Both the position numbers and the translations under genes were made by a program. Under the pieces are notes generated by a model. The model saw only the letters and a program-made list of their open reading frames with translations. It did not search any database and had not been told where the DNA came from. A stretch of DNA of 64,000 nt from Kudoa neothunni (lineage: Eukaryota; Animalia; Cnidaria), in the NCBI GenBank assembly GCA_964304625.1, contig OZ199838.1:16971469-17035468 (forward strand). The letters run 5' to 3'. This document shows positions 1 through 64,000 of this stretch, piece by piece; position 1 is the stretch's first letter; every line of letters begins with the position of its first letter.

Positions 1-109
1 TTATTTGTGTGGTGACTAAATACACCCAATTGTATTTAGAATGATAAAATAAACTTTTTTTTTCAATTGCGTAAGATCAAAAAATTACGAACTAACCAAT
101 TTAACAAAT

Positions 110-164
110 TATTTCGTATCTTTGTGTGGTCTCGAAAGGATTACGGATGAGCGGTTCATTACTG
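110..164. mobile_element. Probable terminal inverted repeat end of a pogo/Tigger-like element extending left of the window
   Basis: Ends ...GGATTACGGATGAGCGGTTCATTACTG|TA, the CTG|TA terminus style of the other Tigger-like elements here. No partner TIR in the window. Confidence 0.35.
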
Positions 165-1959
165 TAGTTAAATTTAGTGTATCGAAAGCAACACATAAAC
201 CTAGAATACATAACACAGAGTTCGAAATCAATAATGGATTAGAATGAATTAGACGGCTCATAAATAAAGTCTTTCGAAACATTTGAAATCAAATATTTCT
301 ATAATAAGACATTAAATTTAAAAACAGGGATAATAACTGGTTTAGCCTCACAACTGTCTGTTCCTTTTCATAACATGTATTTTTTATATAAATTGAGTGC
401 AAAGCTTTATTTTGCCTTTAGGAATGGGTGTGACATATCGTTGTTGTATTTGCGAGATTGTGCGAAAATGATTTGAGCAGGGCAGCGCTAACTCTGGAGA
501 GGTTCATAAACGGGATAATCTCCAAATAATGGATATGTTTTCAAACTGCCAACTGATATCGTAAAAAACATTCAGAGAATTACTTTAATATCTTAATTTT
601 AAAATTGAGGGCTTATAATGATTATAAAATATTTATTACGTTTTAAAAATTAGATCGGATATTAAGAATTAGTAATATCGCGTAAATTACAACCTGCTAT
701 TTGTAATTAGGTCAACGCATTGGAATTATAGCAGTTTCTATTGCTAATTTTAACTAAAACAAAATTATTAATAAAATTATTTTGTCATAATTCCTGTGAA
801 TGTTAATTTTGATTTAATAAATGCCAGAAAAAGTTCAAAAATAATTGATTTTAAGTAATACTCATAGTCACTCTACTTTTCCGATGTCATCACTAAATGA
901 GCACCTAATGTCAAAGAATAATGAACTTAAAATATAAAAAGATAAGTTCACATTTAATACACGAATACAATAACCACATGTATATAAAGTCTAATATAGA
1001 ATCATATTGCTACTTATTATAAACTACTACAATTTTGATCGTCCAAATAAAAGTTTTGCAATTAACACCAAGTACTGATCAACCTCTTAATCGTTATGAA
1101 GTGATTGAAAAGATTAAATTGATTTGGTTTAAAAACCCGGAATTATTGTTAATATAAGTAATCTGATAGAGCTTACTTGAGCTAGAAGATAATGCTAACA
1201 AAACTTCACAATGGTAAAGTTAATAGGCATTGATAGTTTAGTAATATCCTTTAGAATGGATACTAGGATGTGTGCTCTTTGCAGTCGGCACAATCACGAG
1301 GAGTGTGGAAGAAGCCTCAGACAAGTAGGCTAAAAATTTGGTTGTGTCTATTTTGCCGAACGCGATTTTTCTACTGAAATAATAATTCAGTCTATCATTT
1401 TTTTCCAAAATTACCTTCAATGAATGCGAATTACACATTTAGTTTAATCTATCTTTTAATTAATAATTGAACATTAAATACACAGAGAATAATTTTTTCT
1501 CCTTTATAAGTATCGATATAAAATACTTTAAGTTTTTTGAGGCATCGATATATATTTCCCTAACACAGCTAATTTTATGTTGCATAGCATCGTGAACGAG
1601 TATAATAATCCGTTGAGTCCAGTTGTAACGTTGATTGCGTCGTGTAGAACCATTCTGGAGGGAGAGTCTGATCAAAAACTAATTATTCAGAAAATTATAT
1701 CAGTATCAAAAGTCGGCGATATATTTCCGAACCTTTAAAAATTTAAATTATTCAAGGATAAGTACCAAAATGGAACAACTTATGTTACTGAGACCGAGAT
1801 TCTAAAAAAATTACGACTGTCCTAAAAATTTGATAGAGACATGAATACTGATCTTGTTTATTGCGAGTAATCTTTTTTCTGTGCCCATGGTGATAAAACT
1901 GAAATTATATATACACACGTTGACGTGCTTAATTTTAATTCGGATATAAATTCAAAAAT

Positions 1960-2480
1960 AATGGAAGAAGAAAACCTAATATCCGTACATGTGGATGTGA
2001 TTTTTTCATTGCACTGCAAGTTCCCAAAAACATGAGCATTCTAATTTTTAGATAATTGGGAGTTTCAGCTGCAACTGAATCGGGCGTTTAAGGAATTTTT
2101 ACCCATTAATAAAAAATTGAATCAAGATAGCGTATATCATAAAAAATGTTCATTTCAAGATGACAATTTAAAACTGTATTGTAACTAACAATTCGGAATT
2201 GTATAATTCAACAAAAAGTTCTTACCCAAATACAAATATCGAAATATCGAACATTAATTCCAAGGCGTTTATATAAAAAATTTAACTAAAAAATTTCCCG
2301 AAATGATATTTATGGATACCACTTATAAATAAATCAACAACCGCATGACACTATATATGTTTGTTTATCGATTCCCTTGAGCATAGTCAAATAGGGGGTA
2401 TTTCTCTTATATCTAGGATGAATACCGTAATTGTGACTTGGTTATGCCATTATCTACTTAAAAATAATAAAGAAATATCA
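1960..2480 (+). mobile_element. Degenerate MULE-family transposase fragment
   Basis: 2290-2360 reads KKFPEMIFMDTTYK*INNRMTLYMF, matching the MULE first-Asp motif (FPEV.FMD.TYKTN...MPLY). Contains stops and frameshifts. Confidence 0.55.
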
Positions 2481-2501
2481 ACCAAAACAGTTTGCTTTGT
2501 A

Positions 2502-4144
2502 CAATAGGTAACCAACTTTTCGTAATTCCCTCGGGACCATGGGAAAGTTTCTGAAAATGCGTCAGTAACGTATTTTCCGTAACTTTCTGGGCACGTAAAC
2601 ATAAAAAAATATACCTATTTCAAAAGAAATTAATTTCATTAATACATTCATCTCCTTTTACTAAAATAATGTTATTTTTATTTATATTTTTAAAGACGTA
2701 TGTCGTAATTTTATCATCTTAACTCACTATTTCGTCTATATAATCAATTCCTCTCTGTCATATATTTATTCTGCTTGTTTAAATAATTAGTTACATCTTT
2801 TTCCGATATAAATTCTGCCACTCCTAAATCTTCAGTTTCAGAATCCTCTGATTCAACAATCAAAGGAGCAAGCTCGTCAAAATATTTTGATGTAGGAATA
2901 ATGACTTCTTCATGAATAATCTCGGAATTTTTTTTTGACAATTCCTGATTGCTTAAATTAATGTTTAATGAATGTTCTTATCTATCGGCTGCAGGAAACT
3001 CATATTTTCTAAACCAGTTAAATACAATATCCTTTGAAATACCATCTCATTATTTATAATTAGGAACAATGTTTGGAGCATACCTTGGTAGGATGTATTT
3101 ATATCATTGCTAACTGCAGCAATATGGTTTACTATTAAATTATTTTTGTAATTTAATAAGAATGAGAAAATGATTTCATGGTCTAATAGTTGCAAAACGT
3201 TAGTTAAATTGTTTTAAGGAATATAAGAGAGATGTTGGACGAGTGAATTTCGACTTGGCAAGTGGCATTATTAAGAAGTAGTAAACTCTCTTGTATTTCA
3301 TTTTGAATACATTGTCAAAATTAGAAGGATATTCGTTAAATGTTTGCCTAATCATCCATTCTTTCCTGTTTGATTTGTATTTTACTAGAAATGTTTTATT
3401 TAGCATTTTTAAAACAACATGATTTTCGTGGTTTCCAATCACAAGAGATTCAATGCAACCTCCAGGCGTAGATGCACGTCGCATAACAGTAACTATTTTT
3501 TAGATTTTTTTCTTTCGACAAAACAGCATTAAAAATAATAGATCTCTATGTTGTTAGTAAAATAGTGTAGTTTCGTCAAGGTTATAGATACAGTCACCGT
3601 TGTTACCTTTGATTTTATCATTTATTTTAGATTACAAATTTTCGACAAAACTTTAATGAACTGAAGCAATGATATTTTTAAAATAAATTGTGCTTTAAAA
3701 TCACGAAATCAATCAAGGGTCATTACTACGCTTAGGTTCAATTATTTTGTCAATTGGTTTGTTTCATGTATGATATCATGATCAGATAGCTCAATTTTTT
3801 TATCTCAAATAATTCACTTAGTCATATACTATAGTATCGATGTCATTATTTGAACACTGTTTAAAATTTTTTCTCTCTGAAGAAGTCAATCCAGTTTATA
3901 AGATAAAACTATATCATTCTTCCTAATCAAGATGATATCTAGAGTAGTAATAGAAAGGAGCTTAAATTTACTAAAAGTAGTATTTTTGCACTCCGGTTTA
4001 GTATACTTTAAAAAAATCAATAAATTTATGTTTTATTTTTATTATTTCCTCATGTTTAACTTTTTCAGATATTATAAATGTAAAAAAAGCACATCACTAA
4101 ATCCGCCTAGCGCTGAAAATTTACGGAAAATCGGTTAAGCACTA
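2502..4144 (-). mobile_element. Decayed pogo/Tigger DNA transposon
   Basis: DDE_1-like fragments (GGCIESLVIG, VKYKSNRKEWM, MSFLQP). Degenerate TIRs: CAATAGGTAACCAACTTTTCGTAA vs reverse complement TAGTGCTTAACCGATTTTCCGTAA. Confidence 0.75.
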
Positions 4145-7100
4145 ACAATGTGAAAACCACCATTTCTAAATGTCCTATTTTCAAAATTTTTGTAAATTAT
4201 TATTAAAACAAAAAAATAAAATCGAATATATAGTTTAAAATATTAAAACAATATTCTAATGGAAGGAAGTCCGAAGTTACCAAAAATCAGATAACTACTG
4301 TAATATACAAAGACATGATTGAATGAAAACCTATAAAATCTCTTTCCTCAATGTTACTACAACCTTATATCCAAATCATATAGTAAGAATTTTCGTGGGA
4401 GAAATCTTTAAACTGAGGATGGTACTAACAAAAATTGAAGTAAAAACTATTTTGAAATTGATTCGGAATTTACCTTGATGATGATGATGATGATGATCCA
4501 ACAATTTATAAACAGAACCATGAAATATTAAACATGTAATACACTAAAAATCACTAATTATTGTAATAAGTCTTGGGATCCAATAAAACATGAAAGATGT
4601 CCGGCATAGATAAAACTAAAGGGGGGTCCTTTTAAATAGGATTAATAATATATAAAAATGCATAGCTTCCAAGATTAAGTAAATCATAATAAAATTCTCA
4701 ACAAGGTGGGTTAATAGGTTAATTTCTTATTTATTTACCAAGTATGAGAACTGAGCGGGAGAGTGAAGCAGTTAGAGAGCTGACAGTCCAAACTATTGAA
4801 AGGGTAAACTTAGATACTAACATAAGATACAACGCATCATTAACGTTATATTAAAATATATTACGTATGTCGAAATAAATAATTAAATAGAATTTTATTT
4901 CAATAATTGCATATGTTACTTCTACGTAGGTATGGAGTAACCATGTAGACATACTATCTCTACTAAAAAGAAAATGAATATCGATTTATTTGACAGATGA
5001 ATTTGTAATAGGATGTAGCACAAGAAATATTACATACCATTAATTCAGATGTCCAAAGATATAGATATTCAGAATGATTTGTGTCGTGTGCAGCCAGCTA
5101 TTACAGAAACTTCGAGTCAATTCTCTGTTCCTAGTTCTACATTTAAGCTACATAGAAAGTTAAAATTCTTTGTAAATAAGCATCTTCATTAGGGTCTGAA
5201 AAAAGGGGTGTCAATATGATTAATTAAAGAAGAATATAGATGAATTAATCGTGTTTATTTTCAATGGGGTTTCTTTGGATAATGTATCTAATTTTTTCCA
5301 CTCTTCATATATCAACTCAATTTAATTTTAATTTACGTCTGAAACTATTATCAGCCACAATCAAGAAATCTCAAATCTTAATTATGATAATAATCAAGTA
5401 GTAAAATCTTTATTTTGTGGTTAGTTACTGTGGAATCACAAACAAAGAGTGTCGATGTACAAGAAGCAGTTCGAGATAATGACGGATCATCAATAACTGA
5501 TATGGAAATATTGAATTTTGTGAATGAGTCTACAGCTAAATATCCATCTTTGAAAGTTGTGTGAAATTTATTCATGTTGCGAAACACAAAATTATAGGAA
5601 TAAAAATGCCAACATTAGTGAATTTGAGGGGTTAATTAATAGATGTATTACAAAAAAATATCGGTTTGGGAAAAAAGAAAATTTTTATTATTATAATGAT
5701 ATTGATATTGATATTACAAAAATGTAAATATATTGGCTTCAAAAATAATTTTATGTGAAACTAGCGCTAATGCCTAGCTTTGTCTGGTACAGTGTGTTGG
5801 GAAATTTTAACTTTCAGTTTTATTTTTGAATGGAGAAATTCCACATAATATCTAATATAAATTACACGTTAAACCCTGTAAATTTTATTTTTCTAATTTA
5901 ATTTATGTGTTTTATAGCTTGTCATTATTTTTGCAACGTGATGATTTAGAAAAACTAAATTATGCGCACACTTTCTATTCAAATATAAATAGAGGTATTG
6001 TGGAAATTAATGAGTATTTTTAAGTTTATTTTACAAATTATTGACCAAAAATATGGTTATTTTAATTTTTATAGCGATATAATTAACGATTAAAGTTCAT
6101 TTATTTGTTAAACAACTTAAATAAGACTTTCAGTTCTTTTCAAAATTTTGCGATAAAAATTAATCCTTCTTCTTATTAAAGGTACTATTAATCTACAAAA
6201 AAAATACAGTCGACCTAAGGCGTGTGAGAAATAAAAATATTAATTGTTACTCTTTTTTTCAATTTTATAAAGGATGTTAATGAAGTTTTAATAATCTGTG
6301 AGTGGTAACTTACGTATTCACTATTTTAACATAATTTCATCATTTTCAAATAAATTAAACCTTCCTTTTTACCAAAAATACTTACTGGTTAAAATGTATA
6401 CAAATTTAGCTAACAAAACATGATTAAATCTAAAATGTAAAGGTGTTTTTGGTTTGAAAAATTATGGTAATGCGTAAATTTCAACTGGTTTTATCGAAAA
6501 GAGTGCACCCTTTAAAAATAAACGTACTGTTTGATCGCCCCAAAAAATTCCTTTTTATTTAACTATTCTTAGATTAACGAAAACTTGGTGGAAATATCGG
6601 TTAGATCTAATAAATCAATAATTTATTATTAACTTACATGACACGAGTTGAGGTTGAGAGGGGAATGTATTTTTTGCAAAAGTAATTGTGAATATAAATT
6701 CTTAAACTACGTATAGAATGAGATGTCGCGTACTTTCATGCAATTTTTATGTCATAATGAATTATTTTTAATGAATAGAAAATTATATATTGATTTGAAC
6801 ATTAACCTTAAGGTTTTGGGGATAAGGAATATTTAGGTTATTAAGAATTTAAACTTTATTTAAAAAATTATCTCATTAAATATAGAAACTCATAAAATTA
6901 GTTGTCAGCTGTTTTTCAAGAAAGTTGAGGAAAACCAAAAATGAGTAAAAATTTATCAAAAAGACGAATATAGTTTGTATCTCAATCGATATATTTGTTA
7001 TAAAGAAATTTTCATTTGAGAAGTTTCCACAAAAATTTAATTATTTTTAAACTCTACACACATCTCACATTGTTTTTAGAATGCGTATAGAAACCCAAAT

Positions 7101-7339
7101 TATTCCAACATTGCAACAAATTGTAATATCAAATTATGTGTTCTATTTAAAATTATCATTATCTTTTTCGCTTAACTATATCCATAACGCTTCTAAAGAG
7201 AAAATACATCCCAAATAACTTGTTTATGCTCCAAATAGACATATGTAACAATTCTAAACATTATACATCATAATTATAAAAAAAATTTTTATATGTAATG
7301 AGTAAAAGTTCATTATAATTGATTATTACTCTAAAGTAA

Positions 7340-8790
7340 ACAAACATTATATATTATATAGATGCTTTTTAATCCGCTATTTAAATGAACAACCAGAACA
7401 TTCATTACTTTTGATAATGATATTGATTATTCTTACATTTCAAAGTGTATGAACGATTTTTATTAATGGTATCATCTATTCAAATTATATTAAAACCTGT
7501 ATTTAATAAAGTTTCTCCGTGGTCCATTCGCACTGCTGCAAACACACACATTAACAGGTATAAAAACTTTATATTATATAATAGATTACACAATACTAAT
7601 TATTTATAAATTAAAAAGTATAGATTACCCAATATTTCATCAAATTTCAGCGGTATATAAACCATTTTGTAGGAATATTTATTTGATTATAAAAATTTTA
7701 AAATATTAATTGATTAAATAGTTATACACTACCATGTTTTCATATCAAATGTTTATGTAAAAATTTGATATACATAAATAAGCCCATAGATTAATGAAAA
7801 TAAATTTATATTCTGCATTTATAACAAATACTTTTTTAGAAATGATAAAGATGGGATTATCATTATTTCGGGTTGGGGACGCACAATCGGTAAAATAAAT
7901 AACTCCTAATAATTTAACTTTTTTACAATTACTCATATAAATTTAATGAAATTTAAGTTCAATAAAAATGTCACCAGAGGCTTTTACAACCGAACTAAGG
8001 AACAGTTATCGATCAAGCTTTTCTAAGTTATTAACTTATGTGTGTATTAAAAGAAAAATGGACGTAAATAATTATTTCATTTAGAGTAAACCTAGCTAAC
8101 CTGTATCTATAGTGTGTTGTAAGTGTTGACGAAATGATGAGGCGTTTCGACCAACAATTAGCTGAAATATTGACTCCACTATCCGTTTGCAAATACGAAG
8201 TTTGCTGTAAAGACAACGAGGGTAAAAAGTCATCGTTGAATAATAATTATTTGAACTCATTTCAATCATAGTGATTAATATGAAAGGTGATTATCCTCGA
8301 TGCTTAATGTGCCTGGTACACCTATAATAATAATAATAATAATAGTTTAGCTTGGTTAACGGCTGATTGTATAGTTTTCTACATTTTGGACTAATGCTAC
8401 AAGGAATAAAGAAACGATCGAGGCTGTAGCTGATTACTTTTGTCTCCATACGAAAGGAAAAATAGAAAAAGAATACGTAAAATATTTATGCGTTTTTTTC
8501 GGAAATTTATTGAAAAACGTTAAGTGCCGCTTCTCAATTATATCTTTATTCCAATATCAGCGCTCTCTTGTGAAAAGCCATGATTACCATGATACATGTT
8601 ATCACATGCATATCTGCCCAGAAATCATATGTGACATCACTGAGGAGAGTTGGTAAGTTGGGAAATAAATCAATATGCCCTAACTAACACATCATAATCA
8701 ACAACGTTACTGTTAAACGACTAAAATTCTCTCAATAAATCAATGAACTGTTACACTACATTTCGTCTTTATGCCAGGAATGGCTGAGCT
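7340..8790 (+). other. Probable multi-exon gene or pseudogene of unknown function (Cys/His-rich exons)
   Basis: Exon-like segments joined by GT-AG introns, e.g. 7968-8063 (MSPEAF...KRKMD), intron 8064-8112, then CVVSVDEMMRRFDQQLAEIL...CCKDNE, VINMKGDYPRCLMCL, and RSLVKSHDYHDTCYHMHICPEIIC. One junction could not be put in phase. Confidence 0.35.
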
Positions 8791-8985
8791 AATTGATACG
8801 CACGTACAAATTTATTTCAATTTTTAAAGTAATTCAACTGTTAAAATCACCCAATACATTACAGCTGCTATATTTTCACATGCATTTACTCGATAAACAT
8901 GAGCATCAATAACAACTCAAAAAATTCCGTTAAATTTTTAAAATCAGATAAGATAACTAAGTTCTTAACGAGTAAATTAGCTTTT

Positions 8986-9669
8986 TATGAGAGTGATTGC
9001 TCCATAACGACGATATCGTTAGTATCCACGTCTAATTGTCTCATTTCTTAGGAATAACAAACTATTCGTAGACTTTTCTCTCTTCTATCGTCAGTTTATT
9101 TTTACAAAATTCAATAACACTAAAAATATCATCGATCCAGCGATTAGTCCCTTGGTGATGGTGTTGATTTTCTACTGCAAATTTTCAATGCATTCGCTAG
9201 AAAAGTCTTCCTAGAGATTCAACTGTGCTTTGAGAGAATTTAGTTAATCTAATTTGATGATCAGTCGTTAGCATTCATCCTTTTCAACAATCACGCAGAT
9301 AAAGCAATCATTCCAATCCATTTAGTAAGGATTCGGTGTTTACTATGCTCTTAATAGATTGCTCGATTTGTTTTCTAATTTAAGAGACGACGATTCCAAG
9401 GTATTTAATAGAATTTTAGAATTCATTAATCTTATTTTTTCGCTAACGAAATAAATTTCTACCTAAATCTAAATCACAATAAAACTACTGTTTAAAAAGC
9501 ATTGTTAAAAACGCCCATAAATAGATGGAGGTTCCTATTTTGTCGGTAGCCACCAAACTATCATCTATCAAACTTCACACGACTTATTTCACGAAATTAC
9601 TTATACATAGAAGAGCTCCATTGTTTGTTTTTTTTCTTATAAAATTAATCCTTTACGATGAAAGTACAT
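8986..9669 (-). pseudogene. MND1: MND1 (meiotic nuclear division 1, Hop2 partner) pseudogene
   Basis: Minus-strand pieces RKGLIL*EKK, QTMELFY, VK*VV*SLIDDSLVATDKIGTSIYLWAF and TNRWIDDIFSVIEFCKNKLTIEE match Mnd1 motifs (KKGLS.EEK, SVKEVLQSLVDDG.V..EKIGTS.YYWAF, ANRWTDNIF). At least six in-frame stops, frameshifts and an apparent deletion after MELFY. Confidence 0.85.
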
Positions 9670-9945
9670 TTGTTTGATAGTGCGTTATAACAACACTCTC
9701 CTTTACCTTAATTTATATTTAATAAATAATACAAAAATAACCAACAAACAATTCAGCCAAGAACATGAGAATTAGGACGGTTTAATAAATAGGTGCATAA
9801 CATTCGTTCGTATAAATTTCGCTCGATCGCGTTCTTTTAAAATTTAAAAGTATTTCAGAATTCTGAACTACTTCGTAATTTGATCGTGTTACTCTCATAC
9901 AGTGAGAATAGGGAATTGAAAAAACCGAATTTATTGAGTAATCTA

Positions 9946-10545
9946 CAGTCGAACCCGGATATTGCGTAATTTTTTCCCATTCCCCAAAAATTACGCAATA
10001 CAGGGGATTAATGCAAGCGCGTTATGTACAAAAAACAAAAATTTATTGGGGTTTAAACTAACTGGTAATTTCATTTTGTTTGCATAATTTTCGGATTATA
10101 TCAAATATGAACCCCATAACTTTGTGTTTTGAAAATACTTCTGCTGAGTTTTCTAACAAAAGTTTTCTGATTAAATTAATTGATTGTTTGAATTCCGTAG
10201 TTGATACAAGCGCATCCTCTTTTGCAAAAGTTGGATCGGAATTTTGTTGAAATTTATCATCTGCATACCCTTCAGGTAAAGCTATGGATTCCTCATGTAT
10301 TTTCCCCTCTTCTTCAATATTGTTGGTTTCGTCATATTTTAATCAAAAAATTAATGTTAATAAACAACTAAATAGTTTGACTAAATTTTCAACATTATTC
10401 TCAGGAATATCTAGAGCTAAATTTTCATTATCTATTAATTAATCTTTAATTTGGTATATTGTTATATCAAAGTACAATATTCAAAAATTCTATATTTTCT
10501 TAATCAGGTTTGAATTATAGTCGATGATACGGTTTCCCATGCATG
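9946..10545 (-). mobile_element. 3' fragment of a pogo/Tigger element
   Basis: TA|CAGTCGAACCCGGATATTGCG terminus at 9946. Minus-strand NHAWETVSSTII matches the C-terminal DDE_1 motif AW..V...TI. Confidence 0.6.
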
Positions 10546-10938
10546 ATTCAAAGTTTTAATAAAACCAAAATGAAATACTTAATTAATCCTCTAAGTGAAC
10601 TAGGGATCATTTGGAACCCAAACGAGATTGTCATCCCGTTTTCTCAGTCATTATATAATACTTAGTATCCAAATTTCTTCTATTCTCATAAAACACATTC
10701 ATTTTTAGAGGAATTAAATTGTTTGAATTTTCATGTGTCAACAAATTTTATAACAAAAACATCTTCGGAGTATAATTGAGGCCCAAATGGACCCCAGAAG
10801 TTTTGTTGATATTTTAAAAATATTATGATTTTAATTAATTTTTAAATGGAAATTGGTAATGAGGAGTGTGCGGCCCCCATTTGTCACCTTCTTGCGCATG
10901 TCCAACGATCCCGATTTCAGTATAAATCAATTATTCAC

Positions 10939-13675
10939 GGTAATGGTAAAGTATGTGACTCCAGAAAAACGCCATCTTCCGCACGTTTTTTCCCGTTTTT
11001 TCTTTTACGATTATCAATAATAAATTAAAAGGATATCGAGTGCAAATTAATTACTTCTAAATTTTTGCCTAATTCCCATTAGGCAACAGTCGGATACACG
11101 TGTAATCTACATCGTTTTGCAATGAACACCGGAAAATAGCTTATTATTTGCTTATTTCACAAATTATCCAAAATTTATATTTTATATTATTTTTATTAGC
11201 AACGGTATTAAATTTTCCTGCATTTGTTTATCACGCGGAAACGGCTATAATGGAGCTTTTAAGTTTTAGAGGGGACGATGATTTTTTTTGCTTAATTAAT
11301 GACTATGATAGTTTTTTTACACCTTATTATCAAGGGGCTATCTAAAAGCTGCCCCTGAAAGATGTTTTAAGTGTTGGAATTATAAAACTTTCGTTTTAAA
11401 AAAGAGAAAAATAAATGTAAGGAGACCAATGACCGTTGCTTCGTATTACGATAGAAACAACATTGATTACTCCTTCACTTACAACTGTAAAAAGTACTGA
11501 TCTTCTGTGAAATAACGACTTAATGTAATTAAGATGTAAAACTAGCGTTTCCCCTCGAAATGGTACCTTTTTCTCTATGGGCTCCGTTACCTCAACGACA
11601 AAATTAACTATAAAAAAATATTTAAAATACTCTATTATTGGTCGATGGACAATACCATCATGTCGACCTGTAAGATGATAAATATTTCCAAACCTACCAC
11701 TTCTTCATGGTTTTACAAGATTAGAAAAATATACATATCGAGTTTTGATTTTGAGGAGCGGCAAAAATTTGGTGGAGAAGATTACATCATTGAAATAGAT
11801 GAGACTCTTCTCCACGGCAAGAGGAAGAATAATGGGGGGGGGGGGAGATACTTAAAAGGGGACAAGTGGAAAGTTTCATCGGATAAAGAATTTATTGTAC
11901 CGAGTAGTAATTTCTATCAACTCAGATTCTTGCCACTTCCACTGACTATATTTTAATGCAACAGGAAATGATGATATGAGTGATGGCGAATATTCGCCAT
12001 CCGAGGTCGAATTTTCGGATGAAACTATTGATGGTTGTTTATCACAATATTTTGCCTCTTAAATGAAATAGGAGACACGAGAAAGAGACGGGAGAGATAC
12101 GGAGATCGTGTAGACGGCCCTTGGGTTTTCGGACTTTGTCTTTGCAAGATATGCGACGATGGGAAAAGGCAACTCATGGAAGTCCGTTATGTCTACGTTC
12201 AGAAAAGAGACCGGGGAACTCTTATTCCAATCATCCAAAATGAGGTTCTTAAAGGATCTACCATTTGTAGTGATGAATGGAGAGTCTATAGTAACCTGAA
12301 TTCACTTGGTTACAGTCATATAAAAATTAATCATTCAATTGAATATGTCAGGGACGGTTCCCATACAAACACCATAGAAGCTTGTTGGGGGAGACCTAAA
12401 ACAAAGTTTCTCCGAATTAAACGGGGTGTTTCATTCAATAATTTGTCCGAATATTTGTGCGAAGAACAGTTCCAATCAATTATGGGAGAAAAATTTCAAC
12501 TCTTAAATAATATACTAACAAAAATTATGTTACCGTACTAATGTAGTTATTAATAAGTCTATCACATTTTATTTATATGCGTTTTTATTTGTTGTATTTA
12601 ATGTAATAAATGTCAGAGGACGTGTAATTAGAAATTTTATACTAGAAGTTAGATATGTAAATAATAAATTTTTTGTGTTAAATTTTTCGAGTAAAAATAA
12701 ATCAGGTTAATTGTAATTTATTTTAAACGAATACATTTGATAGTTCCATTCACTGGAATATTAAAATTGGGAGAAAATATTAGTGAATAAAATAAATATT
12801 CATATAGAAAGTGCTATATTAATATTAGTAAGAAAAATTGAACGTATGGATTTTCATACAACTGGTCATAAGTTCAATATATTGAATAACACTTCAACTG
12901 CGCGTTCATAGCACAGTAGTTGTTGCAAAGAATAATGTTGACATAAAAAATAAACTAAAATTATAAATTATTTATTTTCAAAGCTAAATTTTATTTTTGT
13001 CAAAATAAAAAAATTAGTAATGTAAATAAACTTAATACTTTAGGTCGTATTAAATAAAGAAATAAAAAAATGCGCGATTTATTATTTCTAAAATTTTTAT
13101 AATTTAATATTTTTAAATAAACTAAATACATATTAAAATATTTGTTATTAATGTCTTTCTTCAATTTTGTAGCCAAAAATATCAATATACGATTAATATA
13201 ATTATTGTCAGTTCCAATTTCGCGAGTAATTGGTGTATACAAATTTTTTCACTAATAACAATGTACAAATAAAAATTTATAGACAATTATAGATGTGACT
13301 AAATGTTTGAAAAGTTAATTTGACATTTAGGAATAAAGATAGATGACACAATATTTCTTAATATTAGATAAGCTTATTTAGAAGGTTTACTAGGCTAAAT
13401 TTGGTATGCAAAGATTAAGAAAATTTAAATAATGGTTATAATGTATTAATCAGGATAAAACATGCAAATAATAAGCTATTTTCTGATGTTTATTGCAAAA
13501 TGATGTAGATTACACGTGTATCCGACTGTTGCCTAATGGGAATTAGGCAAAAATTTAGAAGTAATTAATTTGCACTCGATATCCTTTTAATTTATTATTG
13601 ATAATCGTAAAAGAAAAAACTGGAAAAACGCGCGGAAGATGGCGTTTTTCTGGAGTCACATACTTTACCATTACC
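10939..13675 (+). mobile_element. Merlin (IS1016/IS1595-like) DNA transposon with ~213-bp TIRs
   Basis: Long inverted repeats at 10939-11151 and 13464-13675, starting GGTAATGGTAAAG, enclose a Merlin-type transposase. Confidence 0.92.
11250..12541 (+). pseudogene. Merlin transposase, intron-containing, frameshifted at the 5' end
   Basis: Motifs IEIDET, GKRK, WVFG, SDEWR.Y, INHS, HTNTIE. Predicted introns 11907-11964 and 12034-12071 join the two track ORFs in frame, and 11494-11533 restores CKKC. An A7 run near 11612 and upstream lesions break the frame. Confidence 0.85.
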
Positions 13676-15304
13676 GTAGCGCGTTAGTATCAAATGTTTG
13701 AATTTTTGTAGTCTACCAATATTATATAAATTATTTAAATCAAATGGCATAAGAATCGGGAATTCATGAGTGCACGAACACGTTAAAATTTTAGAATGGG
13801 ATTTTCCATCATTATCATCCACTTTTATATGAATTGTTAATAAGATGCTAAATACATTGTAGAAATATTTAATACGAATCAATAGATGATTGTTACTGTA
13901 ACAAATGGATTACAATCGTTATAATCCGCATGCTACGGACACTGTCATGACTATTCATAAAGATTATTCAGGTACTAATAATATTAGATAATGTCGATCA
14001 TAGATGTGGTTATCAATCCCCGAATGATTCATTACATTCTCTTACCTATAATTCATGAAATAAACAACATTCATTAAGTGAATTGTGTTTTGGTGAATTT
14101 ATATATATTGACCATGATAGCTAATAGTTTTATGAGGTCTATTAAGGCCACCTGAATGATAGCGCAAAATTGGTGACTCGATTTTATTTATATTATTGTC
14201 TCCTCTTGAATACAATAGTATACATAGATATATAATATAATTGAAAAACAGAATTTAAGTCAAAAAACCATTAGTTTTATTAAAATTATTTGTCATTTTT
14301 ATCCAAGAGAGATTTGTTGAAAGAATTAAAATGTATATTTCTCTAACATTGCAAACATGATCTATCATTTTTTGTCAACATTGAATGAGGTTTTGTTCCC
14401 TACAATAAATGAATGAGGCATTTTAAGAAAGTGATTTTTAGAATAATTTTAACAATTTCTGGATGTCGTTAAAATTGAATATAATGGACATTAACGCTTT
14501 ATAATGACGGATTATATACCTATTAGGGGGTTAATCCTGATGTATTTTATTATTTTATCGATTTATGAAACACTTATAGTATTTTGTTTAATTGTGTTAG
14601 TCGATGAGCATATTTAATACGTTTTTTATACATTTGCCAACGAAAAATCACGTGATTGATATAATGGGAATTTCTTAACAGTTTTACATTCTTTTTTTTC
14701 GTTAAAAAAATATAATATTTTTGATTTAATTACAAAATCATAATTATTTTTCGAATAAGTAATTTTATCACATTGATATTATTTATTTTATTGATGGGCA
14801 TTCATTTGCACGTCGGACATGCGAAAAATCGGTCATTAACTTCATTCATAAATAGATACATCGAATTTTTTATAAGTAAAAATTAAAACTATTAAAAAAA
14901 GTAAAAAATTTGTTGAAACGATTAAATTATAATATAACAAGTTAAGAAATTTTTAACCTAATTTTAACAAAAATCGAGTCTATTTTGATGTATTTTTCAA
15001 TTTAACAGCCAATATGTATAAAAATATACATTTAATAAATCGATTTATATAGGTTTTTATTACTTTTAGAAGTATTGCTCCACAAATAATTGTGTACTAT
15101 TGGATATTTATTCATTTTAAACAGTGGAAATACAATTGAGATTCATGCCATACATTTGTTATAATTATAATTCAATTAATTGATATAATCCATATACACT
15201 GATTATATCGAAGTTGGGATGAGATTAGTAATTATCGTTATCTTTGTTATAATAACCTATTTTGACACAAGTATAAGAACAAATTGGCAGTAGTCATGGT
15301 TTTG

Positions 15305-18300
15305 ATGAAAAATATCTCAAGATATTTGTTTGGTAACGTTAGTTGTTCATTTTCCTTCAATGATTGTTTTTCCTAGTTTTTGTAATCTTAATTACAATAA
15401 AAGATATTCCTGGTGCTCACCTAGCACATAGCATATGCGATCAATATGACGAAAGGAGGACAAATTATTTACAAACACACAAGGAACTTTCTGATCTAAA
15501 TACAAATTATGCGACAACAATAGAAATAGCTGAACCATTGATACAAAATTTAGAATCTAACAGCGCAGAATATCCTCGCGAGAAAATCGACTCAATGTTA
15601 AGTTTGAAATATGCCAATATTAAATTGGGAATATATCCAATATACGAGATAGATCCATTTGAACAACTGGGTATAAATTTGTTGACAACCGGACGTCCCA
15701 CGTTCCTCAAGATTCAAAGGGCTGGTATATGCTATTCAAGTTTATTGAGCGCAAAAAGCTTTATGTTTTTGTTAAAATCCGCAAATAAGGAAACTAATGA
15801 TTTCTTAAAGTCAACAAACGAAACTCATATAAATGTATTGAAAAATGATAAAAGCAAATGTAATGCAGCAACTACCAGAGACGAATTTTCAAAATATGTC
15901 ACATATATGGATGATAACAAATCTAAAATCGCCAAGCATTTTGAAGAGCTAAAAAAATATAAAACGAAACTGTACAGTTGCAATTATGATCCTTTGGAAA
16001 AGATTATAAACCTAAAACCGATCAAAGATAGTTTTATTGATCCTTTCTATCAAGCCATGTTTAAGGAAATGATACCTTATTTTAAAGGACTCAAAGCCAA
16101 ACTGGAAAATATTGTGAACACTTTCGATGCGTACAAACAATATGTAAAAAATTTTGATAGTCATGAAAATACAATAAAAAACATGAAATTTTCTGATTAT
16201 CATGTTAACAAAAACGACGTAGAAGCACAAACTCTGCTTAGAAATACAGAAGCTTTGTTCAGCTCCACTAATGGGTATTTGTCTTCGGAACTACGGAGTA
16301 CATTGGCGACAAAAATCAGCGATTTACGTCGACAATTGGCTTTAGCTGAAACGCAGAATAATTCGATTGTTACATATGAGGAAAAAATAAAAAGAATTAC
16401 TAACAACATAATTGAGTTGAAAAAAATTATTCCAAGCGTTATTCAAGAATTAGAACCGGTAAAAAAACAAGCGGCAGAATTCATACCTAGAATTGATAAA
16501 CAGCAATCAACCATGGACATCAAAGACTATGTTTTTGAACGCAAAGAGTTGGACTCGGAGATATACGACTTTTTACAGGTTAATGAAAAATTGCTTACTG
16601 AGTGTTTAGTAGTGAAAAATGAAAAGATCGATAGATTGATCTCGGAGATCAGCAGCAGTATGTCAGAACTCGAATCAATCGATACTCATCAGTTGTCTAC
16701 AACACAGGGGAGTTATGCTTCAAAATATGAACAAATTAAATCCGTCGTTGACAAATTAAGTAAGACTGATATTCCTGCTTATGAGGAAAAATTGAAAAAA
16801 GAACATATGGACCAACTTGACGTTGAAAATCAATTTATTAAATTAACGCAAATGGGCGAGAAGAAACAGAGCTTGTTGGCCACCCTGACTTCTAAAGAAG
16901 CTAGCCTCGATGCTGATTTACTCACCACACTAACTAGGGATTTAACTACCGCTAGTGACAAATTAAACAAAGTAACGGTCAATAATAACAACTTCCAAAG
17001 ACTTCTAACATCACAAAAATCTATGCTGCTTTCGCCCAATGGAGAGAAACTGCACAAAATTTTCTCGACCCATGTCGATAAATCCATGGATGAAATCAAC
17101 TCAACACTTGCTAAGATTATTGAATTGCAAGCAAAAATCAATAATATTAAAGAAAATATTGACACCAACCGCAATGGTTTAAATCAGTTTGATCAAATAA
17201 AACTAAAAATTAGCAGTGATCATGCAGCAATTCAAAGTGCCAAAACAGAACTATCAAAGCATCTTGGTAAACGATACAAAGAATTTAAATCTTTGTTTGA
17301 TAGAAATACCAATACTGTAAATTTGAACATTGCCGATGAAATTTCAGAGGTTAATACATCAATTGATGGTTACAAAAATGCTGTTGACTCCATAGAAAAG
17401 AGTATTGATGAAATTAATGGCGAATTAAACGATTTAAGGTCTGCAGTTAATATCGCTGTAAAAAAAACTAGCAATATTGAAAGCACACATTCAGGTATGG
17501 TTGAATCCCTCACTCTTGGTTTGAAAACAGTCAAAAGCTTGGATGATGCTAAATATACACAATTGAAAAAGAAACTTAGTGAAAAATTAGACGAATATAA
17601 GAAAGAATTTAAACAACAAAATGATAACCAAACTAATGAAAAAAGTCACTATTCAACATCGGTCACTAATGCTGAAAATTTGATTAAGAGAATCCAAGAC
17701 ATTAATGAGAATAAGCAGTTGAAAGAGCTTATCGAGGATGAATTGTCAGTGGAAAATAACCTCGGCAGCATAAAACAGTTAATCGACGCACATGGACAAT
17801 TGGTTTCAACTGGTGAATCTAATCTGTATAAGCTTGAAAATGATTATATTAAACATTCGACCAGTTATGATGAAGAAAAAAAGACTTATGATAAAAATTA
17901 TAAAGCTATTCAAGATCTTCTAAATGCTTATGATAAATATGAAAACGACGATTCGCACTTCTTAAACGATTCATTGGTCAACGACTTATTGAATGTTAAA
18001 TCAGAACTGGAACAAAAATATAAACAATCTGAATCATCAACTGATTCAATGAACCACCACTTGGCTGATTTAAATAATATAGACAACACATTGGATAAAA
18101 ACACTAGTCAACAAATTCAAAGTGTTAAAGACGAAATGCGACGTGTTAATGGATTAAAAGAATCCATTAGAAATTATTTTTCAAGGCTTCAGTCACTAAA
18201 ACAAATTGTCGATAAAATTAACGAGGCAAAAGTAAAGCTTGGGGAAAAGAGAGAATTACTTGTTAGTTTCCAAGGATCATTGGAATCACAAAATACCCAA

Positions 18301-19185
18301 AACGAACAAATTATTTCTTCCAATGAACAAAAAATTAAAACATCTTTTGAAACAGAAAATGAATCTCTTAAGGCTGCAAAAGTTGAAATCGAAAAAACAT
18401 TCGTTAAATACGATGAGCTTCACAAAGAATTGAAAAATAAAGCAGATAAGGAAGGAACTGATGTTAACTCTCATTTGGATGAAGAGTATATAAACCTTGT
18501 AGCGAAGAAAAATGAAATTGATCGTAATATTGAAACACAACGTGAATCTATTAAAAACACTCTATCCGAAGGAATAAGACATTGTGGAATAGAGAAAACA
18601 CGACTCGAAAAAGACTATTCTAGCCAAAATACTCAGTTAAAAACATTGTTACAAAATATTGATAGCCTTCTCAACGATTATGTGTCAACTGACATTGAAA
18701 GTAATGGAATGGCTGAATTAAATGATAGATACACCTCACTTATTAAAAATGTCGATAATTTACTTGATAATCGCAAAGATCTTACAATAACTGAATTCAA
18801 CGAGGAAATCAAAGCTAATATCCACATGATGCTTCAATATTTGAAACTAACATTGCAACTGCCATCGAAAATGACAAAAAATTTTTCGCTGATTTAAAGA
18901 ATAATGAATCGGCAAAAAACGTCGAAGTCATAGCTGATAATAATGAAGACGCTGTACAAGAAACTTTAGTTTCCCCCCAAAATGATATAACTGATGACCA
19001 ACAATACAGCGCAGTTAAGGGAGAATCAAAAAATATCGTCTCAACGGATTTTTTTCAAATATATAATGGCAGGTGCTGCTATAGCAACTATTTGCTTGGC
19101 AGTTGGAGGTGCAATACTAAAGTACAGAAGTCTCAAAAAGAGAGAAATTTACAACAAATGTGAAAATATATACATTAAAGCCTAA
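15305..19185 (+). CDS. Large type I membrane surface protein, paralogue A (~1278 aa if two 1-nt indels are corrected): signal peptide, Cys head, coiled-coil stalk, TM, Tyr tail
   Basis: Exon 15305-15332 plus intron 15333-15376 gives MKNISRYLFVFVILITIK (alternative in-frame ATG at 15296). Colinear with paralogue B. A -1 shift at ~18822 and a +1 shift at ~19049-19055 separate the TM/tail from the main ORF. Confidence 0.88.
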
Positions 19186-20812
19186 GAAGGTGCCATATTA
19201 AATTATAATTATATAAGCTCTATATTTAGATTACGTTAGTGTTACATTAGTATAGTATTTCACTAATAGATGATTGTTTGTTTTCTTTTTTGCGTTATAA
19301 ATGATGTTTTCTATAAAAATTACAGTGAGTTTTCTTTGGGTGAAAATACTTAATATAATAATTTTAAATCAATGATATTAATACAAGTATTATAGATTAG
19401 TTTGCTCGAAGCTAAGTTTGTATGTATCTTGGCCGTATTCGACGAGAAAAATTTCAAAAAAATAAGTATACTTCACCCTCTCTGCACCAACTTAAAAAAT
19501 ACGCGTATGCGTAATTGAAGTGCAGTTGGTGACCACTAATTAGTAATCCTCTCGGGGCTTGGAAAATTACGAATTACACATCAGTGACGCCTAATTCTCA
19601 ATATCTTTGTGCGCGCACATGATAAAATAAAATGAAAACCTGGCTTATATTGATTGATTAATCGATTAAAGAATATTCATATTTAAGATCAAAACTAAAA
19701 AACAATAAAACCCTCTTTTGGCGCGCCAAAAATAATTGCCATAATGGAAATAATATTATTGAGAACTTTTGGGTTTCATCTGATGTATGTAAAACAATTT
19801 ATTCGAAACAAAAATAATCATGTTTTGGAATCACTTACGAGGCGTTAATGGATAGAACTGCGCGGTATTATCGGACACTATATATCAATATATTTTATCC
19901 CCCTTATGATTTCCAAGAATTTAAAGATGTTGAGTGTTCTAATCTGTAATGATTCCTATGGGTACCGTGCTATCTTCGACATGGAAACTGATTTTTTTAA
20001 GTTGAATCTATTTTTAAAGCCATGAAACTATCCATAGCTAACATTTTTGAAATCATTTTCAGAAGAATCAATCTCATTTCTTTTGTTTATTATTTCGATG
20101 GACGATAATTCGATACTTTTTAACCTCATCCAAACGAACCACACATACACACGTTGATTAGAGTCTTCGTCTTTTCCTTTCCGCATTGATCTTCGTTTAG
20201 CTAGAAGCAATTGACTTTCTTCAAATTCCTGTTTAATTTGAGACTTTTATCTAAAATGCCATTTAAAGTTGAAATATAACCTATTTTGAAGCGTTTAAAA
20301 CGGTTTCCGTCTTTACATTTAAGAGCGGTAAACTATCATAATATGTAATTATATCACATTTCTCTTGAAGCATTATGAATTTGTTAATTCTTTTTCGGAC
20401 ATTTAGAAATAATTACGAATTATCGGTTATTACACAAGTTTAAAACTTTTTATTTCACAAAATAAAAAAACTACCCTTATATTTAATTAAGAACTCATAA
20501 TACATGTTATTTGATAAATTTATCTGGGTGGATAAAGTTTAAGGAAAGTTACGAATTAACAGTCACCTACTGTACCTGCGTACCCCCAATAAAATATGCG
20601 GTAAACTTGTTCAAAATATATCCAACTCATGAATTTAAAAAAAAGAAATACAATAACGTTAACTTATGGAATTGTTTAGAAGAGACCAACTTTTGGTCTA
20701 CAAATGAACAAATTTATTCATTTTTCAAGTCATGACTATAACACCGAAATATGTGCATCCAATTAAATAATATCTAGTGACACAAATGATATATGTCAAA
20801 TAAAACTATCAG

Positions 20813-22222
20813 TGTGGTGTACATAATCTCTTCTTATAACAATGTTAATTATATCATCTCGTTCCAGCTCCAATTTACTGCACTTAATTTTTTTCCTAGC
20901 AACCGACCAATGTGATTCATAAATCATCGTAAATGATTCTTCCCAATATCCACCAAATAGAAATACTTATTCCATAACATCCATTTCATAACCATATCCT
21001 ACAAAAAGATGGTAAACGAATAATACTTCCAAACGCCACCCTTTCCCCTACACCAGGGGTCTCTAAATTTTCTTTTGTCTACCTCCCCTGTGTAGGTAAT
21101 TTACTTAGTCGTTGACCCCTCTCAGAGATTTTATTAAAATATTAGAGTATATTCATTTTGTTTGACTAGAACAATTAAAAATATGTGCAATATATCCCCT
21201 TAATTAATAATCTATTTCCAATACATAATGCAATGCCAAATTATATTAACCCCCAGACAAACTTTTTTTAACGATGTAACATCAAAGTATAATAGAAAAT
21301 TCTTTAAATTTGTAGATTTACGCAGATATTTGTAATCAAGTAATGGCAAAAAAACAATTACATTCGAAAATTTACCACAATGAACGTATTTTTCATCATA
21401 AATCATATTCAATTGACTTGCCATGTTAAGTCGCTTGTATATGGTTATAGTTACATACTTTTGCACTTATATTAATACATCGGCAGATTTTAAGATTAAA
21501 TTACACATATACAGAAAAGTTAATAAGAATATCCTAATCTTTAGCCACAGATTATGTTCCTTAGCTTGAGGGCGCTTGAAGAATTTTTGAAGTGTCCGCT
21601 GGGGTTCAAGCGATACTTTCAAACTATTATATCTATTTTCGTAGCTTTTGTAATTATGGTTCAAATCAATCTTAAAAATTAGACTTATCCTTCTTAGTCG
21701 ATTATAAATTTAATATAAACTATCGTTATTGTTTTATAAATTGTTAATAACAATGAGTACTTTTGATCATTAATATTTACGAAAAATAAAGCCAGTGTAT
21801 TCACTAGTTCTTATGAGCTACAAAGTATCTCTACATAAATGAAAAAAAATTGACTTGCATAACTAGGAAAGGTGATGTTGGATTTTAACTTAAAAATAAA
21901 AAACAAATGTCATGGGGTAGTATCAATTAATATAATTAAATAATGTAGTATGGAGTTAAAGATGGGAAGCATTACCTTAAAAGCCTATAAAATTCAGTAG
22001 AATCTCTATAACACGTATCGACCATAGCGTAATTTTCGACCACTGTCCTAAACATCAAACAGTACCTATTGCACGAGTTCACGCCACAATGCAGGTTGCG
22101 CCAATACAAAAATGTAGTTTTTAAACACTGTTGGAATTTATCATCAACCTAATCACTTTTATTGTTTTACTTTCAAACTGTTTTCGTTTACTGGTCCTAA
22201 CATTCCAAACATAGTTACAACA
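20813..22222. mobile_element. Solo LTR interrupted by ~1 kb of inserted sequence (~21040-22065)
   Basis: TGT...GTTACAACA ends, near-TSD ATCAG/ATCAA. Its two halves align with the contiguous copy at 53231-53613. Confidence 0.75.
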
Positions 22223-23652
22223 ATCAATCACGCCATAATATCCAAGGTTACTGATAAGTAATAGTAACCACGGCATATCCATCACCATCTAATGGAAGAT
22301 TTTCGGTCAGCCTCAACCTGCATCCATATAAGCAGAAGTCAGGATGTCATAAGGTTCAATAAAATTTACCCCCGTCCGACCCTAGATAATCTGTTTAGAA
22401 ACAACCTAGTTTGCGCAGTATTTTTAAAATACCCTCGTACATCTAATTTGGTTCAACAACTATTATAATGATTAGAGGGATTGAAATCTCTGAGAAAATC
22501 TAACTCCTCAAAATGGTATGGTTTTAACCCTTTCACGCCGAATGTTGCCATATGGCAACATCGGATTGTTTTTATAATTTCTCAATGAGTATTATATTTA
22601 ACAACTAAAGCATTCAAAAAAAGTTAAATTAATCTTTATTCTTTTATCAAACGCTAAATTAGATAATTTTTAAAATTTCTTAGTTAGTAAAAATACGTCA
22701 TAAATTGAAATTTTTCAAACAATTTTATTTTTGTTTTTAAGATGCCAATAGGGCTGGGTGTGAAGGATATGTTCGATGCCTTATAGTAACAGATTTAGCA
22801 TCTTTATGGGAGATTCTGTTGAGTCGATTAAATTTTCATTTAATATTCCTATCATTTGATTTAATTTTATCGAACGTTAACAAAAATCCATCTTTTATCA
22901 AAAACGTTCCGAAAAGTGCGTGTAACCGACCAATCACATAATTATCAATCTGGAAATTTCTCAAAATTAGTATATTGTTTAGATCCAAATTCTTTAATAC
23001 AAATCTTTAAAGAATATTATATATCGAATGTACATTTGATTATTCAAAATGTGTTGATTTTTAAGAAGGGCGTAAAATCGTATGTGTGTAAAACGTGTAC
23101 AACCGGTAATTGACTGTAGAAGTAATTTTTTAAAAATTGTTGGTTAACAATAAAAAATCCAAGATCCATGACCCTAATTCTTTGATTTTGGTACTATGAT
23201 TCAAACTCTTTTTAATAGATTTACACAAAGCTGCTATGATCCTTTTCAGGTATTCGAGGGTTGATGTATACGGGGATTGGCAAAAAATATGAGTTTATCA
23301 AGGGATACGAAATTTCAAAAAGGTTGAAAACCACTGGTCTAGGTCTAGTGTCTAATGTGACATTTTAAGTTGTTGAAACGTAAACAGCAGGTTGATAGGG
23401 TTAATAGAAGATCGACAAACAACATAAAATTTTCAAGTTAATAGGGAAAGATTTAAAGTACGTATTGTTATTAAGTATCAAATAAGATGGACGTTGCTTG
23501 CGATAAACATATACATTTCCCGACTATAAAGATCGGATGGGTTCAAGGGTATGGTGTAGCCTATAAAAAACCGATTCATTTGTAAAAATAAACTTATTGA
23601 GCAGAGTAATGAATAAATTTTGAAGTTTGATGCTGATACTATCAATGACTAA

Positions 23653-25516
23653 ATGAGATTCCATGTATGTAAGGAATAAGAGCCATTGTTTTTATATAGC
23701 AAAAGGGTGTTTATTTTATCGAAAAGTATCAAACTTACATCAATTCTTATTTCTTAGGTGTAAGAATTAATCTTAAGGTTTAAAATGAGGTTGTGATGAT
23801 TCTGGTTGCTATTTTTCGACCCAATTTAATAACGCCAACGATGTTGTTATATAGAAACGTACTTATAATTAAAAATATATTTATTTTAGATTGGAGTTGC
23901 TGTGTTATTCAAGCCATTATCCACAGAAATTACCCTATATTCCCTTCAATTTGATAAAAAAAAACGATTGATGTATTCATCCGTTGTAAAGCAGACTAAA
24001 AGTTCCGATAAAATTAAAAGTTAAGAATATCTCATGATAAAAAATATTTAGCTATTGAAAACAAATTGTATTTGAAGAAAATTAGCGTTTTTATCAATAA
24101 ATGTATTACGCTGGCGATAAAATCTGATCATTTCAAGGATGTCAACAAAGAGGATATATTTATATTTTTTGTGCTTACTGACAATACTAAAATGATACTG
24201 TAGTTAATATTGATTTTTTTTACTGAATTATTATAGAAATATTGATGAACAAAAGATGGATCTATTAAAACAATCAATAGATATAGAATTGAAAGACTTC
24301 AAACAGTTGCGTCCTCACCCTCATCTTCTAGTGATGGATGAAAATCAGTTGAATATGGCGTTGTATTTTCACTCCCATTACCAATATAAGGAACAGGTTT
24401 AATTTTTGACGCTGGTTTGTTTTCTTGTCAGATCTAATAGGAAAACTTGGGGATTGTTGAAATGGGATTCACCACATTGAGAATAATGTACCCCCTGGAA
24501 AAATTGGATGAGTCTCTTAAACAGTGCTACTTTATGAATAAATACAACTCCACATTTGAAACTGCGGCCTATCCAATTTCAAAAATGTTTTCTGTTGCCT
24601 TCTCCTGCACAGGTTACAGAACAATTTACAACATGCTATCAATGTTAATAATTCAAGTGAGATTGCAATGAGTGAAAGTTATTGGGTGCACTTAATAGGA
24701 TAAAAAATATTTTATTCATATTAATTCTAACGATTCAAAAATCAGCGAATTATTTACTTCACATTATATTCATTAGAGTGGAAATTATTTAAACGCTGAT
24801 TCCAACGAGTTGCTGAATCCTTGTATTCCCGAGGGGTCGTCGTATTTCCTGAACGTGAACGAAATTCTTAACATTTGCATTAAACCTACTCACGTTGCAA
24901 CTTATTCTTCAAATTACAAGTTTTTGGGAAAGTTCGATCAAGAAGCTTGCATGAAACTACTAGATTCTGTGCATTCAACAATCCATTCTAGGGTGAAACC
25001 AGAATTCATGTTAATGGTGAATCAGATAAAGTGTGACATTATTTTTGAGCCAGAATTATCATTTTTGGTATTTTGTTTCTAATAAGTTTTTAACAATAAA
25101 ACAAATTTTTAAGTTTTTGGGATTTTTTGAATACCTGGATCAATTTGGATGGAAACACGGGGATGATATTGAGTTACTCATTAAAAATCATTGCACCGAA
25201 CCTTATCCAAGTAACGCCAACGTAAGTGAAGTTAATATCGTATATCTTATAAATAGAAATAAATCGTAGATGAAATTAATAATTAACGATTGTTTCAATC
25301 TGTTAGTTCTTCGACACACGCTGAAAATTTTACTCAAAACTGACCCTCAAAACATCATCATACCAGTACTTATTGTTGACTAATTTTTAGGTTTTTTCTT
25401 AAAATCAGATTTAATTCATTATCTATGCCTATTAGGACACTCTGATCAATATGCAAATGGGCTTAGGTTATTTTGATCCACGCATAAAGGAAGCAGACGC
25501 CAAATATTTCAAATGA
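23653..25516 (+). CDS. GDA1/CD39-family NTPDase (apyrase) homologue, predicted catalytically inactive, 456 aa, 11 exons
   Basis: Exons 23653-23664, 23700-23759, 23790-23858, 23890-24019, 24052-24199, 24237-24396, 24441-24656, 24777-25067, 25114-25221, 25270-25365, 25436-25516. All introns GT-AG; total 1371 nt with no internal stop. CD39-like segments in order: ENLGIVEMG, FSVAFSCTG, LNPCIPEG, GKFDQEAC, KNHCTEPY, DCF, LGYF. The first two exons are less certain. Confidence 0.85.
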
Positions 25517-25854
25517 ATTAAAATCTTGCTCATCCTATTCCCCACATTGATTCTTACATTATACACCGCTATCTTCCTGGCTATTTTATGTGTTGAGAAC
25601 AAAAGTTAATGAATACATTTATAGAAGTCATAATTTTTCCATTAAATCTATAACATGAAATTTGTGTGATAAATTTTTGAAGGCTTACTTCTATATTGAA
25701 GATTAAAATGTGGGGCAATGATGACTTTTTAAGTTATTTACCAAGCTACTAGGTAATATAATTCCTAATTATTTTGAAATTGAATAATAATATTTTTAAT
25801 GATTAGACTATTTATCCAACAAATAAATATTAGTAATACTTGTTTTGTTGATTA

Positions 25855-27687
25855 CAGCAGGCATCCGATTTTGCACACTTTTCTCAATCATCTTTTGACT
25901 GAATTTTTGTTTGACATCAATTAAATAATAAAGATGTCCATAACTCGTATTAAAATTGTTAGAAATGTAGAAGAGAAATATAATATAATATTTTGAAAGT
26001 TTACCCTATTTTTAACGCTAAGATAGCGACAGTAAAACATTTCCAAATTTCGAATATCGCCACCCTAAATGGGATTCTTCGTAAGAAATTAGAAATAATT
26101 TCCATCGTTAGAGAAGGATTTGCATCGACTAAAAGAAAAAAACATTCATAATGGATCAAACATTGATTCATTACGAAGGTGTTTATGATTGGATATGTTT
26201 GATTAGGGGGAACAAATAGAACCGTCGCCCCTGATATCGTAAATAAAAGAATTGAGCTTTCTGTAGAAAATAAGAAACCAGAACATGTGACAATTGGTTG
26301 GTTTAAGAGCTTTAAAAAGCGATTTAATCTAAGAAAAATTAATATCCATGTCGAATTCGCAGATATAGATTCTGTGGTTGTGAAGAATGGATTCCACAAC
26401 TTAAAGTCATGTTAAAATTATAGCTCAGATTATATATATATATATATATAGTATCGACGAATCTGCATTATTCTACTAGCAACAGAGAGATATATGCAGT
26501 TTTTAACGTTTTGATTTATTTTATCGATAAAAGTTTTGTAGTTTCATCAGAAAGAAATATAAAGAGGACAAAACAATCGATGAATCGAGTAACTATTTTA
26601 TTAGGTCTCTCAATGAGTGGTGGAATACTCGAATCACTAATAATCGACAAACACAAAATCTCTCGTTGTTTTAAGAATATTAAAAAACTTCCTGTGTCAT
26701 ATGATAAAAATAATAAATGTTGGATGAATAATGATGGATTCTTAAGATATATAACCTAGCTTAATTAATTATTTGCAAAAAGGAATACACAGGCGTTATT
26801 GTTCCTTTATAATGCATCATGTTTCTGTAGAAAAAATTTGAGCAACATAAAAATGGGGTTTCTCCGCCAAAAACTACGAGTGTTTTGCAACCTCTTGATC
26901 AGTGGATAATATATTCGTTTAAATATGCCTACGAAATAGCTATGCTTAAACGATATATTGCTCGTGTTGAAACAGGTATTGATCCCATCCCTCCGAACAT
27001 ATTAGAGGCAATGTTACTTATAGGAGACGCTTGGAATATGGTTTCTCCATAAACAATTAGAAATTGTTTAAAAAAATATTTTCCTATTGATAAATTGTCT
27101 TCTATACTACTAAGCGATGATTTAATAATAAAACATGCATCTAATAGAGAAATGAGTGATATTATATGCCCAGAGGAAATTAATAATGAAATAAAGGGGA
27201 TAATTCAAGAGGGATATGAAATTTGTTGTTTTTATGATGGCTATTCTACATTAGATTTAGATAGTAGAGATAATTTAGTGGATTCGGTTAAGGATGGTGA
27301 TGGATCTGGTGAGGAAGTGCTTGAAGGTAAATCTGAGGATACCCCTGTTCTGAATTTCAAAGAGGTTATTGATTCCATCAGCGAAATTAAAAAATCCTTT
27401 CTGAAAAACGATGTTGATCGATTAAGAATTCTTTCAAATCTTGGGAACGACGTATACGATATCATGTGGAAAAATATTAAACAATCGAAAATAACAGATT
27501 TTTTCAAATGTTAGAATATAAATATTGTCCATTTTACTATATTGCGTTTTATCTTTATATAAATATATTTTCTCAGTGATTAAGAGTTAAAATTTTACTT
27601 TTAATTGTTAAAAATATAATATTAAAATATGATGTGTGTGCGCCTTTCACGGTCCTGGAGGGATTGTGTAAAATCGATTGCCTACTG
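25855..27687 (+). mobile_element. Decayed full-length pogo/Tigger element
   Basis: TIRs CAGCAGGCATCCGATTTTGCACA and (rc) CAGTAGGCAATCGATTTTACACA, flanks TA/TG. Transposase motifs GWFKSFKKR, RVTILL, LQPLDQ, QSKITDFF, with stops. Confidence 0.88.
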
Positions 27688-28478
27688 TGTTTATATCTCT
27701 CTTAGATCTAAGGAGTAAAAAATCAAATAAATAAATTTATTATTATGAATTTCTCGAAAAAGTTATTCTCAACTAAAAAATGACAGATTTCTAAATGTTA
27801 ATTATTTTACCTAATATATAAAAAGTGTAAATAACACATATTATTAAATGGAATAAAATTATGATGCGCGTCAGAATGATACATATTTTTTTAAATTAAA
27901 AATGGCTTATATTTTGAAATCTCGCTATGAAGTAATCTGGATTGGCTGAAACATCCGATTATAGATAAATATGCAATTCTCCGAACAATCTTTAAAGCAT
28001 AGATTCCCAACCTTTATTCTATCGCGTCCTACTTTTTTTTGAAAACAATTCCGTACTCCACCTTTTTAAAATTATTGATTTTTTTTAATTAAAACTGTTT
28101 ATGAGTCTGAATAAAGCTCCGTATCATGTGAAAATCCGAAAGCAGTTCATATATACTTCTCATTAAAATTAAAATGTATTCGATCAGATCTAACTTAATT
28201 TTTCGATAGACCTTTAAAATTAATATCTTTGGTTCCTCAGTCCATCAAAAACAGCATCAAGTGGAACTCGTAGTAATCCAACCTTCATTAGAAAAGACTT
28301 TAGTGTATACGGGGTTGATGAACCGAAAATCAACAATTTAAATACAGAATTAATCGATATTATATTAGGTTTAATCAAAATAATGGGGGTGTATGATTTG
28401 AAATGAGATAATATTGCGATTAGAAGCATTCAGAATCTATTAGGATGGAGGGCATGTTAAATTTATTATAATTTTATA

Positions 28479-28560
28479 CAGTCGGATCTAGATATAAAGT
28501 GATTCGATATTGCGTCATTTTTCGCGGTCACAAAAATTACGCAATATCCAATCTCGACTG
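28479..28560. mobile_element. 82-bp Tigger-derived miniature inverted-repeat element
   Basis: TA|CAGTCG...CGACTG|TA, with internal hairpin GATATTGCGTCATTTTT...AAAAATTACGCAATATC. TIR resembles those at 9946 and 40276. Confidence 0.75.
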
Positions 28561-28879
28561 TACGCATTTGGTTGAGCATTAATTGATTCATACAAATTTT
28601 CCTGAGCGCTAGAACATTCAAATGTCCGCACACGCGCGGTCAAAGTTCAACAATGTTTTCTCGTTAATTATTCAAAAATTACTCTACAACAAATCTTCTC
28701 ATTACACGGGAATAATCAACTATTATTTTCCAATAATTTTGTTGAAAAAAACCTAGGACGTATTTACACCCCAATTTTATTCGGAAGGTGTAAACTTTCA
28801 TGTGACTTAGAGGGTTAATGGAAGAAATGTGACACGGTTTCTTTTTTTTATTTGAATAAAAAATATTCGAGTTTTTACT

Positions 28880-29480
28880 ATTAATTCCACCAAAAAACCA
28901 CTGCTCCTCTATCCTCCAACCACGATTATATTTTCTTTTGCGGAATTTTGATTAATCGAAGCCAACAACCTCTCCAGATCCTTATGACTTATTACATATG
29001 ATTGAAATACATGGTTACCTCCTATCAGTTGAGAATCAAATAGTTGATTTTCTCCGTAACGGGATCTAAATTCCATTTTCCAATCCACAAGGGTTGAGAT
29101 GGATCCTATCCGTAAATCCGATTGGATATATGCATTTTTGCACTTATACAACCAGTAGTAAATCATTAAGGGTATTGTCTACCTTGAAGAATTAAAATGT
29201 TTATTAACAAGAGTTTCATTCTTTACTTTATGTTTGAAAATTGAAACAGGGAATTTGATCTTACGGAAATGAATTTTCTATATTTTTTGTGGTTCCTTCT
29301 TCATGCAACCTTGATGAATTTCAGTTTTGACTCCTTAACAAATTTACTCGCCCTAGCAGTACGTTTTGTGTAAATGCCACTTCTGTTTTTTGTTAGGTCA
29401 AACTCCATCAGAAATTTTCTTTATCTGAATAAATTTTGTATATTTTGCTTGTATTGAACAACTTCTTCATATTTGCGCCA
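28880..29480 (-). mobile_element. Merlin transposase N-terminal remnant
   Basis: MIYYWL...ISTLVDWKMEFR...LIGG resembles the Merlin HTH region just upstream of the VEIDE motif. Confidence 0.5.
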
Positions 29481-32400
29481 TTACAACTTGTTTCATAGTA
29501 ATAACGCAACGTCGTTATCCTCAATAGAATAGCAATTCAACAGTCTTTTATATTTACGACATAAGGGTTTGATATTCTCTGTTTTATGACTTTGTGCTGT
29601 TATTTCTTTAAAATTAAATAATCTTTTGTTGAATCCTTTGAAATACACACCATTTTTGTATGTTACATTTATTTTAATATAACAATTTTATTTATGTATT
29701 ACAAACTGCGCTAAAAAATAAATAACAATGTTTATACGAAAGAAACTCATCACAAATTTAATGTTAATTAACCCTCCGTGGCACACATGGAGTCCATTGG
29801 ACCCCACGAAGAAAAATTAGATGTAAATTGTCACATACATTATTTTAATTGAATGTTTTAAAACAGTTGTCGCATATAACGTTAGAGTGTTCCTTGCAAA
29901 CCTGATTTTTGCAACTGTGACACTCTGTTCGGGTTTTTTATCGTTTTGGCGAGAACACAAATGGCAACTTTTTTGGCGATGAGATTGTTGGATTCTTGAG
30001 AAAAATTGATTTTTGGTGGTTCTGTAAAGTTTTAAATAAAATAAATTATGTTTAATCCACCGCCAATCTTTGCCTCCGGCAAACCTGACAGGCGCGTGCG
30101 CACTAGAGTTTCTTTTTATTTAGTCTTTTTGTAGGTTTAAATTATAGTTATGCAATAATAACTACGTATATCAATCAATTGTATTATAGATATTCTTATT
30201 TTTAAAATATAATTGGTGTATTATAATAGATCAGTTGGCACGTATGCATACCTTTTCTTTTCTCAATGAAATGCGTTGCTATTTGCTTTTGTGTGTTTTC
30301 AATATAAAATAAAATTCATAATCCTATTGTATAATTAGTATTTAAATCGGATATCACGTTAATGCTTAAAAACTGATGGAAAGTATGTAAATATTGTCAC
30401 TTATTTTTGGTGGCATATAAACACTGATGGCTAAAACTATCGCTTATAAGCCGGCATCATTTAGTTCTTTTATATAATATTTAAATCCAACTTACTCACC
30501 ATAATAGAAACATAAACATTAAAAATCGATCTTATAAAGTTTTTAGTTTTATTTTTTGGCATTTAGTATTATATATATGAGAGGGTGAATTTAATTTTAC
30601 CCTGAGTCTTAAGATTTAATAATAATATACGAAAGATGTTAAGGAATAAAAGTTATATACAATATATATTGTATATTTAATATGATGTAAGCATTAACAA
30701 ATGATTAACGATAATAAATAATATGATTAGAATAAAATAAAATCAATACCACAATTTTTCGATCTATTCTGTTTGCACCTAATAAAAATACGATAGTAAC
30801 ATACATGCATTTTTGGAATGTTTCCTATATTTCTTATGTTATTATTTAAGTTTATATAAACCGTATCAAGTACAATTAATAAGTAAAATTCCTCTGCATG
30901 TAACAATGTTATAATTTGTTAATTATTTCTAATCATTAAACTGCAGTTTGAATTCAACATTTACCAGCGATGAGATTTATTAAATTTTATGGGGTACAAT
31001 TTTTGAATAAATTCTTGACTATCCCCCCATAAAGTGAATTATATGGGTTAGAACAGTATGTAACCGAGTTCCTGTTATACCTTTGTCCAAAAATACTTAA
31101 AATGCAACGCGGATCAATTTTTGTAATTTTATGAACGCTTTAAGAATATATAATGTGTGATACTTTTTTGAAATTTATATCCAACTATTTATTAAAAAAT
31201 TACGTTTTTTAACTTTATTAAACATTTGAAATGTAATATTTGTGATTGTATCTAATAAATTCATTATTTTATTTAAAAAGACAGTATCAATCTCTAGGGC
31301 GGATTTATAACCTGTTTAACCATTGAATATGCCATCTTCCATCAACTCATCGTCTTTAATTTCTGTCAACAATTTATTAAATGGAGTTAATATATTAATC
31401 CCCGGCACAAATTTAAATTAATGGAAACTACTTAACTTAGTTATTACCAAATCCTGTTGAATAATTTAGAAATTTTCAAAGAAAAATTCATTATTTCTTA
31501 AACTTATATTTTTTCTAATTTAATCAACTATATTAACACATTCTTTAGAAGCTAAATATTTTCATCATTTGAGTCAAAAAAGTTGCCTGATTACATATTA
31601 GTTATAAATTATTTATGTTACGGTTAACACCAAAAAATTGATAATGAATCAAATATTATTTGTTTTGAGTTAAAAAGATAAATCGAGATTTAAAACCTGG
31701 AAAAAAAAACATTTTTACGAATACGAATAAATTAAGTTTACAATTTGCTAACCTTACCACCATTTATATTTATGGGAATAGTCATTTTTTGATGAACCTT
31801 TTGGGAGATTATTTCTATTTTATAAAGGTAAGCCAATTTTATAAGATACAGTTATATCTTCTATCTTTCTCAATACAGCAGCCAAAAAAATGCATGGGAA
31901 TGGAAAATAAAGGAACTGAAGCAGAATCTACAATTCTGATCTGTAAATTTTAAAAAGGTCTATCATTCCATCGATAATTTTAATTTATATATTCGTTTCC
32001 ATTTCCTAACATATAGAATATATAAAAATATGCCAGATTAATTAATAAATATGTATGTATATGTGCGGAATTTTAAAATTGAATGTAATATATAGTTTAA
32101 AGACAAAAATTGAGTTTTTTGGGTAATTATAAATTTATTTGTTTGACATGTAATTAATTTTGATCATGCTTAAGGTATTTATATTAACCCTACAAATACT
32201 TAAAATAATATCTATGTGTATGTGTAGTTGTTTGTAAAATTCAATTTGTAGATAGATGATTAAAGTATTATCCTGAAATAAAACACAGGAAACTAATATA
32301 ATCGCCATATAAAAAATTTATTAACTAAAATAAAATTATTTCATTGCAACTACAAGAATACAGATTTATATACGTACGCTAAAAGTAAAAAACCCCTAAT

Positions 32401-33117
32401 ATAAACCCATGGGTGGCTAAAGGCGCATGCGATATTAACGAATTCGTCAAAGATAAGATGTTTTGTATGTAATAGGTAAGATAGTTAGTTAAAAACATTC
32501 TTATCCTTTCTTAAACATCATAACTATAGTAATTTATAAATATCTTTCATATTATATTATTCCATTTTGTAAGAACTTAAATAATTAAATAATAGGTCGG
32601 TGAAAACATTTGGAATTATAAAATAATTAATATTGGAAATAAACGCTGTTATATTCTTAATAAATAAAAAATTGATTAAATTTAAAAAAAAACAAGAGTA
32701 ACTAGGTAAGAATAAATTGTTGTCACAAGATTGGCGAAAGGTCTGACAGGTATCCGGAAAATCTAAATGTAATTAAAAGTTGCTATAAAAATACCTGCGG
32801 TTATTGGTTATTTCTATGACGAATTCTTGTTCTGAAAATCTAAATGTAGTATTAATTGATGCGAAGGCGGAGAAAATATTTTTACAGAGAAAATGCAATA
32901 CTTATGCTAAAAAGGAAGGAAAATTTGTTAAACGGAAAGGTTTGAATTTATGTTCGAAAAATATATATTGAGTGATAACGAGAATTAAAAAATAATCTAA
33001 GGGAGAAAAAATGATGCTTTTCAAGTGATCTGCGAATACATGGAAATGACACATATGATCACACATTTTTCAATATCGATAACCTGGAACTTCTATTTAA
33101 TAGCAATTTTTTCCTGT

Positions 33118-33210
33118 ACTCATTATCACTCATTATCACTCATTATCACTCATTATCACTCATCATCACTCATCATCACTCATCATCACTCATCATCACT
33201 CATCATTATC
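33118..33210. repeat. 10-bp tandem repeat (CATTATCACT)4(CATCATCACT)4
   Basis: Directly visible in the sequence. Confidence 0.95.
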
Positions 33211-33289
33211 AGCGACAGCATACGAATTAGAAAAACTAAGATATTATAAAGCGAAATGCAGGTAGGGGAAATTGGGGTTACTCTATATA

Positions 33290-34687
33290 CCAGTTATATT
33301 CTTTGGAAATAGCCTGAACGAAGAATGTATCGTAATATCGATGGTAACTCTCACATAAAGCTTTCAACTTATCCATTTTTAATTTAACATCTTTACTCCG
33401 AGGATCATTATTAGGATTGCATAAATAAAACATGGCTTCTTGTTCAACTGAGCTTTGTCGCTCGTAAATTTTTAATAAAAGTTAGTAGACCTGAATGTGC
33501 TTGATCAAACCTAGCATAAAAATGTCGATGGAAACTTTCTGCATTATTGGAGGTTAGAGGTATGTCATTAAGGGTTCGAGAATGAGCGTTCCATGATTCA
33601 ACAGTGTATTTGTTACTATTAATGAAGTTCTTCTCAAAATAACTTAGGAATAGATTCAAATTCTTTATTTCAATTTTCTTGGCTTGTAGAAGTAATTTTT
33701 CAAATTCTATCTTCACGCAATCTTTCGGCACAAAGGCTAACGAAGTAACGCACTTGACAAAAAGTTTAAACTCAATATCTTCCTGATAAAACTTTGATAG
33801 ACCCAATTTATGCAATCTTCGATTAACGCATTGGCCAAGATGGGACAAGCAGAAGAACACATTATGTTTTGTTTCTTTTTTAAATGCATTATACGCGGCA
33901 ACCTCAAAATCTATGATAATGTTGGGAAGTTCCAGGTTTCCTTTCTCTCTTATAATTTGAATAATACGGTCATAGCTGCTCTCCGACCTATCTGTCATTA
34001 AAATAAACACCAACGGTAATATTTTGTTAAAAACGTGACCATGAATGGTGTACATTTGGGAGAACGTTCCGTCGCAAACCCAGAATTTGGAATGTTTCAG
34101 GTGCGAAAGATTTTCTTCTGTTGTAAAAATAATAATTCTATTGCTATCCTCGGATCCAGAATCGTATATACAAAAATTTTTGTTCCTTAAGGTCACTATC
34201 GATCCGCAAAGATTTGTCTCAGGATTTACATCAATACTCTTTCGTTTTCGTATATCTCGAATCACCTGATAAACGGACTTTTTTGGAATATTTGGACATC
34301 TTCTTGATTAGTTGCAATATCATACACTTTATTAGTTGGATATACAGTATTTTCTGCGATATGCTTGATTTTATCCTTGAAAAATTGTTTGTTTTTTTTC
34401 TTCCTCGGATACTAAGTGACTATGAAAACCTAGCGTATCCAACCTCTCTATCTGTTCTGTCAGAAATGTTCTTAACCTACCTTTACATCCTCGTTTTTGA
34501 CACCTCCAATACTGACAAACTTTTGTTTTATAATCTTTATTATAAAAACCCATTATAAAAAATATCTTTTTTCGTCTTGGTAATAATAAAATCAGCACTA
34601 ATTTCTTGGTTCATGATTTTATACGCGCGCCGATGATTATATACGAGAAAACGCGCATGCGCGACTCCGGCAAAACTTGGGCGTCCC
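33290..34687 (-). mobile_element. Decayed MULE element with FLYWCH-like domain
   Basis: YWRCQKRGCKGRL (FLYWCH-like), WVCDGTF, QMYTIHG, IDFE.AAYNA, CLSHLGQC, TSNNAESFH. GC-rich terminus ending GGGCGTCCC at 34687. Confidence 0.88.
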
Positions 34688-36355
34688 TAAGTTGTTGGCA
34701 AGTAAACTATATCGTACGATGGCATCCTTATTATCCACAGAGTCAATCTTATTTTTGACTGTACGCATCGAGACATTCCACACTCAACCCTGCTTTCGAT
34801 TAGACTGTTCACATGGACGGACAATATGTATGCACAATTCATCGAATCATTCATCGCTACGACGAACTAGGCGAATACCAGAGAGTAGAGTTGTGGAAAC
34901 AACAATATGGCCTGAGTGTGATTTAGAATCACAGTGAATGCATATTTCAAATCGAAATCCACTTGCTTCTATTTCTTCTCAGGAGTCACACCAACACTCA
35001 CAACGTAATTGCCGACGAGCAAAGAGAACGAAGACGAGAAGAAAATAGAGTAAGAAATAGAAATCGACGTGTATGTGAGACGACTCAACAGAGTCCTGCA
35101 GTGTCACCTATAAATGAACACAACACAGGATCAGACAGTAAATTTGTACCTGAACCTTATTACACTCCTGTTCTATTAGGTCAACAAACGCGAAGTATGC
35201 CTGATGATACTTGGAATATGGTCGCTTTGCATTACGAACGTTGCTACAACATGAAAATGAAACGAATATTACAATTTGGAAAATGTCGAAAATTTGTCCA
35301 AAATGCCGCGCTAAGAAGTGGATAAACGAATTTTCGGGTATGTGTTGTTCCGGCGGTAATGTTATTTTGGACACACTACCTGATTCATCTCATTTTCTAT
35401 GAAGACTCCGGAATTTCAAGACACTTTCTACAAAATATCCGAAAATACAACTTCACTTTCCAGATGACATCTTTTGGAGCGAACGTAATTTGTAGGAACA
35501 GATTCATGCCTACTTTACTTTTAAGGTTCACGGTCGAATGTGTCATCGAATTGAATCGCTATTGACTTCTGAAAATGAGGAACGAAATTCTTGCGATTAT
35601 ATTTCGTACAAAACATGTATTTTCAAGCTCAAAATCGATCCAATATGTATCTCTAGCATAGGCATAATATTATTTTAGCGCTTCAAGATATGTATGTTAC
35701 ACAGACACACTAGCTACATCCACAGTTTTAGGCATGACTTAGAAATGCACCCGTCTTCTGATTTTGATATAATTATAAACTCTGATAAGCTTCCACAGGG
35801 AGAAAATGAGAGAAAATACAACTCTCCAACTTGAAATGAGGTGGCCATCGCAATGACGGATGAGCAGCATTGACGAAGGATATTGTTTTGAGGAGTACAA
35901 ACAACAAACTTCAGAGGATAAGCGAAACACACAGATCGCATTATGTATTGCAATATCCATTAACTAATGTCTATGGTCAAGATGATTACCATTTTTGTAT
36001 TTCACAAATTGACGCAAACAAAAGTGTTTCATGTCAGAATTTTTATTCTCTCCATTTTATGGAAACGGAAAAGAATTTTAACACGCATCATCACTTTAGG
36101 ACATTATTCCAACAATATGCTGTAGATATGTTTGTGAAGAGGGAATCAGAGAGACTTTGTTTTATCAGAGCGAAACAAGATGAACTTCGTATTGAATCTT
36201 ACATCAATTTAATTGATAGCATTAGTAGCAACGGTGAAATAAATGGGCGGGGACGGTTGTATACTTTGCCATCGACTTTCGCTTTCGTAGGTTCACCACG
36301 CTATATAAACGAGAGGATGCAGCTTGCCATGACCTACGTTTGATGTTTTGGAGGA
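34688..36355 (+). mobile_element. Truncated Helitron copy 1 (N-terminal part of RepHel)
   Basis: CPKCRAKKW...CCSGG zinc motif, FLQNIRKYN, LQYPL, LFQQYAVDMF, LPSTF..GSPRY. Inverted homologue of 53600-55160 and 60654-60733. Confidence 0.9.
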
Positions 36356-36519
36356 TAACATTCGAGTGCAATCCATTTTATGTTATTTTGGTAGATTAAT
36401 ACAGGAGATTAACAAACCATTAGCTGGGGCGCAATTATTATTGTTGTTGTTATTGTTGCTTTGTGGTGTCTCTCCCTTACGTTCACAATATCAAGTGCTT
36501 TAATATCACCAAGTTAAAC

Positions 36520-37430
36520 ATAGCACCGATTACAAGAACCATTTGAAAGAAAAGTCTGCAGATCAGTTTGAATTAAAAGAAATATTTTATCTGGGAGTGA
36601 AATATGGATGACTGTATCAAAGTATTGATGTGTATGAGGTATGGAGTGGAAGGATGGCTATACCAAGTTATATTGAAATGATTTATTTGCCACATTGTTG
36701 ATTAATTGAAGTAAATGAATTTCCGTTAAAGACTTTAGCTGATTTACAGGGCAAATTCGTTTCGAAATTAACAACGGCACATGTGATCGCACCTGACTTT
36801 TATCCTAACTATAAAAAGTTTGAATGTTTAAAGTGGATTACACATAATGATGAAGTTAATAATGCAGTTATATGTATATTTTCGACAAATTTTGATTTTT
36901 TCAAAATAAAACGTTAAAATGTACAAGATAATAAATCCTTCTTTGATTCCATTCTAAGTTAACCTATATTTTGTCGAAAAATAAGACTCGTGGATACTAT
37001 TGACACTTTGTTGCTCTCGTCGAACATCACTGGTCATCACTGGTGTAGGGCAGAAATACGAAATTATTTTAACGAATCCGTTTAAAAAATATATGATGAT
37101 TCTCTAATTTATTGGGCTCATTCTAGCCATTCTAACATCAAACATCTTGTGAGTTCGATTTGTTTTATCCCAGTAAATTCTGCGGATTGTAAGACATGCC
37201 TCAAGGGCTGGATTAATGTCACAAAAGATCCGTTATCATTTAAAGGCATGTCGTTTTGAAAGTCTGTTCTTCTCAGAAATTATGATTCCTCTAAATCATT
37301 ATAATAGTTGTTGAATCAGATTAAACGTTCGGAGGTTTTTTAAAGGCATTGCGTAAACCCGGCTGTTTCAATATGGAGTATCTAGGGTGGGACGCGGACA
37401 AATTTTATTGAACGTTATACCACCCTGATT
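36520..37430 (+). mobile_element. hAT transposase C-terminal remnant
   Basis: LIYWAHSSHSNIKHLVSSICFIPVNSADC resembles the hAT dimerisation domain (IPATSA.CER). Short inverted TAGGGTGG...CCACCCTG near 37383-37427. Confidence 0.45.
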
Positions 37431-37439
37431 AATATGCAA

Positions 37440-38900
37440 TTAGGAAATCTGAGAAAGTATCGATAATTGGATGATAAAGTTAAAATAATAAACTATGATG
37501 ATATAAAAAATTTCGGTAGCTTGAATGCTAAACCCGTTGAGATATTTGAATTTAAATCGGAATCTTCCTTGAACAGCATAATATTAAAAAATAGCAGTAT
37601 TCTGGAAGATTATAACAATGGGGACCTATATCACAACAGAGAAACCTTAAGAAAAAATAATTTCAACATTTTAGATTCTAAGGTTAAAGATTGGATTGAG
37701 CTAACCAGATCACGTAATATCGAACTCTCTCAGGATGATATAATTAAAAAGTCTACGATTACTCATATAATGTTAAAACACAATTCTTAAAGTTGATAGA
37801 GGGTGGTACATGTTGGTTCTAAGGATTTTCTTCGAGAGTTGGGTGGAAAGTAACAAATTCATACGTAAATCCAAGAATGTTGTTCCTAAAATAATATCCG
37901 CTTGGAAAGATCAACTGTTAAAGTTGATTGGAAATTATGATCCAAAAGATATTTTTAGTTGGATGAAGCTGGAATATTTTACCAGCAAAAGATAGTTAAA
38001 ATATCATTTAAATTTATATCTCCATATGAAATTTAATATATGGTTATGCATTTGAAATGGAGGAAAACTTGCACGGTTCTAGAAAATCTAGAGAGAGTAA
38101 CAATTGTTGCGATCTACTCGATGTCAGAAAAAAGACTCATTAATAATTCGCAATCGTGAAACACCTTGATGCTTCCGTGAAATAAACGACCTCACACCTC
38201 CCTATTAAACTAACGTGAAGACTTTATTTTTTCAAAATATCTGATGGTATTATTGAAGCTAAAACTTCTCAATGTAAGGTAGGAATCATATGATCTGGTA
38301 AAAATTTCAAATCTTGAACTCTGGAATCCCCCACAAGGAACAACCAGCGTATTGCAACAATCAGATCAAGGAATTATTTAAGATTGTTAATACATTTACA
38401 AAAATCATCTGACGAGTTATTTGATCAATAAAGTTACTGTTAATATTATTAATATTTTTGATAACAATTCAAATAATGATCCTTCAGATTTACTTGAACA
38501 TATGTACACGATGAAAGTAATGTGGAAATTAGTGAGTGAAGAAACAATCGAAAACTATTTTAATAAATAATTCTTGTTAATAATTGTGGGTCAGGAGGTA
38601 TTATCATTTCGACTGGAAGAAAATCCCTAGAAAAATCAAATTGAATGTGGGGTTAACATAGAAGAAACTATTTCATTTGAAGATCCAGAAGATAAATATG
38701 TTAACTCAATAAATAATGAAGTCGACGCAATGAATGTATCCTTTACTCATGAAAATTATTAAAAACCATGCATCGTTTTTTCCATTAATGAAGTTATTGA
38801 GCATTTTAATAAACTGAGAGAAAATATTTTTGCTTATGACTTACTTATGTTATAAAATAAAACAAAATGGGACTCTTTCGTCTTTAAAATAAGTCACGGT
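37440..38900 (+). mobile_element. Heavily decayed pogo/Tigger transposase
   Basis: ILDSKVKDWIELTRSRNIELS (CENP-B-like HTH), YDPKDIF, GTTSVLQQSDQGII. Confidence 0.7.
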
Positions 38901-39149
38901 TCGTAATGGAATGATTAAATAGCTGATTATTCTAAAAAATCTACATATTTTCGAATAATTATGATGTATTTATTCGATATTTGTTGTTTAACATTCAGCT
39001 TTGTCTGAATATCTACGAGTTATCATTAATATAAGAAAGAAAATGTAATTTTTGAATACAAAATACGATCGCACGCCATTATTATCCATCTGGCATAATG
39101 TTCGTGCGAGCATGGATACTGTGTGTACCGCAGGAATACAATTTTGGGG

Positions 39150-40030
39150 GTAGCTACCGAATATCGTTAGATCCGCGCGAATGATTTCCCCAAGATTTTT
39201 TAATAATTTTTGCTTGCAATGAGAATAACTCTATCTGTTATCTTATCAATATTTGTATCTTTAAAGCGCCACCTAACTGTGTAAAATGTAATGGAATTAG
39301 CCATTCTATACATCGAAAAAATTGGCGATGCTGCTCCAAAATATGCAGAACAGAAACATCCATTTTTGAGTAGATATTTTTCAGTAATATGAGAATTAAA
39401 CTTCATGATTTTTTGGAGTTGTCATATTACTGGTTGGTGAGCGTAAAAAACGTTAATTTGGACACTCTTATCAAACAATTAAGAAATATTGTCATTATCT
39501 TCGTCAGCTGGTAGCAGATAGAATACACTTTGAGGAAATAGTTATTAGAGAAGAAAATATAATTGTAGAGATTGATGAGTTAAAATTTGGCAATGTGGAG
39601 CATAACGAACGGCATGGGTTCTTGGAGGTGTAGGAAGGACATCTGAACGAAAGATATTTTTGGGGGAAATTCCTGACAAAACCGCCGACACTCTTAAACA
39701 AAACGTTAAAACTTTCGTTTACCTGGTTTGATTATTATAACAGACTGCTTCAAAAGTTATGGAATACTAAATAATTTCTTCACTCATCTCCCCGTAAATC
39801 ACAGTATAGAATATGTGGATAGTACCACAGAGGCTCATACAAATACCATCGACGGAACCTAGGATGCTATCAAATAGAAAATATCACCGAGGAACAGAAC
39901 ATCTTCGGTTAATGAAGATGTTTTTGTCAGTGTGGATGGATGGTATCAATCAATTTATTGGTGAATTTCAATCGGGATGAAAATTCAATCTCGGTTTATG
40001 GGATGGTTTTATATCCTCGATAAAACAACT
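39150..40030 (+). mobile_element. Decayed Merlin transposase
   Basis: IIVEIDELKFG, WVLGGV, IITDCFKSY, PVNHSIEYVD, AHTNTIDG. Confidence 0.8.
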
Positions 40031-40275
40031 TTAATTTACTACCATTTAGATTTGTATTTGCATGTTTTTCGTAGTTTTTTTCGATTGCGCTAATCTTATG
40101 TTAATTTAATGTTAGGGAGTTTATATCAAAGTTCAGCCTAATTTTTAATATAAACAAAAATTTCATCGTATTAAATGAGTGTTGTTAAAATGGTCATTAA
40201 TTAAGGCATTAACACCAGCTGTACCAACTATTATCCCCATAATTGATAAGTAATAATAATTTTACATTAGCAATA

Positions 40276-42198
40276 CAGTCAAACCTCGATATTGCGAGGT
40301 AAATCGTGGATTCAATTTTACTACGCAATACAAAATTAGTACGCAATGCCGATGCTCGCGCGTTGAAGGAAAATTGTATTTTTATGATTTAACCTATTTT
40401 TTAAGCATAGAATCCAGAAATGAAAATATAAGTTAATTGTTGAATGAGGTTTCTTTTTATTTTGTGTGAAAAAAGTTCGTTATGGTAGTTTGGAGTTCTC
40501 TTTTTTTTAGTATTGAGATCAGTCGGTCCATTACAGGGTGTAGGTCGAATAAACCTTCAGGTTCTTCCGCGATAAAAGTTTCCCTTAAAGTTCGTATTTC
40601 TTCCCTAATTTTTTTTGTAGGAACCTTTTTTATAGCTTTGTCTATTTCATCCTTTTCATTATCAGATATATCATTTATGTCGCTATTAATGACGGGATAG
40701 GAGTTTGCTTCATCGTGAACTTTTTCGTTAATTTCAGAGGATGATACGTCATCAAATGAGTCTAGTTAATTTTAGAAATTAATTTTTGATAGGATACCTT
40801 CATGAGTGTTATCATATTCTTGAATTTCTTGAATAGTTGTTGATGCTATTAAACATATATTTATAATTTTAATCAAAAACACCGGACTTTTTAAAGCAAT
40901 TAATAATTGTTTCCTTCGAAACATTATTCCAAGCATTTTTTAACGTTTTTAATCGAATAAAGTATAGTTTTTTAATATTTATTCATTATCATCCAATACA
41001 CTAACCGAATGGAAAATTTTTTTATAGTTGCTTTTTAATGAGTTAATTATTCCTAAATCGCAAGGCTGTAATATTGATGTAGTATTCTTCGGCAAAAATA
41101 AAAATTTAATATTTTCTAGACCGTCCATGTCTTTAGGGTGGGAGGGGCATTGGTCTAATAAGATTAAAACTTTTCTATTCTCTTTTTCAAACATATTGTT
41201 AAATTTTTTCATGATTTGAAAAAAGATAAAGGCGTTCATCCATGAGTTTTTCTGTGAAAAATATTCAATTGGTAGATGGGATATATTTTTAAAACAACGA
41301 GGCTTCTGATATTTACCAATTACAAATAATGGTAATTTTGAATCATCTAAGCTAAGGCCGCGGATACTAAAACCGTAACACGCTTCTTGGACACTTTAGA
41401 TCCTCGGGCATCTTGTTCTGCTTTTAATACATAAGTTCGCTTATTAATTTATTGGTAAAAAAGCGCAGTCTCATCAACATTAATAATATTTGTTGGATCG
41501 TAACTTTGCAGAATATCTTTATTCTCAAATTTCCAAACATATATTGAAGAAGAATCAGCACTAGATGCTTCCCCGTGAAGTCTTACGGAATAAAGTCCAA
41601 ATCTATTTTTAAAGCAAGCCAGCCATCCTCTACTTGCATTAAAATTGTCGATATTCTTTTCTTTGGCGATTGACAATGCTTTTGCTATTATAATTTCGCC
41701 AGAAATTTGTTTTTTATTATTTCGGGCATTTACAATCCACTTATAAACTTGGGTATCGACATCTTCATGTTTACCGTTAGAAAATCGCTTTCTCTTGTTA
41801 GGAATATTGGAATCAGTAATTTTTTGTTCCATTGAGAGAATTCTACTGAGAGTTGAATATTCTTAACAAAAATTATCGTTATTATTAATATAAAGTAAAA
41901 ACATTTGAATACTTAGTCCGAATTTCATTACGGTCATTTTTTTGCACTTTTAACTGATTTAATTGAATTATAGTAATCAATAATTTCATTGGTCTCATCA
42001 ATATCTCGCTGCACTCTCGACATTGTCAATTTTACTGCGCAATATCGAATAATATACGCTTTCTTTTATTTAAAAAGTTTTTTCTTCACGATAATTTTAT
42101 AATATTAGCATTAATATATCTAATATATTTTCCATTTTAACTAAAATAGAACAAATACAAGAGATATTGGGCTACTACGCAATACCGAGGCACGACTG
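40276..42198 (-). mobile_element. Full-length pogo/Tigger element with TA TSD and a 50-nt intron
   Basis: TIRs CAGTCAAACCTCGATATTGCG and (rc) CAGTCGTGCCTCGGTATTGCG, TA on both sides. Motifs FNASRGWL, NVDETALFY, LLDQCPSH, LQPCDLG. Removing 41862-41911 gives MKFGLKYSTLSRILSMEQ. Internal stops and frameshifts. Confidence 0.93.
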
Positions 42199-42209
42199 TA
42201 ATTAGTTAT

Positions 42210-43830
42210 CGAAATGGCATGACGAAATTTCGCCAATGTCGCTACGCACGCACATGCAGAAACATGTGGACGATTCAAGCATGCTAGTATGATTTGAACG
42301 CATGCGCCGTTGCAAAAACTCAACATTTCTGGTGAATCTAATTTTAACAAACCAAATTATTTGCAATTTAAAACCATAAGGAAGGAAGTAAAAATCATGT
42401 TCAATAGATTTAGTTATGTGATGGATTGTTCAAATGGTAACAATCAATATTGGAGATGTCAATACAGAATATTTAAAGGAAGGCTTAGAACTTCACAATT
42501 GGATGATATCTTGCAAATTGAAGAAAAATGACCCATAATCGTTCTTTATCCGTTAATGAAATAAGAAAAATTACTCTTCATCAAAAAATCAAGGATTCGG
42601 CTGAAAGTACAAAATATCCACTAATAAAGTTTATTCTATAACCACAAAGTTTATCAATCTTCATGATCTCCCGATAATTTCAAAGAATTCAATGTATAAA
42701 AATATTCAAAATTCTAGAAAATTGAACTCCATTGATGTCAACTACGAATCCAACTTATATGACTTAAATATCAAATTATTCGGAAATATAAATTTGGCGC
42801 TATGCAACTCCGATTCCAAGGATGCTGAATGTGTCATTATTTTTTCTACTCTCCAAAACCTTGTACATTTGAATAATTCAGAAGTTAGGATATTTCAAGG
42901 GACGTTCAAGGCGGTGCCAAGAGAGTTCTCACAATTATACATGATTCATGGGAGGATATTGGGCAAGGATTTTCCACTCATATATGTATTAATGGCAAAT
43001 CGAATCGAAACGATGTATGCCAAAATTTTGTGCATTCTCAAAGATAAGAAAATGAAGTTTACCAAATTTTTGATTATCGACTTTAAAAACTAAGTATTCA
43101 ATGCTTTTAAAAGGACATCAAATAATAAGTCCATAAAATTCTGCCTTTTTCATTTTGAACAATGCGTCCGGAGACGAATACAACAAGATGGATTATCTAA
43201 TTTATATGAAAATAACGTTGATTTCAAGTTTTATATCAAATGTTTCTTGTTCCAATAGATTTTGTTCGCTATGAGCTTACCAAATTGAAAAATAAAAGAA
43301 ATAAGTTTGTTGATGTGGATTTAGCATCGTTTATAACTTATTTCGAAAACAACTTTATAAATTATTCAAGATTTTTAGTAGAAAATTGGAATGCTTTCGA
43401 CTGTGTTATTGAGGGAATAAACCTAATATCGAATTAGGCAGAACCATTCAACTGTCATTTTCATAATCGATTCTATCAGAACCATGCTGGCTTACAAACA
43501 TTTATGGAGGTATTAAAAGAAACACAGAGTAATACCGAACACGATATTCAATCTTGCATATGCAATCCAAATTCTATTTTATATGAAACACATAATGTAC
43601 TAAAAATGGATAAAATTAAAGATTTCCTCCTTAAATATGAGAAATATTACGAAACGTATAATTTGGAAGCTATTTCCTTGATGTGTATTTGGAAATTAAG
43701 CTAAAATTATATTTTGTAATTAAATTAACTCTCGTCTATAAATATTTTTGTAGTTTGCCTTATATATTCGTGAATTTATAATTTAACGCAGTTTGTGCGT
43801 GCGCAGACGTCGAAAAGTCCCCGGCTGATT
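42210..43830 (+). mobile_element. Decayed MULE element related to 33290-34687
   Basis: YWRCQYR..KGRLRT, GTFKAVPREFSQLYMIHG, IIDF, YFENNFI. Weak GC-rich terminal inverted similarity (CGCACGCACA). Confidence 0.85.
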
Positions 43831-43994
43831 TTTAACAATTACCTAACCAAAATTTTTTATAATTCAAATGTCATAATAGCATATTAGGCCATTGAAACAC
43901 ATTTCTATACAGAACACACTAATATTACTATTAAAATGAATATTTCTAAATTACTACGTAACTTGGTTCTGTATGGAATATTATCGCACTACTA

Positions 43995-46900
43995 TCATGC
44001 TTTGATGTAAATATTTTCACATTTTTCGTAAATTTCATTCTTTTTGACGCTTCTGTAGCGTATTACCGCACCAGCGATTGCCATAGCCACTAAGGCTACT
44101 GCAGCACCTGCCACAATCATCTTGAAATGATCTTTTGCTAATACATTATTAGACTCTCCTAATGCTGCAGAACTTTGATATAAGCCCACATGATCGCTTT
44201 CGTGATTATCATGTTCTACAGAATTTTGAGATACATCTACCATATTTATGGTAGTCCCAACTGATTCAGTAGATGATTGGTTGCTGTTTAAATTTTTAAC
44301 ATAATCTTCGTCTTTTATCATTGCTGTATCAAGTTTATTCCTAAATTCTTCTGCTTCTCTTGGAATAGTGGCTTCGATTTGATCGTTATTTATTGTAATT
44401 TTAATAGGATCTTTATTTCGATCAAGGAAACTCTCTATTGTTGAGATAAGTACAGTGTATTTTATGTCCAATTCATCTAAATTGTTTTCATTAGTTTCCG
44501 AACCAATTTTCGTTAATAATGATTGAATTTGATCTAATAAGTCGGCAGCTTTAGATTTTTTTTCGGAATATTCATTGTCAATGCTATTTTGTTGGTTAAT
44601 ATAATGCGTATTGGCTTCGGAAATGGTTTCTGATACGTTTTTCAAATTCTCCTCAAATTTTTCTATCAAACTTTGTTGTGTAACTTCCATTTCATTAAAT
44701 TTCAATGTCAACTCCTCAGGAATATCATGATGTAAACCGCTGGATTTAGTTAACATTGCGTTATGTGCTGCTTTGTATTCTTCAAACTTATTTAAAGTTG
44801 TAGACTTTTCATTTTCTAATAATTTAGTCTGTGATTCACCATTAGTTGAAATTTCGGCTTGTTTATCCTTTATCAAATCCTTATTTTTTTCGTATTGAGA
44901 CTGAATTGCTGCCAAGAAGCTATTAAGCTTTCCTTTTTTTTCAGCGAGTTTTTTGGTAGCTTCATTAATTGTAGAGGCTGTTTCTTCGAATGAATTCAAT
45001 TTCTTAAAGAATGAATTAAGTTTAGTTTTTTCATTTAAAACATTCCTGGAGTACTCTTCAATAAATTGTGCTTCAACAGCAATCTCACTATTCACGTTGC
45101 TTTTCATAGTAGACAATTGTGTCAATTCCTGTTTCATGTTGTCGGTTGTAGCTTTGAATAAATCAAACTTTTTTTTCAAATCAACTTTCATTTTTTCAAT
45201 TATTTCCACATCATTATTTGAAAATGCAGATTTATCATTATTAAATGTGTTATATTTTTGAAGAAGGCTCATTATGTCACTCTTGGCGGTTTCCAAAGTT
45301 GCAGTGTTCTTCTCATAGTTTGTAGAAATTGAAGACAATTCATTTTCATGATTCTTTATTTTATTATCTACTTCAGTAACAGATTCACCACACGCGATAT
45401 TTAGATCTTTCAAACTCGAAAAATTATTTTCCACCGAGAATTCTCCTTCCAGGTGTCGCACAATTATTGAACTCTGGTTAATTGATTCAATCTTTGCTAC
45501 CTTGTCGTTAGCTTCTTTGATGGTTTTTGTATAATATTCATTCTCTTTTTTATAACCATTGCTTTTGGTATTGAGTGTTTCTTTGTAGTTTTCAAATAAA
45601 TCGGTGAGTTCATCTTTGATTCTTGTGAAAGAAGTTTTATCCATGATTTCGACTGTTTTTAGTCCATACTCAAGAGATTCCACCATATTAGCATGCACAT
45701 TTTCCATATTTTTGACTTCTATTTCGTAACCGGATTTCAAGGATTTCAATTTGTTAATTTCGTCAACTATACCAGGGATCATGAGTTTAATACTTTCGTA
45801 GGATTTTTCATAGTTTTTGATATCATTTGATAGTTTTTCAACTTCATTATTGAGATTTAAATTTAAATTTGATTTTTCTTTAGAGATCAATAATTCAAAT
45901 TCACCAGGCGTAATATTTTTACTAGTTGATAATTTCTTTTTTGCTTCTTCTATATTTTTATAATCTTGGGTTAATTTTTGAGTATGCTCAATGATACTAT
46001 TCATAAGTACTTTATTTTCGTTGATTTTGGATTGAGCATAATCAATTTGGGATTTTAAATTATTCTTATTTATCGTGGTTTGGCTCAATTTTTCTTTGGT
46101 AACGTCAACCAAGTTAGAAAACCAGCCTGACATTTCATTAGCTTTAGTTATGAGAAATGAGGATTTATTTTTGGGGAGTGACAATTTGAAACGATCATTA
46201 TTATCTTTCACTTTTTGTATGGTTTCCGATGCTGTGGTCAAACTATCTTCTATTGTTGTTAATTGTGTATTATCAATTTGGGATTCATATGAACCTAAAT
46301 TTTTTAACAGTTCCTCCTTTCTACTACCAATATCATTCAATTTGGTGGCGGGATTTGTAAAGGATAGCATATCATCTAATTTTTTCTGATTAAGGTTTTT
46401 TCGATATAGTGGAATTTCTTCTTTTGTTATGGTTTCGATTTCAGATTTCAACGTTTGGTAGGTTTTTAAAGTATTTGTATTCTCAGTTTTCAATTGGTCG
46501 GAAGTTCTTTGCAACTTTTCAACATTATTATTAACTTGAGTATACAAGTTTTCAACTTTTTTAAACTCAAGATTTAAACTTGTGTTAAATGATTGTCTTG
46601 TCTCCTTCAAAAATTTTTGAATTTTATTGTTTAATCTTTTACCGCTAAACGTTCGATCTCTTAATTCGGATACTGACGGGAGTTTGTTGATTTGTGATAT
46701 ATAATCATCAATTTTCTTTTTTATAGGTTGTATGCGGTTAATGGCAACAGACGTCGCTTTAGTTAATTCGTCTAAATTTTTTAGTGTTAACGTAATTTCA
46801 GTTATAAATCCTTTAGTTTTGGAATCCAGATTTTTGTACGAGTTAAGCGCTGCTTGTAGTTCACCAATTTTTTTTTTCATTTTATTCAACAAATCTTCCG

Positions 46901-47882
46901 AGATATAAGTCGTTGATGATAAATCACTTTGTGTTTTTGTTAGCAAACTTTCAATTTCATCTTCTTTGTCAATAGGCACGCTCCCAATCTTCAAATTATT
47001 TAGAATTGAAGTGAAATTTTTATAATTATTCAAATAATTTTCAAACAATTCTTGATTGTACTGTGTGATAAAAGATTGCATCTCAGATTTGATGTTTTCA
47101 AAGTATGGAACCATTGCCTCTGTCATTTTAGTATAGAAAGGGTCCATTATTTCATTTCTTTCTTTTATTACCTGAGTTAACTTAATTGTGGGATCAACAA
47201 GGCAGTATTTTTTGTTATATCTATAATTGTCTAAACTTTGTCGGTAATTTTTCATTGTTTGTATGGAATTTGGCATGTCTTTAATTGAAGTTAGCATATC
47301 GAATCCTAATTTATAAGAATAACAATCATTATAATCAGTAGCATTCACATCTTGATAAAATTTGAGCTGTGCATTTAAAAATTGTACAGCTTTATCATGC
47401 TCCTCTTGATATTTATTTGTGGAGTGGCATGCATTCTTGAATTGTTTGAAATCTCCGGCGGCCGTATGTAAACGTGACAAATTATCTCTACATAATCTCT
47501 CCATTGGCTTTTCGGTAACATATTGTTTAAATGGTTCTACTTCATAGATTTCATACGCTTGAACAAGCAAGAACAGTTCTTTTCGCAACAAATTATCTAT
47601 TTTCTCGTCAGTATAACGAAGCATGTGAGATTTGTATTTTTCCCTTGCGTTTTGAAGGGTTTTCACCATTATTTGAGATCTTTTAGTTTCTTCGTTCAAC
47701 ATATTGTATTTTTGTATATAGTCTTGCCTTAATTTATCATAGATTTCACACGTGGACACATTTTCATAGTTTATTGTAGGAGTAGTGGAATAAGATGACA
47801 ATGTCATCAACAACACGGAGTCTATGCAACTAATTAGTCAATCTAAATAATAATAGTTTTTACATATTAGTTGATTGAACAT
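43995..47882 (-). CDS. Large type I membrane surface protein, paralogue B (1281 aa), intact
   Basis: Exon 47882-47864 plus intron 47863-47822 gives MFNQLIYSVLLMTLSSYS. Single long second exon. TM IVAGAAVALVAMAIAGAVI, tail RYRSVKKNEIYEKCENIYIKA. Confidence 0.92.
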
Positions 47883-48610
47883 AGTCGAAAATTTTGTTAT
47901 GGCTTCTGACTTTCCTTATCAGCAGTTTGTTAGATTAGTTTATTAGGTTATTACACAATCGTAAATATATACAAGAAATGTTTTAATCAGCTTATACAAA
48001 TTCTATCTATTATAGGAGTCTGTATAGATAATTAATAATAGAAAGAATGAATGCTATTCAATTTTAATAAAATGTATTGTAGTGCAATTTGTAAGTGTAT
48101 TACATTTAGGATATTTAATTGTTAGTTATTTATTTTTGTGGAATTATAATTTTCTTTAAATTTAATAGTTGTTAAAATTTTATGATTTAATAAGTAATTA
48201 ATAATAGCATAACTTTTGTATCCTATATATGAAAGTCACGATCATAATTGATACCCGAAGGTTCTTAGGTTATTAAATTCCACGTGATTAAATATAATCA
48301 AATAATCATAGATAATGCATTGTCTTTCTATTCATATTAAATTAAACTAAATGATCAAATAAAAACAAAATGAATAAATTCATCTCTATTTGATGGATGG
48401 AATTATATAAAGATGGAGACATTCAATGAGAAGCATTTTGACATTATCAATTAATTCATCACAAATACTTATTAAGAATTTTCATTATATGAGATATGAA
48501 TGGACAAAAATGAATAAATGTATAAGTGTAATAGATAATTAGTGAATTTTTTTAATTTTTCCAAAAATTAAAATTGCAGAACCTTCATTGATACCAGTAA
48601 CCCTTTAACG

Positions 48611-48830
48611 CAGGGGTTCTCAACCGGGGATAAATTTTCCCCTTGGAAGTAAAATATAAAAGACAGGGGGTAAACTAAGTAACGTCAAAATTAGATGTAT
48701 AAATTTTTGCATAATCGGTTTGGGATGCATGATATAATTCCTTAGGAATTATATTATGTGGGGATATTAAAATCAATAACAATCTGGGGGGAATTCTTTT
48801 AATGTTTTTAGGAATAAGTTTTTAACAGCT
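48611..48830. mobile_element. hAT-like non-autonomous element end
   Basis: CAGGGGTTCTCAACC is a typical hAT/Charlie TIR start. The other end was not found. Confidence 0.4.
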
Positions 48831-48840
48831 AATTATAAAA

Positions 48841-48930
48841 CTATAGCGACAAAGCCCCGCTTCGCGCGAACTTCCTTGCCCGGCCAAGTAGACTAAAGCC
48901 TTGAGTAGGTCATGGTCATGTCAGTTTAAG
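48841..48930 (-). mobile_element. Helitron 3' terminus (possibly that of the large minus-strand Helitron)
   Basis: Reverse complement GGCCGGGCAAGGAA...GCGAAGCGGGGCTTTGTCGCTATAG|T closely matches the 3' end at 61696-61738. Confidence 0.65.
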
Positions 48931-49472
48931 GTAAATTAAGAATATTTAGATAAATAATACAAGGATGAGTCGTAATATTCGGCTATGCTCGAGGTTTTGA
49001 GAATATCTAATTCAGAAAAAAAATTGAAAAAAAAATGATTTAAATTATATTTTTTAAAATAATAAATGTTTCATTATGTTAATAGCACAAATATTTGTCG
49101 AAAATTTACTACGCGAAATAAACTGCCATAAACGAAACTTAACAAAATTTTACTTAATAATGTAATTAGTTTTTATATTTAAGAAGAAAAAGAAAAAAAC
49201 CTAATAAAAACAAATGAAAATCATTTCGTTTAAATCTCATCATCATTATTTGCTGCATCCGTGGTTTTAAGAAACCATGAAAAGCAACTAGAAATCGACG
49301 TATACGTGCAGAATTACAACGGAATACAACTATACAGTCAACGCATAAAGGGATATAGAATCCGAAATTGAATTCTCACTTGAATTTTTTTAGGGGCCTG
49401 TTAGTTGAATCATACTTATAACAATGTGGTAGATTAAATTTTTAACATTAAACCTTATAAACTCTTACCAGC

Positions 49473-49526
49473 GAAATTTCGTCAAACACTAAATTTTGAA
49501 ATTTCGTCAAACACTAAATTTTGAAA
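49473..49526. repeat. 25-bp exact tandem duplication
   Basis: GAAATTTCGTCAAACACTAAATTTT occurs twice in tandem. Confidence 0.9.
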
Positions 49527-52500
49527 AATGCAGACAAACAAAATTCAAAATACTTCCACAAGCATATTCAAAGATATGACAACATAATACAAAGCCACTT
49601 TTAGATCTAACGCGTTTATTTAATCAGGATTTGTTGTTACTTTAAGATTTGGGGTCAAATTGGCCCTGGAATTGGATTGTAGTAGTTTTAAGACGATGGC
49701 GAACCGACATTTTACAAAATATATTTCTTGGAAGATTTGCATATGTAAACATAGAATTGATCAGCAACACGTTCCCAGAATAGATACAGATACGTATTTT
49801 TCTAACAACCAATATATGTTTAACAAGCAAAATAGCCAAACCTACCATTTTTAGATTGTTTGGAAATCCACCCAATTTCTCATCCTATTTCAATGAAAGA
49901 TACTAATGGCATTCTTAAGTAAATAGAGGTTGATATAACACTTCAAGTCACTATTAATGGTCCCCATAAAGTTAGATCAGCAGCGTGAAGTATTAGACAT
50001 TTTTTTGTAAAATTAACGCAACACACTTCAAACAATAATCGAAGCACAATAATCGCATAACCTACTGCAACACCCAAAATTAAATGTCGGGGATGATGAA
50101 TGTTATCAGTTTTGCACTCCAAAAATTGGCAAACAAAAGTGTGTCGTGTAAAGTTTCTACTTATATCGCTTAATGATGATACAATAATGTTCCACATAAC
50201 ATGGTAGATATATTCCGAAAAATAAAATCAAAGAAACATTGTTTCATATAAATAAATTTGAATGAAATTTATATAAACACTGAATTTAAATAGGCGAGTA
50301 AGATCCATAAAGATAAGAAAATGATAGCATAGCCAGTTACCGTAATATCTCCCTATAAACTATATTTTTGGTCCGACCATTCATTTGGAGAAAAACTGTA
50401 TAAATTGTGTTTGGAACCTACCCTGGAGTTGGCGACATACAACTGCTCATGAGAAAAACGCGGTTCCTCCAAATTTAAATTGGCAACTTTGAAGGTTTCC
50501 CCCTGGGTCTTATTTACGAACATTGCAAAGCATGGTTTGATGGGAAATAGCAGTCTTCTAAAATTAAAGGTGGCGTCTGAAGGGGCAATCGGAATATTTA
50601 CATTCTCTTAGGCACAACCAGTTACGATAGTGGCCAAAATAAGATAAGACATTAGCGACTTTACCATTAAACGAGTGCCGTAACACAACCTTGGTGAATC
50701 TAAACTTCTTATCAATATAATTGGAATGGCTAACTTTAGAAGAATCTTGTGCGAAGGAACCCCCGAAAGCTCTAGAGTCTAGACTGTTGAGGAATTCAAC
50801 AGGGAAATTGACACACTGATATTTGTTCACAACAGTGACATATGGTTTATACACTGAAGAGTCGCCTGGAATAAGACGAATCAATCTATCATCGATTTTG
50901 TTTACGGAATGGTTTGTGGGGGTTTAGATAGTTCGTTCTGAGAGCCAATTTGAGTATGAAAAGTTTGTTTGTATTTCTAGTAAAATACGGTCTATCAATT
51001 CATCCATGAACAAAACCAGGTTTGGCACGGAGCATAGAGGATACATCCATCGGACTCAATGGTAAGTTGATCATCACCAATCCGTAGTATTTCTGAAATA
51101 GATTGACTGGCTCCTTATTCGTTGATGATTTGCACTCAAATATTGGCGGTGAGATGGATGGTTTAACGTTTGCCCATGTGGAAGAGAACTTTATGGAACA
51201 TTTTACTTGGTCATATCTTGTACCTCTCGTTATTAAGGGTAGAGTTTAACTAAAATCGCCGGACAAAATCATTGTGATTCCGCCAAATGGAATGTTTTTG
51301 TATGCTAAATCCCTTATTCTTCTATTTAAAGCTACGAAAAACACTCTGTTTGCCAACGTACATTCATCCCATATGATGATCGTGCATCTGGTCAACAATT
51401 GGGACAAACCTGCTTCCTTTCTGATTGCACATACTTCGGCACCATCACCCTTAATCGCGATTAGCAACATAAATATACTGTGGGCCGTGCCATTCCCTGG
51501 TAATAAAGTGGCTGCAATACCCGGAGAAGCAACAGCGAGAAAATTTTAGAATCTATTCTTAATTAGGCAAATAAAAGTTTTGTCATTAATTTCTGAACTA
51601 TATTACCTGGTGCACCAAAAAAAAAACGTTACAAACACCTATATCGTAATAAATGCTCCCCAACACTGTTTTGAATGCAAATTGTCGGTCAGTTGTCAGT
51701 TTCGTCATGTTTATTTCAACCAACTCGGATAATTGTTCAGTGTTGTAGGAAACTCTCTCTGGATTTTGTTTGGAAGAGGGACGCAAAATGTTTTGTCCAA
51801 ATGAGGAAATCCGTATGAATTTAACATTACTCCATCCATTTGAATCAAGTGTTGTCTGTGTCAATTAGGGTCATGTTAAAAATGTCAGAATTAAAAATCA
51901 CCTTTGGCATTAAACTGGTTTGTTACAGTTGATACCGCTAACCTTCCGACATAGGTTTCCTAAAAAGTAACCACAGTTTATGAAGCTGGCGCATTTCGCA
52001 ATTTCTGATCAACTGTGCGAATAATTTTCGTAATTGACGTGGACTGTTTGCATGAGCAGCTTCCCTTAATATACATTCTCAGTGGTTGTCTCCCTTCAAC
52101 AAATCACTTTCATTGCACGCTTCAAGGAATATTGGATATACCTGGCCGTGAACCTTTTTATGATTTTCAAAAGTTTTAGGCCCATTTACACAATGGAGCA
52201 ACATCCTCAAATAAAAACATTCTTGATATGAAAGATGTACACTGTAAACTCTTCCTATTGTAGAGTCGAATCGTATGCCTGGATGGCCTTCAACTGGACA
52301 TCCTCTTTTCCCAATGCCAAACTATTGTCCGACCATATGTAATAAGATGAGACAGAGCGAATTCGTCATTCTGGCATAGGCTGAAAAAGCGGTTAATCTC
52401 GTGTCCCTTTGGATTTTGTAACCGATTCAACAAAGTTTCGTCGGTGAAATAAATACGCTGACCGTTCTCCGAAATCCCTCACTACTGCTTATGTAGCGAC

Positions 52501-53230
52501 CAGGCTGGTAATTGGAAACTTCATCCAAACGATCTTCTTGATTAGCAGCAAACATGGTCGCATCAAAACCTTTGTTTACATACTTGCATATATATTTGGG
52601 GGTCTTGACTGAATTGTAATACTCTACATTAATATGAGTATTGAAAATCTTCGTCAACAAAGGACAATAGGGAACAATCCACTTATTTTCTATGATGATT
52701 TCCCTATCGTTGTTCAGATGGATTGACGCACCAAAACCCCATCTTCAGGTCTTCTGTAAACATGATATCTATCAGTATTCGTCTGGGATAGTTTTTGGTG
52801 CATTCTCTCTGATCATACATGTATGGGCTTTTTGGATTCAACGCACCACAGAGACCATGGTTGTTCTTACAATCTAAAACAATACTGGACCTACACCTGG
52901 GTCTGGTAATTCGTTCGATATGAATTTGTCGATATCATTGGAACGCAGTTTCTGGTTCATCCAGACCAATATATGAGCGTGTGGAAGCCCTCTTTGCTGT
53001 CACTCAATAGTATACATATAACACTGAATTTCACCATAAAACTTCAATCTATGAATTAAAATCATCAAAACATTTAACTTCAAGTTGAATACTCTATCTA
53101 CTATGTCCAGTCTCCCTTTAGATGCTTGGCTAGGAAATAACTCTTCATTCAGTTAACTCCAAAATGGATTACATGTGAATGTTATAAATAGGTCTGGCCC
53201 TCTAAAACATCGAACGTAGGTCATGGCAAG

Positions 53231-53613
53231 TGTCATGTACATAATCTCTTCTTTTAACAACGTTAAGTATTATAACCTCCTCCCAGCTCCAAAGTACAAC
53301 ACTTAACTTTTTCCTAGCAACCGACTAATGTGATTCATAATCATCGTAAATGATTCTTCCCAATATTCAACAAATAGAAATACTCATTCCTTAACATCCA
53401 TTTCATAACCTTATCCTACAAGACGCCGGTAAATGAATATCTCCAAACATCACGTATTCCACGACGAGTTCACGCCACAACGCGGGTTGCTTCAATACAA
53501 AAATGTAGCATTTAAACATTGTAGTAATTTATCATTAGTCTAATCCCCTTTGTTGTTTTACTTTCAAACTGTTTTCTTTTACTGGCGCTAGCATTCATAA
53601 CTTAGTTACAACA
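53231..53613. mobile_element. 383-bp solo LTR inserted in the Helitron Rep region
   Basis: TGT...ACA ends. Absent at the homologous site of Helitron copy 1 (GATGCAGCTTGCCATG, ~36316-36331). Degenerate TSD GCAAG/ACAGG. Confidence 0.8.
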
Positions 53614-55168
53614 ACAGGCTGCATTTTCACGTTCATATAGCATGGTGAACCTACAAAAGTCGATGGCAAAGTATACAACCGTCCCGCCCCATTTATTTCA
53701 CCGTTGCTACTAATACTATCAATTAAATTGATGTAAGAATCAACACGAAGTCTATATTGTTTCGCTCTGATAAAACAAAGTCTCTCTGATTCCATCTTCA
53801 CAAACATATCTACAGCATATTGTTGGAATAATGTCCAAAAGTGATGAAGCATGTTAAAACTATTTTCCCCTTCCATAAAATGTAGAGAATAGAAATTCTG
53901 ACATGAAACACTTTTGTTTGCGTCAATCTGTAGAATATGAAAATGGTAACCATCTTGATCATAGACATTAGTTAATGGATATTGCAAAACATAATGCGAT
54001 CTGTATGTTTCGCTTATTCTTTATATTCTGTTATCCTTATTCCTCAAAACAATATCCTTCGTACAATGCTGCTCATCCGACATTGCGATGGCCACCTCAT
54101 TTCAAGTTGAAGAGTTGTATTTTCTCTCATTTTCTCCCTGTGGAAGCTTATCAGAGTTTATAATTATATCAAAATCAGAAGACGGGTGCATTTCTAAGTC
54201 ATGCCTAAAACTGTGGATGTAGCTAGTGTGTCTGTGTAACATACATATCTTGAAGCGCTAAAATAATATTATGCCTATGCTAGAGATACATATTGGATCG
54301 ATTTTGAGCTTGAAAATACATGTTTTGTACGAAATATAATCGCAAGAATTTCGTTCCTCATTTTCAGAAGTCAATAGCGATTCAATTCGATGACACATTC
54401 GACCGTGAACCTTAAAAGTAAAGTAGGCATGAATCTGTTCCTACAAATTACGTTCGCTCCAAAAGATGTCATCTGGAAAGTGCAGTTGTATTTTCGGATA
54501 TTTTGTAGAAAGTGTCTTGAAATTCCGGAGTCTTCATAGAAAATGAGATGAATCAGGTAGTGTGTCCAAAATAACATTACCGCCGGAACAACACATACCC
54601 GAAAATTCGTTTATCCACTTCTTAGCGCGGCATTTTGGACAAATTTTCGACATTTTCCAAATTGTAATATTCGTTTCATTTTCATGTTGTAGCAAAGGTC
54701 GTAATGCAAAGCGACCATATTCCAAGTATCATCAGGCATACTTCGCGTTTGTTGACCTAATAGAACAGGAGTGTAATAAGGTTCAGGTACAAATTTACTG
54801 TCTAATCCTGTGTTGTGTTCATTTATAGGTGACACTGCAGGACTCTGTTGAGTCGTCTCACATACACGTCGATTTCTATTTCTTACTCTATTTGCTTCTC
54901 GTCTTCGTTCTCTTTGCTCGTCGGCAATTACGTTGTGAGTGTTGGTGTGACTCCTGAGAAGAAATAGAAGCAAGTGGATTTCGATTTGAAATATGCATTC
55001 ACTGTGATTCTAAATCACACTCAGGCCATATTGTTGTTTCCACAACTCTCCTCTCTTGTATTCGCCTAGTTCGTCGTAGCGATGAATGATTCGATGAATT
55101 GTGCATACATATTGTCCGTCCATGTGAACAGTCTAATCGAAAGCAGGGTTGAGTGTGCGATGTCTTGG

Positions 55169-55298
55169 TGTTATTAATTTGATGTAGCGCTGTAGAAAAA
55201 CACACTGTTTATGATGATAACGGATAAAATGCCGCTTAGATGGATTATCCATTGTTTATTATATTGCAATGTTAAATAACATATGCAAATCCGTCACA
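55169..55298 (-). repeat. 3' LTR of BEL/Pao element
   Basis: TG...CA, 4 mismatches in 130 bp against 60519-60648. Confidence 0.96.
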
Positions 55299-58200
55299 CT
55301 CCCCCAAATTAAGTTCAGAATCCATCAATTTCTAAGGGGTAGAGTTGAGCCAAAGATCTCTTAGATGTCTTTCGGTTACCAAACTTAATCATCGCCGACC
55401 TTATTTGATTATCATGACCCTTTAGCAACTGTATGACTCTAGCAATTTTCTAGTTAAGCTTTGAGTCCTGGTCATGCACCAGAACGATATCGCCAACTTT
55501 AGGTGTCAGTTCACTAGGCGATTCAGTAATCAACCGGTTGTTGTATCTTTCTTTCAAACTCAATAGGTATTCTCTTCTCCAATGATTATTGAATACTGAA
55601 AGTAATTTTTGACCCTTTTTCCAATGATTGATAATTTGTTCCTTCCTTAGATCCATTTGAAATGTTTCCAAATCATCCTCAGGCTTTAAGGTATAAGGAT
55701 CACGTCGTGGATTCAGTATCAGAAAATCATTAGGTGTGATGGGGCGAATAACGGAATCAGCATCAACATAGGTTAATGGTCGATTATTCACCACATTTTC
55801 CATTTCGAATAAAAATGTCGACAGATGAGATAAGCTAAGTATCTTCTTTTTGGTGGTATATTGAAAACAGTTTTTGACAATTTTGATTAATCTCTCATAT
55901 ACGCCTCCCTTCCAAGGAGCAAACGCTGGTGTGAATTTCCATACTACATCATTATTAGTGAGAAAATCTTTTATTATGGATTCAGCCAGTCCGAATTGTG
56001 TTGCGTTATCCGATAAAATTTCTAGCGGTCTCCCTCTTCGAGCGATAAACCTACGATGACACATCAAGAACTCTTCAGCGGATAAATTGTGAATGATTTC
56101 GAGGTGTATTGCCCTTACAGCTAAACATGTGTAAAGTAAAGGCAGATCCAGACCTTTTCATTATCTGATCCGATCATTACCCCAATTGGGCCAAAATAGT
56201 CCAGGCCAACATGAGTGAATGCAGGAGATACGTTAACTCTAGAGACAGGAAACGGTGGAACATTGTAAGGTTTACTCTTTAGTATTTTGCATTGATGACA
56301 TTTTCTAATGAATTTTTTAACTTGAGATCGCCCTTTAGGTATCCAGTATTGCGATTGAACCACTGAAAGCGTATAAGATACACCACCATGAATCGCTCTA
56401 AGATGAGCATCCATGATAATGAGTTTCGTGTATTTTGTTGGTCTTGGTAACAATTTAGGATTAATTTCATCATATGCAAGTTGGGCAAAATCAAGTCGAC
56501 CAGCACATCTGACTAGATCATTTTTGTCGAAAAAAAGTCGTGGTAAGTTGTTGATTTTCACAGGTTCTCCATTTTTAACTGATTCGTATATATCATGAAG
56601 ATGGCTTTTTTGAATCCACAAGTCCCACATCATTCTAGCTCTTTCTAATTCTCGAGCCGTAAGACATCCATTTATTTTGATGTTTTCTCTAGTGTTATAA
56701 CAAAAACGATTACACCGCGCGGTAACCCGTAGTAGCTTAAGTAGACTAGTAAAATTTTCAATTTCAATAGAGAATGGACTTTGTATTAAGTGATTATTTG
56801 AATCTTGAACAACCAATGTTTTTATTTGCGTAGATTCATGCTTTGCTAATTCGACCAGCGCTTCATTAGGAATATTAAGGTTATCTACAGCATGCATAGA
56901 CTTCCCATAACGATTCATCCGATTGTAGCCAAGTCGGGCCATTCCACCATAAAGAGCTTTCAGACAGTTCAGATACGAGCATTCCTCTTGTAGGTATATC
57001 CGCTGGGTTTTCAGCAGTAGGTACATATTTGATTGTTATATCCAAATTGCATTTGAGTTCATTTATTCTATTTTTGACGAATATCGATAAGTTCTTTTTT
57101 GAATAATACCAATACATAACGCATTTGGAGTCCACAAAGAGCATACATTTTGATATATCAATTAACAATTGGCTCTTAACAAAATGCAAGGAACTGCCAG
57201 CGATAATAGCTCCCATCAATTCGAGATTCGAGTCTTGGTATGGATAGCTTTTTCATTGGAGATATTCTAGCCTTGGCAAAAACTAACTTGGAATACCATG
57301 AACCAGACTTTTTGTAGCAAATGTACACACAGCAGGCATAAGCATTCATGGACGCATCAGAAAAGGAGATTCGTTGAGGTTCCTCAGAACCCTGAATATC
57401 AATGAAGCGTTGAATTTCAAGTTTTTCGATGCCAGTAATATCATTCATTATTTTATCTATTTCACTTTTGGCTTCGTCACCAATATAATCGTCCCAATTT
57501 TTTGATTCCATCCATAAATTCTTCAGAAGTATTTTGCCCTTCAACATCGTTGGACAAAAAAATCCGAGTGGATCGAATACTTTGGATCATTGTTTTTGTC
57601 ACATCTCGTTTGGACATCGCAGAATTGGTGCCGAAACCTCCAATTCTCAGGCTGTCAGATTTTGTATTCCAGATTAAGCCTAAGACATTTATCTGTGTTG
57701 ATTGAAGTTTCTCGTTGGTTGGAAATAATTTGTTAAATTCATTGCAATTCGAGCTCTATTCCAACAGATTCATTGAGCATTTTTTGAAAATACTTATCAT
57801 TTCTTCTCGAGCAGTCATCACTTCCTCAATAGTATCTAATCCAATTATGAAATTGTCCATGTAAACGTTCGATAAAATTTTTCGGCATAGTTTTGAATTT
57901 GAACTTTCCAAGTGATGTTTTATAGTCGAACAAAGAATAAATGGAGATGCCTTTATTCCAAATGGAACTCTTTTAAATCGATATATCAAAACATTGTTTT
58001 TAGAAATGCCATTGTTCAAATTTTTGATACATAAGAATCTCGTCAGGTCTCTATCACTTTCTTGAACACCGATTTGCAGAAACGCTTTCTCAATATCGCA
58101 TAAAACTATAAATCTTTTGAATCGCATACGTAGTAGAATCCCGGTAAGATCATTCAACAGCATAGGTCCATCCAGTAAACAATCATTAAAACTTTTCGAA

Positions 58201-60518
58201 AGCTTATTTGATTTATACTATGCATTAAATACAATGCGACTTTTTGTCATTGGTTTGTTTGTTGGAGTTACCATATGATGAGGTAAGTAGTGACATCCCT
58301 TTAAACTTGGTTGATTTTCGTTGACTATTTCTATTATCTCATTTTCCAGTTGATCACAGATTATATCACAATAAATTTTATATAATTCTTCAGAATTCAA
58401 TAGTTTCTTCGTTAAATTTGCTAATTGAGCCGGGCAGTTGAAATAATTATGTGGCAATTTTGAAATATCAGCATTAAATGGCCATTTGATATGATATCGA
58501 TTATTTTGGAATTTTAATGTACTTTTAAAATGTTTAATAGAAATCGTATGTTCTTCGTCAAGTGGGTCATCCGTTATACCGATCGAGTCCAATTTCCAAA
58601 GTTTTGAAACCTCTGTTTGGAAAGGTTCCACGCTGCTTACATCTGTTATAGGAGAAAGGTTTTTGTCGAGAGGATAATCACAGAAGAATACACAAGATGG
58701 ATCATCGTGTACACTCACAACCATGTTCCCAGTTGGTATAATGCCAAAAATTGTTTTTATTAGATTGATAGGTCCAGTAGATGGATCAAGCTTAGAAACG
58801 AAGATTCTCCAGAAGTAGTTAGATCCAACTAGCAAGTCTATTCAAGCATTAGAATAGGGTGAGATTCCATCGGCGAATTTCTCCGTGCACGATATATTTT
58901 TGACAATATTATCAAGTAAGGGGACTTGAATTTTTGAGGAAATCATCGGGACAGTTCTAACCATTAATTTAAATATCTTTTCATTAGGTTTGTTAATGCA
59001 AATCCATGCAGTTGAAGAATTCAAAGATCTAGGTGAGGAGGATCCGAAAGTTGAGACCGTGACTTTTCCTTTTGATATGGGTTTTAGTTCCAGTTTTTTA
59101 AATATCTTCTCTCACGTAACTAGAAGCACTACCAGTATCTAAAATAATGTTAGCATCAGCAACATGATGGGTATCGTATGGACTGACAAGTGTCGCTCTA
59201 AATGTGGGAATGAGTGCAGAGTTGATTTCTTGGTTAGGTCCAGAAGAATATAATTGAACGTTACAATTATCGTTCATTGAATTACCAATATCGCAAGGTT
59301 GAATATCCTCAGAGTCATTTTTTTGAGCTATAAGAACCTTCTCTGAATGAGTTTGGAATTTTTTCGGGCAAAGGCTACGATGATGATTCAATGATTGACA
59401 ATGATAACACGCGTTATTATGATAGCAATTTCTTGACTTGTGAAATTTCAGGCATTTGATACATTTTTCTCCAAGTTTTTTAGATCTCTCCTTTGTTGAG
59501 ATATACTTTCTGCAATCATCACTGTAATGATGGCCATTGCAGAAAGCACATTTCAAGCCTTTTGGTAACCGGCTGATGAAATTAGAGTTTGTTAACGTTT
59601 TATTAAAGGGTTTGAATGAAGTCACATTGGTTGTTTCCAAGAGTTCAAGAGACCAATTGTTATTCACTTTGGATTCTTCCAATTTCAATCGAAAGAATTT
59701 CGACAGTTTTGATATTTGATAGCTGGAACGGAATCATGTATGTTTCCGACATAGACAGATCTAGCAATTTAATTCTTTTTACAGACGTAAAAATGAAATA
59801 AAATACACGACGCAGATCCGTAGTGGAGTTGGAAATAATATTCATATTCCCTAATTTTTCATACAAATTTCTGACTAGGTCTCCTTTTTATCATATCTCT
59901 TCTGAAGGATCTCCACTGCGGTTATGTAATCCATGTGTTTCCGCGGGCATATCATTCAGCATTTTCTTTGGTTCGCCGAATAAGGTAGACTTCAGGTACA
60001 ATAATTTGGTGTAATCTCTCAAATTATTGTCATTTCCAATTAAGGATTGGAAATTCTCCCAATATTAAGGCCACCTTTCCAACGAACCACCAAAGTTCTC
60101 GAGTTTGATTGGCGGAAGACGTACGTTAGAGTTGCAGGTTCTGGTAGAGGTTAGAACCTCATTTTGCTCTAAGCTATATTGTTCGGCTTTGTTGTAAACA
60201 GACTTATAATAGATTTCTTGATCATTTGATATGATTTCTTCGGCATCTTTTAACAGAAGTTCGACGTCCACAATAATGTTACTACAATCGGTGAAATCGT
60301 TTGTATTTCCACCATTAACGAAGTTTATGACGTATTCCTTATACAGATTCAGAAGACATGCAAGTTTTTTCTTAGTTTTACAGAGTTCAGCAATGTCTAT
60401 ATTTCCGTCCAGTCCATGTGAGACTGGAGCTGCTTCGATAACAAGTTAATTTTCGTCTCAATCGCAGACAGCAGCGTTATTACAGAATTTCCGAGTGTAT
60501 TGTCCGCATCGGGTGCCA

Positions 60519-60648
60519 TGTTATTAATTTAATGTAACGCTGTAGAAAAACACACTGTTCATGATGATAACAGATAAAATGCCGCTTAGATGGATTATCC
60601 ATTGTTTATTATATTGCAATGTTAAATAACATATGCAAATCCGTCACA
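60519..60648 (-). repeat. 5' LTR of BEL/Pao element
   Basis: TG...CA, followed on the minus strand by a TGG-starting primer binding site. Confidence 0.96.
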
Positions 60649-60940
60649 CTTGGTGTGTATAGGCAAAATATGGTTGACTCTATAAAAAATTAGGGATGCG
60701 ATCGAATGATATAGTTTACTTGCCAACAACTTATTCATAAACAAATGTTTAGAGGGAGACAAGAAGAAATTTCCATTGCATAATATTAGAGTGTCAGACG
60801 CAGAACATCAATATTAAAGTGATTGGGGGTGGAAGATTTTAGGCGAAATAATAAAGAATTAATTCAATTAATCGATTGATAAAAAATTATGGAGTCATGA
60901 GATGCAAACGTTATTTAAACTTTCAACGTACTTTATTAAA

Positions 60941-61738
60941 TTTAATATATATATATATAAAGTAGTAGTGTCTGTGTGTGCATTAATCTTCTCTTCATAC
61001 AGAGACTTTTTAGACTATTTGAGTTTCTTAGTATACTTTAAAAAAAATACCAAGAGGTTGCCTACTTTCTTATAAAGTGGTTAATTTGTAGTGTAAACTT
61101 TTTTCAAACAGATTAGCGCTGATGACAATGAGATTACCACTGCACATGATACGCTATAATGTTCAATGATATTCGTAGATAACTCTAATTTTCTGTATTT
61201 ATATACAACTGAAACTTTGAAAGTTTACTCTTTTCTACTTTTGAACGTACTTAAGACGAATTACAACATTTGTTCGTGCGTGGGCGGGGTTTCTGTGCAA
61301 ACAAAGATTTGTTGCTTAAACGGGAAATTAATAAATCAATACGCTTGAATATATTATTCACTTTGCACGTTTAGTTAAAGATAAAAAGTTATATTTTTTT
61401 AAATAAACATAAAATTATGTTAGAACGTTATGATTAAGTAAAACATTGTTAACAAACTTTTAGATTAGTTAGTTCATCGGTTCATCGACGGGTTGGGTAA
61501 AACGATTAATACGCCTCATGATTTGTAAGAACTTATGATTTCTAAATGAAAATAAAGTCTGATGACGAAGAAAGTGATGATGATCGGTCATTGCTGTTTA
61601 TTTCGATTATGGCTGTTCTAGAAAGGTCGATAAGATAATTATAATTGACTTTGAACTTAAAATGACCTTCGCCCGCTCACGGCTTTTATCAGGGTGGCCG
61701 GGCAAGGAAACCAAAGCGAAGCGGGGTTTTTGCGCTAG
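60941..61738 (+). mobile_element. Non-autonomous Helitron a
   Basis: 5' (TA)nAAG plus GT-rich tract. 3' GC-rich imperfect hairpin followed by CTAG|T. Confidence 0.6.
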
Positions 61739-61740
61739 TA

Positions 61741-62837
61741 TGTATATATATAAAGGAGGACTGTCGGTATGTTTGTGTGTGTATGCCCCTAAGTACGCAA
61801 GTGCGGATAACTTTTTCCCTAAAGAGATAGTCATATATAAAATTTTTATAAATTTGTGATATTTAAAAAATCGTTTAATTGTTTTCGGACTACTAAAGTT
61901 TCCAAATGGTATTTATGAAATAGTGATTTTGTCGATTTAAAGTTGTTTATCGTATTACATGAGTTCAACTATAGGATTATCGTTTGCTTACGTTATGGTG
62001 ATGGTCGGTTGAAGTTAACTATCTCCCTTATATACTCTATCATATGTTAATTGAATGATGCCATCTGTCTTTACATATAAGATTTATGCGTTTATTTTAT
62101 TGTTTTGCACAAATAAATTCCTTATATCGGGAGTTTTAATGTAATTGACTTGATAAGCACATTCTGAAGGCTCTATCAATGGATTTAGATATGAAAAAAT
62201 GTCAATATTTGCATTATTATTTAGTTGGTTATATGTGTTATAATCAGATAGATTGAAGCACTATAACGCAAGTGTTGTGTCCGTAGATTTCATTGAAACC
62301 GTCCGTTATGTTGAACTTTCAGTGATTCAATTAAGTGCAGATGGTTATTTCATCCGATTATTTTAATTATTTGTTATAAAAAGCGCATTAGAATTTTTGC
62401 GGAACAAAGGATATTAATTTTAGCAATATCAATTAATTTTCATACGTTTTCTTCTATCTCTATTACTTTCTCCATTTTTTTATCTCTTAAAAAGTTAATG
62501 GTACACGCAGTTATCGAACGGGCCACAATTCAACTTTTAAAAATCCTCCGGCCAAAAAATAACGTTTTACATAACCTTAAACGGGATTTAAACAATTCAG
62601 GAATGAAAAAAATACGATGCTGACCTTAACTTATTTAGCGTTAGTGCCGAGCCACGAAATCTTAAATGAACATAATTTAAACTTCATAATCAAAATCGTT
62701 AAAGTATATTGCTTAAATTTTTTTATTTATTTTGCATCTATGGGTTAATTTTAGGTTTTAATATATTTTTCGAATATTGTTAAGAAACGCGTATCTATGC
62801 GAAATCTTCCCCAAGCAACGCTGGGCAGTTTCGCTAG
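61741..62837 (+). mobile_element. Non-autonomous Helitron b
   Basis: 5' TGTATATATATAAAG plus GT-rich tract. 3' hairpin CCCAAGCAACGCTGGG followed by CTAG|T. Confidence 0.65.
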
Positions 62838-63695
62838 TTAATAGTTAATTTCTACATTTATTATCAAAAAAACGCTTATTATAGATATATATATATATAT
62901 ATATATTTTATTTAATGTAATTTAATAAGTATAAAAATACTGGAGATAATTTATTTTATTTTATAAATTTTTGTACTTGTTTTTTATTTTTTAAAAGAAA
63001 ATTTTTTGTCCACTAAAATTGTTTCAATTTATTTTGTAAAGTTAGGTTATTTTTAATTTTTAGGTTTTATATTGTTCAGTGTGTTGAACAAATTAATATT
63101 TATTTATCTCCCATATAAGAAATTAATTTGTCTGTAATAATATCAATAATACAAAAATACACAAAATCTATATTATGAATAACATGCCTGTTAATTATTA
63201 TATAGGGTTTCTCAATTGAACTCGGCGCCATTTTGGTTCCAACAATAGTTCATATTTGAACATTAATGATATTTTTAGTAAACGTTTATTAGTTATTCCC
63301 GTAAAAAAAAATAAATAAATATCAATGGAAAACACACAATATATTACATGTTAAAAACAAGCTTAATTCGATTTCCCCAACAAATTTTTGTGTAACCTTT
63401 AATAGGTACCATATAATAATTCCTCTTTAAAATTTATTTTTAAGAAAATTATATCATAGAAAGAACCAATGTAATATCAACCTTAGACTCAGGAACAAAA
63501 GACCTCGTATAATAAATACGATCAAAAGATCGAGGCAGCGCATTAAAAATATGGTAAACTGAATATGTTTCTTTCGTATCTCAGATAATGGTCTTATCAT
63601 CAGAATTCTCTAATTCTGTCAACCACGTGTGACGTTTTCTGACCGAACTCATTGGTTACTAAAATTGCGTTGTCGCAAAGAAATTTCATAGTGCA

Positions 63696-64000
63696 ATGAA
63701 TCCAGAAGAGAGAAATAACAATTTAATTGAATCTGATGGTTCTATTTCCGATGACAATGAATTTCTAATTATTTTGGAGCCTAAGAAACGAGTTCAACGG
63801 AAAACAATATCGTCTGAACTGAGAAAGCAAATGTTCAACTTTTTTGAAAAGGGGAGGAGTGATACCTATATTGCATCGGAGATGCGTCTGCCTGGGTCTA
63901 CTGTCTGGTCTATTTTATCCAAATTCAGGATGAGTAGAACTCTTGAACCGAAACCTAGAGGCGGAAATAGACGACCTGTTCTTTCTCCCGAACAGAAGGA
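63696..64000 (+). mobile_element. 5' part of a Tc1/IS630-family transposase ORF, runs off the window
   Basis: Open frame from ATG 63696: ...KTISSELRKQMFNFFEKGRSDTYIASEMRLPGSTVWSILSKF...PRGGNRRPVLSPEQK, a paired-like HTH followed by a GRPR-like linker. Confidence 0.75.

What the first reader, a model, noticed from the sequence alone, without database searches (positions are those of the whole stretch)
15305..47882. Pair of giant orphan surface proteins with shared architecture: a candidate new adhesin/receptor family
Seen: two convergent genes (15305-19185 +, 47882-43995 -) of nearly equal length (~1278 and 1281 aa), each with a tiny first exon and a phase-1 intron (44 and 42 nt) inside the signal peptide. 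Both have a ~240-aa head with shared motifs (CxxYDxxRxxY, EKID, YxIYExxPF, CxxDP, DPFYxxM, MxPYF), a ~950-aa K/E/N/L-rich helical stalk with colinear anchors (MVESLxxGLKTV, SVENN, INEA), an acidic linker, an Ala/Gly-rich TM and a 21-aa tail. Known: Plasmodium reticulocyte-binding-like invasion ligands have a similar two-exon, long-helical, TM-anchored layout. Inference: a lineage-specific family that projects a ligand-binding head far from the cell surface. I recognise no homologue, and the Plasmodium resemblance is architectural only.
Basis: partly seen in the sequence, partly recalled or inferred. Interest (0 to 1): 0.85.

Follow-up and report, generated by a model that had tools for sequence, protein, structure and literature searches.

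The report
Orphan stalked parasite surface protein pair
Two old, divergent duplicate genes, probably from a fish-parasitic cnidarian (myxozoan), encode ~1,280-residue membrane proteins with a small disulfide-bonded head, a long helical stalk and a nearly invariant short inner tail; they have no detectable relatives and most likely hold a binding head away from the cell surface, though one copy is frame-broken in this assembly.

Summary
The pair is real. Gene B (47882-43995, minus) is intact: a 19-nt exon, a 42-nt GT-AG intron, 1,281 aa. A and B are colinear paralogs (27% identity over 1,147 aa, E 1e-104) with saturated synonymous sites, so the duplication is old and both were kept under selection. 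Identity is 25% in the head, 28% in the stalk and 85% in the 21-aa tail.

No homologue was found: head profile against 1.84 billion proteins, word searches, PDB, Pfam, NCBIfam, three contig collections. AlphaFold models are all-helical but low confidence; Foldseek was uninformative. Signal-peptide layout, basic residues after the TM, cysteines in the head and twofold depletion of N-glycosylation sequons favour type I topology with the stalk outside. The transposon mix and introns suggest a myxozoan (inferred only).

Best reading: a lineage-specific stalked adhesin/receptor with a tail bound by a conserved cytoplasmic partner. It resembles Plasmodium RBL ligands in layout but is not one (half the size, different cysteines, no sequence match). 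No ligand is shown.

The parts
15250..15259 (+). TAATAACCTA motif 46 nt upstream of the ATG of A; also upstream of B
   Evidence: 4 copies in the window vs 0.44 expected, 3 of them upstream of A or B. Motif chosen after the fact; overall upstream similarity not significant
15305..15332 (+). Gene A exon 1 (28 nt): basic n-region and start of the h-region of the signal peptide; a further in-frame ATG lies at 15296
15333..15376 (+). Gene A intron, 44 nt, GTA...AG, phase 1
   Evidence: unspliced reading stops after 23 codons
15377..16107 (+). Gene A exon 2: rest of the signal h-region, then the head (4 Cys at 15436, 15730, 15859, 15979)
16108..18828 (+). Gene A helical stalk, about 900 aa, heptad-rich
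   Evidence: 38% of 28-residue windows with strong a/d contrast vs 4% in shuffles
18825..18897 (+). First frame break of gene A (about 18825-18835) and the premature stop that follows in the original frame (18895-18897)
18834..19049 (+). Gene A acidic linker, readable only in a different frame; second frame break at about 19045-19056 (a run of T)
   Evidence: (p=0.0005)
19063..19119 (+). Gene A transmembrane helix (19 aa, Ala/Gly-rich)
   Evidence: Kyte-Doolittle 2.27
19120..19185 (+). Gene A 21-aa cytoplasmic tail and stop: basic cluster, conserved Cys, two distal Tyr, ends YIKA
43995..44060 (-). Gene B 21-aa cytoplasmic tail and stop; 85% identical to A, last 9 residues identical
   Evidence: (I5: 79% DNA identity over 85 nt)
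44061..44117 (-). Gene B transmembrane helix (19 aa, Ala/Gly-rich)
   Evidence: Kyte-Doolittle 2.61; the only internal hydrophobic segment
44118..44369 (-). Gene B acidic, Ser/Thr-containing linker, about 80 aa
44370..47069 (-). Gene B helical stalk, about 900 aa; long helices broken by short loops, best-supported bundle at residues ~960-1135 of exon 2
47070..47821 (-). Gene B exon 2 start: rest of the signal h-region, then the head (5 Cys at 47750, 47492, 47429, 47324, 47204); predicted all-helical, no heptad signal
47822..47863 (-). Gene B intron, 42 nt, GTA...AG, phase 1, with a CTAAT branch-point-like motif
47864..47882 (-). Gene B exon 1 (19 nt), start of the signal peptide
47944..47953 (-). 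TAATAACCTA motif upstream of B (a second copy at 48266-48275)

Best explanation
A and B are paralogous type I membrane proteins of a small-intron, transposon-rich animal parasite, probably a myxozoan. Splicing of a short phase-1 intron creates the signal peptide (layout shown, splicing inferred). The protein enters the ER. A ~230-aa helical head with 4-5 Cys, probably disulfide-bonded, sits on a ~900-aa rod of long amphipathic helices: about 40-60 nm if folded as hairpins or three-helix bundles, at most ~115 nm if extended (helicity predicted, length inferred). An acidic flexible linker leads to one Ala/Gly-rich TM that may self-associate (inferred). The 21-aa tail is nearly invariant, with a basic stop-transfer cluster, a Cys, two distal Tyr and a class-II-PDZ-like end. 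It is most likely bound by a conserved cytoplasmic partner for sorting, anchoring to the cytoskeleton or signalling (conservation shown, partner inferred). The most likely role is an adhesin/receptor that holds the divergent head beyond the surface coat to bind host cells or matrix, the two paralogs having different specificities but the same intracellular coupling. A's two frame breaks are more likely assembly errors or very recent lesions (about 65%) than old decay.
For: Paralogy and colinearity. Four-fold sites in the stalk are at chance identity (0.27 vs 0.30) while second codon positions are 0.59 identical, and A keeps 1,150 stop-free codons although its other frames have a stop every ~9 codons: long purifying selection. 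There is one internal hydrophobic segment, followed at once by a basic cluster in both proteins. Both have hydrophobic N-termini across an intron of the same phase. Cys are concentrated in the head, three at aligned positions. N-x-S/T sequons occur at about half the expected number in both ectodomains (9 vs 18.6, P=0.006; 9 vs 15.6, P=0.03) while most control motifs do not, as expected of a chain exposed to the ER glycosylation machinery. Heptad signal is in the stalk, not the head. AF2 predicts an all-helical ectodomain. Tail identity is 85%. Myxozoan context: FLYWCH-MULE, IS1595-like, Helitron, Pao-like and pogo elements match the Myxobolus landscape (10.1101/2024.02.09.579586); GTA...AG introns with little other signal match PMC13644364.
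Against: No ligand, expression or localisation data. The head is no more divergent than the stalk (25% vs 28%), so there is no sign of diversifying selection on it. The structure models are poor (pLDDT 38.6 and 48.0) and gave no fold match. B's signal peptide is weak (no basic n-region) and no SignalP-type tool was available. Only two copies are known and one is broken. The organism is inferred, not identified; 40-nt introns are longer than the 22-27 nt medians of myxobolids.
Confidence: 0.5

Rival explanations
1. Same topology, but a structural spacer or homophilic linker between the parasite's own membranes (cell-in-cell contacts, spore valve suture, capsule or secretory-organelle lining), not a host-binding ligand.
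For: Head and stalk are evenly conserved, with conserved length and 3% gaps, which suggests a molecular ruler. Sequons are depleted. There is no hypervariable region and only two copies in the window. Myxozoans form cell-in-cell stages.
Against: A distinct Cys-containing, non-heptad head at the distal end, and a tail conserved like a signalling or sorting tail, fit a receptor as well or better. No localisation data.
Confidence: 0.25
2. An endocytic or nutrient-uptake receptor, or a shed immune decoy: the tail tyrosines drive internalisation, the acidic linker is a shedding site, and A's truncation (if real) gives a secreted form.
For: Conserved Tyr in the tail; acidic unstructured juxtamembrane linker; A's frame would end before the TM; Thelohanellus nutrient uptake is described as mainly endocytic (PMC4986447).
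Against: The tail has no canonical YxxPhi or NPxY motif (own knowledge of the consensus). A's TM and tail show no decay, so a secreted form would be very recent or an artefact.
Confidence: 0.15
3. A tail-anchored cytosolic tether (golgin- or nesprin-like): the N-terminal exons are not used, the coiled coil faces the cytosol and the 21-aa end faces the lumen.
For: The only library signals are generic coiled-coil matches (SMC-type models far below cut-off; weak Pfam hits). Long heptad stalk with a near-C-terminal TM.
Against: Both paralogs keep a signal-like N-terminus and an intron of the same phase. Basic residues follow the TM. Head Cys are conserved. Sequons are depleted. No KASH PPPX end. 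No hit to any conserved tether with a head profile against 1.84 billion proteins.
Confidence: 0.07
4. A true, highly diverged homologue of Plasmodium RBL/RH ligands, by lateral transfer or deep ancestry.
For: Same two-exon plan with a phase-1 intron near the start, signal peptide, helical ectodomain and C-terminal TM (PMC4771344). Apicomplexan-like surface families have been claimed in Sphaerospora. In A two Cys are 43 apart, against 44 in PvRBP2a/2b.
Against: No RH/RBP chain was hit in PDB by the head profile at E<=10 or the ectodomain profile at E<=1; no Pfam or NCBIfam hit. The apical Cys pair 4-6 residues apart is absent, and the 43-residue spacing does not hold in B (35 or 56). Less than half the RBL size. 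Phase-1 introns in signal-peptide regions are common in secreted eukaryotic genes (own knowledge).
Confidence: 0.03

Closest known systems
Plasmodium reticulocyte-binding-like family (PvRBP, PfRH, Py235)
   Same: Two exons with a tiny signal-peptide exon and a phase-1 intron; N-terminal helical Cys-containing head; very long K/E/N-rich helical ectodomain; one C-terminal TM and a short tail; paralogs and broken copies (PMC4771344; PMC7003471).
   Different: 1,281 aa vs about 2,800 aa; introns of 42-44 nt vs 140-245 nt; head starts straight after the signal peptide; different Cys pattern with no apical Cx3-5C loop; no sequence similarity; the host genome is animal-like (Pao, Helitron, FLYWCH-MULE).
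Sphaerospora molnari lineage-specific surface families (VSP-like, RIFIN/STEVOR-like, ETRAMP-like; bioRxiv 10.64898/2026.02.11.705288)
   Same: Taxon-restricted single-pass surface proteins of a myxozoan, with a conserved short C-terminal motif and a proposed role in host attachment or immune evasion.
   Different: VSPs have more than 10% Cys with many CXXC motifs; here Cys is about 0.6% and there is no CXXC. No Pfam match to RIFIN/STEVOR or ETRAMP. Much longer, helical ectodomain.
Tail-anchored coiled-coil tethers (golgins; KASH-domain nesprins)
   Same: Long heptad-rich region with a TM close to the C-terminus.
   Different: Signal peptide and type I polarity; Cys-containing head; no KASH motif; no family hit.
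Stalked 'lollipop' adhesins in general (e.g. bacterial NadA-type adhesins, streptococcal M protein; own knowledge)
   Same: Design principle: distal head, helical rod, membrane anchor.
   Different: Unrelated sequence and secretion route; the predicted stalk is broken into 20-80-residue helices, suggesting antiparallel bundles rather than one parallel coiled coil (low confidence).

Membership tests
Plasmodium RBL/RH | Two-exon gene, short first exon carrying most of the signal peptide | tested here: met
   (layout only; splicing not testable); definition from PMC4771344
Plasmodium RBL/RH | N-terminal signal peptide and single C-terminal TM | tested here: met
   hydropathy; no dedicated signal-peptide predictor available
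Plasmodium RBL/RH | Full-length size above 280 kDa (about 2,800 aa) | tested here: not met
   1,281 aa vs 2,818-2,872 aa
Plasmodium RBL/RH | RH5-like domain with two conserved disulfides, one an apical pair 4-6 residues apart | tested here: not met
   head Cys at 20, 118, 161, 201 (A) and 24, 110, 131, 166, 206 (B): no pair closer than 21 residues; pattern
Plasmodium RBL/RH | Detectable sequence similarity to RH/RBP proteins | tested here: not met
   no RH/RBP chain in PDB profile searches; no Pfam or NCBIfam hit; zero hits among 1.84 billion representatives
Plasmodium RBL/RH | RH5-like helical fold of the head | tested here: inconclusive
   AF2 head pLDDT 25-45; Foldseek no match at E<=0.001 in PDB
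Plasmodium RBL/RH | Apical localisation and host-cell receptor binding | not testable with these tools
   needs experiments
VSP-like proteins (diplomonad / Sphaerospora) | More than 10% Cys with more than 5 CXC/CXXC motifs | tested here: not met
   7 Cys in 1,274 aa, no CXXC; definition
Tail-anchored golgin / KASH tether | No signal peptide; coiled coil in the cytosol | tested here: inconclusive
   sequence signals point to the opposite topology, but splicing and topology are not shown directly
Tail-anchored golgin / KASH tether | Family domains (KASH with PPPX end, golgin or spectrin-repeat models) | tested here: not met
   tail ends YIKA; no such Pfam model above cut-off

The most novel reading that the evidence does not exclude
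A new family of host-recognition ligands of a myxozoan, in which a parasitic animal has independently evolved the Plasmodium RBL design (signal-peptide mini-exon, novel helical disulfide head, long helical rod, conserved signalling tail), with paralogs giving alternative host-receptor specificities and a head fold not yet in the PDB.
Probability: 0.3. Interest if true: 0.75.

Novelty: new variant of a known kind. Interest (0 to 1): 0.5.

Why it matters
If these are host-facing ligands of a myxozoan, they would be among the first defined adhesin candidates in a group of damaging fish parasites whose attachment machinery is almost unknown. They would be testable targets for antibodies or vaccines, and a clean case of convergence on the malaria RBL layout. 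The nearly invariant 21-residue tail offers a direct route, by pull-down, to the parasite's cytoplasmic coupling machinery, and a probe to count the family across genomes. The tempering facts: orphan single-pass surface proteins are common in fast-evolving parasites, the design (head, rod, anchor) is a known kind, and no function is shown.

Tried and rejected
Homology searches, all blank: head word search in 5.8 billion proteins; TM+tail word search; head profile vs 1.84 billion representatives; metagenome scans; genome and viral contig scans; phage blastn; exact look-ups of six window ORFs. The stalk was not searched on its own in the two large protein collections (caps spent), and the word searches see only proteins of 0.55-1.75 times the query length. 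PDB sequence hits (AbiGII E 0.003, spike HR fusion E 0.016), NCBIfam SMC/Rad50/SSL11 hits and Pfam hits are far below cut-offs and were rejected as helical or compositional noise. Foldseek hits (axonemal filament proteins, tape-measure proteins; TM-score at most 0.31 for the head model and 0.13 for the ectodomain model, rmsd 8-110 A) were rejected. An intron explanation of A's stop was rejected. Internal repeats in the stalk are at or only slightly above shuffle level. General upstream similarity of A and B is not significant. The organism could not be named: related MULE transposases came only from ENA/Logan samples, and a literature link for one record name (RIIS20) was not confirmed at sample level. 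Exon-wise PDB searches of neighbouring genes were blank. The spliced (joined) models were not searched or folded; exon 2 was used by reference. Gene A was read through only with X (or NNN) at each break.
Full report
Observation. Gene A starts at 15305 (+) with a 28-nt exon and a 44-nt GTA...AG intron; gene B starts at 47882 (-) with a 19-nt exon and a 42-nt GTA...AG intron; both introns are phase 1. Read unspliced, both frames stop within 24 codons, so a signal peptide exists only if the introns are removed. B's second exon is one open frame to the stop at 43995, giving 1,281 aa. A's second exon is not open: it stops at 18895-18897. From about 18830 to 19050 the sequence homologous to B's acidic linker lies in another frame (score 65 against shuffles of 32+/-6, p=0.0005; the original frame there scores no better than chance), and the TM and tail return to the original frame. 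The few in-frame GT..AG spans would remove sequence homologous to B, so these are two frame breaks, not an intron. I read A only with X at the breaks. The joined spliced models were not searched or folded; exon 2 was used by reference.

Relationship of the two genes. BLASTP aligns them over 1,147 residues at 27% identity with 3% gaps, E 1e-104. Identity by region is head 25%, stalk 28%, linker 25%, TM 46%, tail 85%; the last nine residues are identical, and the TM-tail DNA is the only part seen as a repeat, at 79%. Four-fold sites in the stalk are at chance identity (0.27 vs 0.30) while second codon positions are 0.59 identical, and A carries 1,150 stop-free codons where its other frames have a stop about every nine. 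The duplication is therefore old and both copies stayed under purifying selection. A's breaks are either assembly errors or very recent; nothing downstream of them has decayed. I put about 65% on error: one break is in a T run and several myxozoan assemblies rest on nanopore reads, but longer runs in B read correctly. There is no third copy in the window.

Anatomy. Each protein has one internal hydrophobic segment of 19 residues, rich in Ala and Gly, followed at once by a basic cluster: the type I pattern with the tail in the cytosol. The first ~230 residues after the signal hold most of the ectodomain cysteines (4 of 6 in A, 5 of 6 in B, three at aligned positions) and are enriched in Tyr and Pro. 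They lack heptad periodicity (8-12% of windows, within the shuffle range), whereas the stalk has it strongly (38-50% vs 4%), so the head/stalk division is real. AlphaFold with only two sequences gives all-helical models of low confidence (pLDDT 38.6 and 48.0). The stalk appears as helices of 20-80 residues or more, separated by short loops, with the best-supported part (pLDDT 70-80) at residues ~960-1135. About 760 helical residues give a rod of roughly 40 nm as three-helix bundles, 57 nm as hairpins and at most 114 nm extended. N-x-S/T sequons are about half as frequent as the composition predicts in both ectodomains (P=0.006 and 0.03) while most control motifs are not. That is modest independent support for passage through the ER lumen, and speaks against a cytosolic tether.

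Homology. Nothing was found. The head profile retrieved no protein at E<=0.001 among 1.84 billion representatives. Word searches with the head and with TM+tail were blank, as were scans of metagenome, genome and viral contigs and of phages. Pfam and NCBIfam gave only sub-threshold coiled-coil noise. PDB profile searches found no RH/RBP chain, and Foldseek gave no meaningful match. Limits: the word searches see only candidates of 0.55-1.75 times the query length, the stalk was not searched separately in the large collections, and none of six window ORFs is in the protein collection, so this genome and perhaps its close relatives are not represented.

Source organism (inferred). The window is 70% AT. 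It carries FLYWCH-MULE, IS1595-like, Helitron, pogo and Pao-like elements and host genes with introns of about 30-45 nt. Abundant MULE elements with FLYWCH, IS1595-like and retroviral-protease domains describe Myxobolus (10.1101/2024.02.09.579586), and splice signals reduced to GTa and AG describe myxozoans and Dicyema (PMC13644364). The closest MULE relatives come from metagenome and run assemblies; one record is named RIIS20, which suggests a codfish gut study (PMC7054092) but could not be confirmed. A myxozoan is my best guess (about 70%). The contig is not human-like.

Mechanism. Shown: paralogy, long selection, a single TM with positive-inside polarity, a Cys-bearing non-heptad head, a heptad stalk, and a tail far more conserved than the rest. 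Inferred: splicing, disulfides, surface display, rod length, a ligand for the head and a partner for the tail. The tail carries a Cys that could be acylated, two distal Tyr and a C-terminus that fits the class II PDZ-binding pattern; it has no dilysine ER-retrieval or KASH motif (own knowledge of these consensus patterns). The simplest working model is a stalked adhesin or receptor whose paralogs differ outside and share coupling inside (0.5). Rivals are a spacer or linker between the parasite's own membranes (0.25), an endocytic receptor or shed decoy (0.15), a tail-anchored tether (0.07) and a true RBL homologue (0.03).

Comparison with known families. Plasmodium RBL genes share the two-exon plan, signal peptide, helical ectodomain and C-terminal TM (PMC4771344), but are about 2,800 aa and are defined by an RH5-like domain with an apical Cys pair 4-6 residues apart (PMC7003471). 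Size, cysteine pattern and sequence tests all fail, and the fold test is inconclusive. These proteins may work like RBLs but are not members. They are also not VSP-, RIFIN- or ETRAMP-like, the surface families reported from Sphaerospora molnari. Literature searches found no description of such a family in myxozoans.

Verdict. A real, apparently undescribed family of large single-pass helical proteins: a new variant of a known kind (stalked surface proteins), with one intact and one frame-broken copy here. It stays worth following because of the conserved tail, the old duplication and the RBL-like layout.

Noticed in passing
window 23750-25600 (+): Multi-exon gene with 30-45-nt introns that looks by eye like a degenerate ectonucleoside triphosphate diphosphohydrolase (apyrase/CD39 family), catalytic motifs apparently altered; exon-wise Pfam and PDB searches gave no hit.
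   Followed up: partly
window 8800-10700 (-) and 8100-8660 (+): Two further multi-exon host genes with short introns; the minus-strand one looks helical-repeat-like by eye; neither identified.
   Followed up: partly
window 10937-13677: IS1595/Merlin-like DNA transposon with terminal inverted repeats of about 170-240 nt at 90-96% and a broken transposase.
   Followed up: partly
window 34766-36279 and 53656-55170: Two inverted copies of a Helitron fragment, 99% identical over 1.1 kb and 91% over the next 0.4 kb.
   Followed up: partly
window 55169-60650: Pao/BEL-like LTR retrotransposon in several pieces on the minus strand, bounded by 132-nt direct repeats 97% alike; family assigned by eye.
   Followed up: no
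window 33290-34590 (-) and 42355-43700 (+): Two FLYWCH-MULE transposons; closest relatives (up to 73% identity) lie in ENA sample ERZ795007, which may hold DNA of a related organism.
   Followed up: partly
window 40979-41832 (-), 3200-3484 (-), 26511-27514 (+), 37467-37995 (+): Several decayed pogo/Tigger-type (Tc5/DDE_1) transposon fragments; the last two assigned by eye.
   Followed up: no
window 15250, 47944, 48266, 6834: The 10-mer TAATAACCTA occurs 4 times (0.44 expected), 3 of them upstream of A or B on the coding strand: a possible shared promoter element; the copy at 6834 has no obvious gene downstream.
   Followed up: partly
window 33118-33206: Tandem array of a 10-nt unit, 8.9 copies, 98% matches, next to the MULE element.
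   Followed up: no

What the first reader, a model, noticed from the sequence alone, without database searches (positions are those of the whole stretch)
23653..25516. Intact CD39-like NTPDase gene in which all five apyrase-conserved regions are degenerate (candidate pseudo-enzyme)
Seen: 11 exons splice to a stop-free 456-aa frame that the ORF track shows only as fragments. Against recalled CD39 motifs: ACR1 YGIVLDAGSSHT becomes IGVAVLFKPLST; ACR2 YLGATAGMR becomes FFVLTDNTK; ACR3 ITGQEEGAYGW becomes MDENQLNMALY (catalytic Glu lost); ACR4 GALDLGGASTQ becomes GIVEMGFTTLR; ACR5 AGWTLGY becomes MQMGLGY. Most scaffold Cys positions persist (KCI, FSCTG, NPC, ICIK, EAC, KCD, HC, DCF). There is an N-terminal hydrophobic anchor but no C-terminal TM. 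Known: the DXG motifs of ACR1/ACR4 and the ACR3 Glu are required for hydrolysis, and parasite ecto-NTPDases modulate host purinergic signalling. Inference: an open frame across ten introns amid decayed DNA implies selection for a non-catalytic role (binding, decoy or structural).
Basis: partly seen in the sequence, partly recalled or inferred. Interest (0 to 1): 0.82.

Follow-up and report, generated by a model that had tools for sequence, protein, structure and literature searches.

The report
Truncated copy of a dead apyrase
This is a recently duplicated, probably decaying copy of a gene family in a small animal genome (other agents of this scan say a myxozoan fish parasite; not tested here) that evolved from an ATP-degrading surface enzyme (CD39/apyrase) and has lost that enzyme's catalytic loops; the family is interesting, this particular copy is not intact.

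Summary
The gene is real but less intact than described. A GT-AG model of 9 exons (23796-25516, 430 codons) is stop-free.

Two paralogues (C2:11.90 Mb, 97% identical; C1:16.67 Mb, about 80%) keep every exon length and splice site. They encode 469 and 478 aa, with an N-terminal hydrophobic segment and a C-terminal membrane helix. Only the window copy has a 13-bp deletion that frameshifts the ancestral ATG, and a CGA>TGA stop just before that helix. It is probably a young decaying or truncated copy, inside a 7-kb segmental duplication in transposon-rich DNA.

NTPDase ancestry holds, but only through family profiles and a paralogue:
- Profiles of exons 5, 6 and 8 map colinearly on apyrases (P 1e-4 to 4e-3).
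- PDB searches with the exon-6 and exon-8 profiles give NTPDases first (best E 0.004).
- Fragment models rank NTPDases first.
- An in-genome NTPDase with intact ACR1/ACR4 has the same nine-exon layout.

Single exons of this copy hit nothing.

ACR1, ACR2 and ACR5 are degenerate, ACR4 keeps Glu-x-Gly, and the ACR3 Glu is ambiguous. The profile marks 51 places; the scan had already noted the family elsewhere in this genome. There is no RNA evidence. Joined-protein searches and folds were left out by rule.

The parts
22710..29771 (.). About 7-kb segmental duplication shared with contig C2 (11902022-11909040), 93-97% identical; it contains the gene.
   Evidence: megablast of the window against 40 kb of C2
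23785..23796 (+). Ancestral start codon (ATG 23785-23787), now followed by a 13-bp deletion (after 23789) that puts it out of frame. It reads ATG AGG TTG TGA, and the TGA overlaps the next ATG.
   Evidence: three-way DNA alignment with paralogues L005 and L006, both of which have the 13 bases and an open frame from this ATG
23796..23858 (+). Exon 1 as usable in this copy (internal ATG, 21 codons). It is the remnant of an 87-nt first exon that encodes the N-terminal hydrophobic segment.
   Evidence: hydropathy
23890..24019 (+). Exon 2 (phase 0 to 1). It starts with the ACR1 remnant (23890-23925), in which the DxGS..T phosphate loop is replaced.
   Evidence: same exon start, phase and near-same length as exon 2 of the NTPDase paralogue L003
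24052..24199 (+). Exon 3 (148 nt, phase 1 to 2). It ends with the ACR2 remnant (24165-24191).
   Evidence: L003 exon 3 is also 148 nt with the same phases
24237..24396 (+). Exon 4 (phase 2 to 0), with the ACR3 remnant (24334-24366).
24441..24656 (+). Exon 5. It starts with the ACR4 remnant (24450-24482, Glu-x-Gly kept) and holds the family-invariant Cys.
   Evidence: hhalign of family profiles A2/A4 against apyrases, P 0.0018/0.0043 at ACR4; local alignment to L003 exon 5, p=0.005; fragment model ranks NTPDases first
24777..25067 (+). Exon 6, the Cys-rich part of domain II (Pro-Cys motif and two further invariant Cys).
   Evidence: family profile against PDB gives only NTPDase1/2, E=0.0039; hhalign P=1.3e-4; profile built without this subfamily scores this exon 45.7 bits; local alignment to L003 exon 6, p=0.0007
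25114..25221 (+). Exon 7.
   Evidence: equivalent exon start in L003
25270..25365 (+). Exon 8, the Cys-Phe helix that precedes ACR5.
   Evidence: family profile A6: hhalign P=0.0019 at the matching apyrase helix; PDB hits are only Legionella NTPDase I, E=0.22; local alignment to L003 exon 8, p=0.03
25436..25516 (+). Exon 9 as truncated in this copy: ACR5 remnant (25451-25471) and a premature TGA (25514-25516) where both paralogues have CGA.
25517..25609 (+). Orphaned in-frame tail that still encodes the C-terminal membrane helix, plus the ancestral stop codon.
   Evidence: frame translation; paralogues read through it; hydropathy 2.47 over 19 residues

Best explanation
The stretch holds one copy of a three-member subfamily. 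That subfamily belongs to a large gene family, found so far only in this genome (its exon-6 profile marks 51 places), that descends from a CD39-type NTPDase (ecto-apyrase).

A paralogue elsewhere in the genome (C1 near 0.885 Mb) still has canonical phosphate-binding loops and the same nine-exon structure. In this subfamily ACR1, ACR2 and ACR5 are rewritten and ACR4 is reduced to Glu-x-Gly, so nucleotide hydrolysis is very unlikely (inferred from known NTPDase mechanism). The cysteine scaffold, exon structure and reading frame have been kept under moderate purifying selection (shown for the subfamily).

The two intact paralogues encode 469 and 478 aa: an N-terminal hydrophobic segment, an NTPDase-fold body and a C-terminal membrane helix. 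Their most likely role is a non-catalytic surface protein, for binding or as a coat (inferred).

The window copy is a recent segmental duplicate, about 3% diverged. It has lost the ancestral start through a 13-bp frameshifting deletion, and the C-terminal anchor through a nonsense change. Most likely it is an early pseudogene. At best it makes an anchor-less 430-aa product from an internal ATG.

Sub-odds: NTPDase-derived and non-catalytic about 0.8; this copy decaying about 0.55-0.6.
For: Gene model and selection:
- 9 GT-AG exons, stop-free.
- Paralogues keep all exon lengths and splice sites; 0 of 20 indel events fall in exons.
- dN/dS is 0.33-0.51.

Copy-specific lesions:
- The 13-bp deletion and the CGA>TGA change are absent from both paralogues.
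- The window lineage has 8 non-synonymous to 2 synonymous changes.
- The copy lies in a 7-kb duplication in transposon-rich DNA.

NTPDase ancestry:
- Exon-6 family profile against all PDB sequences returns only NTPDase1/2, E=0.0039, with three Cys aligned (with 29 sequences gives E=0.026).
- hhalign against a plant apyrase alignment: exon 5 at ACR4 (P 0.0018/0.0043), exon 6 (P 0.0011/1.3e-4), exon 8 (P 0.0019). The three are colinear at template columns 225-279, 296-366 and 428-448.
- Exon-8 profile against PDB returns only Legionella NTPDase I.
- Fragment AlphaFold models of exons 6 and 5 rank NTPDases first in Foldseek.
- The exon-6 profile finds the NTPDase paralogue L003 genome-wide at E=2.4e-5.
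- L003 exons hit PF01150, and L003 has nine exons with the same phases and near-identical lengths.
- Exon-by-exon local alignment of the window copy to L003 gives Fisher P=2.8e-4, with a clean mismatched-pair control.
- This copy belongs to the family even when its subfamily is left out of the profile: exon 6 scores 45.7 bits.
Against: - No exon of this copy alone hits PF01150 or any NTPDase in the PDB.
- The N-terminal half (exons 2-4, ACR1-3) has no statistical link to NTPDases (p 0.19-0.66). It is placed only by shared intron positions and motif-level resemblance.
- Foldseek E-values are above 0.1, and the exon-6 model has low confidence (pLDDT 59.9).
- No RNA data, so neither the junctions nor the silence of this copy is shown.
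- The two lesions rest on one assembly.
- The lineage-specific substitution counts are too small to be significant.
- A very short upstream frame whose stop overlaps the ATG could still allow translation from 23796.
- Loss of activity is inferred, not assayed.
Confidence: 0.6

Rival explanations
1. The window copy is functional in a new form. It is translated from the internal ATG at 23796 and ends before the helix, giving a soluble or secreted, anchor-less pseudo-apyrase, for example a shed decoy, rather than a pseudogene.
For: All 430 internal codons are open, and all splice sites are intact. The three-codon upstream frame ends in a TGA that overlaps the ATG, which could permit re-initiation. 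Both lesions remove anchors rather than the body.
Against: The remaining N-terminal hydrophobic run is only about 6-7 residues, which is poor for entry into the secretory pathway. A disulfide-rich ectodomain left in the cytosol is unlikely to fold. The window lineage has 8 non-synonymous to 2 synonymous changes. The copy is a young duplicate in transposon-rich DNA. There is no RNA evidence.
Confidence: 0.15
2. The two lesions are assembly or sequencing errors, or rare alleles. The copy is really an intact two-anchor membrane pseudo-apyrase like its twin on C2.
For: Both lesions rest on one assembly. The two copies are 97% identical, which invites mis-polishing between them.
Against: A 13-bp deletion and a clean C>T change are not typical consensus errors. 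DNA contigs of the source sample hold 95% of the sampled words of the stretch. Other indels between the two copies exist in the neighbouring non-coding DNA.
Confidence: 0.1
3. The gene is an unrelated lineage-specific cysteine-rich membrane protein, and the apyrase resemblance is chance.
For: No Pfam hit for any exon. Single-exon PDB searches give chance hits only. A search of 1.84 billion representatives with exon 6 found only spurious repeat matches.
Against: Three independent exon profiles map colinearly on apyrases. NTPDases are the first PDB hits for two of them: the only hits at E up to 10 for A1 and A6, and the first five of six for A5. The nine-exon layout and intron phases are the same as in an NTPDase paralogue. 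Fragment folds rank NTPDases first.
Confidence: 0.05
4. The protein is still an active apyrase with unusual motifs.
For: ACR4 keeps Glu-x-Gly, and a glutamate stands near the ACR3 position.
Against: The ACR1 phosphate loop has lost its Asp, Gly and Ser. ACR2 and ACR5 are rewritten (alignment anchored on shared intron positions with L003). From established NTPDase mechanism, both DxG loops are needed.
Confidence: 0.03

Closest known systems
Cell-surface NTPDases of the GDA1/CD39 family (rat NTPDase1, PDB 3ZX0/3ZX3; NTPDase2, 3CJ1)
   Same: Best and nearly only PDB matches of the exon-6 family profile, with three cysteines aligned. Top Foldseek ranks for the exon-5 and exon-6 fragment models. 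Similar size. In the intact paralogues, a hydrophobic segment at the N-terminus and a membrane helix at the C-terminus.
   Different: No PF01150 hit exon by exon. The ACR1 phosphate loop, ACR2 and ACR5 are rewritten, and ACR4 is reduced to Glu-x-Gly. This copy lacks both anchors.
In-genome NTPDase paralogue at C1:884130-887228 (locus L003)
   Same: Nine exons with the same intron phases and near-identical lengths: 133/148/166/204/285/99/93 nt against 130/148/160/216/291/108/96 nt. Exons 5, 6 and 8 are significantly similar. It is found by the pseudo-family exon-6 profile at E=2.4e-5.
   Different: L003 keeps canonical ACR1 (Asp-Ala-Gly-Ser-Thr-Gly-Thr-Arg), ACR4 (Asp-Ile-Gly-Gly-Ser-Ser) and an ACR5 Trp-Thr-Leu-Gly, and its exons hit PF01150. 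It is probably an active enzyme.
Other members of the same dead-apyrase family in this genome (for example C3:10.34-10.37 Mb and C2:5.83-5.88 Mb; earlier scan finding s1-701620)
   Same: Shared exon-5 and exon-6 layout; invariant Pro-Cys and two further Cys; the Cys-Phe helix of exon 8.
   Different: At least some have a Ser/Thr/Pro-rich stalk before a single C-terminal helix. Their ACR4 hairpin is fully rewritten. The window subfamily is only 15-25% identical to them in exon 6 and is the closest of the 29 aligned copies to a canonical ACR4.
ENTPD5/mt-PCPH, a truncated catalytically inactive NTPDase (PMC3829800)
   Same: A member of the NTPDase family that is reported to be inactive after truncation by a frame change (title and abstracts listed).
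   Different: That is a somatic or oncogenic mutant of one mammalian enzyme, not an expanded germline family with rewritten motifs.

Membership tests
GDA1/CD39 nucleoside phosphatase family (Pfam PF01150) | Match to the PF01150 profile above its gathering score | tested here: not met
   Exon-wise hmmscan of nine pieces gave no PF01150 hit at E up to 10. A six-frame PF01150 scan of the whole genome hits only two other loci, not the window. The joined protein was not scanned.
GDA1/CD39 nucleoside phosphatase family (Pfam PF01150) | Remote homology to bona fide NTPDases over colinear regions | tested here: met
   Family profiles of exons 5, 6 and 8 align colinearly to an apyrase alignment, P 1.3e-4 to 4.3e-3. 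The PDB hits of the exon-6 and exon-8 profiles are NTPDases. This holds for the C-terminal half only; exons 2-4 are not significant.
GDA1/CD39 nucleoside phosphatase family (Pfam PF01150) | ACR1 and ACR4 phosphate-binding loops (Asp-x-Gly motifs) | tested here: not met
   ACR1 position reads Leu-Phe-Lys-Pro-Leu-Ser-Thr in place of Asp-Ala-Gly-Ser-x-x-Thr (alignment anchored on the shared exon start with L003). ACR4 keeps Glu-x-Gly, but the second Gly is Phe.
GDA1/CD39 nucleoside phosphatase family (Pfam PF01150) | Catalytic glutamate of ACR3 | tested here: inconclusive
   An ungapped alignment anchored on the exon-4 end puts Leu at that position. A Glu invariant in the three paralogues lies three residues upstream. 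Exon 4 has no significant alignment.
GDA1/CD39 nucleoside phosphatase family (Pfam PF01150) | Two-domain actin-like ATPase fold | tested here: inconclusive
   Only exon fragments could be folded. The exon-5 model (pLDDT 74.6) and the exon-6 model (pLDDT 59.9) rank NTPDases first in Foldseek, but with E 0.16-1.6. The full-length fold was left out.
Cell-surface (CD39-type) NTPDases | Conserved ectodomain cysteines | tested here: met
   The three invariant Cys of exon 6 align with Cys of rat NTPDase1. The window copy has 9 Cys; the intact paralogues have 10, one of them in the C-terminal helix tail.
Cell-surface (CD39-type) NTPDases | Hydrophobic anchors at both termini | tested here: not met
   Present in paralogues L005 and L006. 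In the window copy the N-terminal segment is shortened and the C-terminal helix lies behind a premature stop.
Dead-apyrase family of this genome | Match to the family exon profiles built without this subfamily, and shared exon layout | tested here: met
   Exon 6 scores 45.7 bits, 0 of 2000 shuffles as good; exon 8 p=0.006; exon 5 p=0.04. All 30 fetched loci have adjacent exon-5 and exon-6 equivalents.

The most novel reading that the evidence does not exclude
The family whose exon-6 profile marks 51 places in this genome is an unreported expansion of membrane-anchored CD39-fold pseudo-enzymes. It would serve the organism as a variable surface coat or as nucleotide- or ligand-binding decoys. 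The three-member window subfamily, which keeps a hydrophobic segment at each end and the nearest-to-canonical ACR4, would be the evolutionary intermediate between the active NTPDase paralogue and the copies with a stalk and a single membrane helix. The window copy would then be a newly made soluble form rather than a pseudogene.
Probability: 0.15. Interest if true: 0.75.

Novelty: new variant of a known kind. Interest (0 to 1): 0.45.

Why it matters
Ecto-NTPDases are known tools by which parasites damp host purinergic danger signalling. A large family that keeps the NTPDase scaffold, cysteines and membrane anchoring but has discarded the catalytic loops would be a clear case of an enzyme fold recruited for a non-catalytic surface role. 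It would also be a candidate antigen or binding family in a poorly understood genome.

I found no report of such a family, neither in the two myxozoan genome papers I checked for these terms nor in one search for inactive NTPDases.

For this window the practical message is narrower. The copy here should not be used as the reference member. The intact twin on C2 (11.90 Mb) and the probably active paralogue on C1 (0.885 Mb) are the ones to study.

Tried and rejected
- Pfam scan of every exon piece gave nothing. The PF01150 six-frame scan of the genome does not touch the window.
- The search of 1.84 billion protein representatives with exon 6 gave two hits. Both are chance matches to a Cys-containing repeat in long repeat proteins; one carries Listeria-Bacteroides repeats.
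- The ESM Atlas feature search with exon 6 gave no usable hit.
- RNA evidence: three raw-read RNA runs and one RNA contig set laid 0 reads on 23300-25800. By the tool's own wording this is no test.
- The canonical nematode SL1 leader is absent, so my first guess of a nematode was dropped.
- HSP70 as a taxonomic probe gave best hits of 75-78% to many animals. The organism is a metazoan without a close relative in the collection, and nothing finer can be said.
- Iterative profile searches started from the three-member subfamily did not reach other family members for any of exons 2-5 and 7-9. A profile of a distant subgroup's exon 4 does not score the window's exon 4.
- hhalign of three-sequence profiles of exons 1-4 against apyrases gave no meaningful hit.
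- Single-exon phmmer against the PDB gave chance hits or none.
- In scripts, exons of the window copy, its two paralogues and L003 were joined only to check reading frames, to compute dN/dS and to count cysteines.
Full report
**What is in the sequence.** The region 23.4-25.8 kb is AT-rich (about 30% G+C) and reads as short open pieces separated by short stop-rich spacers. Joining the pieces at GT..AG sites gives nine exons:

| Exon | Window coordinates |
|---|---|
| 1 | 23796-23858 |
| 2 | 23890-24019 |
| 3 | 24052-24199 |
| 4 | 24237-24396 |
| 5 | 24441-24656 |
| 6 | 24777-25067 |
| 7 | 25114-25221 |
| 8 | 25270-25365 |
| 9 | 25436-25516 |

The result is a stop-free frame of 430 codons that ends in TGA. 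The two extra 5' exons from 23653 are not. That stretch is no better conserved than introns, one of the joins would need an intron of about 12 nt against 31-120 nt for the eight introns of the model, and the paralogues show a simpler start (below).

**Paralogues show the model is real.** A search of the window's own genome (40.26 Mb, 4 contigs) with exon 6 found two close copies: C2:11.90 Mb (92% protein identity in that exon) and C1:16.67 Mb (68%). It also found nine weak ones.
- The two close copies align with the window over the whole 2.6 kb.
- All nine exons have identical lengths, with no internal stop, and every GT and AG is kept.
- Against the more distant copy, 20 indel events fall in the 1308 non-exonic bases and none in the 1293 exonic ones (P about 1e-6).
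- dN/dS between the window or its twin and the third copy is 0.33-0.51.

The frame has therefore been under moderate purifying selection in this subfamily.

**This copy is damaged at both ends.** Both paralogues open with an ATG at the position of window 23785 and encode a hydrophobic N-terminus. The window lacks 13 bases right after it, so that ATG now reads ATG AGG TTG TGA. Only the internal ATG at 23796 is in frame, and the hydrophobic run is shortened.

At the 3' end both paralogues have CGA where the window has TGA (25514-25516). They read on for about 30-40 more codons through a strongly hydrophobic helix. The window still carries that helix in frame behind its stop, at 25517-25606.

The paralogues give complete frames of 469 and 478 aa; the window copy gives 430. 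The outgroup copy shows that both changes are derived in the window lineage. That lineage also has 8 non-synonymous and 2 synonymous changes, against 4 and 3 in the twin. This is suggestive, but the numbers are too small to be significant.

The copy lies in a duplication of about 7 kb (window 22710-29771 = C2:11902022-11909040, 93-97% identity). The window lies 119-183 kb from the end of contig C1, and the C2 twin lies about 135 kb from the end of C2 (contig lengths). The surrounding DNA is full of transposon remains: an ISXO2-like transposase, MULE, Helitron, and retroelement integrase and reverse transcriptase.

**Is it NTPDase-derived?** Direct tests on this copy alone are negative.
- No exon hits PF01150 or anything else in Pfam.
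- PF01150 run over the genome in six frames hits two other loci only.
- Single exons find no NTPDase in the PDB.
- Exon 6 finds only chance repeat matches among 1.84 billion representatives.

The link appears once relatives are used.

1. *Family size.* The weak own-genome hits are a real family. A profile of exon 6 from 12 loci finds 51 places in the genome, and all 30 fetched loci also have the exon-5 equivalent directly upstream. A profile built without the window's subfamily scores the window's exon 6 at 45.7 bits, with 0 of 2000 shuffles as good. Exon 8 gives p=0.006 and exon 5 p=0.04.
2. *PDB searches.* The exon-6 profile contains no recognised NTPDase. Searched against all 177,635 PDB sequences, it returns only rat NTPDase1 (E=0.0039) and NTPDase2, with the three invariant cysteines aligned. 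The 29-sequence version gives NTPDase1 at E=0.026 and NTPDase2 at 0.44 as the first five of six hits; the sixth is an unrelated protein at E=0.89.
3. *Profile-profile comparison with 17 apyrases*:

| Exon | Apyrase region matched | Template columns | P |
|---|---|---|---|
| 5 | ACR4 | 225-279 | 0.0018 and 0.0043 |
| 6 | Asp-Pro-Cys ... Cys region | 296-366 | 0.0011 and 1.3e-4 |
| 8 | Cys-Phe helix before ACR5 | 428-448 | 0.0019 |

   The three placements are in the right order. The 32-column exon-8 profile finds only Legionella NTPDase I in the PDB (E=0.22).
4. *Fragment folds.* AlphaFold models of single exons were built by reference from the family alignments.
   - The exon-6 model (pLDDT 59.9) has NTPDase1 at Foldseek ranks 1-9 and NTPDase2 at ranks 11-14.
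   - For the exon-5 model (pLDDT 74.6), about 35 of the top 48 rows are NTPDases of six kinds.
   - All E-values lie between 0.16 and 1.6, so only the ranking counts, not the scores.
5. *An NTPDase paralogue with the same gene structure.*
   - Locus L003 (C1:0.885 Mb) has canonical ACR1 and ACR4, and two of its exons hit PF01150 colinearly. The pseudo-family profile finds it at E=2.4e-5.
   - Its gene model has nine GT-AG exons of 81/133/148/166/204/285/99/93/at least 138 nt.
   - The window subfamily has 87/130/148/160/216/291/108/96/171 nt, with identical intron phases.
   - Exon-by-exon local alignment of the window copy to L003 gives p=0.005 (exon 5), 0.0007 (exon 6) and 0.03 (exon 8). Fisher P is 2.8e-4, and only 1 of 56 mismatched exon pairs exceeds z=2.

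Taken together, descent from a CD39-type NTPDase is well supported for the C-terminal half. For the N-terminal half it rests on the shared exon structure.

**State of the catalytic motifs.** Exon 2 starts at the same position and phase in the window copy and in L003. Read from that shared start, the ACR1 loop Asp-Ala-Gly-Ser-Thr-Gly-Thr-Arg of L003 corresponds to Leu-Phe-Lys-Pro-Leu-Ser-Thr-Glu here. The flanking strand pattern is kept and the loop is gone.

| Motif | State in the window copy |
|---|---|
| ACR1 | Asp, Gly and Ser of the loop replaced; flanking strands kept |
| ACR2 | Keeps one Thr, and Lys in place of Arg |
| ACR4 | Least changed: Glu-Met-Gly-Phe-Thr-Thr against Glu-Leu-Gly-Gly-Ala-Ser of plant apyrases |
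| ACR5 | Keeps Leu-Gly-Tyr |

From the established NTPDase mechanism, in which both Asp-x-Gly loops hold the phosphates, hydrolysis is very unlikely. This is inference, not an assay.

**What it most likely is.** The subfamily encodes a non-catalytic NTPDase-fold protein with a hydrophobic segment at each end. The wider family includes copies with a Ser/Thr/Pro-rich stalk and a single helix. It is scattered in clusters, for example C3:10.34-10.37 and 10.84-10.87 Mb and C2:5.83-5.88 Mb. The window copy is a young duplicate that has lost both anchors. I take it to be an early pseudogene (about 0.55-0.6). The alternatives are a new anchor-less product (about 0.15) and lesions that are errors of the assembly (about 0.1).

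**Context and limits.** Other agents of this scan had already described the same family at other places in this genome and call the organism a myxozoan, probably *Kudoa neothunni*. I did not test the species. My HSP70 probe shows only an animal without close relatives in the collection. They estimated about 20 copies; my profile search marks 51 places.

I found no mention of apyrase, NTPDase, CD39 or GDA1 in the two myxozoan genome papers I checked, and one report of an inactive truncated NTPDase in mammals.

No RNA reads could be laid.

In scripts, exons of the window copy, its two paralogues and L003 were joined only to check frames, to compute dN/dS and to count cysteines.

Noticed in passing
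G000:C1:884130-887228 (locus L003, minus strand): A probably active CD39-type NTPDase gene. It has nine GT-AG exons, canonical ACR1, ACR4 and ACR5, an N-terminal hydrophobic segment and a C-terminal helix, and the same intron phases as the dead family. It is the likely living relative of the family's ancestor.
   Followed up: partly
whole genome, for example C3:10.34-10.37 Mb, C3:10.84-10.87 Mb, C3:3.02-3.05 Mb, C2:5.83-5.88 Mb, C2:7.50-7.62 Mb: The exon-6 profile of the dead-apyrase family finds 51 places, often in local clusters and several near contig ends. This is more than the 'about 20' noted earlier in the scan.
   Followed up: partly
window 15364-18897 (+) and 43995-47816 (-): Two very long single open frames (1177 and 1273 aa) with no Pfam match. 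They lie in stretches of strong AT skew (+0.14 to +0.20 and -0.20 to -0.24).
   Followed up: partly
window 12035-12541, 33444-34265, 35870-36343, 53595-53987, 56121-57026, 57756-58163: Transposon remains of several classes: an ISXO2-like DDE transposase, a MULE transposase (weak, below Pfam's cut-off), two Helitron N-terminal domains, and a retroelement integrase zinc-binding domain and reverse transcriptase. The window is transposon-rich DNA 119-183 kb from the end of contig C1.
   Followed up: partly
window 25610-29771: The 7-kb duplication shared with C2 runs about 4 kb past the gene. That part holds open frames at 26001-26399 (-) and 27095-27514 (+) without a Pfam match. What else was copied is unknown.
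   Followed up: partly
G000:C1:5121614-5123425, C2:624257-626074, C1:2234013-2235785: Three HSP70 genes, each matched end to end by PF00012 within a single open frame of 660-690 codons and so apparently intron-less, in a genome where the genes studied here have many short introns.
   Followed up: no
G000:C2:7278507-7279569 (locus L001): A second, canonical NTPDase (PF01150, 119 bits) with a different gene structure: one 239-codon open stretch spans ACR2 to ACR4. Its best relatives in the protein collection are two unnamed proteins from assembled sequencing runs, at 52-53% identity.
   Followed up: partly
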